Source of the DNA: Acidobacteriota bacterium
Lineage (GTDB): Bacteria; Acidobacteriota; UBA6911; RPQK01; JAJDTT01
Direction of reading: 5' to 3'
DNA length: 64,000 nt
Assembly: GCA_965209055.1 (NCBI GenBank)
Contig: OZ242374.1
Coordinates: 6,013,183 to 6,077,182 of the forward strand
Shown here: positions 1 through 64,000 of the stretch, one piece after another
Layout: every line of letters begins with the position of its first letter
Numbering within the stretch: the first letter of the stretch is position 1
Position numbers and translations under genes: made by a program
The notes under the pieces: model-generated
What the model saw: only the letters and a program-made list of their open reading frames with translations
Databases searched by the model: none
What the model was told of the DNA's origin: nothing

Positions 1-482
1 GTCTTGACGTCGGCCCGGTTGTCGCCGTCGGTGTCCTCCAGATACCAGATGTCGGGAGCGTCGGTGACCAGCACGCCCTGCTTCCAGCGCAGGACCCCGG
101 TGGGCAGCATGAGGTCGTCGGCAAAGACCGTGCTGCGGTCGGGCCATCCGTCGCCGTCGGTGTCCTCCAGCAACTTGACCTGCCCGTTCCGTCCTGTATT
201 CAACGGGTAGCCGATCATCTCCACCACGTAGACGCGGCCCTCCTCGTCGATCTCCATGGCGACCGGATCTCGAATCAGAGGTTCCGCGGCGAAGACCTCG
301 ATCCGGAAGCCCTCTTCCAGCACAAAAGTCTCAAGCGCTTGCTGCGGGCTGAATGGCGGGCCGGACCGGGTGCATCCGGCGAACAGCAGCGTGGTTCCCA
401 GAAGGGAATGGAGCGCACGCCGCCACGGCGGCGGAACTATTTTCCGAACGAGTTGGTCGTGGACGTTGAATTGAGTCGTCAC
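1..482 (-). CDS. PVC-type heme-binding CxxCH / membrane-bound dehydrogenase-like lipoprotein, N-terminal part (runs off window)
   Basis: Manual translation of the - strand from GTG 482: lipobox LFAGC, then FAAEPLIRDPVAMEIDEEGRVYVVEMIGYP and LEDTDGDG repeats, typical of this family. Start codon uncertain. Confidence 0.7.
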   Translation of the reverse strand, partial: MTTQFNVHDQLVRKIVPPPWRRALHSLLGTTLLFAGCTRSGPPFSPQQALETFVLEEGFRIEVFAAEPLIRDPVAMEIDEEGRVYVVEMIGYPLNTGRNGQVKLLEDTDGDGWPDRSTVFADDLMLPTGVLRWKQGVLVTDAPDIWYLEDTDGDNRADVK

Positions 483-655
483 GAGTGCAGATTCTAGGAG
501 TCTGCGCCGTAGAAATGATCGTAGCGAGAAAGTGGAGAATCGAGGACAGATTTTCACGATTTTGAGGTGCATAGTTGTTCTATTCACCGAGAAATCGCAC
601 GAATATGGACCGATTCGCCGCTTTCGCAGTAGATTGATTTCTGCGGCGCAGGCTC

Positions 656-1621
656 CTAGTCCGCTTTCTGAAGCTTCTTCCTCATCTTGTCGAGCATGTC
701 GTCGACCATGCGGTCCATGTCGTACCCGGGTTCCCAACCCCATTCCCGCCGCGCGGCGCTGTCGTCGAGCGAGCGGGGCCAGGAATCGGCGATGGCCTGG
801 CGGAGCGGGTCGATCTCGTAGTCCATCTCGAATTCGGGGATTCTCTTGCGAACGGCGCCGGCCAGTTCGGCGGGGGTGAAGCTCATGGCGGCGACGTTGA
901 AGTCGGCATGGTGCCTGAGCCGGGCGAAATCGGCCTCCGCCAGGTCGATGACGGCCTTGATGGCATCGGGCATGTACATCATGGGCAGGCGTGTGTCCGG
1001 CTTGAGGAAGCAGGTGTACCGCTTCTCCCGAATGGCCCCGAAGAAGATCAGGACGGCGTAGTCCGTGGTGCCGGCGGTCGGTTCCTGGTCCATGCAGCTG
1101 ACGATTCCGGGCAGCCGCAGTCCACGGACGTCCAGGCCCACTTTCGTCGAGTAGTAGTTTCCCAGCAGCTCGCCGAACACCTTGGCGATTCCGTAGAGGG
1201 TGTTCGGCTTCTGGATGGTGTCGTTGGGGGTGGGTTCGCGGGGCGTCTCCGGACCGAACGCCGCGATGGAGCTGGGAGCGACGACCTTCTCCACTCCGCA
1301 GGCGTGGGCGGCCTCCAGAACGTTGTAGAGGCCGTTGATGTTGACCTCATGCCCACGCTGCCGCTCCTGCTCCGCCAGTGCGGAGAGGATGGTGCTCAGG
1401 TGATGGATGGCGCCGATCTCGTATTTCCAAATCGTGTCGACGACCTGGCTGTAGTCGGTGACGTCGACCACGGTGGCGGGGCCGCCTCTGATCACGGAAT
1501 CGGGCAGGGCCGTCCTGTGGCCGGCCGCCACGACCATCTCGCCCCCGTAACGCGCTCTCAACGCGGGAACCAGATCCTGGCCGATCTGACCGGCCGCGCC
1601 TGTGACCAATATTCGCTTCAT
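656..1621 (-). CDS. NAD-dependent epimerase/dehydratase family, L-threonine 3-dehydrogenase-like (extended SDR)
   Basis: TGAAGQIG Rossmann motif, PSSIAAFG, YGIAK catalytic motif, GTTDYAV and RQAIADSWP motifs of SDR-type threonine dehydrogenases. Confidence 0.85.
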   Translation of the reverse strand: MKRILVTGAAGQIGQDLVPALRARYGGEMVVAAGHRTALPDSVIRGGPATVVDVTDYSQVVDTIWKYEIGAIHHLSTILSALAEQERQRGHEVNINGLYNVLEAAHACGVEKVVAPSSIAAFGPETPREPTPNDTIQKPNTLYGIAKVFGELLGNYYSTKVGLDVRGLRLPGIVSCMDQEPTAGTTDYAVLIFFGAIREKRYTCFLKPDTRLPMMYMPDAIKAVIDLAEADFARLRHHADFNVAAMSFTPAELAGAVRKRIPEFEMDYEIDPLRQAIADSWPRSLDDSAARREWGWEPGYDMDRMVDDMLDKMRKKLQKAD

Positions 1622-1656
1622 GGACTTGCCCCACAACGGTCGGGAAATGACACGCG

Positions 1657-2223
1657 TCACCCTTCCAACGGTTCGGTTCCGGTCCCGGCATCACCATGTG
1701 CCAGGGAATCGGCGACTCGCTCCACGGCCTGTCGAAATGATTTCGGATCGATGGCTGGATACCGATACAGCTTGGACTCGATGGCGGCAAAAAGACGCAT
1801 CAGATTCTCCGGCTCGATCCATCCGCCCCGACCCAGCGCTTCCACGTCCTTCAGATCCTGGGCATGGCGCCGCTCAATCTTCGCGAGCGCTTGAGAATAG
1901 GGATCGTAATGATAGAAGGACACCCTTCCCTCACGGGCAACGAACAGGCTTCGCTCCCTCCACCCGGGCAGTTCGGGGATGAAGTCGGACGGTGACGCCA
2001 GCTCGATGTTTATTTTCAGATCCTCTTTCAGCCGCGGGACCGACCTGAAAACCTGATCGGTTTCGGGGAAAAACCGGATATCGACGTCGACTGTGGTCGA
2101 GCGCCAGCCCAGCAGAACCGCAGTCGCGCCGCCGGTGAAGTACAACCGGGTCTCGACCGGCGCCGCTCGACCGACCGCGCGCATGAAACGGCGGATTCGG
2201 TCCAGGTCTGCTAGTTTGCGCAT
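1657..2223 (-). CDS. DUF6036-like nucleotidyltransferase
   Basis: GGATAVLLG..STTVDVD (GG...DxD NTase motif); C-terminal KIERRHAQDLKD. Confidence 0.7.
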   Translation of the reverse strand: MRKLADLDRIRRFMRAVGRAAPVETRLYFTGGATAVLLGWRSTTVDVDIRFFPETDQVFRSVPRLKEDLKINIELASPSDFIPELPGWRERSLFVAREGRVSFYHYDPYSQALAKIERRHAQDLKDVEALGRGGWIEPENLMRLFAAIESKLYRYPAIDPKSFRQAVERVADSLAHGDAGTGTEPLEG

Positions 2224-2486
2224 TCCGCCGCCCGCTCGAAGCTGACAAGCCGCCGGATCAGCGCGTTGTATTTCGAATGAGCCCCGTCAGGGTCGGATTG
2301 AGCGAGGTGCAGATACAGTTTGATTTCCGGTGAACGGATGACCCGTCTGGGAATCGGAAGCCCGATTTCGCGCAATCGGGGCGCGCCTATCGAGACCAAA
2401 AGCGCAGACACCGTCGTCTCCCCGCGCCGGAGGTCCTCGATTCCCTCGCGTACAATCTCGACTCCGGGGAATCTCTCCATATTCAT
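2211..2486 (-). CDS. Small hypothetical protein overlapping the nucleotidyltransferase gene (possible antitoxin/regulator)
   Basis: 91 aa ORF overlapping the downstream gene by 13 nt; plausible helical protein. Confidence 0.6.
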   Translation of the reverse strand: MNMERFPGVEIVREGIEDLRRGETTVSALLVSIGAPRLREIGLPIPRRVIRSPEIKLYLHLAQSDPDGAHSKYNALIRRLVSFERAAECAN

Positions 2487-2531
2487 GGCCTCATTTTATC
2501 AGCCGGCGACAGGCACGATTCGGCGCTTCGT

Positions 2532-3710
2532 TTACCGTTGCGCCGCTGCCGCGCAGATCCTTCGGGCTGCTCCCGTCACCTCCTCGTCGGTCCCGCCGAA
2601 CAGCAGCCGGATGTGATTTACGGACCCGAAAAGGTCGCCCGGTTCCGCCAGGACGCCCCAGTCGAAGAGGAGCGTTCGCGCGAACTCCGCTCCCGTCAGC
2701 CCCAGTCCGCTGCTGTTGACGAACAGGAAGGGAGCGCCTCTGGGAACGACATGGGAAAGGCCGGCGGCCGGCTCCAGTCCGGCCAGCATCAGGTCGCGGC
2801 TTCGCTGGTATCTCGGGGAAATCTCGTCGATCCATTCCTGGGGCCCCTCGATGGCGGCCTGGCCGGCGCGCTGAGCGACGTGCCCGCACTTGAGGACGCC
2901 CCACTCCAGGATCTTCCGCATGTACCGGATCAGGCGAGGCGACGCGGCGATGAACCCCAGCCTCCAGGGCTGCAGGGCGAAGGTCTTGGTGAAGCTGCAG
3001 ATGGTGACGATCCGGTCCCGGTCTTCCGCAACCGAGGCGAAACGGACATGGCGGGCGCCGTCGTAGAGCATGTTGTCGTAACATTCGTCCGACACCACGT
3101 AGAGATCGTGCCGGGCCGCCACTTCCACGATGGCGCGCAGGTCCTCTTCGCCGGCCACGAATCCGGTGGGGTTGGCCGGAGAGCTCACCACGATGGCCTT
3201 GGTCCTGGGGGTGATCACGGCCTCCAGCGCCTCCGGCGTCCACTGCCAGCCGTCCTCCTCCCGGGTTCTTGCGTAAACCGGGACGGCCCCCGCCAACTCG
3301 ACCAGGCCGAAGAAGAAGAAGCTGGGACTGAAGATGACCGCCTCGTCTCCCGGGTCCAGCAGCGTGGTGAAGACGACGTCCAGCGCGTGCATGGCGCCCG
3401 CCGTCACCAGGATCTCGGCCGCCGGGTCGAAGGAGATCCCGTCCCGGTCCTCCAAGCGTCCGGCGATGGCCCGGCGAAGTCCCGGGAAGCCGCTGGAGGG
3501 AGGCTGCCGGTTGCTCTGAGCCGCCCTCGTGGCCGCTTCGATGACGTGACCGGGCGGGGCCCAGAAGGGGGCGCCCTTGAGAATGATGACCTCCTTGCCG
3601 TCCGCGATGAGCGCCTGCGCGTGATCGGCCGCTTCGCTGGAGGGCACGCGTGGCAGTCTGGCCCGCTTGGCGATGTCCAAAGACTTCCGCGCCGGTATCG
3701 ACTCTCCCAT
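2532..3710 (-). CDS. PLP-dependent aminotransferase class I/II
   Basis: SSPANPTG, SDECY and SFTKTFALQPWRLG (PLP lysine) motifs. Confidence 0.9.
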   Translation of the reverse strand: MGESIPARKSLDIAKRARLPRVPSSEAADHAQALIADGKEVIILKGAPFWAPPGHVIEAATRAAQSNRQPPSSGFPGLRRAIAGRLEDRDGISFDPAAEILVTAGAMHALDVVFTTLLDPGDEAVIFSPSFFFFGLVELAGAVPVYARTREEDGWQWTPEALEAVITPRTKAIVVSSPANPTGFVAGEEDLRAIVEVAARHDLYVVSDECYDNMLYDGARHVRFASVAEDRDRIVTICSFTKTFALQPWRLGFIAASPRLIRYMRKILEWGVLKCGHVAQRAGQAAIEGPQEWIDEISPRYQRSRDLMLAGLEPAAGLSHVVPRGAPFLFVNSSGLGLTGAEFARTLLFDWGVLAEPGDLFGSVNHIRLLFGGTDEEVTGAARRICAAAAQR

Positions 3711-3717
3711 CCCCGCC

Positions 3718-5814
3718 TCAGTTCAGTTTCCTGGGCACCGTGACCGACCAGCTCCTCTGGAAGTGCCGCGCCCCGTTGACGGTCACTTCCACATCCACCA
3801 CATGATGAAAGGCCGCTTTGTCGCTGGAGGTGACCTCGTTTGCCCTGACTTCGATTTCGGAGTCCGGACGCTTGACCACGTAATCGGAAGTCGCCGCCAG
3901 AACGGCATTGGCGGGTTCCGCTTCCGACACGGTGAATCTGGAGCGGGTCACCGTGCGTTCCGATCCCTCTCCCCGGGCACCACTCGTCTCGCGGCCAAGC
4001 CGTACGGTCACCGCGTTTCCCGTGAGATCGTGGGTGATCGAATATTCCAGGGGCCTCCTCAGCAGCTTGGGGTCGGCCGTGGGGAGTTCCACAAGGTCCG
4101 GTTTCGGGAGTTTCGGACTCTGCTCCGGAATCACCGGCAGCAGGATATGCGACGGATAACGGCGGCTGCGGTGCAGCGTGTTCACCGCCGCCTGCCCCGT
4201 AGGCCAGGCGTTTTGAATGTCGGAGCCGGCGATGGCCACGCGAATCCGGTGCCCGGCGGCGAAGACGTAGGACATCTCCTTCACGTCCACTCCCAGCTCG
4301 TAGACCTCGCCGGGCGCCATCGCTTCCGGCTCGAAATGCGAGTTCCGGTGAGTTCCGCTGAGACCGCCGTAGCGCACCAGCTTGGAGGTTCCGTCCGGCG
4401 CCACGTCGATGAGCTTGACTCGGAAATAAGCCACTTCCGCCGTGGAGGAGACATGCAGCGTGGCCCGTGGGGCGCCCGACACCTCCATGTCCTCTTCCAG
4501 GGGAGGCGTGGTGTAGGTCAGGGAGTAGGCCTCGTCGGGACGCTGATCGATGGGCATGGCCCAGGGCAGAATGCCCCCGCCCCAATGCATGCCCGAGGTG
4601 ACGCCGACGGTGGGCTTGTAGCCGTAACTGTCCGCGGCTTTCCCGGACCCGGGGGACGGCTCCCGGCTCAGCTTGCCGTCCTCGCGGAAGTAAAGCCTGA
4701 TGGGCATGGCCCGGGCGATGGGCCACTCCGCCTCGGAACGCCAGAATCCCGGCTCTTCCAGCGGCATCCGGGACGCGGGAGGTGCGTATTTCCGGACATA
4801 CACGGTGACCGGCGGTTCGTCCACCACGCCGTTGTCAATGCCCTTGAGCCAGTAGTCGAACCATTTCAGATAGATGGGGCGGGTGTCGACGCGGGGCCCC
4901 GGGACGGCGTGCTTCTCCTCTCCGTACCAGTGTCCCCAGGGACCGACCAAGGCCTTCTTGAAGGGGACGTCCAGCCGGTCGAAGGCGCGCAGCAGAGCGG
5001 TGGGGTAGACGTCGGACCAGCCCGCCACCACGAAGACCGGACACTTGACCCGGCTGTAGCCGACGGACAGGGAGCGGTCCTGCCAATACGGTCCCTCGGT
5101 CGGGTGGGAGATGTAGCCGATCCCCCAGGGGCGATTGTTCTCCAGCCGATGCTGCCAGATCTCGCTCCATTTCACGCCGGCGATCTCGGGATCGGGAGGG
5201 GCGAAATTGAAGGCGGTCATGAGAGGAGAGTAGCTGTCGAACATGTAGGGGCGAAGGACGCCCCCGGGATAGGTCCACTCGGTGTAGACGCTGTCGTTGG
5301 CCGAGCGGACGATGATGGTCTTGAGGTGGGGAGGGTTCTGGACGGCCACCTGCCATTGGACCACCCCGCTGTAGGACTTCCCCAGCATGCCCACGTTGCC
5401 GTTGCACCAGGGCTGGGCGGCGATCCACTCCACCATTTCGTAGGCGTCACGCCGCTCGTCGGCGGCGTAGATGTCCCGGCTCCATCCGCCGGAGTTGCCC
5501 GTGCCGCGCACGTCGTACTGCACCACCACGTAGCCCCGCTCCGCCAGATAGGGAACGGCGGGCGGATATTCGTCCCGGTAGTCCGGCAGGGCAGGTTTCA
5601 CCCGCCGGTAGGGGTTGTATTCCATGATGGCGGGATATTTCCCCTCGGCGTCAGGCCGGGTGATCCTCAACGCCAGCTCCACGCCGTCCCGCATGGGGAC
5701 GTACCGGTGGGTCACCTTGACCTTTCCCTCGTACACGGGCTGGGAAGGGCTTGCCGCGGATTGGCCGAAAACGTTGGCGGAAAGTCCGATCGTCATGAAA
5801 ATGAATAAAAGCAT
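3718..5814 (-). CDS. CocE/NonD family serine hydrolase (secreted)
   Basis: PMRDGVELA, DVRGTGNSGG, nucleophile GKSYSG, GPWGH, PepX_C-like C-terminus. Start approximate. Confidence 0.85.
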   Translation of the reverse strand: MLLFIFMTIGLSANVFGQSAASPSQPVYEGKVKVTHRYVPMRDGVELALRITRPDAEGKYPAIMEYNPYRRVKPALPDYRDEYPPAVPYLAERGYVVVQYDVRGTGNSGGWSRDIYAADERRDAYEMVEWIAAQPWCNGNVGMLGKSYSGVVQWQVAVQNPPHLKTIIVRSANDSVYTEWTYPGGVLRPYMFDSYSPLMTAFNFAPPDPEIAGVKWSEIWQHRLENNRPWGIGYISHPTEGPYWQDRSLSVGYSRVKCPVFVVAGWSDVYPTALLRAFDRLDVPFKKALVGPWGHWYGEEKHAVPGPRVDTRPIYLKWFDYWLKGIDNGVVDEPPVTVYVRKYAPPASRMPLEEPGFWRSEAEWPIARAMPIRLYFREDGKLSREPSPGSGKAADSYGYKPTVGVTSGMHWGGGILPWAMPIDQRPDEAYSLTYTTPPLEEDMEVSGAPRATLHVSSTAEVAYFRVKLIDVAPDGTSKLVRYGGLSGTHRNSHFEPEAMAPGEVYELGVDVKEMSYVFAAGHRIRVAIAGSDIQNAWPTGQAAVNTLHRSRRYPSHILLPVIPEQSPKLPKPDLVELPTADPKLLRRPLEYSITHDLTGNAVTVRLGRETSGARGEGSERTVTRSRFTVSEAEPANAVLAATSDYVVKRPDSEIEVRANEVTSSDKAAFHHVVDVEVTVNGARHFQRSWSVTVPRKLN

Positions 5815-5840
5815 CGTCTTCTGCCGGATCAACGTTGTCG

Positions 5841-7163
5841 TCAGCCGTTGCTCCAGTCGTATCGCCGGCGGTTCTTCCACTGGCCTTCCGTATAGTCAGG
5901 CACCTCCTGGGTGGCCCCGTTCTCACGGACGGATTTCGCAGAGAGGGGGATGAGGGAGCTCCAAGTGACGGCGTCGTAGACGTCGATCCCCGGGGTCCTG
6001 TCTTCCGTCAGGCACTTGTAGAAATGCTCGACGACGAAATAGTCGCCGCCGCCATGCCCGGTCCGCAATGCCGCCTCCCCGTGCCGGGTCCAGAAGGGGT
6101 GATCGTAACGCTCGTAGTAGTCCGGGACGGGGTCCCAGTCCTTCGACTTTCCGTCAACGAACATCCCCGCTTCGTCGTCGTACGAGGCCTTGGTGCCCTG
6201 AAGCGTGTAGTAGTCGATGTGGTGCGGCCGCGGGGAACAGATGTCGAAGCGGAGGAAGATCACGGCTCCGTTCTCGGTCCGAATCAGGCTCACGGTGTTG
6301 TCCCCGTTCCAGGTGGCCGTAGCTCCCGGACTGTCCGGACCGAATCGCCGGATGGCGTATTCGCGAAAGCTGTAGGCCGGCGTCATCATGCTCACGCATT
6401 GCCGGAGTTGATCGCCCCGCGGGATTCCGAACCACATGGAGGTGGGGCCGAGGGCATGGGTCGGATAGGTGTTGGCGATCAGGTCCGTCCGGCTGTTGAG
6501 CGATCCGCGCCAGTTCAGCGATCCGTCCTCATCGAACTGCAGGTTCCGGGCTTCGTGGATATAGCCGCACTCGGCGAAGGTGAGGGTTCCGAAGACCCCC
6601 TTCTCGACCGCGTTCAGGATCATCATGTTGCTGCGGGTGAAGCACAGGTTCTCCGCCATGAAATACTTGGCGTCCGTCTCCTGAGCCGCCCGCACCAGGT
6701 CCCAGCCTTCCTGAATGGTGTTGCAGGCGGGCACCTCGCTGAAGACGTGCTTGTGCGCCCGCAAGCTGTCGATGGCCATGGGTCCGTGCCACCAGGTGGG
6801 CGTAGTGATGAAGACGGCGTCGACGTCGTCGCGCTCGAGCAAGCGCCGGTAGTCGTTGGGACCGTCGGTGTAGGTGTCGGGCTCGTACCCGAGCTTTTCC
6901 CGCACCATCTCGACTCCCCGTTGAGCCGCCTCCTCCCGGAAGTCGCACAGCGCCGGAACGTCGACGTTGAACCGGTCGAGGGACGCCTTGAGGAAGAGCG
7001 TGCCCCGGCTCCCAACGCCGATGATGGCGATCCTGAACTTCTTGGAGCCGTGCTTGCCGGAGACGGCCGGCGGCGCTGCGCCGAGGGCGGCCGGAGCCAC
7101 GGAGGCCGCCAATGCGGTGCCGCTCCCGGTTTGGACAAATTCCCGGCGGTTCAGTTTCTTCAT
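5841..7163 (-). CDS. Gfo/Idh/MocA oxidoreductase, GH109-like, with Tat signal
   Basis: NRREFV Tat motif, IIGVGSRG, SEVPA, AENLCF, YPTHALGP, GHGGGDYF. Confidence 0.85.
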   Translation of the reverse strand: MKKLNRREFVQTGSGTALAASVAPAALGAAPPAVSGKHGSKKFRIAIIGVGSRGTLFLKASLDRFNVDVPALCDFREEAAQRGVEMVREKLGYEPDTYTDGPNDYRRLLERDDVDAVFITTPTWWHGPMAIDSLRAHKHVFSEVPACNTIQEGWDLVRAAQETDAKYFMAENLCFTRSNMMILNAVEKGVFGTLTFAECGYIHEARNLQFDEDGSLNWRGSLNSRTDLIANTYPTHALGPTSMWFGIPRGDQLRQCVSMMTPAYSFREYAIRRFGPDSPGATATWNGDNTVSLIRTENGAVIFLRFDICSPRPHHIDYYTLQGTKASYDDEAGMFVDGKSKDWDPVPDYYERYDHPFWTRHGEAALRTGHGGGDYFVVEHFYKCLTEDRTPGIDVYDAVTWSSLIPLSAKSVRENGATQEVPDYTEGQWKNRRRYDWSNG

Positions 7164-7320
7164 CGCGAATGACCTTCCTGTTGTCGGAGTGAAGACCCGG
7201 AGGGGGGATGTGAAGGTGGGCCTTTCCGGTCCCCCCGATGCCATGCGTCGGAGCTCGAGAACCCCCGGCCCCATCCCGGCCGGCTCCAGATCACCAATCT
7301 CCCAATCCTCACCGGCAACA

Positions 7321-9399
7321 CTAGTTCAACTGGCGGGGAACCGTGATCGACCAGCTCTTGTTGAAGTGGCGGGCTCCATTGACGGTGACCTCCACGTCCG
7401 CCACGTAGCGAAACGAGGTCTCGTTGCTGGTCGTCAGCTCGTTGGATTCCACCCGAATCTTCGATTCCGGCCGATCCAAGGTATAGACCGCCTTGGCGTT
7501 GACCGTGGCCCGGGCCGGATTCTCCGACGAGACCGTGAAACGGGAATCGATAAGGAAAGTGCCTCTCACCACGTGGAGCCGGAGCGTCGTGGTCTTGCTC
7601 ACCAGATCGCGGGTAATGGAGTACTCCTTGGGCTGGGACAGGTCGTCGGGATCGGCATTGGCAAGGCGCTTCAGTCCGGGCGCGGGCAACTCCGGGTTCT
7701 GCGCAGGCACCACCGGAATCACCAGGTGGGACGGACGACCTCTGTCCCGGTGCAGTGTAATCACCGCCGGCTTGGGCGTGGGCCAGGCATTCGGCATATC
7801 GCCGCCGGCGACGGCGACCCGGATCCGGTGCCCCTTCGCGAACACGTAGGACATGGCCTTCAGATCGAACCTCAGTTCGTGGACGGCGCCCGTCTCCAGC
7901 GGTTCCGGACGGGAGTGCGAGTTCCGATGAGTGGCGTTGAGTCCCCCGTAGCGGACCAGCTTGGACGTTTTGTCCGGGGCCACGTCGATGAGCTTGACCC
8001 GGAAATAAGCCACCTCGGCAGTCGATGAGACGTGGAGCACCGCGGTGGGATTTCCGGTGACCTCCAAATCCTCCTCCAACGGCTCGGACGTGTAGACGAG
8101 GGAATGGGCCTCGTCCAGGCGTTGGTCCACGGGCATCCCCCAGGGATTGATGCTCCCTCCGGCATGGATGCCCGAGGTGATGCCGACGGCCGGGTCGTAT
8201 TCGTAACGGTCGGATCCGGACTCCGTTCCCGACGGCCGTTCTCGGCCGAGCCGGCCGCCGTCGTGAAAGTACATGGGCGTGTTTTGGGTTCTGGGAACCG
8301 GCCAATCCATCTCCGACTGCCAGAAGCCCGGCTCCTCCAGGTACATCCTCGCCGAGGGTTCTTTGTACTGCCGCTTGAAGAGGGTCACCGGGGGTTCGTC
8401 CATCACTCCGTTGTCGATTCCCTTGAGCCAGTAGTCGAACCACTTCAGGTATTCCAGGCGCCCGTCGATCCGGGGTCCGGGAACGGTGTTGTGGACTTCC
8501 GGCCACCAGTGTCCCCAGGGGCCGACGAGGGCCCGCTTGGGCACCTTCAGCTTGGAGAAGGCCCGAAGCAGGGCGGTCGGGTACCAGTCGGCCCAGCCGC
8601 CGATCACGAACACGGCGCACTTGACCCGGTCGTAGCCGGGCGCCAGGGACTGGCCGCGCCAGTAGGGACCATCCAGCATGTGCTTGACGTAGCCGTAGCC
8701 CCAGGGCCGGTTGTTCTGGAGATGCTCCTCCCAGATCGCGCTCCACTTCTCCCCGGTCAGTTCCGGGTCCGGGGGAGCAAAGTTCATGGCGGTCATCTGG
8801 GGCGCATACCGCCACATGACGAAGGGCCGGAGCACTCCGCCGGGATAGATGAACTCGGTGTAGTTGTCGTCGTTTCCGGAGCGGACGATGATGGCCTTCA
8901 GGTGCGGGGGCGCCTGCTTGGCCACCTGCCACTGCACCACTCCCCCGTAGGAAATCCCCATCATTCCGACCTTCCGGTTGCACCAGGGTCGGGCGGCGAT
9001 CCACTCCACCATTTCGTAGCCGTCCCGTTGCTCGTCCTGGTTGTACATGTCCCGGGTGGAACCGCCGGAGTTGCCGGTCCCGCGGGTGTCGTACTGAACG
9101 ATGGCGTAGCCCTGCCCGGCCAGGTAGAGCATGGGTTGAAACGGCCACGGCTCGTCGTCGTACTCCAGGGCGCCCTGCTTCAGGAAACGGTAGGGGTAAT
9201 AGATCATGACGGCCGGAAACCGGCCCTCGGCATCGGGGCGAATGATGCGCACCGCCAGCTCCACGCCGTCCCGCATGGCGACGCGCTCGTAGCTCACCTT
9301 GAGCTTGTCGCCGTAGGGGGTGCCGGCCATGGGGTCGCCGGAGGGTTCGGCGGAAAGGCTCACCGAAGCGAGGGTCGCGAACAGGAGAAGAAAGAACAT
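7321..9399 (-). CDS. CocE/NonD family serine hydrolase, paralog of 3718-5814
   Basis: AMRDGVELA, DTRGTGNSGG, GISYGG, GPWGH; colinear similarity with the neighbouring paralog. Confidence 0.85.
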   Translation of the reverse strand: MFFLLLFATLASVSLSAEPSGDPMAGTPYGDKLKVSYERVAMRDGVELAVRIIRPDAEGRFPAVMIYYPYRFLKQGALEYDDEPWPFQPMLYLAGQGYAIVQYDTRGTGNSGGSTRDMYNQDEQRDGYEMVEWIAARPWCNRKVGMMGISYGGVVQWQVAKQAPPHLKAIIVRSGNDDNYTEFIYPGGVLRPFVMWRYAPQMTAMNFAPPDPELTGEKWSAIWEEHLQNNRPWGYGYVKHMLDGPYWRGQSLAPGYDRVKCAVFVIGGWADWYPTALLRAFSKLKVPKRALVGPWGHWWPEVHNTVPGPRIDGRLEYLKWFDYWLKGIDNGVMDEPPVTLFKRQYKEPSARMYLEEPGFWQSEMDWPVPRTQNTPMYFHDGGRLGRERPSGTESGSDRYEYDPAVGITSGIHAGGSINPWGMPVDQRLDEAHSLVYTSEPLEEDLEVTGNPTAVLHVSSTAEVAYFRVKLIDVAPDKTSKLVRYGGLNATHRNSHSRPEPLETGAVHELRFDLKAMSYVFAKGHRIRVAVAGGDMPNAWPTPKPAVITLHRDRGRPSHLVIPVVPAQNPELPAPGLKRLANADPDDLSQPKEYSITRDLVSKTTTLRLHVVRGTFLIDSRFTVSSENPARATVNAKAVYTLDRPESKIRVESNELTTSNETSFRYVADVEVTVNGARHFNKSWSITVPRQLN

Positions 9400-9495
9400 T
9401 TCGGGCCCCTCCGTTAACGGCTGGTTTGCAGGGTTTCGACGAGAGGGAAAAGGATTTCGCGAGTCTATGCCCTGCCCCGACGCCGGTCAACCCGG

Positions 9496-9549
9496 GGAGC
9501 GGCGGCTCTCCAGCCGCCGCAACAGGAGCGAGGGTGGTTCACCCCCGCG
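9496..9549. repeat. Tandem REP-like hairpins (GGAGCGGCGG...CCGCCG family)
   Basis: GCGGCGGCT-ctcc-AGCCGCCGC stem followed by a degenerate GGAGCGAGGG copy; a related pair occurs at 35667-35731. Confidence 0.6.
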
Positions 9550-9562
9550 TCCGGGGTCCGAA

Positions 9563-9584
9563 GGGGACTAACAGTCCCTCCTCC
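9563..9584. repeat. Unoccupied attB-like palindrome GGGGACTAACAGTCCCTCCTCC
   Basis: Same GGGACT-AAC-AGTCCC core and GGAG flank as the element junctions, with no element sequence adjacent. Confidence 0.8.
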
Positions 9585-9664
9585 AGTTCGCGTTGCCGGG
9601 GTATCCTTGCTAGCATTCCCTCAAACGACAAGTCCACATATCTCGCCGGGACGCTGATCGAACG

Positions 9665-11683
9665 ATGGAAGGATTTCTAACATCGGTCCATCGCCGATGT
9701 ATCTTCGCAGCCGGACTTCTCCTGCCGGCATGCCTGCTTCTGATTGTTTTCGCGGGATGTCGGCCCCATCCGCCGACGACCCTTTCCGTTGAAGTGAGTC
9801 CGGATCGTTTTCGGGTAGACGACGAAGGCCGTTTGCTTTTTCGCATCCGGGTCAAGGAGGGCAAGCTGTCGTCCGGTTCCCGCATCAGCCTGGCTCTGCC
9901 GGGGAGTTGGACATGGCACACCATCCGCCCCACCCGGAGAGAGGACGGCAAACTGGGTCCGACCCTGCGGGTTCCAAGCCAGGGGTTGATGGAATACTTC
10001 GCTCTGCTGCCTACGGGGAGAGCGGACCGGTGGCGGCTGGAAGTCCTTGAGGAGCACCACGACGGGACCTATCACCGCTTCGACCGCCGGTTGGTGCTGA
10101 CGTGCCTTGCGGGCGAACTTGGGGCCGGCCAGGAGATCACGCTCCAGTACGGCACCGCCGCCCGCCCGATCCGGACCTCGCGCCTGGCCGAGACCGTCCC
10201 GATCCCGGTCCGGTTCGACCTCGGCGACGGCCGATGGCGCGAGCTCCACGATCCCCCTCGGTTGACGACGTTCGCCGGCGCCTTCCATACCATTCTCATC
10301 ACGGCGGACTCGGTGGGGACCGTGGGCCAACCGGTCGACGTCCATGTCACGGCGCGGGACCGGCTGGGCAATACAGCCGAGTTGCCGAGTGGTCTTGAAC
10401 TCCGTTCCTCCGACCCCGGAATGCAGCCCTTGAGCCTCAACACGGAGGGCGCCGTCTGGAAGGGACAGGCGCGCTTCACGACTCCTGGATTCCAGACGCT
10501 GGAGGTGGGCAACGGCGCCGTCGGGCTCCATCGGTCCAATCCGATTCGGGTGACCGAAGAAGACGCGCCCCTGAAACTCTACTGGGGCGATCTGCATTCC
10601 CACTCCACCATGAGCAAGGACGCCATGGGAGTCGACCCGTTCACCTTCGCCCGGGATCAGGCGAACCTGGACTTCTTCGCTTCTTCGGAGCACTCCTCGG
10701 GAGACCGGCGGGACGAGGGAATCACCGACTCGGAATGGCGGGCGATCCAGGCGAACGTCCGGTCCTTCTACGATCCGGGACGTTTCGTGACGCTGCTGGG
10801 CTACGAGTGTTCCCTGCCCGCTCCGTTCGGTCATCACAACGTCTATTTCGCGGATGACGAGGCTCCCCTCTATCGGAAGCTGGAGGTGAAGACCCTGGAG
10901 GAGTTGTGGCGCCGGCTTTCCTCGCACCGGGCGTTCACGGTTCCTCATCATACTGGCGTCCACTGGGCCGCCGCGGTCTTGGACCGGGACCACTCCCTGC
11001 GTCCCCTCTTCGAGATCTTCTCGGTTCATGGACAGAGCGAACTCTTCGAACCGGAACATCCGCTGAGCTACGATCAACTGGTCGGCATGGCGCCGTACGG
11101 GACCTATCCCATCGGCAGCGAGCTGGTTCCCGAAGAGCATCGGGGCATGGTCCCCATCTCCAACAGCGCCCAAGGCCCTCACTATGCCCGGGACGCCTGG
11201 GCCGCCGGTTTGAAACTGGGGACGATCGCGGCGTCCGACGATCACACCGCTCGTCCGGGTCAGCCCTATTGGGGACTCGCGGCCGTCTGGGCGGAGCGGC
11301 TGGACCGCGAAACCATCTTCCAGGCGCTTGCGAAGCGGCAGACCTACGCCACGACCGGCCAGCGGATCTACCTGGACTTTCGAATCAACGGCGGGATGCC
11401 CGGGACGATGGTCACGACCGGCGGACCGCCCCGGATTGAACTCGAGGTCCACGGCACGGATGACATCGCCTGGGTCGAGCTGGCCGCCTTCGACCGCCGC
11501 CGGGAAGCGTATTCCCTGGTGAAGAGATGGACACCCCGCGGCTCCCGCCTGCGGGAATCCTTGACCGACGAGGGATATTCGGACCGGGCGTTCTATTACG
11601 TCCGGGTGCGGCAGCGCGGGCTGGTGGAGCACCGGGCCGTCATGGCCTGGTCCAGTCCCATCTGGATCGAGAGTGGCCCCTGA
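9665..11683 (+). CDS. DUF3604 / CehA-McbA family PHP-like metallohydrolase
   Basis: YWGDLHSHS, SSEH, GHHNV, PHH, ASDDH, TYATTG, AWSSPIW motifs. Confidence 0.8.
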   Translation: MEGFLTSVHRRCIFAAGLLLPACLLLIVFAGCRPHPPTTLSVEVSPDRFRVDDEGRLLFRIRVKEGKLSSGSRISLALPGSWTWHTIRPTRREDGKLGPTLRVPSQGLMEYFALLPTGRADRWRLEVLEEHHDGTYHRFDRRLVLTCLAGELGAGQEITLQYGTAARPIRTSRLAETVPIPVRFDLGDGRWRELHDPPRLTTFAGAFHTILITADSVGTVGQPVDVHVTARDRLGNTAELPSGLELRSSDPGMQPLSLNTEGAVWKGQARFTTPGFQTLEVGNGAVGLHRSNPIRVTEEDAPLKLYWGDLHSHSTMSKDAMGVDPFTFARDQANLDFFASSEHSSGDRRDEGITDSEWRAIQANVRSFYDPGRFVTLLGYECSLPAPFGHHNVYFADDEAPLYRKLEVKTLEELWRRLSSHRAFTVPHHTGVHWAAAVLDRDHSLRPLFEIFSVHGQSELFEPEHPLSYDQLVGMAPYGTYPIGSELVPEEHRGMVPISNSAQGPHYARDAWAAGLKLGTIAASDDHTARPGQPYWGLAAVWAERLDRETIFQALAKRQTYATTGQRIYLDFRINGGMPGTMVTTGGPPRIELEVHGTDDIAWVELAAFDRRREAYSLVKRWTPRGSRLRESLTDEGYSDRAFYYVRVRQRGLVEHRAVMAWSSPIWIESGP

Positions 11684-11747
11684 GCCGGCGAAGAAAACCG
11701 AATGGAATTGTTATGGAAGGACTTGCTGCCCCGGAGGAGACCTCAAC

Positions 11748-13662
11748 ATGAAAGAGCCAACGATTGTGATTTCGATGATCGCGCTCTGTGTCGTCAGTTC
11801 GGCATTTTCGCAGGGCGCCAAGACCGGAAAGACCTGGGACGTGGCCGTATTGAAAAATGTCATGATCCCCATGCGGGACGGCGTGAAGCTGGCCACCGAC
11901 ATCTACCTGCCGGCCGAAAACGGGCAACCCGCCGACGAGAAGTTCCCGGTGGTCATGCAGAGGACTCCCTACGACAAGGAAGGAAATTTCTTCAAGGAGG
12001 CGGCCGAGTTCTATGCCCGCAACGGCTATGTCTCGGTGATCCAGGACTGCCGCGGCCGTTTCCAGTCCGAGGGGGTGTTCTTTCCCTTCGTCGACGACCC
12101 CGAGGACGGCTACGACACGGTGGAATGGATGGCGAAGCACCCGTCCAGCAACGGCAGGGTCGGCACCTACGGAGTCTCCTACATGGCCTGGGGCCTGGGT
12201 CCAATTCCATCTGGCCGCTCTGAATCCACCCAGCCTGGTGACCATGATCCCCATGGAGGGTCCCATCAACGCCTACCACTACAGCATGCGCTCAGGCGGC
12301 GCCCTGCACCTGGGGCTCCTGCAGTGGATCGTGGCGGTGGCCGCCAGCAGCCAGGAAGCGAAGGACAAGCCCTTCATCGCCGAACCCATCATGACCATGA
12401 GGACCGGGCAGAACTTCCTGGACTGGGCCTCCCGCATCCCCTGGCGGCGGGGACAGACTCCCCTCGGCCTGACACCGCAGTATGAGAACGCGGCGTTCAA
12501 GCTCTACTTCGACAACAACGAATACACCGACTTCTGGCGCCAGCCGGGCCTGGGAATGGACGAGTACTTCGAGGACTACCCCAAGATGCCCATCCTGTGG
12601 GTGGTCGGCTGGTACGACTGGTACCCGAGAACCATCAGCGACGGCTACCAGAAAATGGTCCAACTGGGACGCGAGAACCAGTATCTGTTGATCGGACCCT
12701 GGACCCACAACAACTTCGACACATCCCAGGGAGACCTCAATTTCGGCAACCGGGGGGACGGCATCGACACCTACGACAAGTTCCGCCAGTTGGAGCTGAA
12801 ATGGTTCGACCGCTGGATGAAGGACGACGAGAGCGTCGACCTGGGGAAGCCGATCCAGGTGTTCGTCATGGGCGGTGGAGATGGCCGGAAGGCTCCGGAC
12901 GGCCGCCTGAATCACGGCGGCGAATGGCACTACACGGGCCAGTGGCCTCCGGAGGGAGTCCGGCCCACGAAGTTCTTTCTGCACGCGAACGGAAGCCTGT
13001 CGGATGAGAAGCCGGCTGCCTCAGGCTCATCCACCACCTACACCTACGATCCCAACGATACGGTCTCCAGCAACGGCCGCTGCATCATCTCCTACGGTCC
13101 GGCGCTCAAGCTGGGCTTTCGGGGCATGGGTCCCCGCGACCAGATCGAGCTGGAGAGCCTGCCGGGACACGGCATTCCGGGTTTGCCCATCTCCTCGCGC
13201 CCGGACGTTCTCGTCTACCAGACCGCTCCCTTGGCCGGGGACGTTCGGATCGCGGGCAACGTCAAGGCGGTGCTCTGGGTCTCCTCCGATGCCCCCGACA
13301 CCGACTTCTACGTCAAGCTGGTCGACCTCTATCCGCCCAGTGCGGACTACCCGGCCGGATATGGCGTGCCCGTGTCGGAGGGGATCTTGCGCGCGCGGTA
13401 CCGGGAGAGTTTCGAAAAATCGGTCCTCATGGAGGAGGGGAAGAAATACCGGCTCGAATTTCCGCTGCAGCCGGCGGCCAACATCTTCAAGGCGAACCAC
13501 CGGATTCAGATCCACGTCGCCAGCAGCAACTTTCCCAACTTCGATATCAATCGGAATACCGGCAACCCGCACGACCGGGGATGGCGCGTCGCCAACAATA
13601 CCGTCTATCACCAGGCGGAGAACGCATCCTTCATCGAATTGCCGCTCTATCCGGTGAAGTAA
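11748..13662 (+). pseudogene. CocE/NonD hydrolase, frameshifted by a 7-bp tandem duplication
   Basis: GCCTGGG duplicated at 12186-12199; removing one copy restores GVSYMAWVQFHLAALNPPSL and joins ORFs 11673-12485 and 12238-13662. Confidence 0.85.
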
Positions 13663-13750
13663 TGGAGGGGGGACTGTTAGTCCGGCGCTCTGCCCAACTG
13701 AGATACGGGATTTATCCTTTATTTTCAATAGTTTAGACCGATTCTCCCCT

Positions 13751-14839
13751 CTAATTGTTCCTCCTATTTCCTGCCCGTTGCCTGTTTGTTTCCGGTTGCG
13801 TTTGTGAGTCTTCGTTAGCCTGTGCCTCCCGAATGCTGGCCAGCGCGTGGGAACTGACGTACCCGGCGTAGCGCATCGTCGTGCTGATGGCCGAGTGCCC
13901 CATCAGCTTCTGCACCGTCCTCACGTCCACCCCCTGCATCAGCCAATGGCTGCACCGGAATCGTCTCAGGTCGTGAAATCCGACCTTCAACCCCACTCGC
14001 TCGGCGGCTCGACGTAGCGGCTTGTCCGGATTCACCCATCTCGTCCCTGTCCGGATGTTGACGAAGACGTAAGGGGTGTTCAGGTAGCGAACCAGCCGGA
14101 CCAGATATCCGGTGGCGTACTTCGACAGCGGAATCTCCCTCGGCTCGTCGTTCTTGGTGAATTCCACCCATAGCAGCCTCCGGGTTAGGTCCACCCGATT
14201 CCAGGTGAGCGACAACGCTTCGCCTTTCCGTATCCCCGTCTCGCCGATCACCGCAATCATGGCTTGCAGGTAAGGATTGTCCACCGCCTCGACCAGGTCG
14301 CGGAACTGTTGAACCGTCAAAGGCCGGAAGACCTTCTTGGGTTCTTTGAGTTTGGGGAACCTCACCAGCGGGTGCGTGTCCACTTCCCCGCACTCCAGCG
14401 CGTAGGAAAACAGCTTGCTGATGGCGGCAATGTCGCGGTTCACCGTGGCCGGTTGCACCTGCTTCTTCCTCTGGGCGACGTAGCGGTACAGGTCCTTGCG
14501 TTGGAACTCCTTCAGGGGAATGTTCCCCAGCATGGCGTTGAGACTCTTGAACGAGAGCGCATAGCGACGCCGGGAGCGCATGCGAGGTTTGCAGTACTCC
14601 TCGAAGAAACGCTCGTAGAAGCTCCGGACCGTCCAGATCTTGCGGTTCCCGCCGACAAGCTCCTCCTTGAGCTGCTTCCAGGTGCCATCCAGGATGCTCG
14701 ACTCGATTCGTGTTTGAAGCGCCTGTGCGCTCCGGTAGTTGGGGGCGTACATTCGAAGCCGACCGGATCCGTTCGGCCAGTACTTGCTGACGACGAAACG
14801 TCGTCTCCCCCGGCGATCCTTCACCTTGTAGATGCCCAT
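13751..14839 (-). CDS. int: Tyrosine recombinase/integrase (copy 1)
   Basis: Catalytic R (GIRKGE), K (TKN), HxxR (HDLR), H (LMGH), Y (TMRY); AAGGAGG RBS. Confidence 0.95.
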   Translation of the reverse strand: MGIYKVKDRRGRRRFVVSKYWPNGSGRLRMYAPNYRSAQALQTRIESSILDGTWKQLKEELVGGNRKIWTVRSFYERFFEEYCKPRMRSRRRYALSFKSLNAMLGNIPLKEFQRKDLYRYVAQRKKQVQPATVNRDIAAISKLFSYALECGEVDTHPLVRFPKLKEPKKVFRPLTVQQFRDLVEAVDNPYLQAMIAVIGETGIRKGEALSLTWNRVDLTRRLLWVEFTKNDEPREIPLSKYATGYLVRLVRYLNTPYVFVNIRTGTRWVNPDKPLRRAAERVGLKVGFHDLRRFRCSHWLMQGVDVRTVQKLMGHSAISTTMRYAGYVSSHALASIREAQANEDSQTQPETNRQRAGNRRNN

Positions 14840-15159
14840 ATGCATCTCCTCCTTTCTGGATCCGGGTTCTTCGCCGTGAGGAGAATCCTACCACGGCTCC
14901 AAGAGAATCAGCATAGGCGTTCAAGTCTTCCAAGGCGAAGACGCGGTGGCCGGCGGGGTCAATCTGGACCGTGGACCGGTTGCAGCCCGTGTGTTAGGGG
15001 TGACCTGTCCCTGGTAGCTTGAAATCCCTGGAACTTGGAAAATCCATCTGCCATCATGAGAGCCTAATGGGCTGTCACGGTGATGGAAACAAAGCAGTGA
15101 CTGCGGCCGCAATCCCATTGGATCTTCCATAGAAGGCGGCTTTTGGGTGTGGAGGAAAA

Positions 15160-15528
15160 ATGCGCCTGAATTGGATCAAATGTGTGGAAGACAAGTGGTG
15201 CCCGTTTCTTACAGTGAATCTTGATCATCCTCACTTTGACGGTCTCGGTGGCGTCTACGTCATCTGGCACGGAGGTAATGGCTGGCACGGAGGCAGCGAC
15301 CCGTGGACGGTTTACGTGGGGAGTGGACATATTTCCGCTCGTCTCGCGGAACATCGAACGAACCCAAACCTTCTCAAGTATTCCGACCGAGGGCTCTTTG
15401 TTACTTGGGCAATGGTCGCCCCGGAAAGTCAGAGGGGTGTAGAGGCGTATCTGGGTGATGAACTGGGCCCGCTGGAGTCCATTCGTCTTCCTGACGCTAC
15501 TCCTATTCCTGTCAATCTTCCGTGGTAG
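15160..15528 (+). CDS. Small GIY-YIG-like protein
   Basis: GVYVIW...VYVGSG.ISARLAEH pattern, later E in VEAYL; GAGGA RBS. Confidence 0.55.
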   Translation: MRLNWIKCVEDKWCPFLTVNLDHPHFDGLGGVYVIWHGGNGWHGGSDPWTVYVGSGHISARLAEHRTNPNLLKYSDRGLFVTWAMVAPESQRGVEAYLGDELGPLESIRLPDATPIPVNLPW

Positions 15529-15538
15529 ACCGTTTCGC

Positions 15539-15877
15539 ATGGGACCTGGACAAGACCCCAAGGTAGTTACTCACCCAGCTCCAACAATAGTAATCTACCA
15601 AGTCACCGATGAAACGCTCCAAAGAATTGAAGAAGGAGTCTCCCAAGCGGGACCTAGTTCAACACTTGCAGGAACGACCTTGACCATCTTCGTAGCTCTC
15701 TGCATCGCAATTGCCACCACGAGTCCTTCACCTTTTTGGCGAACACTTTTCATCATCGGCATATCTATTTCGGGCATCCTTTGCGTTGTGGGGTTTTCGC
15801 AATGGAGGCGTAGTCGCAAGACTGTTCATCAAGTCATTGAAAGAATCCGGGAACGAAAAGACGACCCCAACGCTTGA
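15539..15877 (+). CDS. Small two-transmembrane protein
   Basis: Two hydrophobic helices followed by a basic tail; follows the GIY-YIG-like gene closely. Confidence 0.55.
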   Translation: MGPGQDPKVVTHPAPTIVIYQVTDETLQRIEEGVSQAGPSSTLAGTTLTIFVALCIAIATTSPSPFWRTLFIIGISISGILCVVGFSQWRRSRKTVHQVIERIRERKDDPNA

Positions 15878-16398
15878 TGGAGACTCATGGTCGTTGTTCT
15901 TTCCCAGATTGGAGCGATTGTTATTTGGGTCCTCTTGTTGAAGTCCTGAACCAAGCACCCCCTCCACCTCTGATTCCGCTGGCCCTGCTTGGTCCCAGCC
16001 ACATCCATCTAACCCTGAAGTGTACCCCAGTGATGGAGGCGGGTCTGTCCGAATTGCTCCCGGTTTCAAATCAGGACACTACGCTTTTCTGCAACCTGCA
16101 AGGCGCGTAGCGCGCGGACCGGCACCATTGTCGCCGGGTCCCATTCGGGATAGAGTCTGCAATGATGACCGTGCTTCCGGCCTGCTGCCCCGCTCCGGTC
16201 GCTCCATTCTTTTCGCGGGACGGCAGCCGAACCGGAACATTTTGATCCCGGTTGACAATGAAACAGAACGTATGCGTTTTGCCCTCGCGATGGTGTGCGT
16301 GCTGACACTGTTGAGTTACCCACGCCGGGAGAACCGAGGAAGACGACCTTGTTCCCTGAAGGCTGTAGAATCCGACAACACCTGTCCTGAAGGAAAGC

Positions 16399-17241
16399 AT
16401 GCCGCATACTGTTTGTGACCTCCGCTCTTGGGAGGAGTTAGAGGAGGAACTGAAAAAACTCCAGGAGCACTCGCTTGAACAGCGCCACTCAGCACCCCTG
16501 ACGTTTCTGTATCGTGGGCAGGAAAACTCTTGCTGGCCCGTAAAGACAACGCTTGAACGATGGGCGGAGGGGCGAGAGGTTTCGTTCCGGCGATACTATG
16601 AGTTCATTTACCGAGTAAAGCCAGAGCTTGAGAGCTTCACCGAAGAGCGTTGGGATATCCCGGACCCCCAAGAGGTAGAACGCCTGACAAAACGTCGCGA
16701 GCCTTTTTCTTGCGATACGGCGAAAGCCTTCAAAACTTGGGGGCTAGTTGGGAGCTACATGGTGCACTTGCGCCACCATGGGTTTCCCTCACCTTTCCTC
16801 GATTGGACTCGTTCACCCTATGTTGCGTCCTTTTTTGCTTTCCGGCAACCGATCAGGGATGCGAAAAAGGTGTCTCTTATCGTTTATCGAGAAATGCGAA
16901 ATCCATCCGAGCATCCCAAGGTCTACTCTAGTGACTGGCCGGAAATATACATCCTGCCAAAGCTATACTCACCAACGCACCGAAGGCACTTCCTTCAGCA
17001 GGCGGAGTACACATTTTGCGTACAAAATAAGAAGAGCAAATGGCACTTTGGGCCACATGAGAGTGCACTCGGGCGGGGCGATTCCAATGTAGACGTCATT
17101 TGGAAGTTCAATCTCCCCGTAACCGAACGCCTGAAGGTTTTGAAGTTACTTGACAGGTCTAACATGAATGCGTTCTCGCTGTTTCAGTCTGAGGAAAGCC
17201 TAATGGAGACTGTGGCGTTTCGAGAACTGGATTGGCTGTAG
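16399..17241 (+). CDS. FRG domain-containing protein
   Basis: FLYRGQ and RHHGFPSPFLDWTRSPYVASFFA motifs; lower GC than host. Confidence 0.85.
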   Translation: MPHTVCDLRSWEELEEELKKLQEHSLEQRHSAPLTFLYRGQENSCWPVKTTLERWAEGREVSFRRYYEFIYRVKPELESFTEERWDIPDPQEVERLTKRREPFSCDTAKAFKTWGLVGSYMVHLRHHGFPSPFLDWTRSPYVASFFAFRQPIRDAKKVSLIVYREMRNPSEHPKVYSSDWPEIYILPKLYSPTHRRHFLQQAEYTFCVQNKKSKWHFGPHESALGRGDSNVDVIWKFNLPVTERLKVLKLLDRSNMNAFSLFQSEESLMETVAFRELDWL

Positions 17242-17527
17242 TTTCCATGGAAGCGTGGCGCTCACGGGGCCAGGGACAAGGATCAGCATCGAGCCACACG
17301 GAAACACGGGTCAGAAGAATTTCACCCGGGATGTTGGCAAGTCCCCATTCGGTTCTGCCAAGTCGACACAGTGCCCTATTGGCACAAGTGCGAGTACTTG
17401 AGACACCGACCAGTTTGGGTGGACACGGACTGCCAAGACAATCCTCCAACAGAATGGCGACGCTTAGAGCTAAGTCGTACGAGGACTGGATTTTGGCATG
17501 CACGGTCGGATGGTGAAAGGCAATGAG

Positions 17528-17700
17528 ATCGGGGAAAGCGGATTTGTGAATCACCGGGACCGCCATTTGTGAATCCACCCTGCGTGTCCCATTCACACTC
17601 CCGGATCGGCACGAGACCCCCTTTGCGCCCTGCCGAAACGAGTCCTCGTCAGCCTTTATGCCGGCCAAGTGGCAGTCGCCGTCGAGATCGAGCCGAAGGG
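17528..17700 (-). repeat. Second, partial copy of the element backbone (TGTGAAT repeat region) inside E1
   Basis: Aligns by eye with 27995-28150, 41460-41590, 53120-53270 and 61820-61960. Confidence 0.75.
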
Positions 17701-17981
17701 CGATCCGCGAGTTGAAGGGTTGCTCCGGCGTCTTCATGTCCCGAACGGTGAAGACGGATCCACCGGCAGGTCAACTGGTAGGAAGAATTCGACCTTCCAA
17801 GGCATTCCAAGGAAGCCCAGAAGCCGTCGCGCCTGCTGACACCGCCGCCTGCGGCGTGTCGAATCCCCCCGGCGGGATTCCCGTGAAGTCTGGTAGAGGG
17901 TTCGGGAGGATCGGAGATTGAGGGCGGCGGAGTTGCGCACGGACCCCGTCGGCTCACCATCCGGGCAGCCCCGACGAGGGC

Positions 17982-18773
17982 TTACGGGACCGTCTGGGAC
18001 CTTCCCCATCCCTCGTCAGCAAGACGGGTGCAGTTTAGCTCCTCGACACGGAGACGCCACTGGGGCATCACCCGGTCCAAGATCTCCCGGAATCGGTCGT
18101 TGTGCGTGGGTTCGACGAGGTGGGCCATCTCGTGCACGACGACGTACTCGATGCAGGAAAGCGGCTTCTTGGCCAGTTCGGAGTTGAGCCAGATGCGGCG
18201 GGCCGGAGCGTTGCAGGTTCCCCAGCGTGTCTTCATGCGCCGGATGCGCCAGTCGGCCACCCGCACCCCGATCCTCGGCTCCCACTTGGCGGTCCACGCC
18301 GGGATACGCTCGCGGAGCCGAGCCCGGTACCATGCGTACAGCATCGCCTCGCGGGAATCGCGACCGGTAGGAGGACGGACCCGCATTTCGATCCAGGCGT
18401 TGCCCCTCACCCGCACGCCGGTCGGGCCGGGCGATTCGATCACGTCCAGCCGGTAGCGCCGGCCCTCGAAGTAGTGACTCTCGCCGGACACGAACTCGCG
18501 GCGGGACTGGCGCTCCTGCTTCAGGAACCCGTCGCGTTTTCGCCGAATCCAGGCCAGCCGCGATATCACCGCCAACCGCACGGCCTCGTCGTCGAGGCGC
18601 AACGGGGCGGCAACGCGCACCCGTCCCTCCGGGGGGTAGACGCCCAAGTGCAGGTGCTTGATGTCCTTGCGGACGACCTCGACGGAGATGCCACCGACCT
18701 CAATGTGCGCGGATAGAACCGATCTCCGGGAACTGGCGGGGCGGGAGGTCGGCCCGTGAAAATCAGTATTCAT
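17982..18773 (-). CDS. M48/YgjP-like (DUF45) metallopeptidase-domain protein associated with type I R-M
   Basis: MKTRWGTCN and YVVVHEMAHL (HExxH); directly downstream of hsdR. Confidence 0.85.
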   Translation of the reverse strand: MNTDFHGPTSRPASSRRSVLSAHIEVGGISVEVVRKDIKHLHLGVYPPEGRVRVAAPLRLDDEAVRLAVISRLAWIRRKRDGFLKQERQSRREFVSGESHYFEGRRYRLDVIESPGPTGVRVRGNAWIEMRVRPPTGRDSREAMLYAWYRARLRERIPAWTAKWEPRIGVRVADWRIRRMKTRWGTCNAPARRIWLNSELAKKPLSCIEYVVVHEMAHLVEPTHNDRFREILDRVMPQWRLRVEELNCTRLADEGWGRSQTVP

Positions 18774-21700
18774 TCCGTGCCTTCACGATGTCGAAGGTCG
18801 CGGCCGCGTTGGCCCCGTAGGCACCAAGCGCCTCGTGGATCGCCTTCCGGATGAGCGTCTCCTTGATCGGGTGGCCGCGCCACCCGTCCATCCGAGCCTT
18901 CCGAACCGCCTGATCGACGGCCAGCGCGACGGACTCGCGTGTGCCGGTCCCAGGTTCAGTTATCGTCATCGGCGGCTCTTCCGGGAGGTTGTCGTAGATC
19001 GCGCGCAAGGCTGCGGTGTCGATGTTCGCTGGACGCGACCCGCCGTCCTCGCCGCACTTCACCTTCGCGGCCAGCGCGCTCACCCGCTTCAGGTAGTCTC
19101 CGTACGCGATCACCTCCTCGCGCCGTTGCCGGATCAACTCGTCGAGCAGCCTGGACATCCGTTCGTAGTACTTCGGGTTGACGGACATCTCATCCACGAT
19201 CAGGCGCCGGACGTTGTTCTCGATGGTTTCCGCGACGGCGCGGCGGTTCCCCCGGATCCCGTCGGGCAGCGAGTCTACGGCGTCCCCGGCGCGTTCGACA
19301 AGGAGATCGACGAGCGTCATGTCGTCGAAGGTGGAAAGAACCCCGGAGTCGTCGGCCCGGATGTAGGCGTCCAGAAGATGCCGCATCGCGGGCTCGAACA
19401 TTTTCAGGTCCACGAAGTCGCCGCTGTTCAGTTTGACCTCTTGACGGACCTTCTCGTAGTGGTCCACTTCGTCCCGCGTGTCCCTCCGTTGGGCCTCCGT
19501 GTAGCCCGCCGCGATCATCTCGTTGGCCAGGTCCGCGTAGCTGCGGAGGAACGCGGCGACGAGCCGGTAGAGGGTGAGGCGCTTGCGTTCGTTCGCGGCC
19601 AGTTGGCGAGCCGCCTCCTCACCGTCGCCCGTGCCGTCCTGGCAGAAGTAGCGCAGGTACGCTGCGGTATCGCGGGGCGGGTCGACCCCTTCGCAGAGCG
19701 CCCGAACCGCTTCGCGGGCCTCTTCCAGCCGCTCCCGCCCCCGTTCCAGGCGATCCGTCAACAGCTCTTCTACATCCTCGCGGCTGTAGCCCTCGAAGGC
19801 TTCGCCCGTGTAGTCCTGGATCGCGCCCTCCAGCGAGCGGAAGAGGTCCCTGTAGTCGATGATGTGGCCGTACTCCTTGTCCTCGCCATCGAGGCGGTTG
19901 ACCCGGCAGATCGCCTGAAACAGAGCATGGTCCTGCATCTTCTTGTCGATGTAGAGGTACGTCGCGGGCGGGGCGTCGAACCCGGTCAGCAGCTTGTCCA
20001 CGACGATCATGAGCTTCATTTGCGCTGGGTCATTCACGAACCGTCGCTTGACCTCCTGCTCGAACTCATCGGCCTTGTGCATGGCCGTGTCCTCGGACTC
20101 TCCGAAGTGGTCTGCGAGCATGCGCCGGTAGACCTCGTACTTGAGCAGTTTCTCGGCCGGACCCTCCCCGGGGTCCTCGCCCGCGATGTCGCTGGCAGCC
20201 GGCTGGTATGACGTGATGATCGCGCACCTGCCCTTCAGGTCGGTCGCACTGAAGCGCTGAAAGAAGCGGCAAGCTGCGTAGATGCTGTCGGACACGAGCA
20301 TGGCGTTGCCCCGCCCGCTTTTCAGCCGGTCGCGCGTTTCCATGTCCATGAGGATGTCGTCCACGATCTTGTCGATCCGTTCGCGCGAACTCGTGACCTT
20401 CCGCATCGTGCCCCAGCGCTGGCGGAGCTGCGCCTTGGCAAGGTCGCTGAGCCCCTGGGTCTTGAGGTCGAACCACTGGTCGATCTTCGCCTCGGAGGTC
20501 AGGTGCTGGTCGATGTCGCGCGCCTCGTAACGCAGGTCGAGTACCACCTTGTCGCGGATCGCCTCGTCGTACTTGTAGGTGTGGATATACGGGCCGAAGG
20601 TCTCGATGCTGCGCGGCTTGTCGGACTTGAGCAGCGGCGTTCCCGTGAAGCCGATCAGGGTGGCCTCGGGCAGGAGTTTCTTCATCGCGCCGTGGAGTTT
20701 ACCGGACTGTGTGCGGTGGCATTCGTCCACGAAGACATAGATGTCTCCGGCGGGGCGAAAGCCGCCGGAGATGTGGGCGCGAAGGTCGCTCACATAGCGG
20801 TCGATGTCGCCCTCTTCCGAACGGCCGAACTTGTGGACGAGCGAACAGATCAGCGACTTGGCGGGATCGCGAAGGGCCTCGGCAAGGTCCGCACCGCTCT
20901 TCGTGCGGTGGATGTCCTCGTCCACGCCAAGAAAGACCTTCTCGATCTGCTCGTCGAGTTCCTTGCGGTCGGTGATGACGAGCACGCGGCCATCGGTAAC
21001 CTTCTCGCGGATCCACTTCGCGAGCCACACCATCGTGAGGCTCTTCCCGCTGCCCTGGGTGTGCCAGATGATCCCCCCATCCCGTCGCTTCACATGGGAT
21101 TGCGCTGCCTTCACGCCGAAATACTGGTTGTGACGGCAGATCTTCTTGGTGCCCGCGTCAAACACCACGAAGTCGTGGACCAGTTCGAGGAGACGGCCCG
21201 GTGCACAGAGGTCGGCGAGTTCTTGGAGAAGGGACGAAGCGGCGTTCGACGCGGGTGAAGACGCGGCAGCCTCCTTCCAGCGCAGCCAGTACTTTTCCGG
21301 TGTGCCGACCACGCCGTAGCGGAGCCCCTGCGTGTCGTTGCCCGCCATCACCAACTGCACGGTGGTAAAGAAATGCGGGATGAAGTGCTTCTTCTGGTTG
21401 GCCAGGTTCTGGCGGATCCCCTCGGCCACCGACACGGTCGAGCGCTTGAGTTCGATGACCCCCAGCGCGATGCCGTTCACGTAGAGGACGAGATCGGGCC
21501 GCTTGGTGTTCCGGCCGCTGACCGTGACCTCTTCGGCGATGGCGAAGTCGTTGGCGAACGGATTGCTCCAGTCGATCAGATCGACGGTAACTGCCTTCCT
21601 GCCGACTCCGGGACTCACCTTCACGCCGTACCGGAGGAGGCCGTAAACGTTCCGGTTAGCTTCGTAGAGCGTGCGGCTTCCGCCCAGTGCGGCGGCTTGC

Positions 21701-21900
21701 TCGAGCTTCGCAATGGCCTTCGCGATCAGACTCGCGGGATGGCCGCCGCGCTTGAGAAAACGGGTGAGGATCCGGGACTCCACGTTGCAGTTGCCGTCCC
21801 GGTCCTGCCAGTCGCCAAGGTAACGGTAGCCGAGACTGTCCCGGAAGAGCGCGATGACCCGCCGTTGCGTTTTGATCTCCTTTTCGCCGACGGGGGTCAT
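18763..21900 (-). CDS. hsdR: Type I restriction endonuclease subunit R
   Basis: RPDLVLYVNG..IELK nuclease motif, HTQGSGKS Walker A, DECH, FTGTP, LLTGFDAP, QAICRVNR; start ATG at 21900. Confidence 0.95.
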   Translation of the reverse strand: MTPVGEKEIKTQRRVIALFRDSLGYRYLGDWQDRDGNCNVESRILTRFLKRGGHPASLIAKAIAKLEQAAALGGSRTLYEANRNVYGLLRYGVKVSPGVGRKAVTVDLIDWSNPFANDFAIAEEVTVSGRNTKRPDLVLYVNGIALGVIELKRSTVSVAEGIRQNLANQKKHFIPHFFTTVQLVMAGNDTQGLRYGVVGTPEKYWLRWKEAAASSPASNAASSLLQELADLCAPGRLLELVHDFVVFDAGTKKICRHNQYFGVKAAQSHVKRRDGGIIWHTQGSGKSLTMVWLAKWIREKVTDGRVLVITDRKELDEQIEKVFLGVDEDIHRTKSGADLAEALRDPAKSLICSLVHKFGRSEEGDIDRYVSDLRAHISGGFRPAGDIYVFVDECHRTQSGKLHGAMKKLLPEATLIGFTGTPLLKSDKPRSIETFGPYIHTYKYDEAIRDKVVLDLRYEARDIDQHLTSEAKIDQWFDLKTQGLSDLAKAQLRQRWGTMRKVTSSRERIDKIVDDILMDMETRDRLKSGRGNAMLVSDSIYAACRFFQRFSATDLKGRCAIITSYQPAASDIAGEDPGEGPAEKLLKYEVYRRMLADHFGESEDTAMHKADEFEQEVKRRFVNDPAQMKLMIVVDKLLTGFDAPPATYLYIDKKMQDHALFQAICRVNRLDGEDKEYGHIIDYRDLFRSLEGAIQDYTGEAFEGYSREDVEELLTDRLERGRERLEEAREAVRALCEGVDPPRDTAAYLRYFCQDGTGDGEEAARQLAANERKRLTLYRLVAAFLRSYADLANEMIAAGYTEAQRRDTRDEVDHYEKVRQEVKLNSGDFVDLKMFEPAMRHLLDAYIRADDSGVLSTFDDMTLVDLLVERAGDAVDSLPDGIRGNRRAVAETIENNVRRLIVDEMSVNPKYYERMSRLLDELIRQRREEVIAYGDYLKRVSALAAKVKCGEDGGSRPANIDTAALRAIYDNLPEEPPMTITEPGTGTRESVALAVDQAVRKARMDGWRGHPIKETLIRKAIHEALGAYGANAAATFDIVKARNEY

Positions 21901-23474
21901 GGCTTGGTTGATTCGGATTCGAGGATTTCCCAGCGCCCCTTCTTGGTCGGTCCCACATGACGGATGCGACCCGCCTTCCGGAGCTTGTCGAGATGGTATT
22001 TGACGCCTTCCGGCGTGATCCCGATTCGGGAGGCCAGGGCGACGCGCGTCAATGTCGGATCCCTTCGCAGGAGAGCGAGAATGCGGTCGCGGGTAGGCAT
22101 CGAATCTGGCTTGCGGCCTTCTTGGGCAGCTTCGCCGGTTTCCTGGGTAGTCTCGGCGAGTTGCTGGGTAGTCTCGCGGCCTTCTTGGGTAGTCCCTCGC
22201 TTGGCGCCTTGGGTTTCTTGGGTGGCCGCGCGAACGGAGCCAAGCTGCTTGCCATTGCCGCCCGCCCGCAAGATTCGGGTGATAAACCCCGCGCCCGCCT
22301 CGAACTCGGGCTCCGGCAGGCCCGCCTCTGCGCAACGCCGGATCATGTCCACCGTCCCGGTTCCCATCTTCTCGATGTAGCGGAGCAGGTACATTGACTC
22401 CGCGATCAGCGGATTGGCGGGCAGCGACTGGTGCGCCACGCGCAGTTTCTCCACCGTAAGCGGCGGCGGCAAGCGGCCGGAGTTCATGACCTCCAGCCGG
22501 TCGGCGAAGAGCATTACCTGAACACTGCTGTTGTCGGTGTAGTCCCGGTGCGCCACCGCGTTGACGATGGCCTCCGTCACGACCTCCTTCGGGATCTCGT
22601 AGGCCACAGGGGCTTGGACCGTCTCCGCCCTCGTCCCAACGGTCAGAGCGATCTTGCTCAACACGAAGTCCACCGCTTGATCCACAAGCTCGAAGACCGT
22701 GCCCTTGTACACCTGGTGGGAAGGGATCGGCTTGGCGACCTCGGTTCCGTGGAAGTGCGCGCACTTGACCTCGGAAGAGATCAGGAAGCGTTGCGGGGTG
22801 CTGCCGAACAGCAGCACGGCGGCGTTCGTGAGCCGTCCCCGGTTCAGCAGGTTCAGGTGCCTGAGCAGGTCCGCTGGCGGAGTCCCCTCCGGCAGTGGGA
22901 ACTGCCGCGATCTTCGCGCCTCGCGGATGAAGCGGTACATGCCCTCGACGTTCAGGTCGTCAAGTGTGGCTCCCGAGCAGCCGGACGCGTCGAACGGCCC
23001 GAAGCGCAACATTTGCCTCGCTTCCAAGTACTGGACGAGAGCGGCGTACAGGCCTGCCACCAACTCGGCCCGGGTAGCGAAACGCCTTCTCACCAGACCA
23101 GCTTGCGCCCTGCCGATCAGTGCCCACATCTTCGGGTGCCGCTCGGCTCCCTCGGAGCCCTTCAGAAAGATCAGCCGGTGCTTCTCCAGATCGGTGGCCC
23201 GGTCGAACTCGCGCTCGGTGGGCGAGATTCCGTTCCCGTCCTCGAACCCGTAGTCTGTACCGAATAGGCCAACGTAGATCTCGCACCGCTCGACTTCGCT
23301 CAGATAGACCTCGTCGGGTCTCCGGTCAGAAGCCGAGACGTCCTCGAATAGGAAGACTTCAAAGAAACGCCGCATCATCGGATCGCCGCGCAGGTAATCA
23401 CGCAAATGCTCCCGCTCCCGTGCGAACTCGTACTGGACACTGCTGATGAAGATCCGGATCGGCGTCATTGGCAC
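21897..23474 (-). CDS. DUF4062 + RecG-C/HATPase-like + wHTH protein
   Basis: RIFISSVQ.EF..ER N-terminus, EAIVNAVAHRDY, IEKMGTG, C-terminal HTH ending GPTKKGRWEI. Confidence 0.8.
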   Translation of the reverse strand: MPMTPIRIFISSVQYEFAREREHLRDYLRGDPMMRRFFEVFLFEDVSASDRRPDEVYLSEVERCEIYVGLFGTDYGFEDGNGISPTEREFDRATDLEKHRLIFLKGSEGAERHPKMWALIGRAQAGLVRRRFATRAELVAGLYAALVQYLEARQMLRFGPFDASGCSGATLDDLNVEGMYRFIREARRSRQFPLPEGTPPADLLRHLNLLNRGRLTNAAVLLFGSTPQRFLISSEVKCAHFHGTEVAKPIPSHQVYKGTVFELVDQAVDFVLSKIALTVGTRAETVQAPVAYEIPKEVVTEAIVNAVAHRDYTDNSSVQVMLFADRLEVMNSGRLPPPLTVEKLRVAHQSLPANPLIAESMYLLRYIEKMGTGTVDMIRRCAEAGLPEPEFEAGAGFITRILRAGGNGKQLGSVRAATQETQGAKRGTTQEGRETTQQLAETTQETGEAAQEGRKPDSMPTRDRILALLRRDPTLTRVALASRIGITPEGVKYHLDKLRKAGRIRHVGPTKKGRWEILESESTKP

Positions 23475-24763
23475 GGTCCGTTTTCGTAGACAGCATCCTG
23501 GATCGGAAGTCGAATCGAACCGGTAAGAAGCTGCTGCATCATGCCCTGCTTGAGGGCGCGCGTCTTGTCGCGACGCCGGTCTAGCGCGGCGATCTCCGCG
23601 TCCATGTCTGAGAGGGCGGCGGCGATAGCCCGCTGCTCTTGGGGGGGCGGGAATCGAAGCTCCGCAGAGGCGATATGGGCGCGGTTGGTGGCGTACACTT
23701 TCGTGCCGGCCGCGAGCCTCCGGAGATGATCCCGGAATCGGGGGAAAAACTGCAAGTACGCCTTGAAGCCGTCGGCGAGCACCGCCTTATTGAACCTCAC
23801 CGCGATGGTGTGCAGTCCGGATACGAGTTGGTGACCCTCGCTCCCCATGATCTCGATGGACTTTCCCACACCTCCAACGTCCTCGGAAGCGTCAACGAAC
23901 ACGAGGTCTCCGTCGCTCAACCGATCAAGCCTTCTAGCATAATCCTTCGCCAAGGCCGGCAAAGCGGTGGCCGTCGGGTCAAGGTACACACGGGCGGATG
24001 TATGGATGTCTCCATAATGGAGGTACTTCACTCCACCGCCGACTTCGCCGTTAGGCGCGAGGTAAGAGCGTGGGAAGCTACCATGCCGAAGGAATCGGAG
24101 ATGGTTCCCCAGCCGCCTCGTCTCCCACTCACCTCGGAACCCCGGCAGCCGGGTCCTGCCGGTCAGAAGTTGCTGCATCGCCGCCTGCTTGATTGCCCGC
24201 TTCTTGGCGATCAGCGCCTCCAGCGACCCGATCAGGGCGTCTACGTCCATGAGGACGGCGGCGATGGCCCGTTGCTCGTGGAGGGGTGGGAGGGGGATAA
24301 CATGCTGATGAACGTCATTTCGATTCAGCGTTGGAACCCCGGAACCGGCGAGAAACCGAGCAACGCGGATATGGGTGTACAGGTAATAGATGAATCGCGG
24401 ATCGTTGCGACGATAGGATACAACCCAGAGAGCCGTGTTGTGTGGCCAATAGTCCTCCGCCACGAAGTGTACCTTGCCGATTGTTCCAGATCGTCCCGTC
24501 ACCACACCTGGGCCCTTCACCATAGCGCGGTTGTGGCGTCGCAAAATTCCGTTGGAATAGACAACGGGGTAACGTCCTGATCGGACTTGCGATGTAGGGA
24601 GATCGAATCCTCGCTGTAAGGGAGCAACATCACGGAGCGCCTTCGAGGCCCAGCCCGCCGGAAAGACGACCGCCTCGGAGCTTTGGCACCGTACGGCTTC
24701 GACCGGCGCATCCGCCGCACGGTTCGAGGCAATGGCTATGCTGCGCCCCCGTCCTTCACTCAC
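23465..24763 (-). CDS. hsdS: Type I R-M specificity subunit S
   Basis: Two TRDs with repeated PP..EQRAIAA.L.D.D and K.A.KQ..MQQLLTG conserved regions. Confidence 0.9.
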   Translation of the reverse strand: MSEGRGRSIAIASNRAADAPVEAVRCQSSEAVVFPAGWASKALRDVAPLQRGFDLPTSQVRSGRYPVVYSNGILRRHNRAMVKGPGVVTGRSGTIGKVHFVAEDYWPHNTALWVVSYRRNDPRFIYYLYTHIRVARFLAGSGVPTLNRNDVHQHVIPLPPLHEQRAIAAVLMDVDALIGSLEALIAKKRAIKQAAMQQLLTGRTRLPGFRGEWETRRLGNHLRFLRHGSFPRSYLAPNGEVGGGVKYLHYGDIHTSARVYLDPTATALPALAKDYARRLDRLSDGDLVFVDASEDVGGVGKSIEIMGSEGHQLVSGLHTIAVRFNKAVLADGFKAYLQFFPRFRDHLRRLAAGTKVYATNRAHIASAELRFPPPQEQRAIAAALSDMDAEIAALDRRRDKTRALKQGMMQQLLTGSIRLPIQDAVYENGPCQ

Positions 24764-24853
24764 TGCCGACCCACCTACACACGGATTCTGCAGACGCTGT
24801 CTGCGGAATCTCGCCGAACGGTGCGTCTCGACGCTCGAACCGGAGCGGACGGC

Positions 24854-27300
24854 TCATGTCGAGAGCCCCATTCGCCTAAGGTGACCCTCGACCATGGTGC
24901 CGTAGTCGTCAACCTGACGCACGAGCTCCGGCAGCGCCTCGGAATACCGCGCTTCAAGCACCGTGATCCGTTCCACGAGCCCGTTCGTCAGGCGGTCCAC
25001 CTGCCGGCCGATCCCGTCCTCCAAGCTGGCCATCCACTTGCCGCGCACCACCATGTTGGCGACCTCTGATGGAGTCAGAGCCACGTATCGCACTAGTATT
25101 TCCGCATCAAGCAAGGCTTGCGCATCCTTCGCTGCTTTCTTCGCCTTGGCTTCCGCCTTCATGAGATCCAGGCAGACCTCCAACGCGTCGCGCTCGTCGG
25201 GATTCCCGGAGCCACCGCGAATCTCCTTGAGCCGAGCCCTTACGGCCGTCTGCGTCACCTTCCCGGTGTCCGTCGTGGCACCGTGCAGCAGCCCGTCCTG
25301 CCCGTGTTCTCTTCTACAAACGCCTCCACCTCGCGCCCGATCTTCTCCTGCTCGCCCAGCAGGGCCTCCACCTCGCGCTGCTCGTCCGCGAAGTAGCGGC
25401 CGGCCACAAGATCGGGTGGAAGCAGGTCCATCTTGTACTTCGTGCGCCTGACCGTCAGGTCGGGAGACTCACCCGCTTGCCGTTTCCCGACCAGCACTCG
25501 CGGCCGCGCCGCCTCCGACCAACCGCCGGTCACCACTAGGTACAGGTCGTCCTGCATGACCTCGTCCCAGTAGTCCATCAGACATTGGTAGACATCGTAG
25601 GGGTCGATGAGTGGAAGATCGGCGAAACGTCCCAGTAGATCCTCGGATAGCTTCCCTATCAATGCCCTCGGGGATTCGCCCTCTCCGAGTCCGTATAAAC
25701 GGGACTCATGCTCACGCCACCAATCGTCGAAAGCGCTCCACACTCGCTCCCGGTACGCCGTGAATTCATCATGTCCGAGAACAACTACTCTGACCTCGTC
25801 CGGAGACCTGCACGCTTCGCTGTATCCCGGACGGCCACCCGGCACGAACAACGCCCGCCGCAAGCCGGGTAACACCTTCCAATAGCGGTCGAGAGCGTCG
25901 ATGTCGGGGTCAGGGATCCCTCCATGGAGGTGCGCGCCGAGGTCGTGAAGATCCTCCGGCTCGCCGGAGTCGATGTAACGGGGGATGTTAAGGTTGTAGT
26001 CGTTTGCCTCGCTGGCGATCTCGTCGAGTGGCACCATCCGCGCGTAGCCGGGCGTGTCGCGCTGGTCGTTGAAGACATCGACGATGCGGTGAATGTCGCG
26101 CTCGCGGAGACGGTTCTTGGCGCCGTCCTTACGAAAGCCCCCGCTGGCATCCACCATGAAGATGCCCTTGCGGGTGGCCGCGTCCTCCTTGTCGATCACA
26201 ACGATGCACGCCGGGATACCGGTGCCGTAGAAGAGGTTGGCGGGCAACCCGATGACACCCCGGATAAGTCCGCGCCTGACGAGATTGCGGCGGATGCGAG
26301 CCTCGCGGTTGCCGCGGAAGAGTACCCCGTGCGGGAGGATGATCGCACCCTTGCCCGTGCTCTTGAGCGATGCAACGAGGTGAAGGAGGAAGGCGTAGTC
26401 GCCATTTTTCGCGGGCGGGATGCCGTACTCGAATCGGCGGAATTCGTCGTGGTCCGGATCGAGACCGTTCGACCACGCCTTCGTGGAAAACGGAGGATTG
26501 GCGACGGCGAAATCGAATCGCTTCAGGCGTCCGGGGCCGTCGGTGAATCGCGGTGCGGCCAGTGTGTTGTCGCGCTTGATCTCGGCTGCCACGTTACCGT
26601 GGAGGATCATGTTCATGCAGGCCATGGTCCACGTCGCGACATCCATCTCCTGACCGTAGATCGTCAGCCCGTTCGGTGCTTCGTCCGCCGCCTTAATGAG
26701 GAGTGACCCGGAGCCACAGGTGGGGTCATAGACGGCGCGGTCGAGGCCGGTGTCCGCGTCGATCCCGACCACCCGGGCCATGATGCGTGAGACCTCGGCA
26801 GGGGTGTAAAACTGCCCCTTGCTTTTGCCGGACTGCGTCGCAAAGTGCCGCATGAGGTACTCGTATGCGTCGCCAAGGAGGTCGTCGCCCTGGGCGCGAT
26901 TCGCCTGGAAGTCGAGCCGCTCGAAGATCCCGACCAGCTTCGTGAGCCGGTCTGTCATCTCCCGGCCCCTGCCGAGCTTGCTCTCGTCGTTGAAGTCCGC
27001 TTGGTCGATCACGCCCTTGAGGAGGAAGTCGTTGGTGTCGGCGAGCTTCCGAATAACGACGTTGATGCCGTCGCCGATTTCCTTGCTCCCCTTGAGTGCC
27101 ACCATGTCCGCGAATCCGCCCCCGGGCGGCACCTTGATCTCGGAATACTCGTCGTCTGCGCCCGAGTACTTGTCCGAGACGTACTTCATGAACAGCAGCG
27201 TCAGGACGTAATCCTTGTACTGCGAGGCGTCCATGCCGCCACGGAGCTGGTCGCAGCTCTGCCAGAGCGAGGCGTGCAGTTGGGACTTGCGCAGGGCCAT
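24854..27300 (-). pseudogene. hsdM: Type I R-M methyltransferase subunit M with a single-base frameshift near the 3' end
   Basis: GQFYTP, YDPTCGSG, NPPF; one missing base near 25299 separates ENTG from (E)DGLLHGATTDTGKVTQTAVRARL. Could be a sequencing error. Confidence 0.85.
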
Positions 27301-27824
27301 GGTCGGCTCAACTTCCTGGCGCGGGCGGGCGCCGTGCGGGCACTGGACCACAACCTTCGAGCCGGCACAGGGATCGGAGGAAACGAGTCGCCCCGCCCCG
27401 GTCGGAGAACGGCGCCCCGCCGGGCCGGATCAGACGCTGGGACGTGTCTCCCCCGAGGACGTCGCGTAACAGGTCGGCCACTGCCCGACGGGAATTCGGA
27501 ACCTCGGTCTTGGCCATGCCTCAATTTAGCATGTCGGGCCGGGCCAGTCCGGTGCGGCTTCCGTGTCGGGATCGGAGCAGGGCGTCAGACGCCGGCTGCG
27601 GCGATGACAAGCTGCACCCGCTTCTTCGTGGGCACGAACAGCACTGCCAGCAGTCCCAGCCCGATCAGTGCGTATTGAACGCGGACCGCCGAAGCGAGCA
27701 CCGCCAGGCAGGCAGACCACCACGCCGTCCAGGCATCTTGCGCGGACTGATGCGCCATCAAGGCGAGCACTGCCAGCAGCAGTGCCCAGGAATCTTCGCA
27801 GGAGCCTTCCCGCCAGGGATATTT

Positions 27825-27925
27825 TGGACGGGAGCGACCCCACCAGGGAGTGTTGCGCAGATGTGAATTGCGCAACACCCCCGCGCCCGCACCGGGCAGC
27901 AAAAAGGGGGGGTCGCTCCCGTCCA
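27825..27925 (-). other. Conserved branched hairpin module (E1 copy)
   Basis: Outer stem TGGACGGGAGCGACCC/GGGTCGCTCCCGTCCA enclosing GTGTTGCGCA/TGCGCAACAC and GCCCG/CGGGC hairpins. Confidence 0.8.
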
Positions 27926-28058
27926 CCTCCATTTTCCCCGTGCGGCCACCCGGTGGCCGGAAATGGGGCCGCAACTGACTGAAAGGAAACAAGCTCGGGG
28001 AGAGTGCATTTGTGAATCACCGGGACCGCTTTTTGTGAATCCACCCCCCTTGTCCCAT

Positions 28059-28400
28059 TCACATCCCGGATCGGGCGCGAGACCCTCTTTTCGCACTGCC
28101 GAAACAGCCCTCAATCAGCCTTTGCGACTGCCAAGTGCGTTCACCGCCAATCACGACCTGGAAGGAGTAACTTTCCGCCGTTGTTTGCCGCTCGACCGAC
28201 TGCTTAAGTGCGGCCGTAACCCGGCCGTAGGAGTTGAGCAGGCCTTGGTCGGTCGAGTGCCCCGGATCGACACGGACGAAGACGGTCCGGTCCGCATCGA
28301 CGGCAAGCGGCGGCTTGAGCGCGAAGTCACGTAGGGTCTTCCCCACCGCCCCCGGCACACGCGCCGAGGAAGCCGTTGCCAGTGGACAGCGAGTGTGTCA
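28059..28400 (-). pseudogene. Remnant of conserved backbone gene (GAVGKT.R.FALK.P.AVD.DRTVFVRVDP)
   Basis: Homologous decayed reading frames in E2 (41207-41525), E3 (53187-53345) and E4 (61545-61898). Confidence 0.6.
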
Positions 28401-28819
28401 GGGTTCGAGCGTTGCCCTGCGGTGCTGGCCAAAGATCGACACGGCCTTAAGAGTTTCAAGAAGATTCGGCATGGCCGGAAGCTAACACCGAAAGCTGACA
28501 ATCGGGTCTTGTTCCCGGAGGGCCAGACGACGACGGCCCGCGCGGGTTTCTTCCCTTGCCCCCCCTTCGGTCCCTACGGTTCAGCCCGGATCGGGCAGGG
28601 GTCCCCATGGGGTCATGCGGCGTTGACAAGACAGGTCATGAGGAGGGCCAGAAGGATCAGCGCACTTGCGAGCTTGAGAGCGGTGGACCAATCGTTGAAG
28701 GGCCGACGGGGGCAATAGGTGCAGACCGTTTCATTTGGGGATTATATACGAAAGTTCCAGATTCCCCTTGACACACTTGGAACTTTCCTGTAATATCTCC
28801 TTGTAAGTAAGGAGATCGT

Positions 28820-29794
28820 ATGGCTTTCAAGGCACCCGGAAAACATTTCAGAGAAGGTCTTTCAGTCAAGCAGTTCTTCCGTCTCTTCCCGGATGACAAG
28901 GCTGCCGAGGCATGGTTCGCCAAGGAACGCTGGCCGGAAGAGGTCTGCTGCCCCTACTGCGGATCGGTCAAGGTCAACACCAAGACCAATCACAAGTCCA
29001 TGCCCTACCGGTGCAAAGAGACGAAGTGCCGCAAGTGGTTTTCGGTCAAGACGGGAACGCCGATGCAGTCCTCGAAGCTGGGCTATCAGGACTGGCTCTA
29101 TGTCCTGTACTGCATGGCGACGAATCTGAAATCGGTGTCCTCCATGAAGATGCACCGAGACCTGGAGATCACACAGAAGTCGGCCTGGTTCGCCATGCAC
29201 CGCGCCCGCCACGTCTGGAACACGGACCCCGAGGAGCGGTTTGAGGGGCCGACAGAGGCCGACACCACGCACATCGGCGGCAAGCGAAAGAACAAGCCGT
29301 TGAAGGTTCGGGCCAAGCTGGAAGGCCGGGGAGCCGTGGATATGACCACGGTGGTCGGCATCAAAGACCGCAAGACCAATCAGGTCCGGGCGAAGGTCGT
29401 GCCGGACGAGAAGGGAATCACGCTCCGGGGTTTCGTCTACGATCACACCGAACCGGAGGCGAAGGTCTACACTGACGACGCATCCGCCTACGAGCGGCTG
29501 CCGAATCATGATTCCGTGAATCACTCCCGGCTGGAATACGTCAAGGGTGAAGTCCACACCAACGGGATCGAGTCATTCTGGTCCATGCTCAAACGCTCCC
29601 ATACCGGGACGTTCCACAAGCTCTCCCCGAAGCACTTGGACCGGTATGTCGGAGAGTTCTATGGCCGGCACAATATGCGCGGCAAGGGCACTCTGTCTCA
29701 ACTGGCGGAGATGGCTGACCGGCTGATCGGGCAGAGACTCCGATACAGCGACTTGACCGCCGATAACGGGCTCCCCTCCGGCGCCAGAAGCTAA
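28820..29794 (+). CDS. IS1595 family transposase
   Basis: Zn ribbon CPYC...CKETKC, EADTTHIGG, YTDD, HTNGIESFWS. Confidence 0.95.
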   Translation: MAFKAPGKHFREGLSVKQFFRLFPDDKAAEAWFAKERWPEEVCCPYCGSVKVNTKTNHKSMPYRCKETKCRKWFSVKTGTPMQSSKLGYQDWLYVLYCMATNLKSVSSMKMHRDLEITQKSAWFAMHRARHVWNTDPEERFEGPTEADTTHIGGKRKNKPLKVRAKLEGRGAVDMTTVVGIKDRKTNQVRAKVVPDEKGITLRGFVYDHTEPEAKVYTDDASAYERLPNHDSVNHSRLEYVKGEVHTNGIESFWSMLKRSHTGTFHKLSPKHLDRYVGEFYGRHNMRGKGTLSQLAEMADRLIGQRLRYSDLTADNGLPSGARS

Positions 29795-29875
29795 CTGAGG
29801 AAAAGCTGTGGGAAGGTCGTTGGGAAACCTGTTAAGTTCTTGTGTATCAACTGTTTACGGACGATTTTTGTTGAC

Positions 29876-30769
29876 ATGCCAAGTCTAGCAACCTACCCTG
29901 ACGCCGTGTTAACGGAGTTCCCGGTCTCTCGACTTCCTGCCGTCAATGTCGCGCAGGTTCCTCAGCGTAGCCCGTTGAGGTATCCCGGGGGGAAAACGTG
30001 GCTGATCCCGCACATTCGGGAATGGCTCAAATCCGCAAGCGCGGAGATTCTGATTGAGCCCTTTGCCGGAGGCGGAATTGTCTCCCTGACAGCCGTGATG
30101 GAGGAACTGGTCGAACAAGCCGTGATGGTCGAGATTGACCATGATGTCGCGGCGTTCTGGCACGCGGCCCTGAGAAACGGACGCCGGATGGCGGATCAGA
30201 TCCAAGAGTTCAATCCCACCAGAGAGACGCTTATCGAGTGGGAAACTAGCCGCCCGCAGTGCGTCAATGAGCATGGCTTCCAGACCCTGGTATTCAACCG
30301 CACTCGACGCGGCGGGATCCTCGCTTCGGGAGCGTCCTACATGAAGCAGGGAGAGAACGGGCGGGGAATACTGTCTCGCTGGTATCCCAAGACACTGGCC
30401 CGGAGACTGGCCGAGATCGAACGCCACGCAAGCAAGATCATCTTTTGCGAGGGGGATGGCCTCAAGCTACTCCCGCCTCTATTGCAGGGATGGGGAGATC
30501 GGGCCGCCGTGTTTCTCGATCCTCCGTACACGGCTGGCGGGAAACGGGCGGGACGGCGCCTCTACACGGATCACCAAGTGGACCACGCCGAACTATTTTC
30601 CATACTGGCATCGTCCGACGCCGACTTCCTGATGACCTATGATCTATCACCCGAAATCGTGGAGCTGGTCGAGCAACACGGGTTTCACGCCGTCGCCGTG
30701 GTGATGAAGAACACCCATCACAACCGCATGGCGGAAATCATCATCACTCGGGAAAGCCTCTTCGAATGA
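29876..30769 (+). CDS. D12-class (Dam-like) amino-methyltransferase
   Basis: SPLRYPGGK, EPFAGGG, DPPY. Confidence 0.9.
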   Translation: MPSLATYPDAVLTEFPVSRLPAVNVAQVPQRSPLRYPGGKTWLIPHIREWLKSASAEILIEPFAGGGIVSLTAVMEELVEQAVMVEIDHDVAAFWHAALRNGRRMADQIQEFNPTRETLIEWETSRPQCVNEHGFQTLVFNRTRRGGILASGASYMKQGENGRGILSRWYPKTLARRLAEIERHASKIIFCEGDGLKLLPPLLQGWGDRAAVFLDPPYTAGGKRAGRRLYTDHQVDHAELFSILASSDADFLMTYDLSPEIVELVEQHGFHAVAVVMKNTHHNRMAEIIITRESLFE

Positions 30770-31617
30770 TCCGCTACGGGATCTCGGAGTGGTTCGGGCG
30801 TCCGTTCCTGTCCCTGAGTCCAAGTCAGAGACAATCCCTCGCCAGAGCTGCATTGCGCCACGATCCAGTCCCGCCCTGCCCCTTTCGTCGTGGATTGCCG
30901 GACTGCACCAAGAGAGGCGGAGTCTGTTCCATCCAGGAGTATCAGGGGGAAGGAAGCCGGATTGGAACGCCTACCGGTAATCCGGTGAGCGTGTGTCCGT
31001 ACCGCTTCGAGGAGCGGGATATCTCGGCTCTATGGCTGGCCGAGATCGTGGACTTTGGCGAGGTCTACATGGCTCGGGAAGTGCCCTTCATGGAGGGTGT
31101 GACCACCGGGAAACCCGCAGGGAAGATTGACTTGGTCCTGTCGAAAGACGAGGTGGCGTCAGAATGGGTCGGGCTGGAAATCCAGGCCGTCTACTTCTCT
31201 GGAAAGGCAATGGACAACGACTTCAACGTCCTGCTCACTGATTCCGGTGATTCGCCCCCTATGGCCACGAAGAGCCGGAGGCCGGACTGGAGATCGTCCA
31301 CAAAGCGGCTGCGATATCAGTTGGAGGTAAAGGTTCCGACGCTGCGAACGTGGGGAAAGAAACTCGCGGTTTCGGTGGACCTTCCCTTCTTCAACTCTAT
31401 CGGGGGACCAAGTTCTACACCATCACACGATCTGAACGAGGGTGACATTCTCTGGATCGTTCCCCTGATTGACCTGGACCGCGGCTTGGTCCGCCACCAC
31501 TGGGAAGTCCTTTCCCTGGAGGCATCCAGCCGCAAGCTGCTAGATGCCGCGCCCGTTAAACGTCGAGACTTCGAGTCTTACCTGCGCCGGAAGCTGGCAC
31601 GACTGGAGACGCAATGA
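30766..31617 (+). CDS. NotI-family type II restriction endonuclease
   Basis: Four-cysteine motif CPF..CTK.GGVCS..CPYRF, IDLVL, LEIQAVY, RPDWRSS; ATGA overlap with the methyltransferase gene. Confidence 0.8.
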   Translation: MIRYGISEWFGRPFLSLSPSQRQSLARAALRHDPVPPCPFRRGLPDCTKRGGVCSIQEYQGEGSRIGTPTGNPVSVCPYRFEERDISALWLAEIVDFGEVYMAREVPFMEGVTTGKPAGKIDLVLSKDEVASEWVGLEIQAVYFSGKAMDNDFNVLLTDSGDSPPMATKSRRPDWRSSTKRLRYQLEVKVPTLRTWGKKLAVSVDLPFFNSIGGPSSTPSHDLNEGDILWIVPLIDLDRGLVRHHWEVLSLEASSRKLLDAAPVKRRDFESYLRRKLARLETQ

Positions 31618-31823
31618 CCAAGCGAAAGAAGCCGAAGATCAAAGACGGGCGGACCATCGAACTGGTGAAGCACACCTACCAGCCGAACAAGGCCGAACTG
31701 GAGGAGGAGTTCAGCGTAGACGTTCCCGGTGCGACGGCCCTGGAGAAGTTCAAGCGGCTCACCCGTGCGATGGTGCAGCCGGTCAACGCTCGGCTGATCT
31801 CGAAACCGAGGAACCGGCGTTGA
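31614..31823 (+). CDS. Small basic hypothetical protein at the IS1595 right end
   Basis: ATGA-coupled 69 aa ORF ending just before the right IR. Confidence 0.55.
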   Translation: MTKRKKPKIKDGRTIELVKHTYQPNKAELEEEFSVDVPGATALEKFKRLTRAMVQPVNARLISKPRNRR

Positions 31824-31855
31824 GCCGGAATCTGGAACTTTCGTATATAATCCCC

Positions 31856-32221
31856 TTTCATTTTGCCAATAGAGATTCTCCATTCGGCCATAGCTTCCCA
31901 TGCGGCGTCGAGATCGTTGCGATCATCGGACAGTTCCACGGCGAACTGTTCATTGGCCGCTTTGTATTCAGGACCGTGAGCCCATTCTTCATTCATACGG
32001 TCAGCAATGGAATTACCCCGTTCAGTGAGTAGCTCTTCCTGCTTCGCCAGAAAGTCTTTCGTCTCTTCGAATATTGCCAGGTGAAGTTGCTCGGTATTCC
32101 CTTTGCGAATGCAAAGCTGTATGGTGTCGCGCACGATCTGTTGGGCAGTCATTTGTTTCTCTCCCCCCGCGCCCCCCTCTCTTCCAAGGGAAAGTTGAGT
32201 CGTGAGTTTTTCGTGGTCCAT
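31856..32221 (-). pseudogene. Hypothetical gene interrupted by the IS1595 insertion
   Basis: Frame reads ...ISIGKMK at the TSD and resumes as MKRSAPIAP...QVR* at 28735-28657. Confidence 0.55.
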
Positions 32222-32253
32222 ATCTGTCCTTGGTAGTACCTATCAGGGGCCGC

Positions 32254-32772
32254 CTAGTCCGCCGTCCCAAAACTCACCCACTTCCCCTCGTGGCAGTAGT
32301 AGGCAACAGCGGCCTTGTCGAGGAAGTAATCGTTGATGGCATCGTGGGTGCGCCTCTCGGGCAGTCCCTCGTCCATCTTGAAAAGAGGACCGACGTCAGG
32401 GGGGAGTGAACTGATGACGCACGAGTACACCATTCCGAACTCACCCCACCCCTGAGTGCAACCGCTATCCGGACTCGCCCTGTCCAATACGCGGTTGCAC
32501 TGCGCTCGTCCTCCCCAAAGGACGATGGTCTCCGACTGCCCATCCCGTGAACAGATCGCTGCCCAATCGGTCTGACCGGGCGCGGCGAACTCGCCGGAAA
32601 TGATGTTCAGGGGTCTGCCAGACTTGAACGTGAAAAACGAGTGGGGCTGCGGGATCATGCAGCCCATTTCGTAGAATTCCTCTCTGATGTAGGCAGGCAC
32701 CTTCTCGAAATCGAGCGGCGACATGTACTTGATATTTGGTGTCAACACCAGCAACGGCAGGAGCAGCAACAT
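32254..32772 (-). CDS. Exported hypothetical protein
   Basis: Hydrophobic N-terminus, several cysteines, NIISGEFAAPGQTDWAAIC; lies 13 nt after the peptidase gene. Confidence 0.65.
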   Translation of the reverse strand: MLLLLPLLVLTPNIKYMSPLDFEKVPAYIREEFYEMGCMIPQPHSFFTFKSGRPLNIISGEFAAPGQTDWAAICSRDGQSETIVLWGGRAQCNRVLDRASPDSGCTQGWGEFGMVYSCVISSLPPDVGPLFKMDEGLPERRTHDAINDYFLDKAAVAYYCHEGKWVSFGTAD

Positions 32773-32785
32773 GAGGGCGTTCCCC

Positions 32786-33565
32786 CTATTTCGTCAGGTG
32801 CCAGTGGTCGGGTTTGCCAGGACCAGACGGATGCACGGCCACCGTGAACCCCAAGCTCCTGGCGGTACTCTCGAAGTAGGTTCTTTCCGTGCTGGACATT
32901 TCGCTTCGGTTCATGTCCACGTTATGACCCGTTTGGTGGGTGATGTGCGGTGTCGTCCAGTTGTCGTTGATATCGAATAGGCCACCCGTCGGTAGGCTCA
33001 TGTCGTTCACATGGAGGGGCTTGTCGAACCTCCCATAGAATGCGCGAGCCAGAGCCTTTATGCCGTTCACCAGAGTGGCGGTGCCGTAGTGGTTGCCAGG
33101 GTGTTCGGTCGTGCTCCCTTGAAGCGTGATGTAGGTGGAACCCAACAGCGGCGTAAGACCGATTAGAGCCACATTGTTGAAATCGGTGTCTATCGTGCCG
33201 TCACTGAACACCCCTCTCTGCCGGATCATACCCGCTGCGGAAGGTGCTGTGAACGTCACCTTCACGTTCTGAGGGTTTGGTCCGTAGAGCGTGATTGAGG
33301 ATGGACTGACCGACCCGACTGGTCCCCCTGAGTGGTGATGGCCACCTGTGTTGGGCAACCGGTCCAGGCTGATATCCACGCTGGCCCCCTCCAGGCCACT
33401 GACGTACCAGAGATTGGTGCCGCCTGGGTCGCAGGTCTTGGTAGCGCCCTGCGGTACTCGCTTGTAACTCTCTCTGATTTCGTAGGGAGAGATTACTGCG
33501 CAGGGTTTAGAGACATCGATGATTTCTGGGTGGTTGTAGTTTGCAACCTCGGACCTTTCGGACAT
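32786..33565 (-). CDS. Protein with C-terminal MepA/M74-like (LAS) Zn murein endopeptidase domain
   Basis: VNDMSLPTGG, HITHQTGHNVD (HxxHxxGxxxD) and DHWHL (HxH) motifs; AAGGA RBS. Confidence 0.7.
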   Translation of the reverse strand: MSERSEVANYNHPEIIDVSKPCAVISPYEIRESYKRVPQGATKTCDPGGTNLWYVSGLEGASVDISLDRLPNTGGHHHSGGPVGSVSPSSITLYGPNPQNVKVTFTAPSAAGMIRQRGVFSDGTIDTDFNNVALIGLTPLLGSTYITLQGSTTEHPGNHYGTATLVNGIKALARAFYGRFDKPLHVNDMSLPTGGLFDINDNWTTPHITHQTGHNVDMNRSEMSSTERTYFESTARSLGFTVAVHPSGPGKPDHWHLTK

Positions 33566-34183
33566 TCCTTGGTTCCTCCGATCTGCGGTTCTAGTTATCT
33601 AGAGAGGCGCCTGGCCCCAACAGCGGTGCCGGTGCTCCAAGAACTTCGAATGTAATACTGTTCTGGATTTGTACATATCTTGAAGTGCCCAACCGGACAA
33701 CGCCTCTCCTAAGACCGAAATGCGGCGGCGGACGTTGTGGTGAACTTTTGGCCTTGGCGAACCGCACGCCGTAGCAGGAGTGCCGAAACCTCCCCGCCGC
33801 CGGGACCCGAAATCTATCAAGGACTATTTCAAGACGCAAAATAGACTGATGACGGAGGGGGGAGGGAAGCTTGTTAAGTTCAATAATTAATCCCCGATCG
33901 ACACAGCACCATGTGTTCCGAATCTGGGGGACAAGAGAAAACGGGAAGAGGAGTCAGTATTCGAGAGCCAATGCTGCTGCCTGTTTGTTGCCTGTTCAGG
34001 ACGTCGAACGTTGGGAGTCAACCACTTTACTGATTCGGCGAAGAACCCGGTAATCCATTGAAAACGTTAATGTTCGGTAGTCTTTGACTGTGGAGCAATC
34101 GGGACTGTTAGTCCCCCCGTCTTCTTCCGTATTGTTGTGCGATTCGGACGCGGGAAAGCGTAGAGCGGGGACTGCCGTTTCCC

Positions 34184-35662
34184 CTACCCCCTCTGTCGGC
34201 GACAGGAGAGTCGCCGCTCCACTTGATCTTTGCCCAGGATCAGATGGCGGCGGTCCCTCTCGCTGACGCCAGTCCGAACCTTGCCGGCAATCACCCAAAA
34301 GAACAGGCCCAGCAGCAATCCGCCAATAAAGAGGCTCCACTCCAGGGGAAAACCGTCGGAGTTTGCGAACGGCTCGTAGACCGCAACAGCCAAAAAGAAG
34401 AGCGTGCCGGCGACCCCCAGGCCGGCGATGTAGACGCCGCCCGGGACGCGGAAGGGACGAGGGGCGTTCGGCTGTTTCACCCGCAGGATCAGGACTCCCA
34501 GGCAGACGAAAAAGAAGACCGTGGCCAGGCACATGACAGCCATGCCGACGATGGGAGAGAGGCCACCCCGGCCCAGGAAACTGCCCAACGCGCCGATCAG
34601 GCCGACCAGGAGGACCGCTCGTCCGGGAGATCCGAAAAGGGGGTGGACCGCGGCGAATCCGGCCGGGATCATGCGGGCCCGGCCCAATGCGAAGACCAGC
34701 CGCGAGGCCGCAATGAAGATGGGATTGAGCGTCGTGATGAGGCCCAGCAGCCCCGTGAACACGATGATTCTTCCGAACATCGGCGAATCGAAACTGGATT
34801 CGTAGGTGGCGGCGGTGGTCAGACCCTCCAATTGGACCGCCTCCTGCCACGGTGTGGCCATGGACACCGAGAGAATCAGCAGGCAGTAGAAGGTTCCGCC
34901 CGCGCCGATGGAGGCCGCCATCATCAGCGCGGCCCTTCTCATGGGGGTTCCCGGCGATTTCTCCTCCATGACCTGGGGAATGGTGTCGAACCCCGCCATG
35001 AAGAACGGAGCCGTCATCAAGGCCGCCAATATTCCGGGCCAGACCGATCCCACCTCGTCGCGGTGGAAGAACGGTTCCAGGTTTCCCGTTTCTCCGAAGG
35101 CGATCCCGGCAATGATGAAGACGGCACACGCCGCGATGAATACGGCCGTGAGCACTTCCTGAAAGCGGGCCGCCAGTTTCATCCCGCGATAGATCACCCA
35201 CGTCATCAGAACCATTCCGGCGAGGGCGATGAGAAGGCTTCCCAGGCGCACCGGATGGCCGCCCACGGAATACAGTTCCGGTCCCGAGACGCCTGGAAAG
35301 AGGGCGTCCGCGATCAAGGCCAGCAAGATCGCTTCCCAACTGGTCACCGCGATGTACTCGAAGGCCAGCAGCCACCCGCACAGGAAGGAGAGGCGGAGAC
35401 CGTAGACTTTGTAGATGTACGCGACCTCTCCGCCGGAGACGGGGAACATTCCCGCCATTTCCGCATAGCAGAGAGCGATCACGAGCATGATCACGGCGCC
35501 CGCCGCGAAACCGGCGATGGCCCCGAGAGGGCCGGAGGTGGAGAGCCAGACGCCGGGGTAGACGAGCCACCCCACTCCGACCACCGTGCCGTAGGCCAGC
35601 ATGAAAAACTGGCGGGCACTGACCGCTCTCTTCAATTGGGGGCGTGGAATCGGTTTGGTCAT
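34184..35662 (-). CDS. APC family amino acid permease
   Basis: GTVVGVGW, YAEMAGMFPVSGGE, GFD..PQ..EE; about 12 transmembrane segments. Confidence 0.9.
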   Translation of the reverse strand: MTKPIPRPQLKRAVSARQFFMLAYGTVVGVGWLVYPGVWLSTSGPLGAIAGFAAGAVIMLVIALCYAEMAGMFPVSGGEVAYIYKVYGLRLSFLCGWLLAFEYIAVTSWEAILLALIADALFPGVSGPELYSVGGHPVRLGSLLIALAGMVLMTWVIYRGMKLAARFQEVLTAVFIAACAVFIIAGIAFGETGNLEPFFHRDEVGSVWPGILAALMTAPFFMAGFDTIPQVMEEKSPGTPMRRAALMMAASIGAGGTFYCLLILSVSMATPWQEAVQLEGLTTAATYESSFDSPMFGRIIVFTGLLGLITTLNPIFIAASRLVFALGRARMIPAGFAAVHPLFGSPGRAVLLVGLIGALGSFLGRGGLSPIVGMAVMCLATVFFFVCLGVLILRVKQPNAPRPFRVPGGVYIAGLGVAGTLFFLAVAVYEPFANSDGFPLEWSLFIGGLLLGLFFWVIAGKVRTGVSERDRRHLILGKDQVERRLSCRRQRG

Positions 35663-35666
35663 GTGC

Positions 35667-35731
35667 TTGGAGCGAGGGTTGTCAACCGCCGATTCTTGAT
35701 TGGAGCGGCGGTTTCCAACCGCCGATTCTTG
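35667..35731. repeat. Tandem REP-like repeat pair
   Basis: TTGGAGCGAGGGTTGTCAACCGCCGATTCTTG followed by TTGGAGCGGCGGTTTCCAACCGCCGATTCTTG (CGGCGGTT/AACCGCCG stem). Confidence 0.7.
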
Positions 35732-35762
35732 CGGTGACAGTACCGTCCCCTCTCCTACCCAC

Positions 35763-37157
35763 CTATCGAAACAGCGAGTGGATGGCCTTCAGGACTTCTT
35801 CGACCAGCACGTCTCCCCCTTCGGGCCCGACCAGGAACTGGTCTGCGCTGTATCCGCCACCGGCGACGGCTTCCGTCGTCGGCAGATAACCGGCCAACTG
35901 ACTGGCCAATTGCACCGTGAAGGTCAACACGGCCGGGCTTCGCGCCTGGATGCGGATGGAATATTCCAGGTAGAGCTCAAAAGGGACGCTCACCAAAGCG
36001 ACGTCGCCCAGCCGGATCACGTGGACGCGGAACGATCCGCCGCCGTCAATGGGATAGGGCGGCTCCCTCGACGGACTGGCTCTGGGAAGGTCCAGATGCA
36101 GGATCTTGTGCCGGAGGGGCAATTTCTTCTTGAGTCCGGCCTCGGCGTAAGGCAGAACGGCATCCAGAGCGTCGGCGATGCGGAGGGCGATCTCCTGGCG
36201 GCTGGAAACGCCCTTGCGCTCCAGCATGATCTGCTCGGCGCGTTTGCGAAACATCAGGTGAGGCGAGATGTCGCCTGAAGCGGCGCATTGAGGAAAGATG
36301 AACCAGCCGGGTTGATGACGTTTTCGGACTTCCTGCCGGACCTCGTGCCAGAAGTCGGCGGAAACCTCCGAAAGGCCTTCCGTCTCCTGCGAGGGGGCGG
36401 CCAGATTGATCACGACGCCGGTGAGCTCCTCCCGGTCATTCCAGAAGAAGAGCATGGGCACCCCGGGGTCCTCGAACCCTTCGATTCCGATGAAGTCATC
36501 CCTGCTGGTGTCCCCGTACATCACCGACTCGCCGCTGCGATAGACGGCGCGCCGGTTGTGTCCGACCACGGCTTGTCCCAGTCCCCAGCTCATGCCCGCC
36601 GGCTTTCGGCTCTGCCAGGCTTTCGCGAGACCGTCGGACAACCGGTCCACCAACCACTGTCCGTACTCCGTTGAGCTCATGGCCACCGCCGGCGGCTCGT
36701 CGCCCCACCAGATGCTGAAGGTGCCGTCGACCTGACCCGGAGCGGTGTGGGTGTGCGTGGCGTGAAGAAACACCTTCTCCGGGTCGAGATCCTTCAGCTC
36801 CCGTGCGGCCGAACGCCGCAGTCCCTCTTCGGTGACCTGCCGGATGTAGCCGAGATCGCAGGAGATCATGACGGCCTGTTCCAGGGACCGGCCGTCCTGC
36901 TTGGTCTCGAGCGCCAGGACCGTCGCCGTCAGCGGATCCCGGGCCCGGCCGGCGATGCGTGGGTGCATTTGACCCACCAGCGCCACTTCCCGCGGCGGCG
37001 TGATCTCCACCGCGGCCCAGCCCACATGGAGCGTCCCCTCGGAGGCCAAGCCGGGAGCCGAGAACGCTGACAGAGTGACGGCAACGATGAGTTGGCATGG
37101 CGCGGACGCCGGGAATCGTTTCATTATGATTCTCCGCGAGTTAGTCATAAGATACAC
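35763..37157 (-). CDS. Neutral/alkaline ceramidase-like hypothetical hydrolase
   Basis: VGWAAVEITP, DPLTATVLAL, ATHTHTAP, SADF, GYLPT..A...GGY. Confidence 0.7.
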   Translation of the reverse strand: MYLMTNSRRIIMKRFPASAPCQLIVAVTLSAFSAPGLASEGTLHVGWAAVEITPPREVALVGQMHPRIAGRARDPLTATVLALETKQDGRSLEQAVMISCDLGYIRQVTEEGLRRSAARELKDLDPEKVFLHATHTHTAPGQVDGTFSIWWGDEPPAVAMSSTEYGQWLVDRLSDGLAKAWQSRKPAGMSWGLGQAVVGHNRRAVYRSGESVMYGDTSRDDFIGIEGFEDPGVPMLFFWNDREELTGVVINLAAPSQETEGLSEVSADFWHEVRQEVRKRHQPGWFIFPQCAASGDISPHLMFRKRAEQIMLERKGVSSRQEIALRIADALDAVLPYAEAGLKKKLPLRHKILHLDLPRASPSREPPYPIDGGGSFRVHVIRLGDVALVSVPFELYLEYSIRIQARSPAVLTFTVQLASQLAGYLPTTEAVAGGGYSADQFLVGPEGGDVLVEEVLKAIHSLFR

Positions 37158-37184
37158 AGTGAAGCGGCGGCCTTCGAGAGTCCC

Positions 37185-38486
37185 ATGGAAGATAAATGGA
37201 AGAAATCAAGGGAGTTCCTGGTTCGGGCCGAAGGATCCCTGGCCGGCGGCGTGAGCAGTCCATTCCGGCGCAAATCTCCGGTGCCGCTTTTCTTTCGGGA
37301 TGGCTCGGGTTGCCGCCTGGAAGACGTGGACGGGAACCGCTACATCGACTACGGACTGGGCTGGGGCCCCCTGATCCTGGGCCATCGCCACCCGGCCCTT
37401 CTGGAGACACTTCGGGCCCAAGTGGAGAGTCCCTTTCACTACGGCGCTCAGCACGAGCTGGAGTCCCGGCTTTCCGAGCGAGTGCAACGGCTGGTTCCGT
37501 GCGCCGAACGGGTCGCGTTCACTTCCAGTGGAAGCGAGGCGGTGCAACTGGCCCTGCGCCTCTCACGAGCCTTCACCGGGCGGAAGCTCGTGGTCAAGTT
37601 CGAAGGCCACTACCACGGCTGGATGGATTCCATCCTGGCCAGCTACCATCCCGCGCTGGAGGAAATCGGGACCGTCGAGCATCCCCGGACCGCACCCGGC
37701 ACCCGGGGTCAGCTCCTGGCCGCGCTGGACGATCTGCTGGTCTGCGCCTGGAATCGAACGGATCTGGTTGAAGGCCTCTTCCGGCGGCACGGCGGCGAGA
37801 TCGCCGCGGTGATCATGGAGCCGGTCTTGTGCAACAGCGGTTGCCTGCTGCCGCGGGAGGACTACTTGCGCAGCATCCAGGAGATCTGCGCGCAACACGG
37901 CGCCCTCTTGATCTTCGACGAGGTCATCACCGGCTTCCGGATCGCCCTGGGCGGCGCTCAGGAGCACTTCGGACTTATCCCGGATCTGTGCACCCTCGGA
38001 AAAGCCATCGGGGGCGGCCTGCCCTTCAGCGCGGTGGCCGGCCGGCGCGCCATCATGGAGCAATTGATGGACGGCGTCGCCTTCGGCGGCACCTACAACG
38101 GCAACCCCCTGTCCGTAGCGGCCGCCGACGCCACCCTGGCTGCACTCGAGAAAGACGGCGGCGCACCTCTGGCTCATGCCCTGGCCATGGGAGAGAGGCT
38201 GATGGGTGGCTTGCGGACCCTTGCGGCGGACCGGCCGTTCCCGGTGAAGATCACCGGTCTGGGGACGGCGTTCAGCGTGCACTTCACGGAAAAGGACGAC
38301 CTGATCGACTATCGGGATACTTTGGAAGACGACACGGACCGTCTGAGCCGGTTCGTCATGGAGGCCTTGAGAGAAGGCATTTACCTCCTGCCCGACGGCA
38401 GATGGTACGTCTCGGCCGTCCACGGCGAGGAGGACATTGACGAGACTCTCGCCAAGATGTCACTGGTATTCCAACGGCTATGCTGA
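37185..38486 (+). CDS. Class III aminotransferase, glutamate-1-semialdehyde aminomutase-like
   Basis: DVDGNRYIDY, SGSEA, FEGHYHG, FDEVITGFR, LGKAIGGG, GGTYNGNP. Confidence 0.9.
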   Translation: MEDKWKKSREFLVRAEGSLAGGVSSPFRRKSPVPLFFRDGSGCRLEDVDGNRYIDYGLGWGPLILGHRHPALLETLRAQVESPFHYGAQHELESRLSERVQRLVPCAERVAFTSSGSEAVQLALRLSRAFTGRKLVVKFEGHYHGWMDSILASYHPALEEIGTVEHPRTAPGTRGQLLAALDDLLVCAWNRTDLVEGLFRRHGGEIAAVIMEPVLCNSGCLLPREDYLRSIQEICAQHGALLIFDEVITGFRIALGGAQEHFGLIPDLCTLGKAIGGGLPFSAVAGRRAIMEQLMDGVAFGGTYNGNPLSVAAADATLAALEKDGGAPLAHALAMGERLMGGLRTLAADRPFPVKITGLGTAFSVHFTEKDDLIDYRDTLEDDTDRLSRFVMEALREGIYLLPDGRWYVSAVHGEEDIDETLAKMSLVFQRLC

Positions 38487-40930
38487 ATTCCGCTCCACTC
38501 CCGGGTCTTTCGGCACTGACTCTGAGGACCATTCTTTCGCTCCCGATTCTGCTGGGGTTGGGGGAAGGAATCCGGGCGGCCGGACAGGAATCGGTCTGCC
38601 GGGGGAATTTCGACGAAGCCCTGTCACTGATTCTCCAGACTCGAACGGTCGAGGCCAGGGACAAGCTCCGGGGGTGCGTGGCCACCGGCCCGGCCAACGC
38701 CGACCTGCACTATCAGCTCGCCCGCACGCACATCGTCGACTTCAACCAGTCGCGCACCGCCGCCGCGGGACGGGAATCCCTGGGGCAGGCCGTTCGAGAG
38801 TTGGACCGGGCGCTCGCCATCGATCCCGAACATCTCAATGCACTGCGGCTGAAATACCCGATCCACCGGGGCAAGGGGAGCATCTACTACGACCCCGGGA
38901 GGGCCCACGAACTGGCCCGAAAGGTCATGGCTCTTCAGCCCTCGTCCCACCCCTTTCTGCTGAACGTCGCCGAGTGGCTGGGACTGAGCGGGGTCCGATT
39001 CTACGTCGAGAGCGAAGACCGGGTGCCGCACGATTCCATGATCGGACTCGACCGCGCCGCTTCCCTCCTGGAGCGGATGCTCGGGGAAACGGCGCCCTTC
39101 ACGCCGGACGAGGAATCGGCGCTCCTCCTGCTGGGCAAGGTCCAGGCCAAGAGCGGACGGCACGTCCAGGCCATCGAGACCTATCAGTCCGCGCTCCTCC
39201 GCCGCCTGACGCCCGCCCAGCGGATCGATGCCTTCCGCGGAGTCGGCACCAGCCATATTCACCTGGGGAACTACCCGGCGGCCGGGAAGTCCATTCTCAA
39301 TGCGTTGCAGATACGAGTCGATCCATTCAGCCAGTGGCTGTTCAAGGTGGTCCTGGACCGGTTGGGCAGTCTTCCGGTCGATTTCCCTCCCGAACTGCTT
39401 TTTCCGCTTCGTTCGGAACCGGCCGACCGGCTGAATCCGCCGCTCCTGGAGTTCACCGACGTGGCCTCCAGTCTCGGCGTCAACCGGCGGGACGGCCACG
39501 GGACCTGCGCCTGGGGCGACTATGACGGCGACGGCGACCTGGACCTGCTCCTGGGAGGGAGGGACACTTTCGTCGCTCTCTACCGCAATGACGGGCGCCG
39601 GTTCGTAGAGGTCACGGACGGGGCGGGCCTGTCGGGGGTCCCGTCGGGCTACAGTCTCAACTTCGTCGACTACGACAACGACGGAGCCATCGACATCTAC
39701 CTCGGCCTCAACGGCTGGAGCGGTCCCATGGCCAACCGGCTCTTCCGAAACCGGGGGGACGGGACCTTCGAAGACGTTTCGCGACAGGCGGGCGTGGCCG
39801 ATCCGGGCTCCGGGTTCGTCTCCCTCTGGGGAGATCTCGACAATGACGGCGACCTGGACCTGGTGGTGGGCAACGGGGTGCTGAGGGACGGGTCGACCAC
39901 TCAGATCTACCGGAACAACGGCGACGGGACCTTCGCCAACTCGACTCGGCAAGCCGGCTTGGCGGAGCCTCCCGAATTCGGAACCATCGGGATCGCCCTG
40001 GGAGACTACGACCGGGACGGCGACCTGGATCTGTTCATCAACGGCTGGGACCCCGCTCCCAACCGCCTCTACCGCAACAACGGCAACCTCACATTCACCG
40101 AGGTGGCCCGGCAGGCGGGGGCCGTGCAGCCCGCCCATGCCGGTTACGTCTGTTTCTTCTTCGACTACGACAACGACGGCTTTCCCGACATCCTGGCCAC
40201 CAGCCTGGGGACCTGGCCGGCGGTGCTGGCCGGCTTGCAGCGGTCCTACTCCGTCCCCAACCTGGAGGCGGTCGATCGCAACGCGCCCCGGCTGTTCCGA
40301 AACAACCGGGACGGCACCTTCACCGATGCGACCTGGGAGGCCAGACTCTACTATCCGGTGGGCAGCATGGGCGCCGGCGTGGCCGACGTGGACAACGACG
40401 GTTACATGGACATCTTCTTCGGCACGGGGGACCCGCAGCTCTCCCGCCTGGAGCCCAACCGTTTCTTCCGCAACAACGGCGACGGGACCTTCTCGGACCT
40501 GACCATGGCCTCGGGGCTGGGCCACATCGGAAAGGGGCACGGCGTAACCTTCATCGACTACGACGGCGACGGCGACCTGGACATCTACGCCCAGATCGGA
40601 GCGGCCGATCCCGGGGACATGTGGGAGAACGCCTTCTACAGAAACGAGAAGGGGAACCGGAACCACTGGCTCCAGGTCGATCTCGCCGGAACCCGAAGCA
40701 ACCGCCACGGCGTGGGGGCCGTGCTGGTGGCCCGTGCCGGCGGCCTGACCGTGCACCGCGAGGTGAAGGGCAGCGAGGGATTCGGGTCCACCAACCCCTA
40801 TCGGGTGAGCTTCGGGTTGGGACGCAGGACCCGGGTGGATTCGCTCGAAGTCAATTGGCCGGGCGGGGAGAAACAGACCCTCCATGACCTGCCCGCCGAC
40901 CGGGTGATCGCCGTGACGGAAGGCGAATAG
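38480..40930 (+). CDS. TPR + FG-GAP/VCBS repeat + ASPIC/UnbV (CRTAC1 family) protein
   Basis: Repeated D[YL]D.DGD.D and NRL[FY]RN.GDGTF motifs; C-terminal FGLG...VDSLEVNWP. Confidence 0.9.
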   Translation: MLNSAPLPGLSALTLRTILSLPILLGLGEGIRAAGQESVCRGNFDEALSLILQTRTVEARDKLRGCVATGPANADLHYQLARTHIVDFNQSRTAAAGRESLGQAVRELDRALAIDPEHLNALRLKYPIHRGKGSIYYDPGRAHELARKVMALQPSSHPFLLNVAEWLGLSGVRFYVESEDRVPHDSMIGLDRAASLLERMLGETAPFTPDEESALLLLGKVQAKSGRHVQAIETYQSALLRRLTPAQRIDAFRGVGTSHIHLGNYPAAGKSILNALQIRVDPFSQWLFKVVLDRLGSLPVDFPPELLFPLRSEPADRLNPPLLEFTDVASSLGVNRRDGHGTCAWGDYDGDGDLDLLLGGRDTFVALYRNDGRRFVEVTDGAGLSGVPSGYSLNFVDYDNDGAIDIYLGLNGWSGPMANRLFRNRGDGTFEDVSRQAGVADPGSGFVSLWGDLDNDGDLDLVVGNGVLRDGSTTQIYRNNGDGTFANSTRQAGLAEPPEFGTIGIALGDYDRDGDLDLFINGWDPAPNRLYRNNGNLTFTEVARQAGAVQPAHAGYVCFFFDYDNDGFPDILATSLGTWPAVLAGLQRSYSVPNLEAVDRNAPRLFRNNRDGTFTDATWEARLYYPVGSMGAGVADVDNDGYMDIFFGTGDPQLSRLEPNRFFRNNGDGTFSDLTMASGLGHIGKGHGVTFIDYDGDGDLDIYAQIGAADPGDMWENAFYRNEKGNRNHWLQVDLAGTRSNRHGVGAVLVARAGGLTVHREVKGSEGFGSTNPYRVSFGLGRRTRVDSLEVNWPGGEKQTLHDLPADRVIAVTEGE

Positions 40931-40944
40931 AGTCCCTGGGAGGG

Positions 40945-43726
40945 GGGACTGTTAGTCCCAACTGTCCCACAGTCAAAGACTACCGAACGTTAACGTTTTC
41001 AATATGTTACCGGGTTCTTCGCCGGACCGGTAAGGTGTTTGACTCCCCATGTTTGACGTGCTGAACAGGCAACAAACAGGCAGCCGAATCGGTTCCTGAC
41101 AGCCGCCCCGCCCTTTTTTCCCCTTCCGGTGCCTGGCTCAGAGCCCTTATCAGTTAGGCTTTGCTGACCGTTTGGCTCCACCGCAGGACTCAGCCTGAGG
41201 CCGAAGGTGTCCGGCTTCGAACGGCTCGGCATTCCCAAGCATCAGCATCCCCGGCAAGTGTACTACGGCACGGTCGGGAAGACCCGGCACTACTTGGCGT
41301 TCAAACTGCCGATTGCCGTCGAGGACGACAGGGCCGTCCTCGTCGGTGTCGATCCGGAGCCTGTGGCCACCAAGGGTCTGCGCTCCTGGATGGCGGCGCA
41401 CCGGCGGTGGAGGAGCGCTCCGTCTCAGTTGTGATCGAGATGACCACTCTCGGCCGCCGCAAAGATTTTTGGAGACTCGTTTCGGGTGTGCGTCAAGGGG
41501 TCTCGCGCCCGATCCGGGAGTGTGAATGGGACATGGGGGGTGGATTCACAAAAAGCGGTCCCGGTGATTCACACCTCCGCTTTCCCCGATCGTTTTTCCT
41601 TTCAGTCAGTTACGGCCCCCTACCCCCGGACGCCGGCGCCCGCACGGGGAGATCGGAGGTGGACGGGAGCGACCCCCCCTTTTTGCTGCCCGGTGCGGGC
41701 GCGGGGGTGTTGCGCGATTCACATCTGCGCAACACCCCCTGGGGGGGTCGCTCCCGTCTCAATTATCCTTGCAGGAAGGCCCGGAGGAAGACCGTGGACC
41801 GGGTGGACCTGTCCCCCCAAACCCCCCAGTGGCGCCAGAACCCCTGGCGGCTCACATTGCCGCCAGTGAACCTGACGCTCGTCGCGGGTGGGCCAGCCCC
41901 CCCGAACCCCCCGGATGCGAAGAGACACATACCAACTGAAAATCCCTTCCAGAGAGCGCCGAGGCCCTGGGTTCGAGCCTCCCCACCGTGTGGAAAATCA
42001 GAGATTTCCCACAGGGTGCGTCGTTTTGCCGACCCTACAATCAGCGCCCCCCACCAAAGAAAGTCTGCTCCCGGCTGGAAGCCGTCCGAGACCGCGCGAG
42101 GGACCCATTCCTATGGGACGCGACAAACAGGAGCGCGTGAAAAAGGGTCAGGCAGGGTGAGCCTGACTCTTTGAGGGCGCCACTGGGGGGTCTGGGGGGA
42201 AAGGTTCCCCCCGGTCCGTCATCCGTTCCGGCTGGCCGGCCTCGCGGACCAGGACGTCACCGGCCCGCCGTTGGAGGACCTCGACCACGGTCGCGGTCCA
42301 GGTCTCTTGGCCCCGCGTCGTGATCGGGATGGAGCCGCCGAGAAGGCGCTCGGGGAGCTTGCCGGTGGCCGCAAGGCAGGACGAACTCCAGGAGCCCTCT
42401 TCGAGCTTGTAGGGACTCCACGCCGACGATACGGAGCTTTCGCAGGTGTTTTGCCATCGACACCGGAGAGGTTGGACAGGGGCCGTGCTGGCGGCCATGG
42501 ACAGGTGGTACGATTCGCCCCATGGCGAAGAACCCGGATCCGGAAAGGAGGAGATGCATGGGCATCTACAAGGTGAAGGATCGCCGGGGGAGACGACGTT
42601 TCGTCGTCAGCAAGTACTGGCCGAACGGATCCGGTCGGCTCCGAATGTACGCCCCCAACTACCGGAGCGCACAGGCGCTTCAAACACGAATCGAGTCCAG
42701 CATCCTGGACGGCACATGGAAGCAGCTCAAGGAGGAGCTCGCCGGCGGGAAACGCACCATCTGGACGGTCCGGAGCTTCTACGAGCGTTTCTTCGAGGAG
42801 TATTGCAAACCTCGTCTGCGCTCTTTGCGCCGGTACACGCTCTCGTTCAAGAGCCTCAACGCCATGCTGGGGAACATTCCCTTGAAGGAGTTCCAGCGCA
42901 AGGACCTCCACCGCTACGTCGCGAAACGGAAGGGGCAGGTCCAGCCGGCCACGGTGAACCGCGACATTGCGGCCCTCAGCAAGCTGTTTTCCTACGCGCT
43001 GGAGTGCGGGGAAGTGGACACGCACCCGCTGGTGAGATTCCCCAAACTCAAAGAACCCAAGAAGGTCTTCCGGCCCTTGACGGTTCAACAGTTCCGCGAC
43101 CTGGTCGAGGCGGTGGACAACCCTTACCTGCAAGCCATGATCGCGGTGATCGGCGAGACGGGGATACGGAAAGGCGAAGCGTTGTCGCTCACCTGGAAAC
43201 GGTTGGACCTGTCCCGGAGGCTGCTATGGGTGGAGTTCACCAAGGACGACGAGCCGAGGGAGATTCCGCTCTCGAAGTACGCTGCCGGATATCTGGCCGG
43301 GCTGGTTCGCTACCTGAACATCCCTTACGTCTTCGTCAACACCCGGACGGGGACGAAATGGGTGAATCCCGACAAGCCTTTGCGCCGGGCCGCCGAGCGG
43401 GTGGGGTTGAAGGTCGGATTTCACGACCTGAGACGCTTCCGGTGCAGCCATTGGCTGATGCAGGGGGTGGACGTGAGGACGGTGCAGAAGCTGATGGGGC
43501 ACTCATCGATCAGCACGACCATGCGCTACGCGGGTTACGTCAGTTCTCATGCACTCGCCAGCATACGGGAGGCACAGGCTACCGAAGACTCACAAATGCG
43601 ACCGGCAACAAACAGGCAACGGGCAGGAAATAGGGGAATGATTAGAGAAGAGCAGTGGCGTAAACCCTTGAAAACACAAGCACACGCCCCAAGCTCAGCA
43701 GGACAGAGCACGGGACTGTTAGTCCC
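40945..43726 (+). mobile_element. Integrative element E2 (about 2.8 kb), cargo-free
   Basis: Direct repeat GGGACTGTTAGTCCC at 40945-40959 and 43712-43726; conserved distal end, hairpin module and integrase. Confidence 0.92.
41662..41758 (+). other. Conserved branched hairpin module (E2 copy)
   Basis: GACGGGAGCGACCCCCC/GGGGGGTCGCTCCCGTC outer stem with two inner hairpins. Confidence 0.8.
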
Positions 43727-43748
43727 CCATTCTTTTTCGCAACGTTAA
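42558..43748 (+). CDS. int: Tyrosine recombinase/integrase (copy 2), C-terminus extended through the att site
   Basis: Same catalytic motifs; a one-base shift near 43633-43637 bypasses the stop used by the other copies. Confidence 0.95.
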   Translation: MGIYKVKDRRGRRRFVVSKYWPNGSGRLRMYAPNYRSAQALQTRIESSILDGTWKQLKEELAGGKRTIWTVRSFYERFFEEYCKPRLRSLRRYTLSFKSLNAMLGNIPLKEFQRKDLHRYVAKRKGQVQPATVNRDIAALSKLFSYALECGEVDTHPLVRFPKLKEPKKVFRPLTVQQFRDLVEAVDNPYLQAMIAVIGETGIRKGEALSLTWKRLDLSRRLLWVEFTKDDEPREIPLSKYAAGYLAGLVRYLNIPYVFVNTRTGTKWVNPDKPLRRAAERVGLKVGFHDLRRFRCSHWLMQGVDVRTVQKLMGHSSISTTMRYAGYVSSHALASIREAQATEDSQMRPATNRQRAGNRGMIREEQWRKPLKTQAHAPSSAGQSTGLLVPHSFSQR

Positions 43749-43811
43749 TGGAAGTCCGGCGGTTAGGAAACCGCTCCAAACAAACCCCCGCCTATCCCAA
43801 AGCGCTACGGC

Positions 43812-44864
43812 CTACCCCAAAGTATTCGTCCACCCAATCAAAAACATGGAAGCAGACAAAACCAGTATCGAAACCCCCATCACCGCCATGGACTTCCTCG
43901 ATGCGCCGGTCCACTCGCCACCCAACGCCCCCCAGAAGGTCGCGGCAATAATCGACATGGCGGAAGCCATGGGCCAACCGATGACCTCGCGAAGGTCGCC
44001 CAGCATGGAGCCTCCTATGCCGTAGGTGACGACGCCGCAGACCCACAAGATTCCCATGGCGGCACCCACCCCGTAGTGATATGGCTGCCCCCGAAAAATG
44101 TGCCAACTTCTCCCCTTGACGATCAGGTAGACACAGTATCCCGCATTCACCAGGAAACCCGCGGTCAAGGCCACCACCCAGATGACGTTCGAAGCCATCG
44201 AGGGCGAAGTCCCGAGCAGAACGGCTTGGTCGGCCAACCTGATCCCGTAAGCGAAGCTCAGGTTCAGCATGGGTGAGAGTATTCCCGAGAGCCCGGCCAC
44301 GAGCAGCCCCAGAAGCACCGGCGCCGAACCTGTGGATTCCTTCACTGCGGTGCCGGAACCCTCCCCAGTTTCCTCGAGACGTCCAGGAGAATCCTCCCTC
44401 AACTTCCCCGCCCACGCGGAGAGCAGGACACCGGCGACGACCAGCAGCACCCCGAAGCTGATCACCATGCCCTTGAAGGTCAGGAAATCGTCCCAGTGGA
44501 GAAGAACGAACGGCGCCATGGTGCCGATGGCCGCGGTCAGGCCCATGACGATGGCGTAGCTCAGGGCCAAGCCGACCATCTTCAGCGCCAATCCATAGAG
44601 GACGGACCCCACTCCCCACCCCATGCCGAACAGGAAGACCAGAAGCAGGTCGCGACCGTCGACCGCCGCCAAAACGGCAAACAGAGACTCGACGGTGAGA
44701 AAACCGAGGAGCCAGGGAATCAGGATCATCGCAGTCACGGAAAAGAGCAGCCAGATATGCTCCCACTTCCAACTGCGCGTGAACTTGAGACCCAGTCCAA
44801 AGGCGGAATTGGCGGTGGACCCCGTCAGGATCACCAGAATTCCGAGGCCGAAACCGGTTTCCAT
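43812..44864 (-). CDS. L-rhamnose/proton symporter RhaT-like (DMT superfamily) transporter
   Basis: WKWEHIWL, FGMGWGVGSVLYGL, GFLVNAGYC, LGGEWTG; about 10 transmembrane segments. Confidence 0.8.
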   Translation of the reverse strand: METGFGLGILVILTGSTANSAFGLGLKFTRSWKWEHIWLLFSVTAMILIPWLLGFLTVESLFAVLAAVDGRDLLLVFLFGMGWGVGSVLYGLALKMVGLALSYAIVMGLTAAIGTMAPFVLLHWDDFLTFKGMVISFGVLLVVAGVLLSAWAGKLREDSPGRLEETGEGSGTAVKESTGSAPVLLGLLVAGLSGILSPMLNLSFAYGIRLADQAVLLGTSPSMASNVIWVVALTAGFLVNAGYCVYLIVKGRSWHIFRGQPYHYGVGAAMGILWVCGVVTYGIGGSMLGDLREVIGWPMASAMSIIAATFWGALGGEWTGASRKSMAVMGVSILVLSASMFLIGWTNTLG

Positions 44865-44902
44865 CGGCAAACCTCCTTGCCAGAAACTACACTGGAGGGG
44901 AT

Positions 44903-46072
44903 ATGGAGACAATCCAACTGCCGAAGTTGGCCATCACCATGGAAGAGGGAACCGTGGTGCGATGGCTCAAACGGGAGGGCGACCCCATCGCCGAGGGCGA
45001 TCCGGTGGTCGAGATCGAGACCGAGAAGGCCAATGCCGAGATCGAATCCACCTGCGGCGGGTACTTGAAGAGAATCGCCGTCAAGGAAGGTGAAACCGCT
45101 CCGGTGGAAGCCGTGCTGGCCTATATCGCCGGCGACGAAGCGGAATTGAATGCTCCATTCGAACCCGCCATTCCCGAGCCGAAGCCGAAAGCCCGGCCGG
45201 TTTCCACGAAGCCGTCCCCCAAGGCCCCGCCCCGGGTACCCGCGGCGAAACCGAAAGGCCCGGTTCGCGCCGCTCCGGCCGCCCGCCGTCTGGCGCGGGA
45301 ACTGGGCCTGGATCTCGCCTCCATTCAGGGGAGCGGCCCCGGAGGACGCATCCTGCCGGCGGACGTTCATCGGGCGAAAGCGGCTGCCGCCGAACCGCCG
45401 AAGGACCCGCTGGAAAAGCGAAAGCCCATCATCGCCACCCTGGCCAAGTCCATCGAGTCGATTCCCCACATTCACATCTGCCGGGAATTGCCTGCGGATG
45501 GGTTGATGGCCGTCAAGCAACGCAACCGGGACGTCACCTACACGGAGATCCTGCTCAAGGCACTGGCGCTGGCGGTCGAGAAATCTCCCGTGTTCAAGAC
45601 TTCACTCGTAGACGGCCGGCTCCACCAGCCGGACACAACCAGGCTGGGGTTCGTCGTCGATGTGGAGGACGCCCTGGTGATCCCCACCATCGAAGACCCG
45701 GCAAACAAGTCGATCCAGGCTCTGGCCGCCGAGGTGCGCGGCCTGACCCGCCGGGCCCGGCAGGGGACCCTGAAGCACGCCCACGTGAGCGGCGCCACGG
45801 TGAGCCTCAGCAATCTCGGAATGCATGAGGTCGACCTCTTCACGGCCGTCATCCCTTACGGCCAGGTCGCCGTGCTCACCACCGGCCGGGTCCGATATCA
45901 ACCGGCTGTCCAAGAGGGATCGCTCGTGGAAGTCCCCCGGCTCTGGGTGAACCTGACTGTCGACCACCGCCTCATCGACGGCGTCGCCGCCGCCAAGTTC
46001 TTGAAAACGCTGGCAAACTTGCTTCGGGATGGGAGCGGCGGTTTCCTCACCGGCGGATTGCCATTCACATAG
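44903..46072 (+). CDS. Dihydrolipoamide acyltransferase (2-oxoacid dehydrogenase E2 component)
   Basis: Lipoyl ETEKAN, E3-binding GSGPGGRI, catalytic DHRLIDG. Confidence 0.9.
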   Translation: METIQLPKLAITMEEGTVVRWLKREGDPIAEGDPVVEIETEKANAEIESTCGGYLKRIAVKEGETAPVEAVLAYIAGDEAELNAPFEPAIPEPKPKARPVSTKPSPKAPPRVPAAKPKGPVRAAPAARRLARELGLDLASIQGSGPGGRILPADVHRAKAAAAEPPKDPLEKRKPIIATLAKSIESIPHIHICRELPADGLMAVKQRNRDVTYTEILLKALALAVEKSPVFKTSLVDGRLHQPDTTRLGFVVDVEDALVIPTIEDPANKSIQALAAEVRGLTRRARQGTLKHAHVSGATVSLSNLGMHEVDLFTAVIPYGQVAVLTTGRVRYQPAVQEGSLVEVPRLWVNLTVDHRLIDGVAAAKFLKTLANLLRDGSGGFLTGGLPFT

Positions 46073-46169
46073 CGAAAAGAAAGACGGGGGGACTAACAGT
46101 CCCGTGCTCTGTCCTGCTGAGATTAGGTCGAGCGCATTTATTTTCAAAGGTTTACGCCACTTCCCTCCT

Positions 46170-47258
46170 CTACTCATTCCTCCTATTTCCTGCCCGTTGC
46201 CTGTTTGTTGCCGGGCGCATTTGTGAGTCTTCGGTAGCCTGTGCCTCCCGTATGCTGGCCAGCGCGTGGGAACTGACGTACCCGGCGTAGCGCATCGTCG
46301 TGCTGATCGCCGAGTGACCCATCAGCTTCTGGACCGTTCTCACGTCCACACCCTGCATCAGCCAATGGCTGCACCGGAATCGTCTCAGATCGTGAAAGCC
46401 GACCTTCAACCCCACCCGCTCGGCGGCCCGGCGCAATGGCTTGTCCGGATTCACCCATCTCGTCCCGGTCCGGGTGTTGACGAAGACGTAAGGGGTGCTC
46501 AGGTAACGAACCAGCCCGGTCAGGTATCCTGCGGCGTACTTCGACAGTGGGATCTCCCTCGTCTCGTCGTTCTTGGTGAATTCCACCCATAGCAGCCTCC
46601 GGGATAGGTCCACCCGTTTCCAGGTGAGCGACAACGCTTCGCCTTTCCGAATCCCCGTCTCACCGATCACCGCAACCATGGCTTGCAGGTAAGGGTTGTC
46701 CATCGCCTCGACCAGGTCGCGGAACTGTGGAACCGTCAAAGGCCGGAAGACCTTCTTGGGTTCTTTGAGTTTGGGGAATCTCACCAGCGGGTGCGTGTCC
46801 ACCTCTCCGCACTCCAGCGCGTAGGAAAACAGCTTGCTGATGGCGGCGATGTCGCGGTTCACCGTGGCCGGCTGCACTTGCTTCTTCCTTTTGGCGACAT
46901 AGCGGTACAGGTCCTTGCGTCGGAACTCCTTCAGGGGAATGTTTCCCAGCATGGCGTTGAGGCTCTTGAACGAGAGCGCATAGCGACGCCGGGAGCGCAT
47001 GCGAGGTTTGCAGTACTCCTCGAAGAAACGCTCGTAGAAGCTCCGGACCGTCCAGACGGTGCGGTTCCCGCCGGCGAGTTCCTCCTTGAGCTGCTTCCAT
47101 GTGCCGTCCAGGATGCTGGACTCGATTCGTGTTTGAAGCGCCTGTGCGCTCCGGTAGTTGGGGGCGTACATTCGAAGCCGACCGGATCCGTGCGGCCAGT
47201 ACTTGCTGACGACATAGCGTCTTCTCCCCCGGCGATCCTTCACCTTGTAGATGCCCAT
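46170..47258 (-). CDS. int: Tyrosine recombinase/integrase (copy 3)
   Basis: R-K-HxxR-H-Y residues intact; near-identical to the other copies. Confidence 0.95.
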   Translation of the reverse strand: MGIYKVKDRRGRRRYVVSKYWPHGSGRLRMYAPNYRSAQALQTRIESSILDGTWKQLKEELAGGNRTVWTVRSFYERFFEEYCKPRMRSRRRYALSFKSLNAMLGNIPLKEFRRKDLYRYVAKRKKQVQPATVNRDIAAISKLFSYALECGEVDTHPLVRFPKLKEPKKVFRPLTVPQFRDLVEAMDNPYLQAMVAVIGETGIRKGEALSLTWKRVDLSRRLLWVEFTKNDETREIPLSKYAAGYLTGLVRYLSTPYVFVNTRTGTRWVNPDKPLRRAAERVGLKVGFHDLRRFRCSHWLMQGVDVRTVQKLMGHSAISTTMRYAGYVSSHALASIREAQATEDSQMRPATNRQRAGNRRNE

Positions 47259-47874
47259 GCATCTCCTCCTTTCTGGATCCGGGTTCTTCGCCGTGGGGCG
47301 AATCGTACCACGAGTCTAGAGAATTGACGTAGGCGTTCAAGTCCTCCAAGGTGAAGACTCGGCGGCAACTTCTACCGCCAGTTTGGGGAGAAACCCTCCA
47401 AGGCGAGCGACAAAGCGGTCGTAAATAACCTTCCCAACAACCTGCGGACTGATTCTCTAAGTTCCATAACCCATTCGCCATAAAAGAGTTGTGAATTTTA
47501 CGGCGACACTCTTTCTTCCCATTCTTTCCACCAGAACGAATTGGCCGAACTGCAAAGCTCATCAGCCAGCACCTCTCAGCAATAGAAATTCGTTCAATTC
47601 AGTGATGTGGGGTGAGTGAGTATGTTCTGGTCTCTGCCTCTGGTTGAAGTTGTCCAGAAAGTCTTCTGGCCCGCACGTCGAAAAACCGATCCGGTTATCT
47701 GGCCTGTATTGGCCTGAAACAACCCGGTTAAGGACCTAGGATAGGCCTCTGGAAGTCGGCGCAAGCACACGCTGGTTCCAGCGCGGGATCGGGGAACTCT
47801 CACGCACATCGCTCTGGCTTCTGTAATTGTCTGTCCCTCATGGGAAACTGACCACGTCAAATGAGAGATCGCGC

Positions 47875-48924
47875 ATGAATGATGCAGCTAAGACTAATCG
47901 AACCGAAGAGTCTCAACTCCCTGAACCAGTAGTACAAGCCCTGAATACCATCCTGGCAAGCGTCAGAGCTTGGCATCAGTTTCAGGAACATGCATCCGAT
48001 CTTCGTCGCGAGAACCAGCGGGAGAACGACTCGGAGCAATCCATGTTCGAGGACGAAACCGCTACCCGAGCTTGGCTCGACACTGTTGAATCGGCAGAAA
48101 GGGCCGGGGCGCTTTCGCCTCCGCGCATTTTTCTGCTGCGAGTGTATGCCATCGAACGCATTCATGACCGACGTGTGCACGAAGGTTTGTACGCTGAACT
48201 CGAAGTCATCGTGGAGAAAATGGACACCATACGCCAGCGAGAAGGGCTCAATGACGATCAATTCTGGCCCATTGGTCAGGGGCCAGAGGACTGGGAAGAT
48301 CTGGAGCATCAATACACGGAAGTTCTGGAGGCAAGGTTCGAGGAGGCGCTACGTGAATTTGGCTTTGACAACATCGCCGATCTCTATCACACGGACCGCA
48401 AATCATACGACGCCCGCAGAGAAATGGGCCGACGGCTCCTCATTGAAGGTATCCCCGAGTTGGAGCGGCTGAGCACTGTCCAACGACAGTTTGAAACTGA
48501 AGCTGGAATCTGCGCGAAGGGAGGTGCGTATCACGCGGCTGCGGTCATGCTCGGCTCCGCCATTGAAGCTGCGCTCTTGTTCACTTGCTTAAATCGGCGC
48601 GACGATGCTGGAAATGCACGTAGTCGTTTGCCCGATGACAAGCGCCCGGAACGCGCCAATCCAAAACGTTGGAGCTTGCATCAACTCGCGATGGTGGCGG
48701 AAGAAGCAGGATGGCTACCGGGATTTAATGTAGGACCCGCAACGCTTCAATCTCCTCCACTGCTCGACATGATGCGGAATTTTCGCAATTTGGTCCATCC
48801 CAGATGTCATCTATCCGACAGGAGAATCGCTGATGTCGAGCGCGAGTATGACAATGCACAAGCCGCCTACAATCTACTCAAGTGGCACCTGGCCACACTT
48901 CGCGTGAGTTCCGACGGAGAGTGA
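47875..48924 (+). CDS. Hypothetical protein with C-terminal HEPN/DUF4145-like domain
   Basis: AYHAAAVMLGSAIEAAL...WSLHQL...MRNFRNLVHP; lower GC. Start uncertain. Confidence 0.6.
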   Translation: MNDAAKTNRTEESQLPEPVVQALNTILASVRAWHQFQEHASDLRRENQRENDSEQSMFEDETATRAWLDTVESAERAGALSPPRIFLLRVYAIERIHDRRVHEGLYAELEVIVEKMDTIRQREGLNDDQFWPIGQGPEDWEDLEHQYTEVLEARFEEALREFGFDNIADLYHTDRKSYDARREMGRRLLIEGIPELERLSTVQRQFETEAGICAKGGAYHAAAVMLGSAIEAALLFTCLNRRDDAGNARSRLPDDKRPERANPKRWSLHQLAMVAEEAGWLPGFNVGPATLQSPPLLDMMRNFRNLVHPRCHLSDRRIADVEREYDNAQAAYNLLKWHLATLRVSSDGE

Positions 48925-49089
48925 GGTCAGTCGTTTACCACTTTCTGGGCGAGGAGGGTGGACCTCAATCCATCATCGAGAAAGGAGAAGACGCCATGCA
49001 ATTCTTCATATGAGTTCTGATGCTGTTGGTCCGCGATAACACTGGAGTCCCGCACAGAACATCAGGGTTCCTGTCGATGAGTTTTTCTG

Positions 49090-59500: not shown

Positions 59501-60106
59501 TCCAACCGCCTCTGGCATCACATGCCCCTCCGGCGCCTGGATGCCGAGTCGATCCGCGATTCGTTGCTGGCCGTCTCGGGGCGTTTGGACCGGAGCCTCT
59601 TCGGCGAACCCATCAATCCTTTTCGGAAGATGGAAGATGCGACCAAGCGCCTCTTCTCCGGACCCCTCGACGGCGACGGGCGCCGGTCCATCTATCTGAA
59701 GATGACGGTCATGGAACCTTCCAAGTTGCTGGCGACGTTCAACCAGCCCAAACCCAAGATTCCCACCGGAAGGCGGGACGTCACCAACGTACCGGCTCAG
59801 GCCTTGGCGCTGCTGAACGATCCCTTCGTCGCGGGGCAGGCTGATTTCTGGGCCCGGGAGCTGGTGGCGAAGCCTCATGAATCGCCTCGTGAGAGGTTGG
59901 CCTACATGTTCCGGCGAGCCTTCAATCGAAACGCCGAGGCCGAGGAACTGGACCATTGGACGGAAGCCGTTGACGACATCGCCGAACTCCACGAGCAGGA
60001 AACGGCGTCCCAAGAAGACAGGGTCTCCGTGATGCAATCGGCGCAGGTCTGGAAGGATACGGCTCACGCGCTGTTCAACGCGCCGGAATTCATCTATGTG
60101 CGGTGA
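56510..60106 (+). CDS. PSD1 and planctomycete cytochrome c domain protein (PSCyt1/DUF1549/DUF1553)
   Basis: CQSCH, GERWARHWMDVVRY, CARCHDHK, NPLTARVFVNRVW, HPELLDYLA, RRLDAESIRD. Confidence 0.9.
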   Translation: MKRFAVGTPKNFLPVAALAVVCAGALGGAAESAEKTISPDELEFFEKRIRPVLVDSCQSCHSETQAMGGLRLDYRGGWQEGGQSGPALVPGDPDRSPLIRALRHDGSRTPMPLGAAQLSADVIDDFEQWILLGAPDPRVAPPTAKTAYVPDESWEEVFEKRSRWWSLQPVAQPPLPQVENERWSDLPMDRFILAQLEKKGLEPASRADRSTLVRRLSLVLTGLPPTAEQVEAFVRDTDEGAYQRLVDRLLESPHFGERWARHWMDVVRYSDTYGYEWDIPAKGAWRFRDYLIRAFNDDLPFDQLVREQIAGDMVEPPRINADQQINESLIGPMFYMMGEKRHGDSVVFNGIHQEMVDDKIDAFSKAFQAMTVACARCHDHKLDAVAQTDYYALAGIFMSSRWGTNTLDLPDRNEDVIEELSTLKERMRTPLADWWLEASHEIPAYILAAQARIDQDDSAGRLAESLRSERVQAWEKALRFEPVEEPVEGEEKAEEAEEREAAEKESEEEEAEDKPALEDILYPWLQLHTAAKQSGSIDGRWSELAREYGTAHQERSVTNAQNFPLMADFREEVPEGWTVDGVGLRDGPVSSGDFTVALEGTGAVGMLLPAGLFTHAISPRLNGAVRSPFLEPTNPQVVSLEMNGGDYSTRRLVVDNGFLTEREWGYMEDDELHWVCHTQNAADKSAWPKSAVEAAETRNYLEFTTKTSNPYFPPRYGLGGCKAEEIAKDDCGSEDPNSWFGVTRAYLVNKGKVTNYGAIFDCVESPADELSRFQPLFSGDPPSSLPEAAARYGRWLTASLHDWANDRADEDDVRLINWMLARKLLPNSFEEREPVRDLVASYRTAEKRLLPPQTINGMVDLDPGRDYRLNIRGVYDDLGDLVPRGHVRVLRADGDGRPQGSGRLELANLVTSPENPLTARVFVNRVWQWVFGSGIVMTPNDFGHLGDQPSHPELLDYLADDFVRSGWSVKHLVRTLVTSETFRQSGHASTRAMEADPSNRLWHHMPLRRLDAESIRDSLLAVSGRLDRSLFGEPINPFRKMEDATKRLFSGPLDGDGRRSIYLKMTVMEPSKLLATFNQPKPKIPTGRRDVTNVPAQALALLNDPFVAGQADFWARELVAKPHESPRERLAYMFRRAFNRNAEAEELDHWTEAVDDIAELHEQETASQEDRVSVMQSAQVWKDTAHALFNAPEFIYVR

Positions 60107-60146
60107 CTCGCCGCCGCACTCCGTTCCCACGCGATAGGTCGAAACC

Positions 60147-61274
60147 ATGACGAAGATTCGGCGTGTCGACGCGTATCCCCTGCGCTATCCGGAGCCCCAC
60201 GACCACAACAACATCCGCTACATCACCCTGGCCCGCGTGGAAGCGGAGGGGGGAGCCGTGGGCTGGGGGGAATGCATCAGCCAGTTTCCCGAGTCGGCCG
60301 AAGCCGTCAAGACCATCATCGAAGGCGGATACGCTCCCTTGTTGACCGGAGAGAACGCTCTGGACGTGGAGCGCCTCTGGCACAAGCTGTTGAACCATAT
60401 CTGGTGGTACGGTCCCCAGGGCATCGCGGGATTCGCCGTGAGCGCCGTGGACATGGCGCTTTGGGACCTGAAGGGGCATCTGCTCGATCAGCCGGTGTGC
60501 CGGCTCATGGGAGGGCGGGTCGTTCCGCGAGTCGTGGCCATGGCGTCCATCCACTTCGACATGGTCGACCTGGACTGGACGCTGAACGAGTTCCAGACCT
60601 TCAAGGACCAGGGCTACCGCATCGTCAAGGGGGGCTGGGGCAGCCGTCCCGATGCCGTCTTCGGGATGGACCATGCCAAAGACCTGGCGCTGGTTCGAGA
60701 CGTCCGCGAAATCGTCGGTCCCGATTGCGACATCGTCTTCGACGTGCTGGGCGGCCGGGTGAAATGGAGCGCCCAGGAGGCGATTCGCCGGGTCCGGGAC
60801 TTCGAAGCCTACCGGCTGCGCTGGATCGAAGAGCCGCTTCCGCCCCAGGACTATGCGGCCCACCGGCTTCTCCGGGCGGGGACCCGGACGCCCATCGGCA
60901 CTGGCGAGCAGGAGTGGAATCCGGAGGGCTACCGGCGACTGCTGAAGCACGGCGCCGTGGACGTGGTGCAGATGGACCCGGGACGGTGCCTGGGGATCAC
61001 CGGTTGCGTCAAGGTCGTTCCGCTGATCGAGGCGCAGAACATCGAATTCTCCGCCCATACCTGGAGCAGCGCCCTGAACACGGCGGCAAGTGTCCACCTT
61101 CTCGCCAGCTCGACTCACGGGGCCGCCATGGACTTCAAACCGCACACCTCGCCCATGCAGCATGAGCTGGTGAGCGATCCCTGGGTCCAGGAGGACGGAT
61201 ATCTGGAGGTGCGGGAGAGTCCGGGGTTGGGGGTGACGGTGGATCAGTCGGTCGTCGAGAAGTACGCGTTCTAG
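60147..61274 (+). CDS. Mandelate racemase/muconate lactonizing enzyme family protein
   Basis: SAVDMALWDLKG, WIEEP, GTGEQ, QMD, PGLGV. Confidence 0.9.
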   Translation: MTKIRRVDAYPLRYPEPHDHNNIRYITLARVEAEGGAVGWGECISQFPESAEAVKTIIEGGYAPLLTGENALDVERLWHKLLNHIWWYGPQGIAGFAVSAVDMALWDLKGHLLDQPVCRLMGGRVVPRVVAMASIHFDMVDLDWTLNEFQTFKDQGYRIVKGGWGSRPDAVFGMDHAKDLALVRDVREIVGPDCDIVFDVLGGRVKWSAQEAIRRVRDFEAYRLRWIEEPLPPQDYAAHRLLRAGTRTPIGTGEQEWNPEGYRRLLKHGAVDVVQMDPGRCLGITGCVKVVPLIEAQNIEFSAHTWSSALNTAASVHLLASSTHGAAMDFKPHTSPMQHELVSDPWVQEDGYLEVRESPGLGVTVDQSVVEKYAF

Positions 61275-61544
61275 GAGGAGGGGGGACTGTTAGTCCCAAC
61301 TGTCCCATAGTCAAAGACTACCGAACGTTAACGTTTTCAATTATTTACCGGGTTCTTCGCCGAATCGGTAAAGTGGTTGACTCTCCATGTTTGACATGCT
61401 GAACAGGCAACAAACAGGCAGCCGAATCGGTTCCTGAAAGCCGACGCGCCCCTTATCCCCCTTCCGTTGCCTGGCTCAGAGACCTTATCAGATAGGCTTT
61501 GCCGACCGTTTGGCTCCACCGGAGGACTCTGCCTGAGGCCGAAG

Positions 61545-61898
61545 ATGTCCGGCTTCAAGCGGCAGGGCATTCCCAAGGATCAGCATCCCCAGCAAGTGTA
61601 CTACGGCGCGGTGGGGAAGACCCGCCGCGACTTGGCGTTCAAACTGCCGATTGCCGTCAAGGCGGACCGGACCGTCTTCGTCCGTGTCGATCCGGAGCAC
61701 TCGACCGACCAGGGCCGGCTCAACTCCTAAGGCAGGGTGACGGCCGCCCTGAAGCGGGCGGTCGAGTTGCAACCAGCGGCAGAAGTTCGCTCCTTCCAGG
61801 TCGGGATTGACGGTGAACGCACTTGGCCGTCGCAAGGGCCAATGGAGGCTCGTTTCGGCAGTGCGTCAAGAGGGTCTCGCGCCCGATCCGGGATGTGA
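61545..61898 (+). pseudogene. Backbone gene remnant with internal TAA
   Basis: TAA at 61728-61730 replaces the TAC (Tyr) in the E1 copy; the frame continues to SRARSGM* at 61898. Confidence 0.65.
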
Positions 61899-62033
61899 AT
61901 GGGACAAAGGGGGTGGATTCACAAAAAGAGGTCCCGGTGACTCACAAATGCACTCTCCCGGATCTTGTTTCCTTTCAGTCAGTTGCGGCCCTATTTCCGG
62001 CCACCGGGTGGCCGCACGGGGAAAGTGGAGGTG

Positions 62034-62130
62034 GACGGGAGCGACCCCCCCTTTTTGCCGCCCAGTGCGGGCGCGGGGGTGTTGCGCAATTCACATTTGC
62101 GCAGCACCCCCTGGGGGGGTCGCTCCCGTC
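62034..62130 (+). other. Conserved branched hairpin module (E4 copy)
   Basis: Same stems as in E1-E3. Confidence 0.8.
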
Positions 62131-62858
62131 GAAATTATCCCTAGCGGGAAGGCAAGAGATGACACCCTGACGGGCAAGATGGGATGCAGGAGCATCCCTG
62201 ATATCCACAACAATAAGGAACGGCTGGAGGCCCTCAGGAAGCAGGCGGTGGAGAAGCTCCGCGGCCGCCGCGCTTACCGCTGTCCGCGCTGTGGCTGTCA
62301 GAGCTACGAGAAAGATTTTGACCGGACAAGAAGAAGAGACACCTACCAACTGAAAAGCCCTTCCAGTGAGCGCCGAGGCCCTGTGTTCGAGCCTCCCCAC
62401 CGTGTGGAAAATCAGAGATTTCCCACAGGGTGCGTCGTTTTGCTGACCCCACAATCAGCGCCGCCCACGAAAGAAAGCCGGCTCCCGGCTGGAAGCCGTC
62501 CGAGACCGCGCGAGGGACCCGTTCTTATGGGACGCGACAAACAGGAGCGCGTGAAAAAGAGTCCGGCATGGTGAGCCTGACTCTTTGAGGGCGCAACTGG
62601 GGGGTCTGGGGGGATAGTTCCCCCCGGTCCGTCATCCGTTCCGGCTTGCCGGCCTCGCGGACCAGGACGAAATCGGCCCGCCGTTGGAGGACCTCGACCA
62701 CGGTCGCGGTCCAGGCCTCTCCGGCCCGCGTTGTGATCTGGATGGAGCCGCCGCCGCGTCCTCGCTCTGAAGGACCTGAACGCCGACGTCGATTCTCTGG
62801 CGCCGTGGTAGGATTCGCCCCATGGCGAAGAACCCGGATCCGGAAAGGAGGAGATGCT

Positions 62859-63947
62859 ATGGGCATCTACAAGGTGAAGGATCGCCGGGGGAGAAGACGC
62901 TATGTCGTCAGCAAGTACTGGCCGCACGGATCCGGTCGGCTTCGAATGTACGCCCCCAACTACCGGAGCGCACAGGCGCTTCAAACACGAATCGAGTCCA
63001 GCATCCTGGACGGCACATGGAAGCAGCTCAAGGAGGAACTCGCCGGCGGGAACCGCACCGTCTGGACGGTCCGGAGCTTCTACGAGCGTTTCTTCGAGGA
63101 GTACTGCAAACCTCGCATGCGCTCCCGGCGTCGCTATGCGCTCTCGTTCAAGAGCCTCAACGCCATGCTGGGAAACATTCCCCTGAAGGAGTTCCGACGC
63201 AAGGACCTGTACCGCTATGTCGCCAAAAGGAAGAAGCAAGTGCAGCCGGCCACGGTGAACCGGGACATTGCCGCCATCAGCAAGCTGTTTTCCTACGCGC
63301 TTGAGTGCGGAGAAGTGGACACGCACCCGCTGGTGAGATTCCCCAAACTCAAAGAACCCAAGAAGGTCTTCCGGCCCTTGACGGTTCAACAGTTCCGCGA
63401 CCTGGTCGAGGCGATGGACAACCCCTGCCTGCAAGCCATGGTTGCGGTGATCGGCGAGACGGGGATACGGAAAGGCGAAGCGTTGTCGCTCACCTGGAAA
63501 CGGGTGGACCTATCCCGGAGTCTGCTATGGGTGGAGTTCACCAAGAACGACGAGCCGAGGGAGATTCCGCTCTCGAAGTATGCTGCTGGATACCTGACCG
63601 GGCTGGTTCGCTACCTGAACACGCCATACGTTTTCGTCAACAGCCGGACTGGCACGAGATGGGTGAATCCGGACAAGCCGTTGCGCCGGGCCGCCGAGCG
63701 GGTGGGGTTGAAGGTCGGATTTCACGACCTGAGACGATTCCGGTGCAGCCATTGGCTGATGCAGGGGGTGGACGTGAGAACGGTGCAGAAGCTGATGGGT
63801 CACTCGGCGATCAGCACGACCATGCGCTACGCCGGGTACGTCAGTTCCCATGCGCTTGCCAGCATACGGGAGGCACAGGCTACCGAAGACTCACAAATGC
63901 GCCCGGCAACAAACAGGCAACAGGCAGGAAATAGGGGGAATGACTAG
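62859..63947 (+). CDS. int: Tyrosine recombinase/integrase (copy 4)
   Basis: R-K-HxxR-H-Y residues intact; AAGGAGG RBS. Confidence 0.95.
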   Translation: MGIYKVKDRRGRRRYVVSKYWPHGSGRLRMYAPNYRSAQALQTRIESSILDGTWKQLKEELAGGNRTVWTVRSFYERFFEEYCKPRMRSRRRYALSFKSLNAMLGNIPLKEFRRKDLYRYVAKRKKQVQPATVNRDIAAISKLFSYALECGEVDTHPLVRFPKLKEPKKVFRPLTVQQFRDLVEAMDNPCLQAMVAVIGETGIRKGEALSLTWKRVDLSRSLLWVEFTKNDEPREIPLSKYAAGYLTGLVRYLNTPYVFVNSRTGTRWVNPDKPLRRAAERVGLKVGFHDLRRFRCSHWLMQGVDVRTVQKLMGHSAISTTMRYAGYVSSHALASIREAQATEDSQMRPATNRQQAGNRGND

Positions 63948-64000
63948 AGGAGAGCAGTGGCGTAACCCCTTGAAAATAAAAGCAAGCGCCCCAAGCTCAG

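Follow-up and report, generated by a model that had tools for sequence, protein, structure and literature searches.

Four integrase-bearing elements and their junctions

The window, that is, the whole stretch of DNA analysed, comprises 64,000 nt of contig OZ242374.1 (GCA_965209055.1), positions 6,013,183 to 6,077,182, from an Acidobacteriota bacterium (JAJDTT01). The host genome (6.08 Mb) belongs to an uncultured member of the Acidobacteriota and is a metagenome-type assembly with an estimated contamination of 7.4%, in which polishing may inflate the apparent likeness among repeat copies. Four elements were found in the window, three of 2.8, 9.3 and 20.4 kb and one truncated by the contig end, and their anatomy and cargo are shown directly (Table 1). 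A search of both strands located 8 copies of GGACTGTTAGTCC in the window and none in any of 100 shuffles. The palindrome GGACT(GTT/AAC)AGTCC is present at the visible element junctions, where one host flank reads GGAGGGG and the opposite one CCC(C/A)(G/T)TCTT. Coding-like ORFs end 8, 15 and 9 nt before the core at E1, E2 and E4, and at E3 an ORF (44903-46072) stops 17 nt ahead of the core at 46090. The empty core at 9565-9577 is the eighth copy in the window and lies outside the range covered by the initial annotation.

Table 1. Positions of the elements, their parts and associated host features in the window
Feature	Position	Strand	Remark
Empty attB-type REP hairpin	9565-9577	-	GGAG flank, core and C-run; between divergent ORFs, no adjoining element arms
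E1	13671-34114	-	20,444 bp; class 1B; attP centre AAC
E1 integrase-proximal junction core	13671-13683	.	Palindrome match
E1 tRNA-Arg 5'-half-like arm	13678-13708	-	D-arm and anticodon stem; core at anticodon-loop position
E1 tyrosine integrase	13751-14845	-	94% identity to 46170 copy
E1 cargo region	16399-33565	.	Pfam
E1 cargo: FRG-domain protein	16399-17241		Pfam
E1 cargo: YgjP-like metallopeptidase	17982-18773		Pfam
E1 cargo: type I R-M, HsdR	18763-22764		Pfam
E1 cargo: DUF4062/HATPase_c_4/HTH protein	21897-23474		Pfam
E1 cargo: type I R-M, HsdS	23465-24763		Pfam
E1 cargo: type I R-M, HsdM	25255-27351		Pfam
E1 cargo: IS1595 transposase	28820-29794		Pfam
E1 cargo: D12 methylase	29840-30769		Pfam
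E1 cargo: NotI-like endonuclease	30766-31617		Pfam
E1 cargo: M74-like peptidase	32786-33565		Pfam
E1 integrase-distal junction core	34102-34114	.	Palindrome match
E2	40946-43725	+	2,780 bp; minimal form; class 1A; cores at 40946, 43713
Candidate arm-type integrase-binding motif	41068-41082	+	15 nt; motif search, no binding data
E2 small backbone ORF	41207-41434	+	N-terminal ~50 aa kept in class 1A copies
Non-coding backbone module	41486-41785	.	~300 nt; very stable long hairpin; conserved
E2 integrase ORF	42558-43748	+	Reference match (46170 copy, 94% identity) ends 43634
Host segment B	43726-46089	.	Bracketed by the integrase-proximal ends of E2 and E3, in inverted orientation
E3	46090-55393	-	9,304 bp; class 1A; cores at 46090, 55381
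E3 tyrosine integrase	46170-47258	-	Reference protein P0001, 362 aa
E3 cargo region	49090-55153	.	Type ISP-like protein and peptidase
E3 cargo: Type ISP-like methylase/specificity protein	49090-52581		1,163 aa
E3 cargo: trypsin-like peptidase	54185-55153		
E4	61284-64000	+	Class 1A; truncated by contig end; core at 61284
E4 tyrosine integrase	62859-63947	+	97.5% identity to 46170 copy

The initial annotation, made from sequence alone, had described most of this arrangement, and its local claims held: four near-identical intact integrases in 64 kb (four genes without internal stops, 94, 94, 100 and 97.5% identical to the reference), the palindrome at all seven visible junctions (starts 13671, 34102, 40946, 43713, 46090, 55381 and 61284), host-side flanks conserved between unrelated loci, a junction within about 20 nt of a host stop codon in each element, and sizes of 2.8 to 20.4 kb with cargo that varies by element (E1 to E3 measured, E4 cut). 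It had also predicted a right core of E4 at about 64014-64028; the contig stops 14 nt short, the twin copy of E4 would place the core at 64015-64027, and the first bases of the contig do not continue E4.

Two backbone features accompany the integrase. The small ORF of E2 can be called a recombination directionality factor only as a guess, since it has no family match, and its role remains inferred. The non-coding module is present in all four window elements and has 66 matching places genome-wide, and an Rfam search of it returned no family. In E2 the usual integrase stop is lost, and the ORF reads across the junction core into host DNA.

Genome-wide copies, the integrase and its tRNA-like arm

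A tblastn search revealed 26 full-length integrases in the genome, with 88-100% identity, and 25 of them pair with a conserved distal arm lying 1.5-24 kb from the integrase gene start. The resulting elements measure about 2.7-25 kb and are bounded by the core as an att-type direct repeat. These copy numbers are shown. One might object that the copies are inert, arising from old segmental duplication, homologous recombination among relics or repeat misassembly. In favour of this view, the contig ends within E4, short-read contigs break at element ends, and rearrangements occur near E2 and E3. Against it, host flanks differ in 25/25 elements, none of the 26 full-length integrase matches has an internal stop, the junctions are base-precise and obey a single orientation rule, independent contigs spanning the left junction of E2 show no difference, and flanks are syntenic with relatives. 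We regard this explanation as all but excluded. Present-day mobility is inferred, not observed, from copies that are 100% identical but differently flanked: E2 has a twin over 2,779 nt at genome 4495133-4497912, and E4 one over 2,717 nt at 3004456-3007200. No excised circle or polymorphic empty site was seen, in a comparison limited to assembled contigs, which break at element ends.

The reference integrase P0001 matched PF00589 (E=4.3e-27, 95 bits, cut-off 27.1), thus meeting the feature of the tyrosine recombinase superfamily. Among 43 homologues the catalytic residues R204, H289, R292, H315 and Y324 show no variation, with K229 at least 90% conserved. In an AF2 model (pLDDT 88), residues 3-32 form a three-stranded sheet followed by a helix at 35-51, and the model aligns with the full-length lambda Int entries 1z1b, 1z1g and 5j0n over 340-349 columns; integron IntI4 is also among its structural matches. 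In addition, a 15-nt motif has 8 matches in the window and none in shuffles (besides the copy in Table 1, at 13779, 33978, 43604, 46198, 55257, 61406 and 63905), one per arm in all four elements and in direct orientation within each element. The enzyme is therefore likely to be a heterobivalent, lambda-type integrase with an arm-binding domain; the fold is established from the model, while the role of the motif is inferred, without binding data. Two other identities were rejected. Against the integron integrase models the protein scored 60 bits with a cut-off of 265 (TIGR02249) and 28 with a cut-off of 435 (NF011946), and there is no cassette array. A REP-targeting insertion sequence with a DDE/DEDD transposase and terminal inverted repeats was excluded, as the only conserved protein family found in the backbone is the tyrosine integrase.

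The integrase-side arm carries a relic of a tRNA. An nhmmer profile built from the 5' halves of this genome's tRNAs matched the E1 arm at E=0.018, with Arg as the closest tRNA. In the genome-wide search with this profile, 15/15 non-tRNA matches at E<1 sit at integrase-proximal ends; of ten arms compared, nine are closest to Arg(TCT) and one to Arg(TCG). In other genomes, homologues with 35-72% identity adjoin genuine tRNA genes, for Arg or Leu, at 17 of 20 loci; members of the 72% clade have the integrase upstream of an intact tRNA-Arg and co-directional with it, and the spacer is homologous to the proximal arm of these elements. Rfam and ARAGORN did not call the integrase-side arm a tRNA, and ARAGORN found no tRNA gene over the window. 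We take the presence of a tRNA-Arg 5'-half relic as shown, and therefore consider it likely that this integrase lineage descends from tRNA-Arg-targeting integrases. That the present elements themselves target tRNA genes was considered and rejected: host flanks are of REP type, not tRNA, in 24 complete elements (E4 being cut), and no tRNA was found at the 25 elements.

Hairpin targets in the genome and in relatives

The whole genome contains 44 palindromes, 32 at junctions and 12 empty (one entry of this tally was re-labelled by eye), and the existence of both occupied and empty sites is thus demonstrated. Related hairpins occur in 80, 91, 54 and 52 copies, in BIME-like arrays, and the target is probably a member of this large superfamily of REP/BIME-like hairpins. 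An array of three tandem hairpins adjoins a 252-aa, IS200-like ORF with Y1_Tnp (29.7 bits, cut-off 23); neither true RAYT status nor service to the GGACT...AGTCC hairpin has been demonstrated for it. In the 54-copy family with the same TTTCCAA loop, no occupied copy was observed, so loop identity alone does not define a target.

The closest relative, G001 of the same genus, carries 19 palindromes and G003 carries 3; none of these 22 has adjoining element arms, and an integrase search in G001 gave no match at E<=1e-40. The distribution in G001 indicates that the palindrome is a host REP-like hairpin. In G001, 13 nt separate the two flanks of E1, which enclose a variant hairpin; at this site in relatives the outer stem is the same and 3/9 inner bases differ. 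The relatives likewise retain the outer stem at the E3-distal site, with a different loop. Because of these two variant inner hairpins, an exact core before insertion is not shown for every site. G001 has an exact, unoccupied core at the site adjoining window position 46089, and the two flanks of E2 are adjacent in none of five relatives.

These variants raise an alternative, in which the element makes its own target: it would enter imperfect hairpins of GC-rich terminator or REP type, exchange would rewrite the inner stem and loop to the core of the element, and the "empty" cores would be excision footprints. The altered inner sequences within unchanged outer stems at the E1 and E3-distal sites favour this scenario, as do the restriction of the exact 13-mer to G000, G001 and G003 among the six genomes examined and the frequent location of empty cores a few kb from occupied ones. 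However, G001 has its 19 exact cores without an integrase match at the above threshold. Second, empty copies of the class 2 hairpin number 80, vs 5 class-2-type elements (classes 2 and 2b), and the arrays of this hairpin adjoin the Y1-transposase gene. Third, a 7-bp exchange is unable to rewrite the 13-15 bp in common. Fourth, at two loci (L027 and L029) same-position hairpins differ between species even without an element. We therefore consider a self-made target unlikely, and the preferred reading remains a pre-existing host hairpin.

The wider reading of the initial annotation, a REP-hairpin attB with IS-like spread and a platform for defence genes, is supported and has been extended by the tRNA-Arg relic, the several target specificities and the inverse orientation of E1, none of which it contained. 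The use of a many-copy REP/terminator-like hairpin as attB is supported by the copies in the genome and in relatives and by the hairpin superfamily. Had the palindrome occurred only at element ends, with no empty orthologous sites, this reading would have been refuted; the 12 empty copies and the empty core in G001 show otherwise. Spread without disrupting genes is plausible only, an inference from the intergenic position of the sites and the hairpin kept at each junction. The claim that this is not a described family holds within the literature searched, where no tyrosine-integrase family with a REP-hairpin target was found.

Crossover, orientation and relation to known systems

In class 3 elements and element 3142209, attP and attB have only 7 bp in common, at the loop. 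These overlap limits are shown, and we infer from them that the crossover probably falls within a segment at the hairpin loop that may measure as little as 7 bp. The central triplet retains the host polarity in all 16 complete class-1 elements, of which 9 GTT elements point one way and 7 AAC elements the opposite way; the inverted attP centre of E1 accounts for its inverse orientation with respect to the host hairpin. In all likelihood the asymmetric loop centre sets the orientation of insertion (16/16 complete elements with the GGACT...AGTCC palindrome). Sister integrases use different hairpin loops, revealing several target specificities, with at least 9 among integrases mostly 87% or more identical. 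GTT and AAC elements are intermixed within one clade, and one element with a class-2 attP occupies a hairpin that matches it in the 7-nt loop alone, the stems being different throughout.

The most probable interpretation is that these are integrative elements with a lambda-type integrase whose attB is not a unique gene but a REP-like hairpin recurring downstream of genes. An excised circle, itself inferred, would bear attP, with a core reproducing the hairpin's loop and inner stem. Int would join attP to any matching hairpin, with strand exchange inside as little as 7 bp at the loop, whose asymmetric centre would dictate orientation, and a complete small hairpin would be retained at each junction. 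With tens of matching hairpins available in the host, the element could accumulate like an insertion sequence. Retargeting among hairpin families would take a new attP core but little alteration of the protein. The variable middle carries mostly restriction-modification and other anti-phage genes.

A bolder reading, which we put forward tentatively and with the balance tilted against it, is that target choice resides mainly in DNA, not in the protein: Int would accept nearly any G-run/C-run stem and need only a 7-bp loop match, and a rare mismatched insertion would copy a new or inverted loop into attP, yielding retargeting to a different REP family or flipped orientation. This would account for the number of loop specificities, the mixing of GTT and AAC elements and the class-2 attP in a foreign-stem hairpin.

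A further alternative keeps the same mobile unit but supposes that a folded single-stranded or cruciform hairpin is recombined, as for integron attC and CTX phage. Every target is a perfect hairpin, the class-2 attP element shares only a loop with its site, and IntI4 is among the structural matches, all of which favour this route. Nevertheless, the lambda-like arm-binding domain and arm motifs, the low integron integrase score (60 bits vs 265), the full core at both junctions, as duplex exchange predicts, and the use of ordinary tRNA genes by homologues all speak against it, leaving it very improbable beside duplex integration at the hairpin.

Lambda-type tyrosine integrases are textbook single-site enzymes, and Williams (2002) is reported to have set out sublocation classes for tRNA-gene integration. 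The present elements resemble lambda/P4/HP1-type tRNA integrases in having a heterobivalent tyrosine integrase at one end, a part-tRNA attP and an overlap at the anticodon-loop position between inverted stems. They differ in their dispersed REP-like hairpin with tens of sites, their 26 integrase copies and several specificities, and in a relic that is the 5' half, whereas the usual relic is the 3' part of the tRNA. Tycheposons of Prochlorococcus (10.1101/2020.12.28.424599) use 7 tRNA/tmRNA genes, with 1-2 elements per genome in islands at fixed loci; they too are compact, with a tyrosine recombinase, defence or niche cargo and an integrase type that determines the site, but here about 25 elements per genome lie at REP hairpins dispersed along the chromosome.

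REP-targeting insertion sequences (IS1397, ISKpn1, IS621, ISPpu9/10; Tobes and Pareja 2006, PMC1525189) belong to the IS3, IS110, IS4, IS256 and IS5 families and have DDE/DEDD transposases and no cargo; the word "tyrosine" is absent from that paper. They share with our elements the use of repeated extragenic palindromes as landing sites, and since such sites are many-copy and safe, both reach a high copy number per genome; here, in contrast, the enzyme is a tyrosine integrase that uses att sites, and the cargo reaches about 22 kb. Integrons likewise combine a tyrosine recombinase, imperfect palindromes, sequence-tolerant recognition and interchangeable modules, but our elements have no attI or cassette array and each encodes its integrase. 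IMEX, with XerCD at dif, are similar in Xer-like chemistry and a short palindromic host site; they have no recombinase of their own and one site per chromosome, whereas here Int is present in every element and sites are many.

The family unites the REP "safe haven" strategy, known for transposase insertion sequences (PMC1525189), with precise, presumably reversible, cargo-competent integration. The attP would keep an evolutionary trail from the tRNA-Arg anticodon loop to look-alike hairpins. For recombinase mechanism, the elements offer a natural series of close integrases with differing overlaps and stems, in which homology and protein contact in attB recognition can be set against each other. 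An integrase that could be re-addressed through edits to 7-15 bp of attP would make a useful tool, and the bolder reading, if true, would make this a naturally re-addressable large-cargo integrase.

Defence cargo, mainly restriction-modification, is present in the window and in 16 other elements, which supports the view of the family as a distributed platform for defence genes. For genome biology, the elements may be a concrete vehicle for the heavy, scattered defence load in symbiont-type genomes and a source of inversions and rearrangements. Host segment B, between E2 and E3, is inverted in orientation relative to all five same-genus genomes.

Elements, junctions and copies in the genome

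Eight copies of the 13-mer GGACTGTTAGTCC were found in the window when both strands were counted, and none was present in 100 shuffles. The initial annotation had placed the palindrome GGACT(GTT/AAC)AGTCC (the core) at all seven visible element junctions, and this claim held, all seven being copies of the 13-mer. The eighth copy is flanked on each side by host-type sequence and adjoins no element. The four integrase genes of elements E1-E4 lack internal stops and are mutually 94-100% identical. The integrase-proximal arm ends ...CAGAGCACG beside the core, and the conserved distal arm begins CAACTGTCCCACAGTCAAAGAC... after the opposite core. The contig terminates 14 nt short of the last core expected for E4, and its first bases do not continue this element; therefore, the assembly is not closed there. 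The right core previously predicted for E4 would lie beyond the contig end, and the identical twin of E4 puts it at 64015-64027.

In E2 and its identical twin, the integrase ORF has lost its usual stop and reads via the junction core into host DNA, which gives both proteins an altered C-terminal tail. We also observed two neighbouring minus-strand paralogues with 68-74% DNA identity and an offset of ~3.58 kb, which were detected as repeat families D7, D8, D10 and D13.

Features of the window and their coordinates
Feature	Window coordinates	Content
E1	13671-34114	Cargo: type I R-M system; type II methylase and NotI-like endonuclease; DUF4062/HATPase_c_4 protein; YgjP-like peptidase; FRG protein; IS1595 transposase
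E1 integrase	13751-14845(-)	
E2	40946-43725	
E2 integrase	42558-43634(+)	
E2 integrase ORF extended into host DNA	42558-43748	
E3	46090-55393	Cargo: Type ISP-like methylase/specificity protein; trypsin-like peptidase
E3 integrase (P0001)	46170-47258(-)	362 aa
E4	61284 to contig end	
E4 integrase	62859-63947(+)	
Eighth 13-mer copy	9565-9577	
Second hairpin	about 9520-9560	
Paralogous pair	3718-5880; 7321-9399	
Segment A	34115-40945	
Segment B	43726-46089	2.36 kb, two host genes
Tenth backbone ORF	47857-48312	
Conserved non-coding module	41486-41785; also 17514-17671, 27804-28352, 52792-53370, 61605-62153	~300 nt

The genome (G000) is a single contig of 6,077,182 bp, of which the window is the final 64 kb; this metagenome-type assembly has an estimated contamination of 7.4%, and the relatives retrieved with the integrase carry the title Acidobacteriota MAGs. 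A tblastn search of the genome revealed 26 full-length integrases at 88-100% identity; in addition, 6 loci hold integrase fragments, and 4 homologues are distant (27-29%). Scanning for the distal arm gave 29 matches, comprising 27 arms, one decayed arm and one unrelated sequence. A distal arm lies 1.5-24 kb from the gene start of 25 integrases, which leaves one integrase without a partner arm and two orphan arms, and the element sizes range from ~2.7 to 25 kb. The decayed arm, at genome position 794922, has a degenerate core (GGACGAACAGTCC) and no integrase near it, and is probably what remains of an old insertion.

A copy of E2 at genome positions 4495133-4497912 shows 100% identity to it across 2,779 nt, and a copy of E4 at 3004456-3007200 shows 100% identity to it across 2,717 nt; the host flanks differ within both pairs. 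The mobility of the elements is inferred and was not observed. The sequence data used were assembled contigs from the 4 of 23 runs (13 studies) with the largest shares (X19-X22), all from one sample. Independent contigs stop at 40952-40966 and restart at 43712-43718, around E2. None bridges an empty E2 site or shows a circle junction, and assembled contigs are uninformative on excision. Most of the other runs, with small shares, are labelled sponge, coral-reef or marine metagenome, which is no more than a hint of a possible habitat.

The target hairpin and the site of exchange

The genome has 44 palindromes, of which junctions account for 32 and empty copies for 12; the script gave 13 empty copies, and the copy at 2106493 was re-labelled by eye as a variant distal arm. 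A single polarity is common to all of the empty copies and all of the junction flanks, in which, relative to the GTT strand, the 5' side carries GGAG plus a G-run and the 3' side a C-run followed by T-rich sequence. The closest same-genus genome, G001 (92% identity in flanking DNA), contains 19 palindromes and no integrase match at E<=1e-40. There are 3 palindromes in G003 and none in G002, G004 or G005. No element arms adjoin any of the 22 palindromes of G001 and G003, and the flanks of most of them are the same.

A census of perfect hairpins revealed a large superfamily built as GGAG(C/G)G, stem, TTTCC-type loop, stem and CGAACTCC, among whose members tandem arrays are frequent. In addition, an ORF of 252 aa with an IS200-like Y1 transposase domain (locus L077, 1006-1764(-)) lies beside three tandem hairpins (1858-1995). 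The ORF and hairpins correspond to about 1142805-1143795 in the genome, and the hairpins, 46 nt apart, run straight into the proximal end of element 1144940. This ORF is a RAYT candidate, and a link between a RAYT and the class-1 hairpin has not been shown. The superfamily, its arrays and the Y1 transposase ORF together make REP-like a fair name for these hairpins. REP targeting has been described in the IS3, IS110, IS4, IS256 and IS5 families (Tobes and Pareja, PMC1525189), and the word 'tyrosine' is absent from the text of that paper. Tycheposons (preprint 10.1101/2020.12.28.424599) are cargo elements with a tyrosine recombinase that use 7 tRNA/tmRNA genes and occur at 1-2 per genome. In the literature searched, which was mainly open-access and excluded supplements, no tyrosine integrase with REP targets was found, and none of the 120 listed matches in a protein search was named beyond 'integrase'.

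On the GGAG side of the class-1 sites, a coding-like ORF end lies at most 60 nt away in 15 of 29 cases, and in 8 of these 15 it lies exactly 6 nt before the core, such that TAG abuts the repeat. We also noted a second hairpin, GCGGGGG-TTAACAA-CCCCCGC, directly after many empty class-1 hairpins, for example, at genome positions 706682, 781240, 3256111, 3713536 and 3903837 and once in the window. When reverse-complemented, its TTAACAA loop closely resembles the anticodon loop of tRNA-Asn. The two hairpins might form a composite BIME-like unit.

The same sites were located in relatives. First, at the E1 site of G001 (L025), the left-flank DNA ends at 2329790 and the right-flank DNA starts at 2329804, and the hairpin there has the same outer stem and flanks, with 3 of 9 inner bases different. 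Second, the site beside window position 46089 is an exact empty core in G001 (L028); this is the only site at which an exact core is shown to precede insertion. Third, the site at the far end of E3 has the same GGGGGGAC/GTCCCCCC stem in relatives (L026, L032, L033) but a TTTCCT loop. Fourth, the left-end sites of E2 and E4 in G001 (L027, L029) are other members of the hairpin superfamily. The presence of hairpins at these orthologous positions shows that insertion occurred where a hairpin already stood, and from one species to the next the hairpins turn over. When the 35-nt flanks of the genome's elements were compared with the empty sites of G001 and G003, there was one good one-sided match, 27/35 (element 4662907). 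Four further flank matches, scoring 19-22, were discounted, being located in repeated sequence.

Three main core classes were distinguished in the genome. The attP of the element and the attB of the host hairpin have 15 bp in common in class 1, 11 bp (GATTTCCAATC) in class 2, whose hairpin has 80 copies, and only TTTCCTA in class 3. Element 3142209 has a class-2 attP in a class-3-type hairpin, with only TTTCCAA in common. Since class 3 and element 3142209 share 7 bp only, exchange is placed within 7 bp at the loop; 7 bp is the usual overlap size of tyrosine recombinases. The class-1 core is symmetric save for its central triplet. In the 9 elements with a GTT attP, the distal arm is on the GGAG side, and in the 7 with an AAC attP, including E1, it is on the opposite side, so that host triplet polarity is kept in all 16 complete class-1 elements, as an asymmetric overlap predicts.

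In the same-genus genomes, further cores occur beside integrases mostly 87-92% identical to P0001, the E3 integrase, with the loops CTTTCCTG, TTTCTAG, CTTCCAG, CTTTTAG and CTTTCAG; the L010 integrase (core CTTTTAG) shows 75-78% identity. An integrase tree was built from 35 sequences, namely 25 of the 26 from the genome, 9 from relatives and one 72% outgroup, leaving out L008, L011-L014 and the copy of E4. The tree contains three clades whose agreement with core class is only loose. GTT elements fall among AAC elements, including two starred sister pairs; the element that has a class-2 attP in the odd hairpin groups as sister to the ordinary class-2 elements, and CTTCCAG as sister to TTTCTAG. 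This loose match means that core changes are frequent compared with changes in the protein. In addition, elements are absent from a 54-copy hairpin family despite its matching loop, and target rules beyond the loop must therefore exist.

The integrase, its arms and a likeness to tRNA

P0001 matches PF00589 at E=4e-27. The best-scoring named models for it are Xer-like, with scores far under their cut-offs, and it scores 60 bits against the integron integrase model (cut-off 265). The residues R204, H289, R292, H315 and Y324 are invariant across 43 homologues. The AlphaFold model (mean pLDDT 88.3) shows three N-terminal strands and a helix, followed by core-binding and catalytic domains, and full-length lambda integrase structures align with 340-349 of the 362 residues. 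Conservation of the arms extends over ~145 nt distally and ~100 nt proximally. The two arms have a 15-nt motif in common. Each arm in the window contains one copy, 8 in total, and the two copies within an element are direct repeats; shuffles contained none. The motif may be an arm-type site, an inference made without binding data.

A profile of the 5' halves of the genome's own 38 canonical tRNAs was searched against the whole genome and gave 49 matches at E<1, of which 34 are tRNA genes. The remaining 15 are each found immediately downstream of an integrase gene or a fragment of one and cover profile positions 5-34, with a best E-value of 2e-4, 0.018 for E1 and about 0.5 for class 1A. Among 10 representative arms, 9 match Arg(TCT) best and one matches Arg(TCG) best, and in the tRNA register, the 7-bp overlap falls at the would-be anticodon loop. 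The D-stem is broken in several arm copies without compensating changes, and so we take the arm to be a relic now serving as DNA. ARAGORN called no tRNA gene in the window, and Rfam gave no match over the whole window at E<=1 and no tRNA match for two stretches cut at the core; thus, the tRNA likeness rests on the custom profile search and alignments.

In a survey of 20 homologous loci from 11 other genomes (35-72% integrase identity), no more than about 150 nt separates the integrase stop from a tRNA-Arg or tRNA-Leu gene at 17, and in most of these, the integrase gene converges on the tRNA 3' end. At the three 72% loci, an intact tRNA-Arg lies downstream of the integrase and points in the same direction, and the spacer is homologous to the proximal arm of the genome's elements. 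In the search for the far end of these elements, neither a second tRNA fragment nor the distal-arm motif was found within 20 kb upstream at any of the three loci. As a separate observation, ARAGORN called six tRNA-Leu(TAA) genes in the genome. For three of them (477237, 1991443, 2524782), the flanks are nearly identical both upstream and downstream, which suggests that this tRNA is carried on another repeated unit.

Rearrangements, backbone and cargo

Segment B is inverted relative to all five same-genus genomes, in each of which its window-43726 end is joined to segment C at the latter's window-55394 end. In our genome, it is flanked by the proximal ends of E2 and E3 in inverted orientation, an arrangement suggesting that recombination between the two elements inverted it. 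Segments A and B are 0.55 Mb apart in G001 and 1.8 Mb apart in G004, and the host DNA to the left and right of E2 is adjacent in none of the five relatives; therefore, E2 marks a larger rearrangement breakpoint. The inverted B and the distant A thus show that the elements mark rearrangement breakpoints.

Nine of 10 small backbone ORFs had no Pfam match at E<=1, and the tenth had a weak match under the cut-off (E=0.026). The conserved non-coding module forms a long hairpin (-88 kcal/mol, z -7.5) with changes on both sides at several pairs. Its 66 matches in the genome outnumber the integrases, and some fall outside integrase elements. No Rfam family was identified for it (best score 23 bits vs the 53-bit cut-off). 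Any roles proposed for the arm motif, the small ORF at 41207-41434 and this module are only guesses.

For 16 other elements, 107 ORFs of at least 150 aa, picked by a GC3 rule and some perhaps spurious, were scanned. There were 17 integrase-family matches and 6 DDE transposases; ResIII, N6_N4 methylases, GmrSD, HSDR_N and Eco57I-type proteins had 3 matches each; N6_Mtase, EcoEI_R_C, Mrr, Schlafen AlbA_2 and NACHT-associated endonuclease-like proteins had 2 each; and Cas1 had one. The Cas1 match was absent from a separately scanned set of 10 ORFs, and no tandem repeat was found in L067. PADLOC reported type II and III methylases, HEC-05, mads and PDC candidates, with 3 members each. The L067 locus (element 3374134-3394736) also contains, at 5080-9909, three adjacent tyrosine-recombinase genes encoding 331, 317 and 254 aa and a further 455-aa integrase with an Arm-DNA-bind_3 domain, nested beside a type I R-M system. 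These nested recombinases look like other mobile elements carried within the element.

Follow-up and report, generated by a model that had tools for sequence, protein, structure and literature searches.

An inverted, co-varying 14-nucleotide box in the integrase leader and the far att arm of an element family from an uncultured acidobacterium

Control of integrase expression decides whether an element stays in place or moves, and to our knowledge it is understood in detail for only a few phages and ICEs, all from model bacteria. The window analyzed here, a stretch of 64 kb (64,000 nt), contains four elements (E1 to E4) that each carry the 14-mer GGCGAAGAACCCGG in the leader of the integrase gene (int) and once more, in inverted orientation, at the opposite end. 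Which role could a sequence have that links the leader of a gene with the far arm of a recombination site?

Box copies in the window and in the genome

A pattern search of the window found exact matches to GGCGAAGAACCCGG at all eight sites reported in the first-pass annotation, one in the leader and one at the far end of each element, and the coordinates agreed within 1 nt. When up to two mismatches were allowed, the window contained 14 matches, compared to a mean of 1.55 in 100 shuffled sequences, none of which reached 14. An Rfam search of the whole window at gathering thresholds gave no matches. The integrase genes, the core direct repeats and the box copies are:

13670..13684, + strand, E1 int-side core (direct repeat resembling an anticodon stem-loop)
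13751..14845, - strand, E1 tyrosine integrase gene (Pfam Phage_integrase, 2.8e-26)
14862..14875, - strand, E1 leader 14-mer (exact match; 20-26 nt upstream of the int start)
34037..34050, + strand, E1 far-arm 14-mer (exact match; opposite in orientation to the leader copy; core 50 nt away)
34101..34115, + strand, E1 far-side core (direct repeat)
40945..40959, + strand, E2 far-side core (direct repeat)
41010..41023, - strand, E2 far-arm 14-mer (exact match)
42524..42537, + strand, E2 leader 14-mer (exact match)
42558..43748, + strand, E2 integrase gene (start MGIYKVKD)
43712..43726, + strand, E2 int-side core (direct repeat)
46089..46103, + strand, E3 int-side core (direct repeat)
46170..47258, - strand, E3 integrase gene
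47279..47292, - strand, E3 leader 14-mer (exact match)
55316..55329, + strand, E3 far-arm 14-mer (exact match)
55380..55394, + strand, E3 far-side core (direct repeat)
61283..61297, + strand, E4 far-side core (int-side core outside the window)
61348..61361, - strand, E4 far-arm 14-mer (exact match)
62824..62837, + strand, E4 leader 14-mer (exact match)
62859..63947, + strand, E4 integrase gene

All four leader copies are located just upstream of the int ribosome-binding site, as had been claimed, and int is transcribed towards one att end. The far copies had been placed 50-65 nt inside the distal end; between their ends and the direct-repeat core GGGACTnnnAGTCC(C/G) there are 50 nt, in agreement with this. 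The target sites in this genome (G000) are not tRNA genes, whereas some relatives target tRNA genes.

A pattern search of the whole genome revealed 51 exact copies of the 14-mer, and 79 matches with at most one mismatch, compared to 7 for a backward control pattern. The exact copies form 27 leader/far-end pairs, and the orientation is inverted in all of them (27/27). The exact 14-mer is retained in 26 of the 29 leader copies. The family has expanded to 27 copies in one genome, and it carries restriction-modification cargo. The element copies are 87-100% identical to each other. The minimal elements E2 and E4 encode Int alone; a second copy of E2 is 100% identical and has unique flanks, which indicates that E2 moved recently without a recombination directionality factor (RDF) of its own.

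The box had been described as conserved in a decayed backbone. Within this genome that holds only in part, because the flanks of both box sites are also 76-100% conserved (28-29 copies); across lineages it holds well, the box being an island in otherwise unalignable DNA. The two-copy identity could be a functionless leftover of an old internal duplication, preserved because the 27 copies are young, and the conserved flanks and the similarity of the copies would fit this view. But the box persists, with parallel changes at its two sites, where the integrases are only 38-53% identical and the flanking DNA cannot be aligned, and we regard a functionless origin as very improbable. The idea that the box pairs bound an invertible or exchangeable cargo was rejected: the conserved backbone runs 70-130 nt beyond each box, and thus the boxes are not located at the junction of cargo and backbone.

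Covariation of the two copies and the sequence around the leader box

Covariation of the leader and far sites across homologous elements, which had been suggested earlier as a check, was observed: the sites co-vary by lineage. The related loci were searched with an alignment of six closer Int sequences. In type I elements (G000, G004, G005 and the 72%-identity lineage of G010/G035), GGCGAAGAACCCGG is present in the leader and in the far arm. Type II elements have GGCGGAAAACCCGG in the leader and GGCGGAAAACCC[GA]G in the far arm, and in type III elements GACGGAGGACCCGG is found in both. The purine/pyrimidine pattern of the box is constant, with transitions only, down to about 35-40% Int identity, and the orientation is inverted in every paired relative. 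Two further searches were less informative. A degenerate 14-mer search in five relatives gave 15-28 matches per strand compared to 3-12 for the control, which was too noisy for site pairing. Among 80 listed loci from a pattern scan of metagenomes, 8 passed the int-start filter, and two more (L158 and L149) looked leader-like by eye, but their contigs were too short for both ends or contained no far copy; the remaining listed loci were chance matches or an unrelated gut gene. This joint change of leader and far copy between related elements makes it probable that one regulator uses both as its sites.

The int leader turned out to be what remains of the 3' end of an HTH_17 (excisionase-like) gene that has decayed. 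The features of this region are:

14885-14890, - strand, E1 -10-like hexamer (equivalent of TACGAT in E3)
42509-42514, + strand, E2 -10-like hexamer (equivalent of TACGAT in E3)
47259..47366, - strand, E3 3'-terminal remnant of the HTH_17 xis-like gene (…RRVFTLEDLNAYVNSLDSWYDSPHGEEPG…; from its translation, tblastn with the G003 protein and the extent of conservation among copies)
47302..47307, - strand, E3 -10-like hexamer TACGAT (ends 9 nt upstream of the 14-mer; putative promoter element)
62809-62814, + strand, E4 -10-like hexamer (equivalent of TACGAT in E3)

The open reading frame upstream of int scores above the Pfam cut-off for HTH_17 in 6 of 7 relatives. An uninterrupted xis-like frame is present in only 1 of the 29 leader copies of this genome, and the genes in the four elements of the window are remnants. 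Conservation of the box as coding sequence (G-E-E-P-G, the xis tail) was ruled out, because third codon positions are the invariant ones within the box, and because the frame is broken or ends earlier in many copies; in L078 it stops before the box. Judged by sequence comparison, the constraint on the box is on the nucleotides and not on the coded protein.

The E3 remnant contains the -10-like hexamer as well as the 14-mer. A TAnnnT hexamer that ends 6-10 nt upstream of the box was found in 45 of 49 distinct leaders, and its final T is kept irrespective of the codon to which it belongs (GAT, ACT, CCT or CAT). The hexamer is a putative -10 element of the int promoter, and given its distance the box would cover roughly positions +1 to +14 of the int mRNA. 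A two-hexamer sigma-70 scan predicted no promoter in the E3 leader region. The same scan gave two matches near the far arm, which are unrelated to the box.

A protein site or an RNA pairing

The reading that we prefer, and to which we give an even chance, is that the 14-mer is a sequence-specific DNA site of one trans-acting DNA-binding protein, which would be used twice per element. At the first copy, which would overlap the int transcription start just downstream of the TAnnnT hexamer, the bound protein would act as on an operator and throttle int. The second copy would serve as an accessory site within the att arm distal to int ("P-like"). Its distance of 49-51 bp from the crossover stem is fixed, and the same protein might bend or bridge the DNA there within the recombination complex. 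The most likely binder would be the HTH_17 excisionase-like protein, which is encoded immediately upstream of int in intact relatives, followed by a host nucleoid protein and, least likely, Int itself. In this genome the HTH_17 protein would have to act in trans, because nearly all copies of its gene are broken.

The architecture of the far arm bears on this reading. The far 14-mer is located in the int-distal att arm, flanked by the crossover and by tandem repeats that are presumed Int arm-type sites. In E1 and E3 these repeats are:

33977..33996, + strand, E1 far-arm tandem repeat
55256..55275, + strand, E3 far-arm tandem repeat CTGCCTGTTTGTTGCCTGTT

The tandem repeat is 86-100% conserved across 28 far arms, and CTGCCTGTTTGTTGCCTGTT recurs as a direct repeat in the int-proximal arm, where it overlaps the C-terminus of Int. 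The repeats are thus present in both att arms, whereas the 14-mer is restricted to the far arm; at the matching place of the int-proximal arm no conserved 14-mer was found, and E1 to E4 read GGTCTAAACTAT, GGCGTAAACCCT, GGCGTAAACCTT and GGCGTAACCCCT, respectively. Across the lineages the repeats vary far more than the box (TGCCTGTT, TGTCTCCCA and TGTCACCCG). Int arm-type sites are defined as tandem repeats in both arms that co-vary with Int, and this describes the TGCCTGTT-type repeats but not the 14-mer. Accessory-factor sites in one arm and Int arm-type sites in both arms are the usual division. The distance between the far copy and the anticodon-like stem is 50 nt in G000, G003 and G035, 50-51 nt in type II (L133 and L134), and 49 nt in type IV (L128 and L130), and it is thus nearly constant in three deep lineages with unrelated sequence in between. 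Two features typical of a dual-role RDF site were thus found, namely the small gene of the winged-HTH/excisionase type adjoining int and a position confined to one att arm, where the site is flanked by the arm-type sites and the core.

The box could instead be a second class of Int-binding site, with which Int would repress its own promoter and which it would also use in the far arm. Because E2 and E4 encode only Int and E2 was recently mobile, all cis sites required for movement must work with Int and host proteins, and autorepression by Int has been documented for IntS of KplE1 and IntI of PAI I536 (PMC2951348, PMC7286903). We nevertheless consider this explanation improbable, since the arm-type sites seem to be provided already by the tandem repeats of both arms (TGCCTGTT and the variants in other lineages), which co-vary with lineage and are so unlike the 14-mer that one arm-binding domain is unlikely to read both.

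The first-pass annotation had put forward state-dependent RNA control and, alternatively, a site that a directionality factor or repressor would share; the covariation fits both equally well. The RNA version would work as a sensor. In the circular form, read-through beyond the int stop codon and over attP into the far arm would add an exact complement of the 5' 14-mer about 170 nt downstream, and the resulting panhandle of 5' and 3' ends could protect, silence or expose the message to cleavage, and thus alter its stability or translation. After integration the trailer would be replaced by host DNA, and in the tRNA-targeting relatives a complete tRNA gene would follow int, the processing of which would cut off the trailer. 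The element would therefore sense through its own transcript whether it is integrated, and a protein may additionally use the DNA of the far copy. If true, this would be a new kind of state-dependent control, and we consider it possible but unlikely.

The geometry is in agreement with such a sensor. The strict inversion would suit pairing of an RNA 5' end, and so would the position of the box, which begins 6-9 nt downstream of the -10-like hexamer at the predicted +1; both count against a protein site. A scan found no terminator-like site between the int stop codon and the core or in the far arm. When a 60-nt leader and a 192-nt trailer were cofolded, the 14-mer was paired. Among the pairs with a known partner, five of seven differences are compatible with G·U pairing (G003 leader G9/far A9, type II leader G13/far A13, G000 far A1, G000 leader T3 and L105 far A14), whereas two are not (G000 far T14 and L105 far C6); these counts are small. 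Among single transitions in genus-level copies, 9 of 10 are G·U-compatible, which also speaks against the protein reading. The hairpin TTACCG...CGGTAA that had been described around the far copy was confirmed, with a stem of 7 bp in E2 and E3 and of 6 bp in E4; the alignment showed TTACTG in E1, which results in a G-T pair. In type I the complement of the box is located in the loop of a hairpin of 6-7 bp.

In contrast, the thermodynamic fold of the full read-through RNA of 1396 nt gave a pairing probability of leader and trailer of only 0.043, and in its minimum-energy fold the box pairs with nucleotides 774-788 of int. At -43.6, the energy of the duplex does not exceed what shuffled trailers reach (mean -38.4, sd 4.2, minimum -51.9), type II far arms lack the hairpin, and the duplex would leave the Shine-Dalgarno sequence uncovered. 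Neither the fixed spacing of 49-51 nt to the crossover nor the restriction to transitions over very deep divergence is explained by RNA pairing. A 65-nt stretch over the far-arm box is present in contigs of RNA libraries, but assembled contigs cannot show transcription, and no att junction was bridged in the assembled contigs of four out of 24 listed sequencing runs, which contained fragments only. A different RNA-based model, in which an orphaned host tRNA promoter at the far end would transcribe the far box in antisense direction once the element is integrated, fits the geometry of G003 but was rejected as a general explanation, because it fails in type II, where the tRNA part is reversed, and in G000, where the targets are not tRNA genes.

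Taken together, the fixed spacing, the location in one arm among arm-type repeats, the occurrence of transitions only and the low pairing probability of the read-through RNA lean towards a protein site. Several observations count against it as well. The site is single and non-palindromic, whereas RDF sites are often tandem, and the xis-like gene is broken in all four elements of the window, yet E2 moved recently. The missing sigma-70 match in the E3 leader belongs here, too, as does the lack of an E. coli-type IHF consensus (WATCAANNNNTTR) in the arms; its only match in the window (29845) is in no arm, but this consensus may not fit the phylum. A sharply defined box of 14 bases would tie the start of the integrase message to a recombination arm. 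Within this family of elements from uncultured bacteria, the box is conserved and co-varies over deep lineages, and it is a tangible starting point in the search for the directionality factor of the family.

Comparison with known systems

The lambda sib element consists of one RNase III hairpin, self-contained and located in the 3' trailer, and not of a complement of the leader, and thus the likeness to sib retroregulation that had been pointed out is only loose. It lies in the placement: in both cases a sequence beyond attP and downstream of int becomes linked to int only while the element is not integrated, which in lambda makes int expression state-dependent, and here the far copy is located 50 nt beyond the other core copy in antisense orientation, as a sib-type arrangement requires. 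Unlike the long hairpin of sib, the stem has only 6-7 bp and is confined to type I, being absent in type II.

In ICEKp1, integrated and excised forms express int differently, because the joined ends rewire transcription; a tRNA promoter and a promoter at the 3' end are reported to drive int from upstream (PMC13023037), whereas int has its own putative promoter here and the far end would act from downstream. In PAI I536, IHF and IntI are reported to act at PintI, where a DNA-bending host protein with a role in recombination also damps the integrase promoter (PMC7286903). In contrast, the window arms are devoid of the E. coli-type IHF consensus, and the host belongs to an uncultured lineage.

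In KplE1, IntS and TorI repress PintS, and recombination proteins are reported to double as repressors of the integrase promoter via sites in the att region (PMC2951348), as would be the case here. However, the KplE1 promoter overlaps attL, whereas here the int start is about 1.1 kb away from the core, int reads towards att, and a dedicated second copy of the site would be present at the message start. The winged-HTH RDF RdfS of ICEMlSymR7A is likewise a small HTH protein encoded next to a tyrosine integrase; it binds within attP and at a separate promoter, and excision is coupled in this way with rdfS/intS expression (PMC11963761). RdfS is reported to have no consensus motif and to cover long regions by indirect readout, whereas the predicted site in the present elements is one sharply bounded 14-mer that the lineages have conserved.

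Occurrence of the box and anatomy of the elements

The first-pass annotation had placed a 14-mer, GGCGAAGAACCCGG (here called the box), at eight sites, and all eight turned out to be exact. Four lie just upstream of the RBS of an integrase gene (int), and four are inverted near the opposite element end. When up to two mismatches were allowed, the window contained 14 matches; shuffled sequences averaged 1.55, and none of 100 shuffles reached 14. The window is the terminal 64 kb of one 6.08-Mb contig, and 51 exact copies were found in the whole genome; at up to one mismatch there were 79 matches versus 7 for a backward control pattern. Copies with up to two mismatches were sorted by flanking sequence, which yielded 29 leader-type and 28 far-type copies. 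These form 27 leader/far pairs with spacings of 1.4–24 kb, all of them inverted; both boxes are exact in 24 pairs, and each of the other three has one copy with a single-base change.

Each element lies between two copies of a direct repeat, GGGACT(GTT or AAC)AGTCC(C/G), the core, and int (Pfam Phage_integrase, E about 1e-26) is oriented towards one core copy. Three blocks are common to all four elements: int with about 105 nt upstream, some of a middle segment, and a 150–215-nt block at the far end.

Elements and cargo genes in the window
13670, 34101, 40945, 43712, 46089, 55380, 61283: core copies
13670–34115 (approximate): E1, carrying a type I restriction-modification system, a NotI-like enzyme with a D12 methylase, and an IS1595 transposase
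18763–22764: hsdR, type I restriction-modification
23465–24763: hsdS, type I restriction-modification
25255–27351: hsdM, type I restriction-modification
29840–31617: D12 methylase with NotI-like endonuclease
40945–43726: E2, minimal form, 2.8 kb
46089–55394: E3, carrying a type ISP enzyme and a trypsin-like protease
49090–52581: type ISP enzyme
61283–64000: E4, minimal form, 2.8 kb, running off the window end

Defence functions predominate in the cargo regions 15000–33600 and 47800–55150, which also contain a DUF4062/ATPase-HTH gene and an FRG-domain gene; PSD1/PSCyt domains are encoded within the window as well. The middle segment (61820–62153 in E4, 27804–28352 in E1, 41271–41780 in E2, 52930–53360 in E3, and 17507–17683) has neither a Pfam match nor a convincing ORF, and its 94 BLAST pieces in the genome lie in many cases outside integrase elements. 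In three copies outside the window (genome positions 786078–784165, 3708107–3710022, and 5307983–5306068), leader and int body are about 1.9 kb apart.

The tandem repeat TGCCTGTTTGTTGCCTGTT is present, directly oriented, in both att arms. On the int side it overlaps the final int codons, and in the far arm it is 86–100% conserved (28 far arms). We take these repeats to be Int arm-type sites. In the att arms the box occurs in the far arm only, set 35 nt inward from the tandem repeat and ending 50 nt short of the core. The presumed arm-type repeats overlap the last int codons in three lineages (46170–46200, the 3′ end of E3 int, and equivalents; loci L065 and L158), and the C-terminal Int peptides …ATNRQRAGN, …GGRQMGDT, and …RRVTNG are in effect encoded by arm sites.

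Covariation of the two box copies and spacing to the crossover

Int homologues with 33–98% identity were present in 22 of 40 related genomes searched (23 of 41 including the window's own, G000). The leader box is an island in these sequences: the flanking DNA cannot be aligned between lineages, and the box persists with a few transitions. Far arms were identified by similarity, or by the motif together with tandem arm repeats.

Box variants by lineage (G, genomes; L, individual loci)
Type I: leader GGCGAAGAACCCGG; far arm the same; G000, G004, G005, and also the 72%-identity lineage G010/G035 (far arms L125, L126); arm repeats TGCCTGTT
Type II: leader GGCGGAAAACCCGG; far arm GGCGGAAAACCCAG (L133–L136, L067 copy) or GGCGGAAAACCCGG (L140, L142, L143); G009, G011, G013, G028, metagenome contigs; arm repeats TGTCTCCCA
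Type III: leader GACGGAGGACCCGG (L064–L066, L103, L104); far arm the same (L138); G012, G035; arm repeats TGTCACCCG, matching the reverse complement of the type III int 3′ end
Type IV (incomplete, partners unlinked): leader GGCGAAAAATCCGG, GGCGAAAGATCCGG, GGTGAAGAATCCGG; far arm GGTGAAAAATCCGG (L128, L130)

Covariation of the two sites across homologous elements, which the first-pass annotation had proposed as a check, was indeed observed: far arms carry their own lineage's box variant, where in types II and III the copies were matched by lineage (with a plausible 46-kb pair in one G009 element) and are not always proven to belong to the same element. The types differ from one another by transitions only, and therefore the purine/pyrimidine pattern RRYRRRRRRYYYRG is unchanged. 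Taken together, the finding is real, with solid statistics and biological meaning: a proliferating integrative element has, in its recombination module, a dual-use box that is conserved and co-varies. That the identity of the two copies has no function is highly improbable.

The distance from the far box end to the anticodon-like stem of the core is 50 nt in G000, G003, and G035, with type II at 50–51 nt and type IV at 49 nt, as determined from the sequences and with a hairpin script that resolved L133, L134, L128, and L130. The type II interval holds two extra TTTCCTAAYG repeats that type I does not have; thus, the box-crossover distance is kept and its content is not. Unlike this distance, that between the tandem arm repeat and the box varies between types.

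The segment at 41007–41071 (65 nt, box and arm repeats) is the only stretch matched there by 2.5- and 4-kb contigs of two metatranscriptome libraries, with 5 differences; these are assembled contigs and not a transcription readout. The same contigs separately match part of int, which shows that related elements were present in the sample.

A xis-like remnant, a putative promoter, and recent movement

In relatives, the ORF directly upstream of int encodes a small helix-turn-helix protein (HTH_17 above the Pfam cut-off in 6 of 7 tested), the tail of which, …LEDL.AF(I/V)..LP.WY…, spans the box into the int RBS. In the window's genome the frame of this xis-like gene is uninterrupted over residues 5–94 in just one of 29 copies (tblastn with the G003 protein as query). 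The remaining copies are truncated, frameshifted, or stop-bearing, with a TAG four codons before the box common to several, and E1 to E4 retain just the final 12–35 codons. Nevertheless, the leader box is exact in 26 of the 29 leaders. Because third codon positions are also among the invariant box positions across lineages, and the ORF of L078 stops before the box, it is the nucleic acid that is constrained here, not the encoded protein tail.

Of 49 distinct leader sequences, many of them close kin, 45 have a TAnnnT hexamer that ends 6–10 nt before the box, and the rest of the 45-nt upstream stretch is nearly free of such hexamers. Its last T is kept in a GC-rich genome, though the codon that it closes varies (GAT, ACT, CCT, CAT). 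Counted by lineage, types I to IV have the hexamer; it is missing from the G010/G035 sub-lineage, L068, and L150, the last of which is probably a chance match. A simple two-hexamer scan of the leader region did not find a promoter. We infer that TAnnnT may serve int as the -10 element of a promoter lying within the old xis gene; the box would then span about +1 to +14 of the int mRNA.

The insertion target, GGGGGGACTnnnAGTCCCCCC, is a G-rich palindrome that is repeated in the genome and looks like the anticodon stem-loop of a tRNA; a further copy at 9564–9578, between divergent genes, is apparently unoccupied. The 15-nt core pattern has 49 matches in the genome, and the int arm resembles a tRNA 5′ half. 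In the relatives G003 and G010/G035, real tRNA-Arg genes are the targets. Junctions resembling attP occur at three places in a sister genus, where a box-bearing far arm directly follows int and a tRNA half (L067 of G009; L047/L075 and L133 of G011), an arrangement that tandem insertions into a single tRNA gene would produce.

A second copy of E2, at genome 4495132–4497913, shows 100% identity over 2782 bp, and E2 has unique sequence on both sides; E4 matches genome 3004455–3007172 at 99.96% identity, and its single in-window flank is unique. These minimal, Int-only elements without an intact xis of their own thus moved very recently. This is a caveat for the reading of the box as a site for a recombination directionality factor: either the factor acts in trans, one intact-looking xis-like copy being present in the genome, or the role of the box is in integration and int expression rather than in excision.

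A protein-binding site or RNA pairing

Covariation is expected for a protein reading two sites as well as for an RNA duplex, both of which the first-pass annotation had considered. We give roughly an even chance to the box being a shared protein-binding site. This is favoured by the fixed crossover spacing, by the restriction of the box to one arm among arm-type sites, by its operator-like position at the putative start site, and by the retention of the sequence class over very deep divergence. Accessory sites of the lambda type likewise lie in one arm among arm-type sites. The likeliest binder of such a shared site would be a recombination directionality factor, followed by a host factor and then by Int; taken as an explanation in its own right, binding by Int appears improbable.

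We regard it as rather unlikely that the leader box instead pairs with its far complement in RNA. The strictly inverted orientation, the start of the box at the expected transcript start, and the absence of predicted terminators between the int stop and the complement in a scan would fit such pairing. In addition, a G·U pair would remain at five of the seven differences for which the partner is known, and 9 of 10 single transitions in genus-level leaders or far arms are G·U-compatible, a skew with a nominal p of about 0.01 to 0.04 under a symmetric null that comes from a small count, is post hoc, includes several orphans among the variant far arms, and could partly reflect mutation bias. However, the full-length fold gave a pairing probability of just 0.043, though long-range folds are unreliable, and the leader/trailer duplex energy was within the shuffled range. 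Moreover, the duplex would leave the Shine-Dalgarno sequence uncovered, the flanking hairpin is not conserved, and the crossover spacing would be unexplained. RNA pairing, if true, would be the more novel outcome.

Most likely, the box would belong to a familiar type of arrangement in which an att arm and the putative int promoter share one accessory-factor site. Action of recombination factors at att as well as at a promoter is described for RdfS (PMC11963761), TorI/IntS (PMC2951348), and IHF/IntI (PMC7286903). The likeness is that one factor serves att and promoter, and it counts in favour of a shared protein-binding site.
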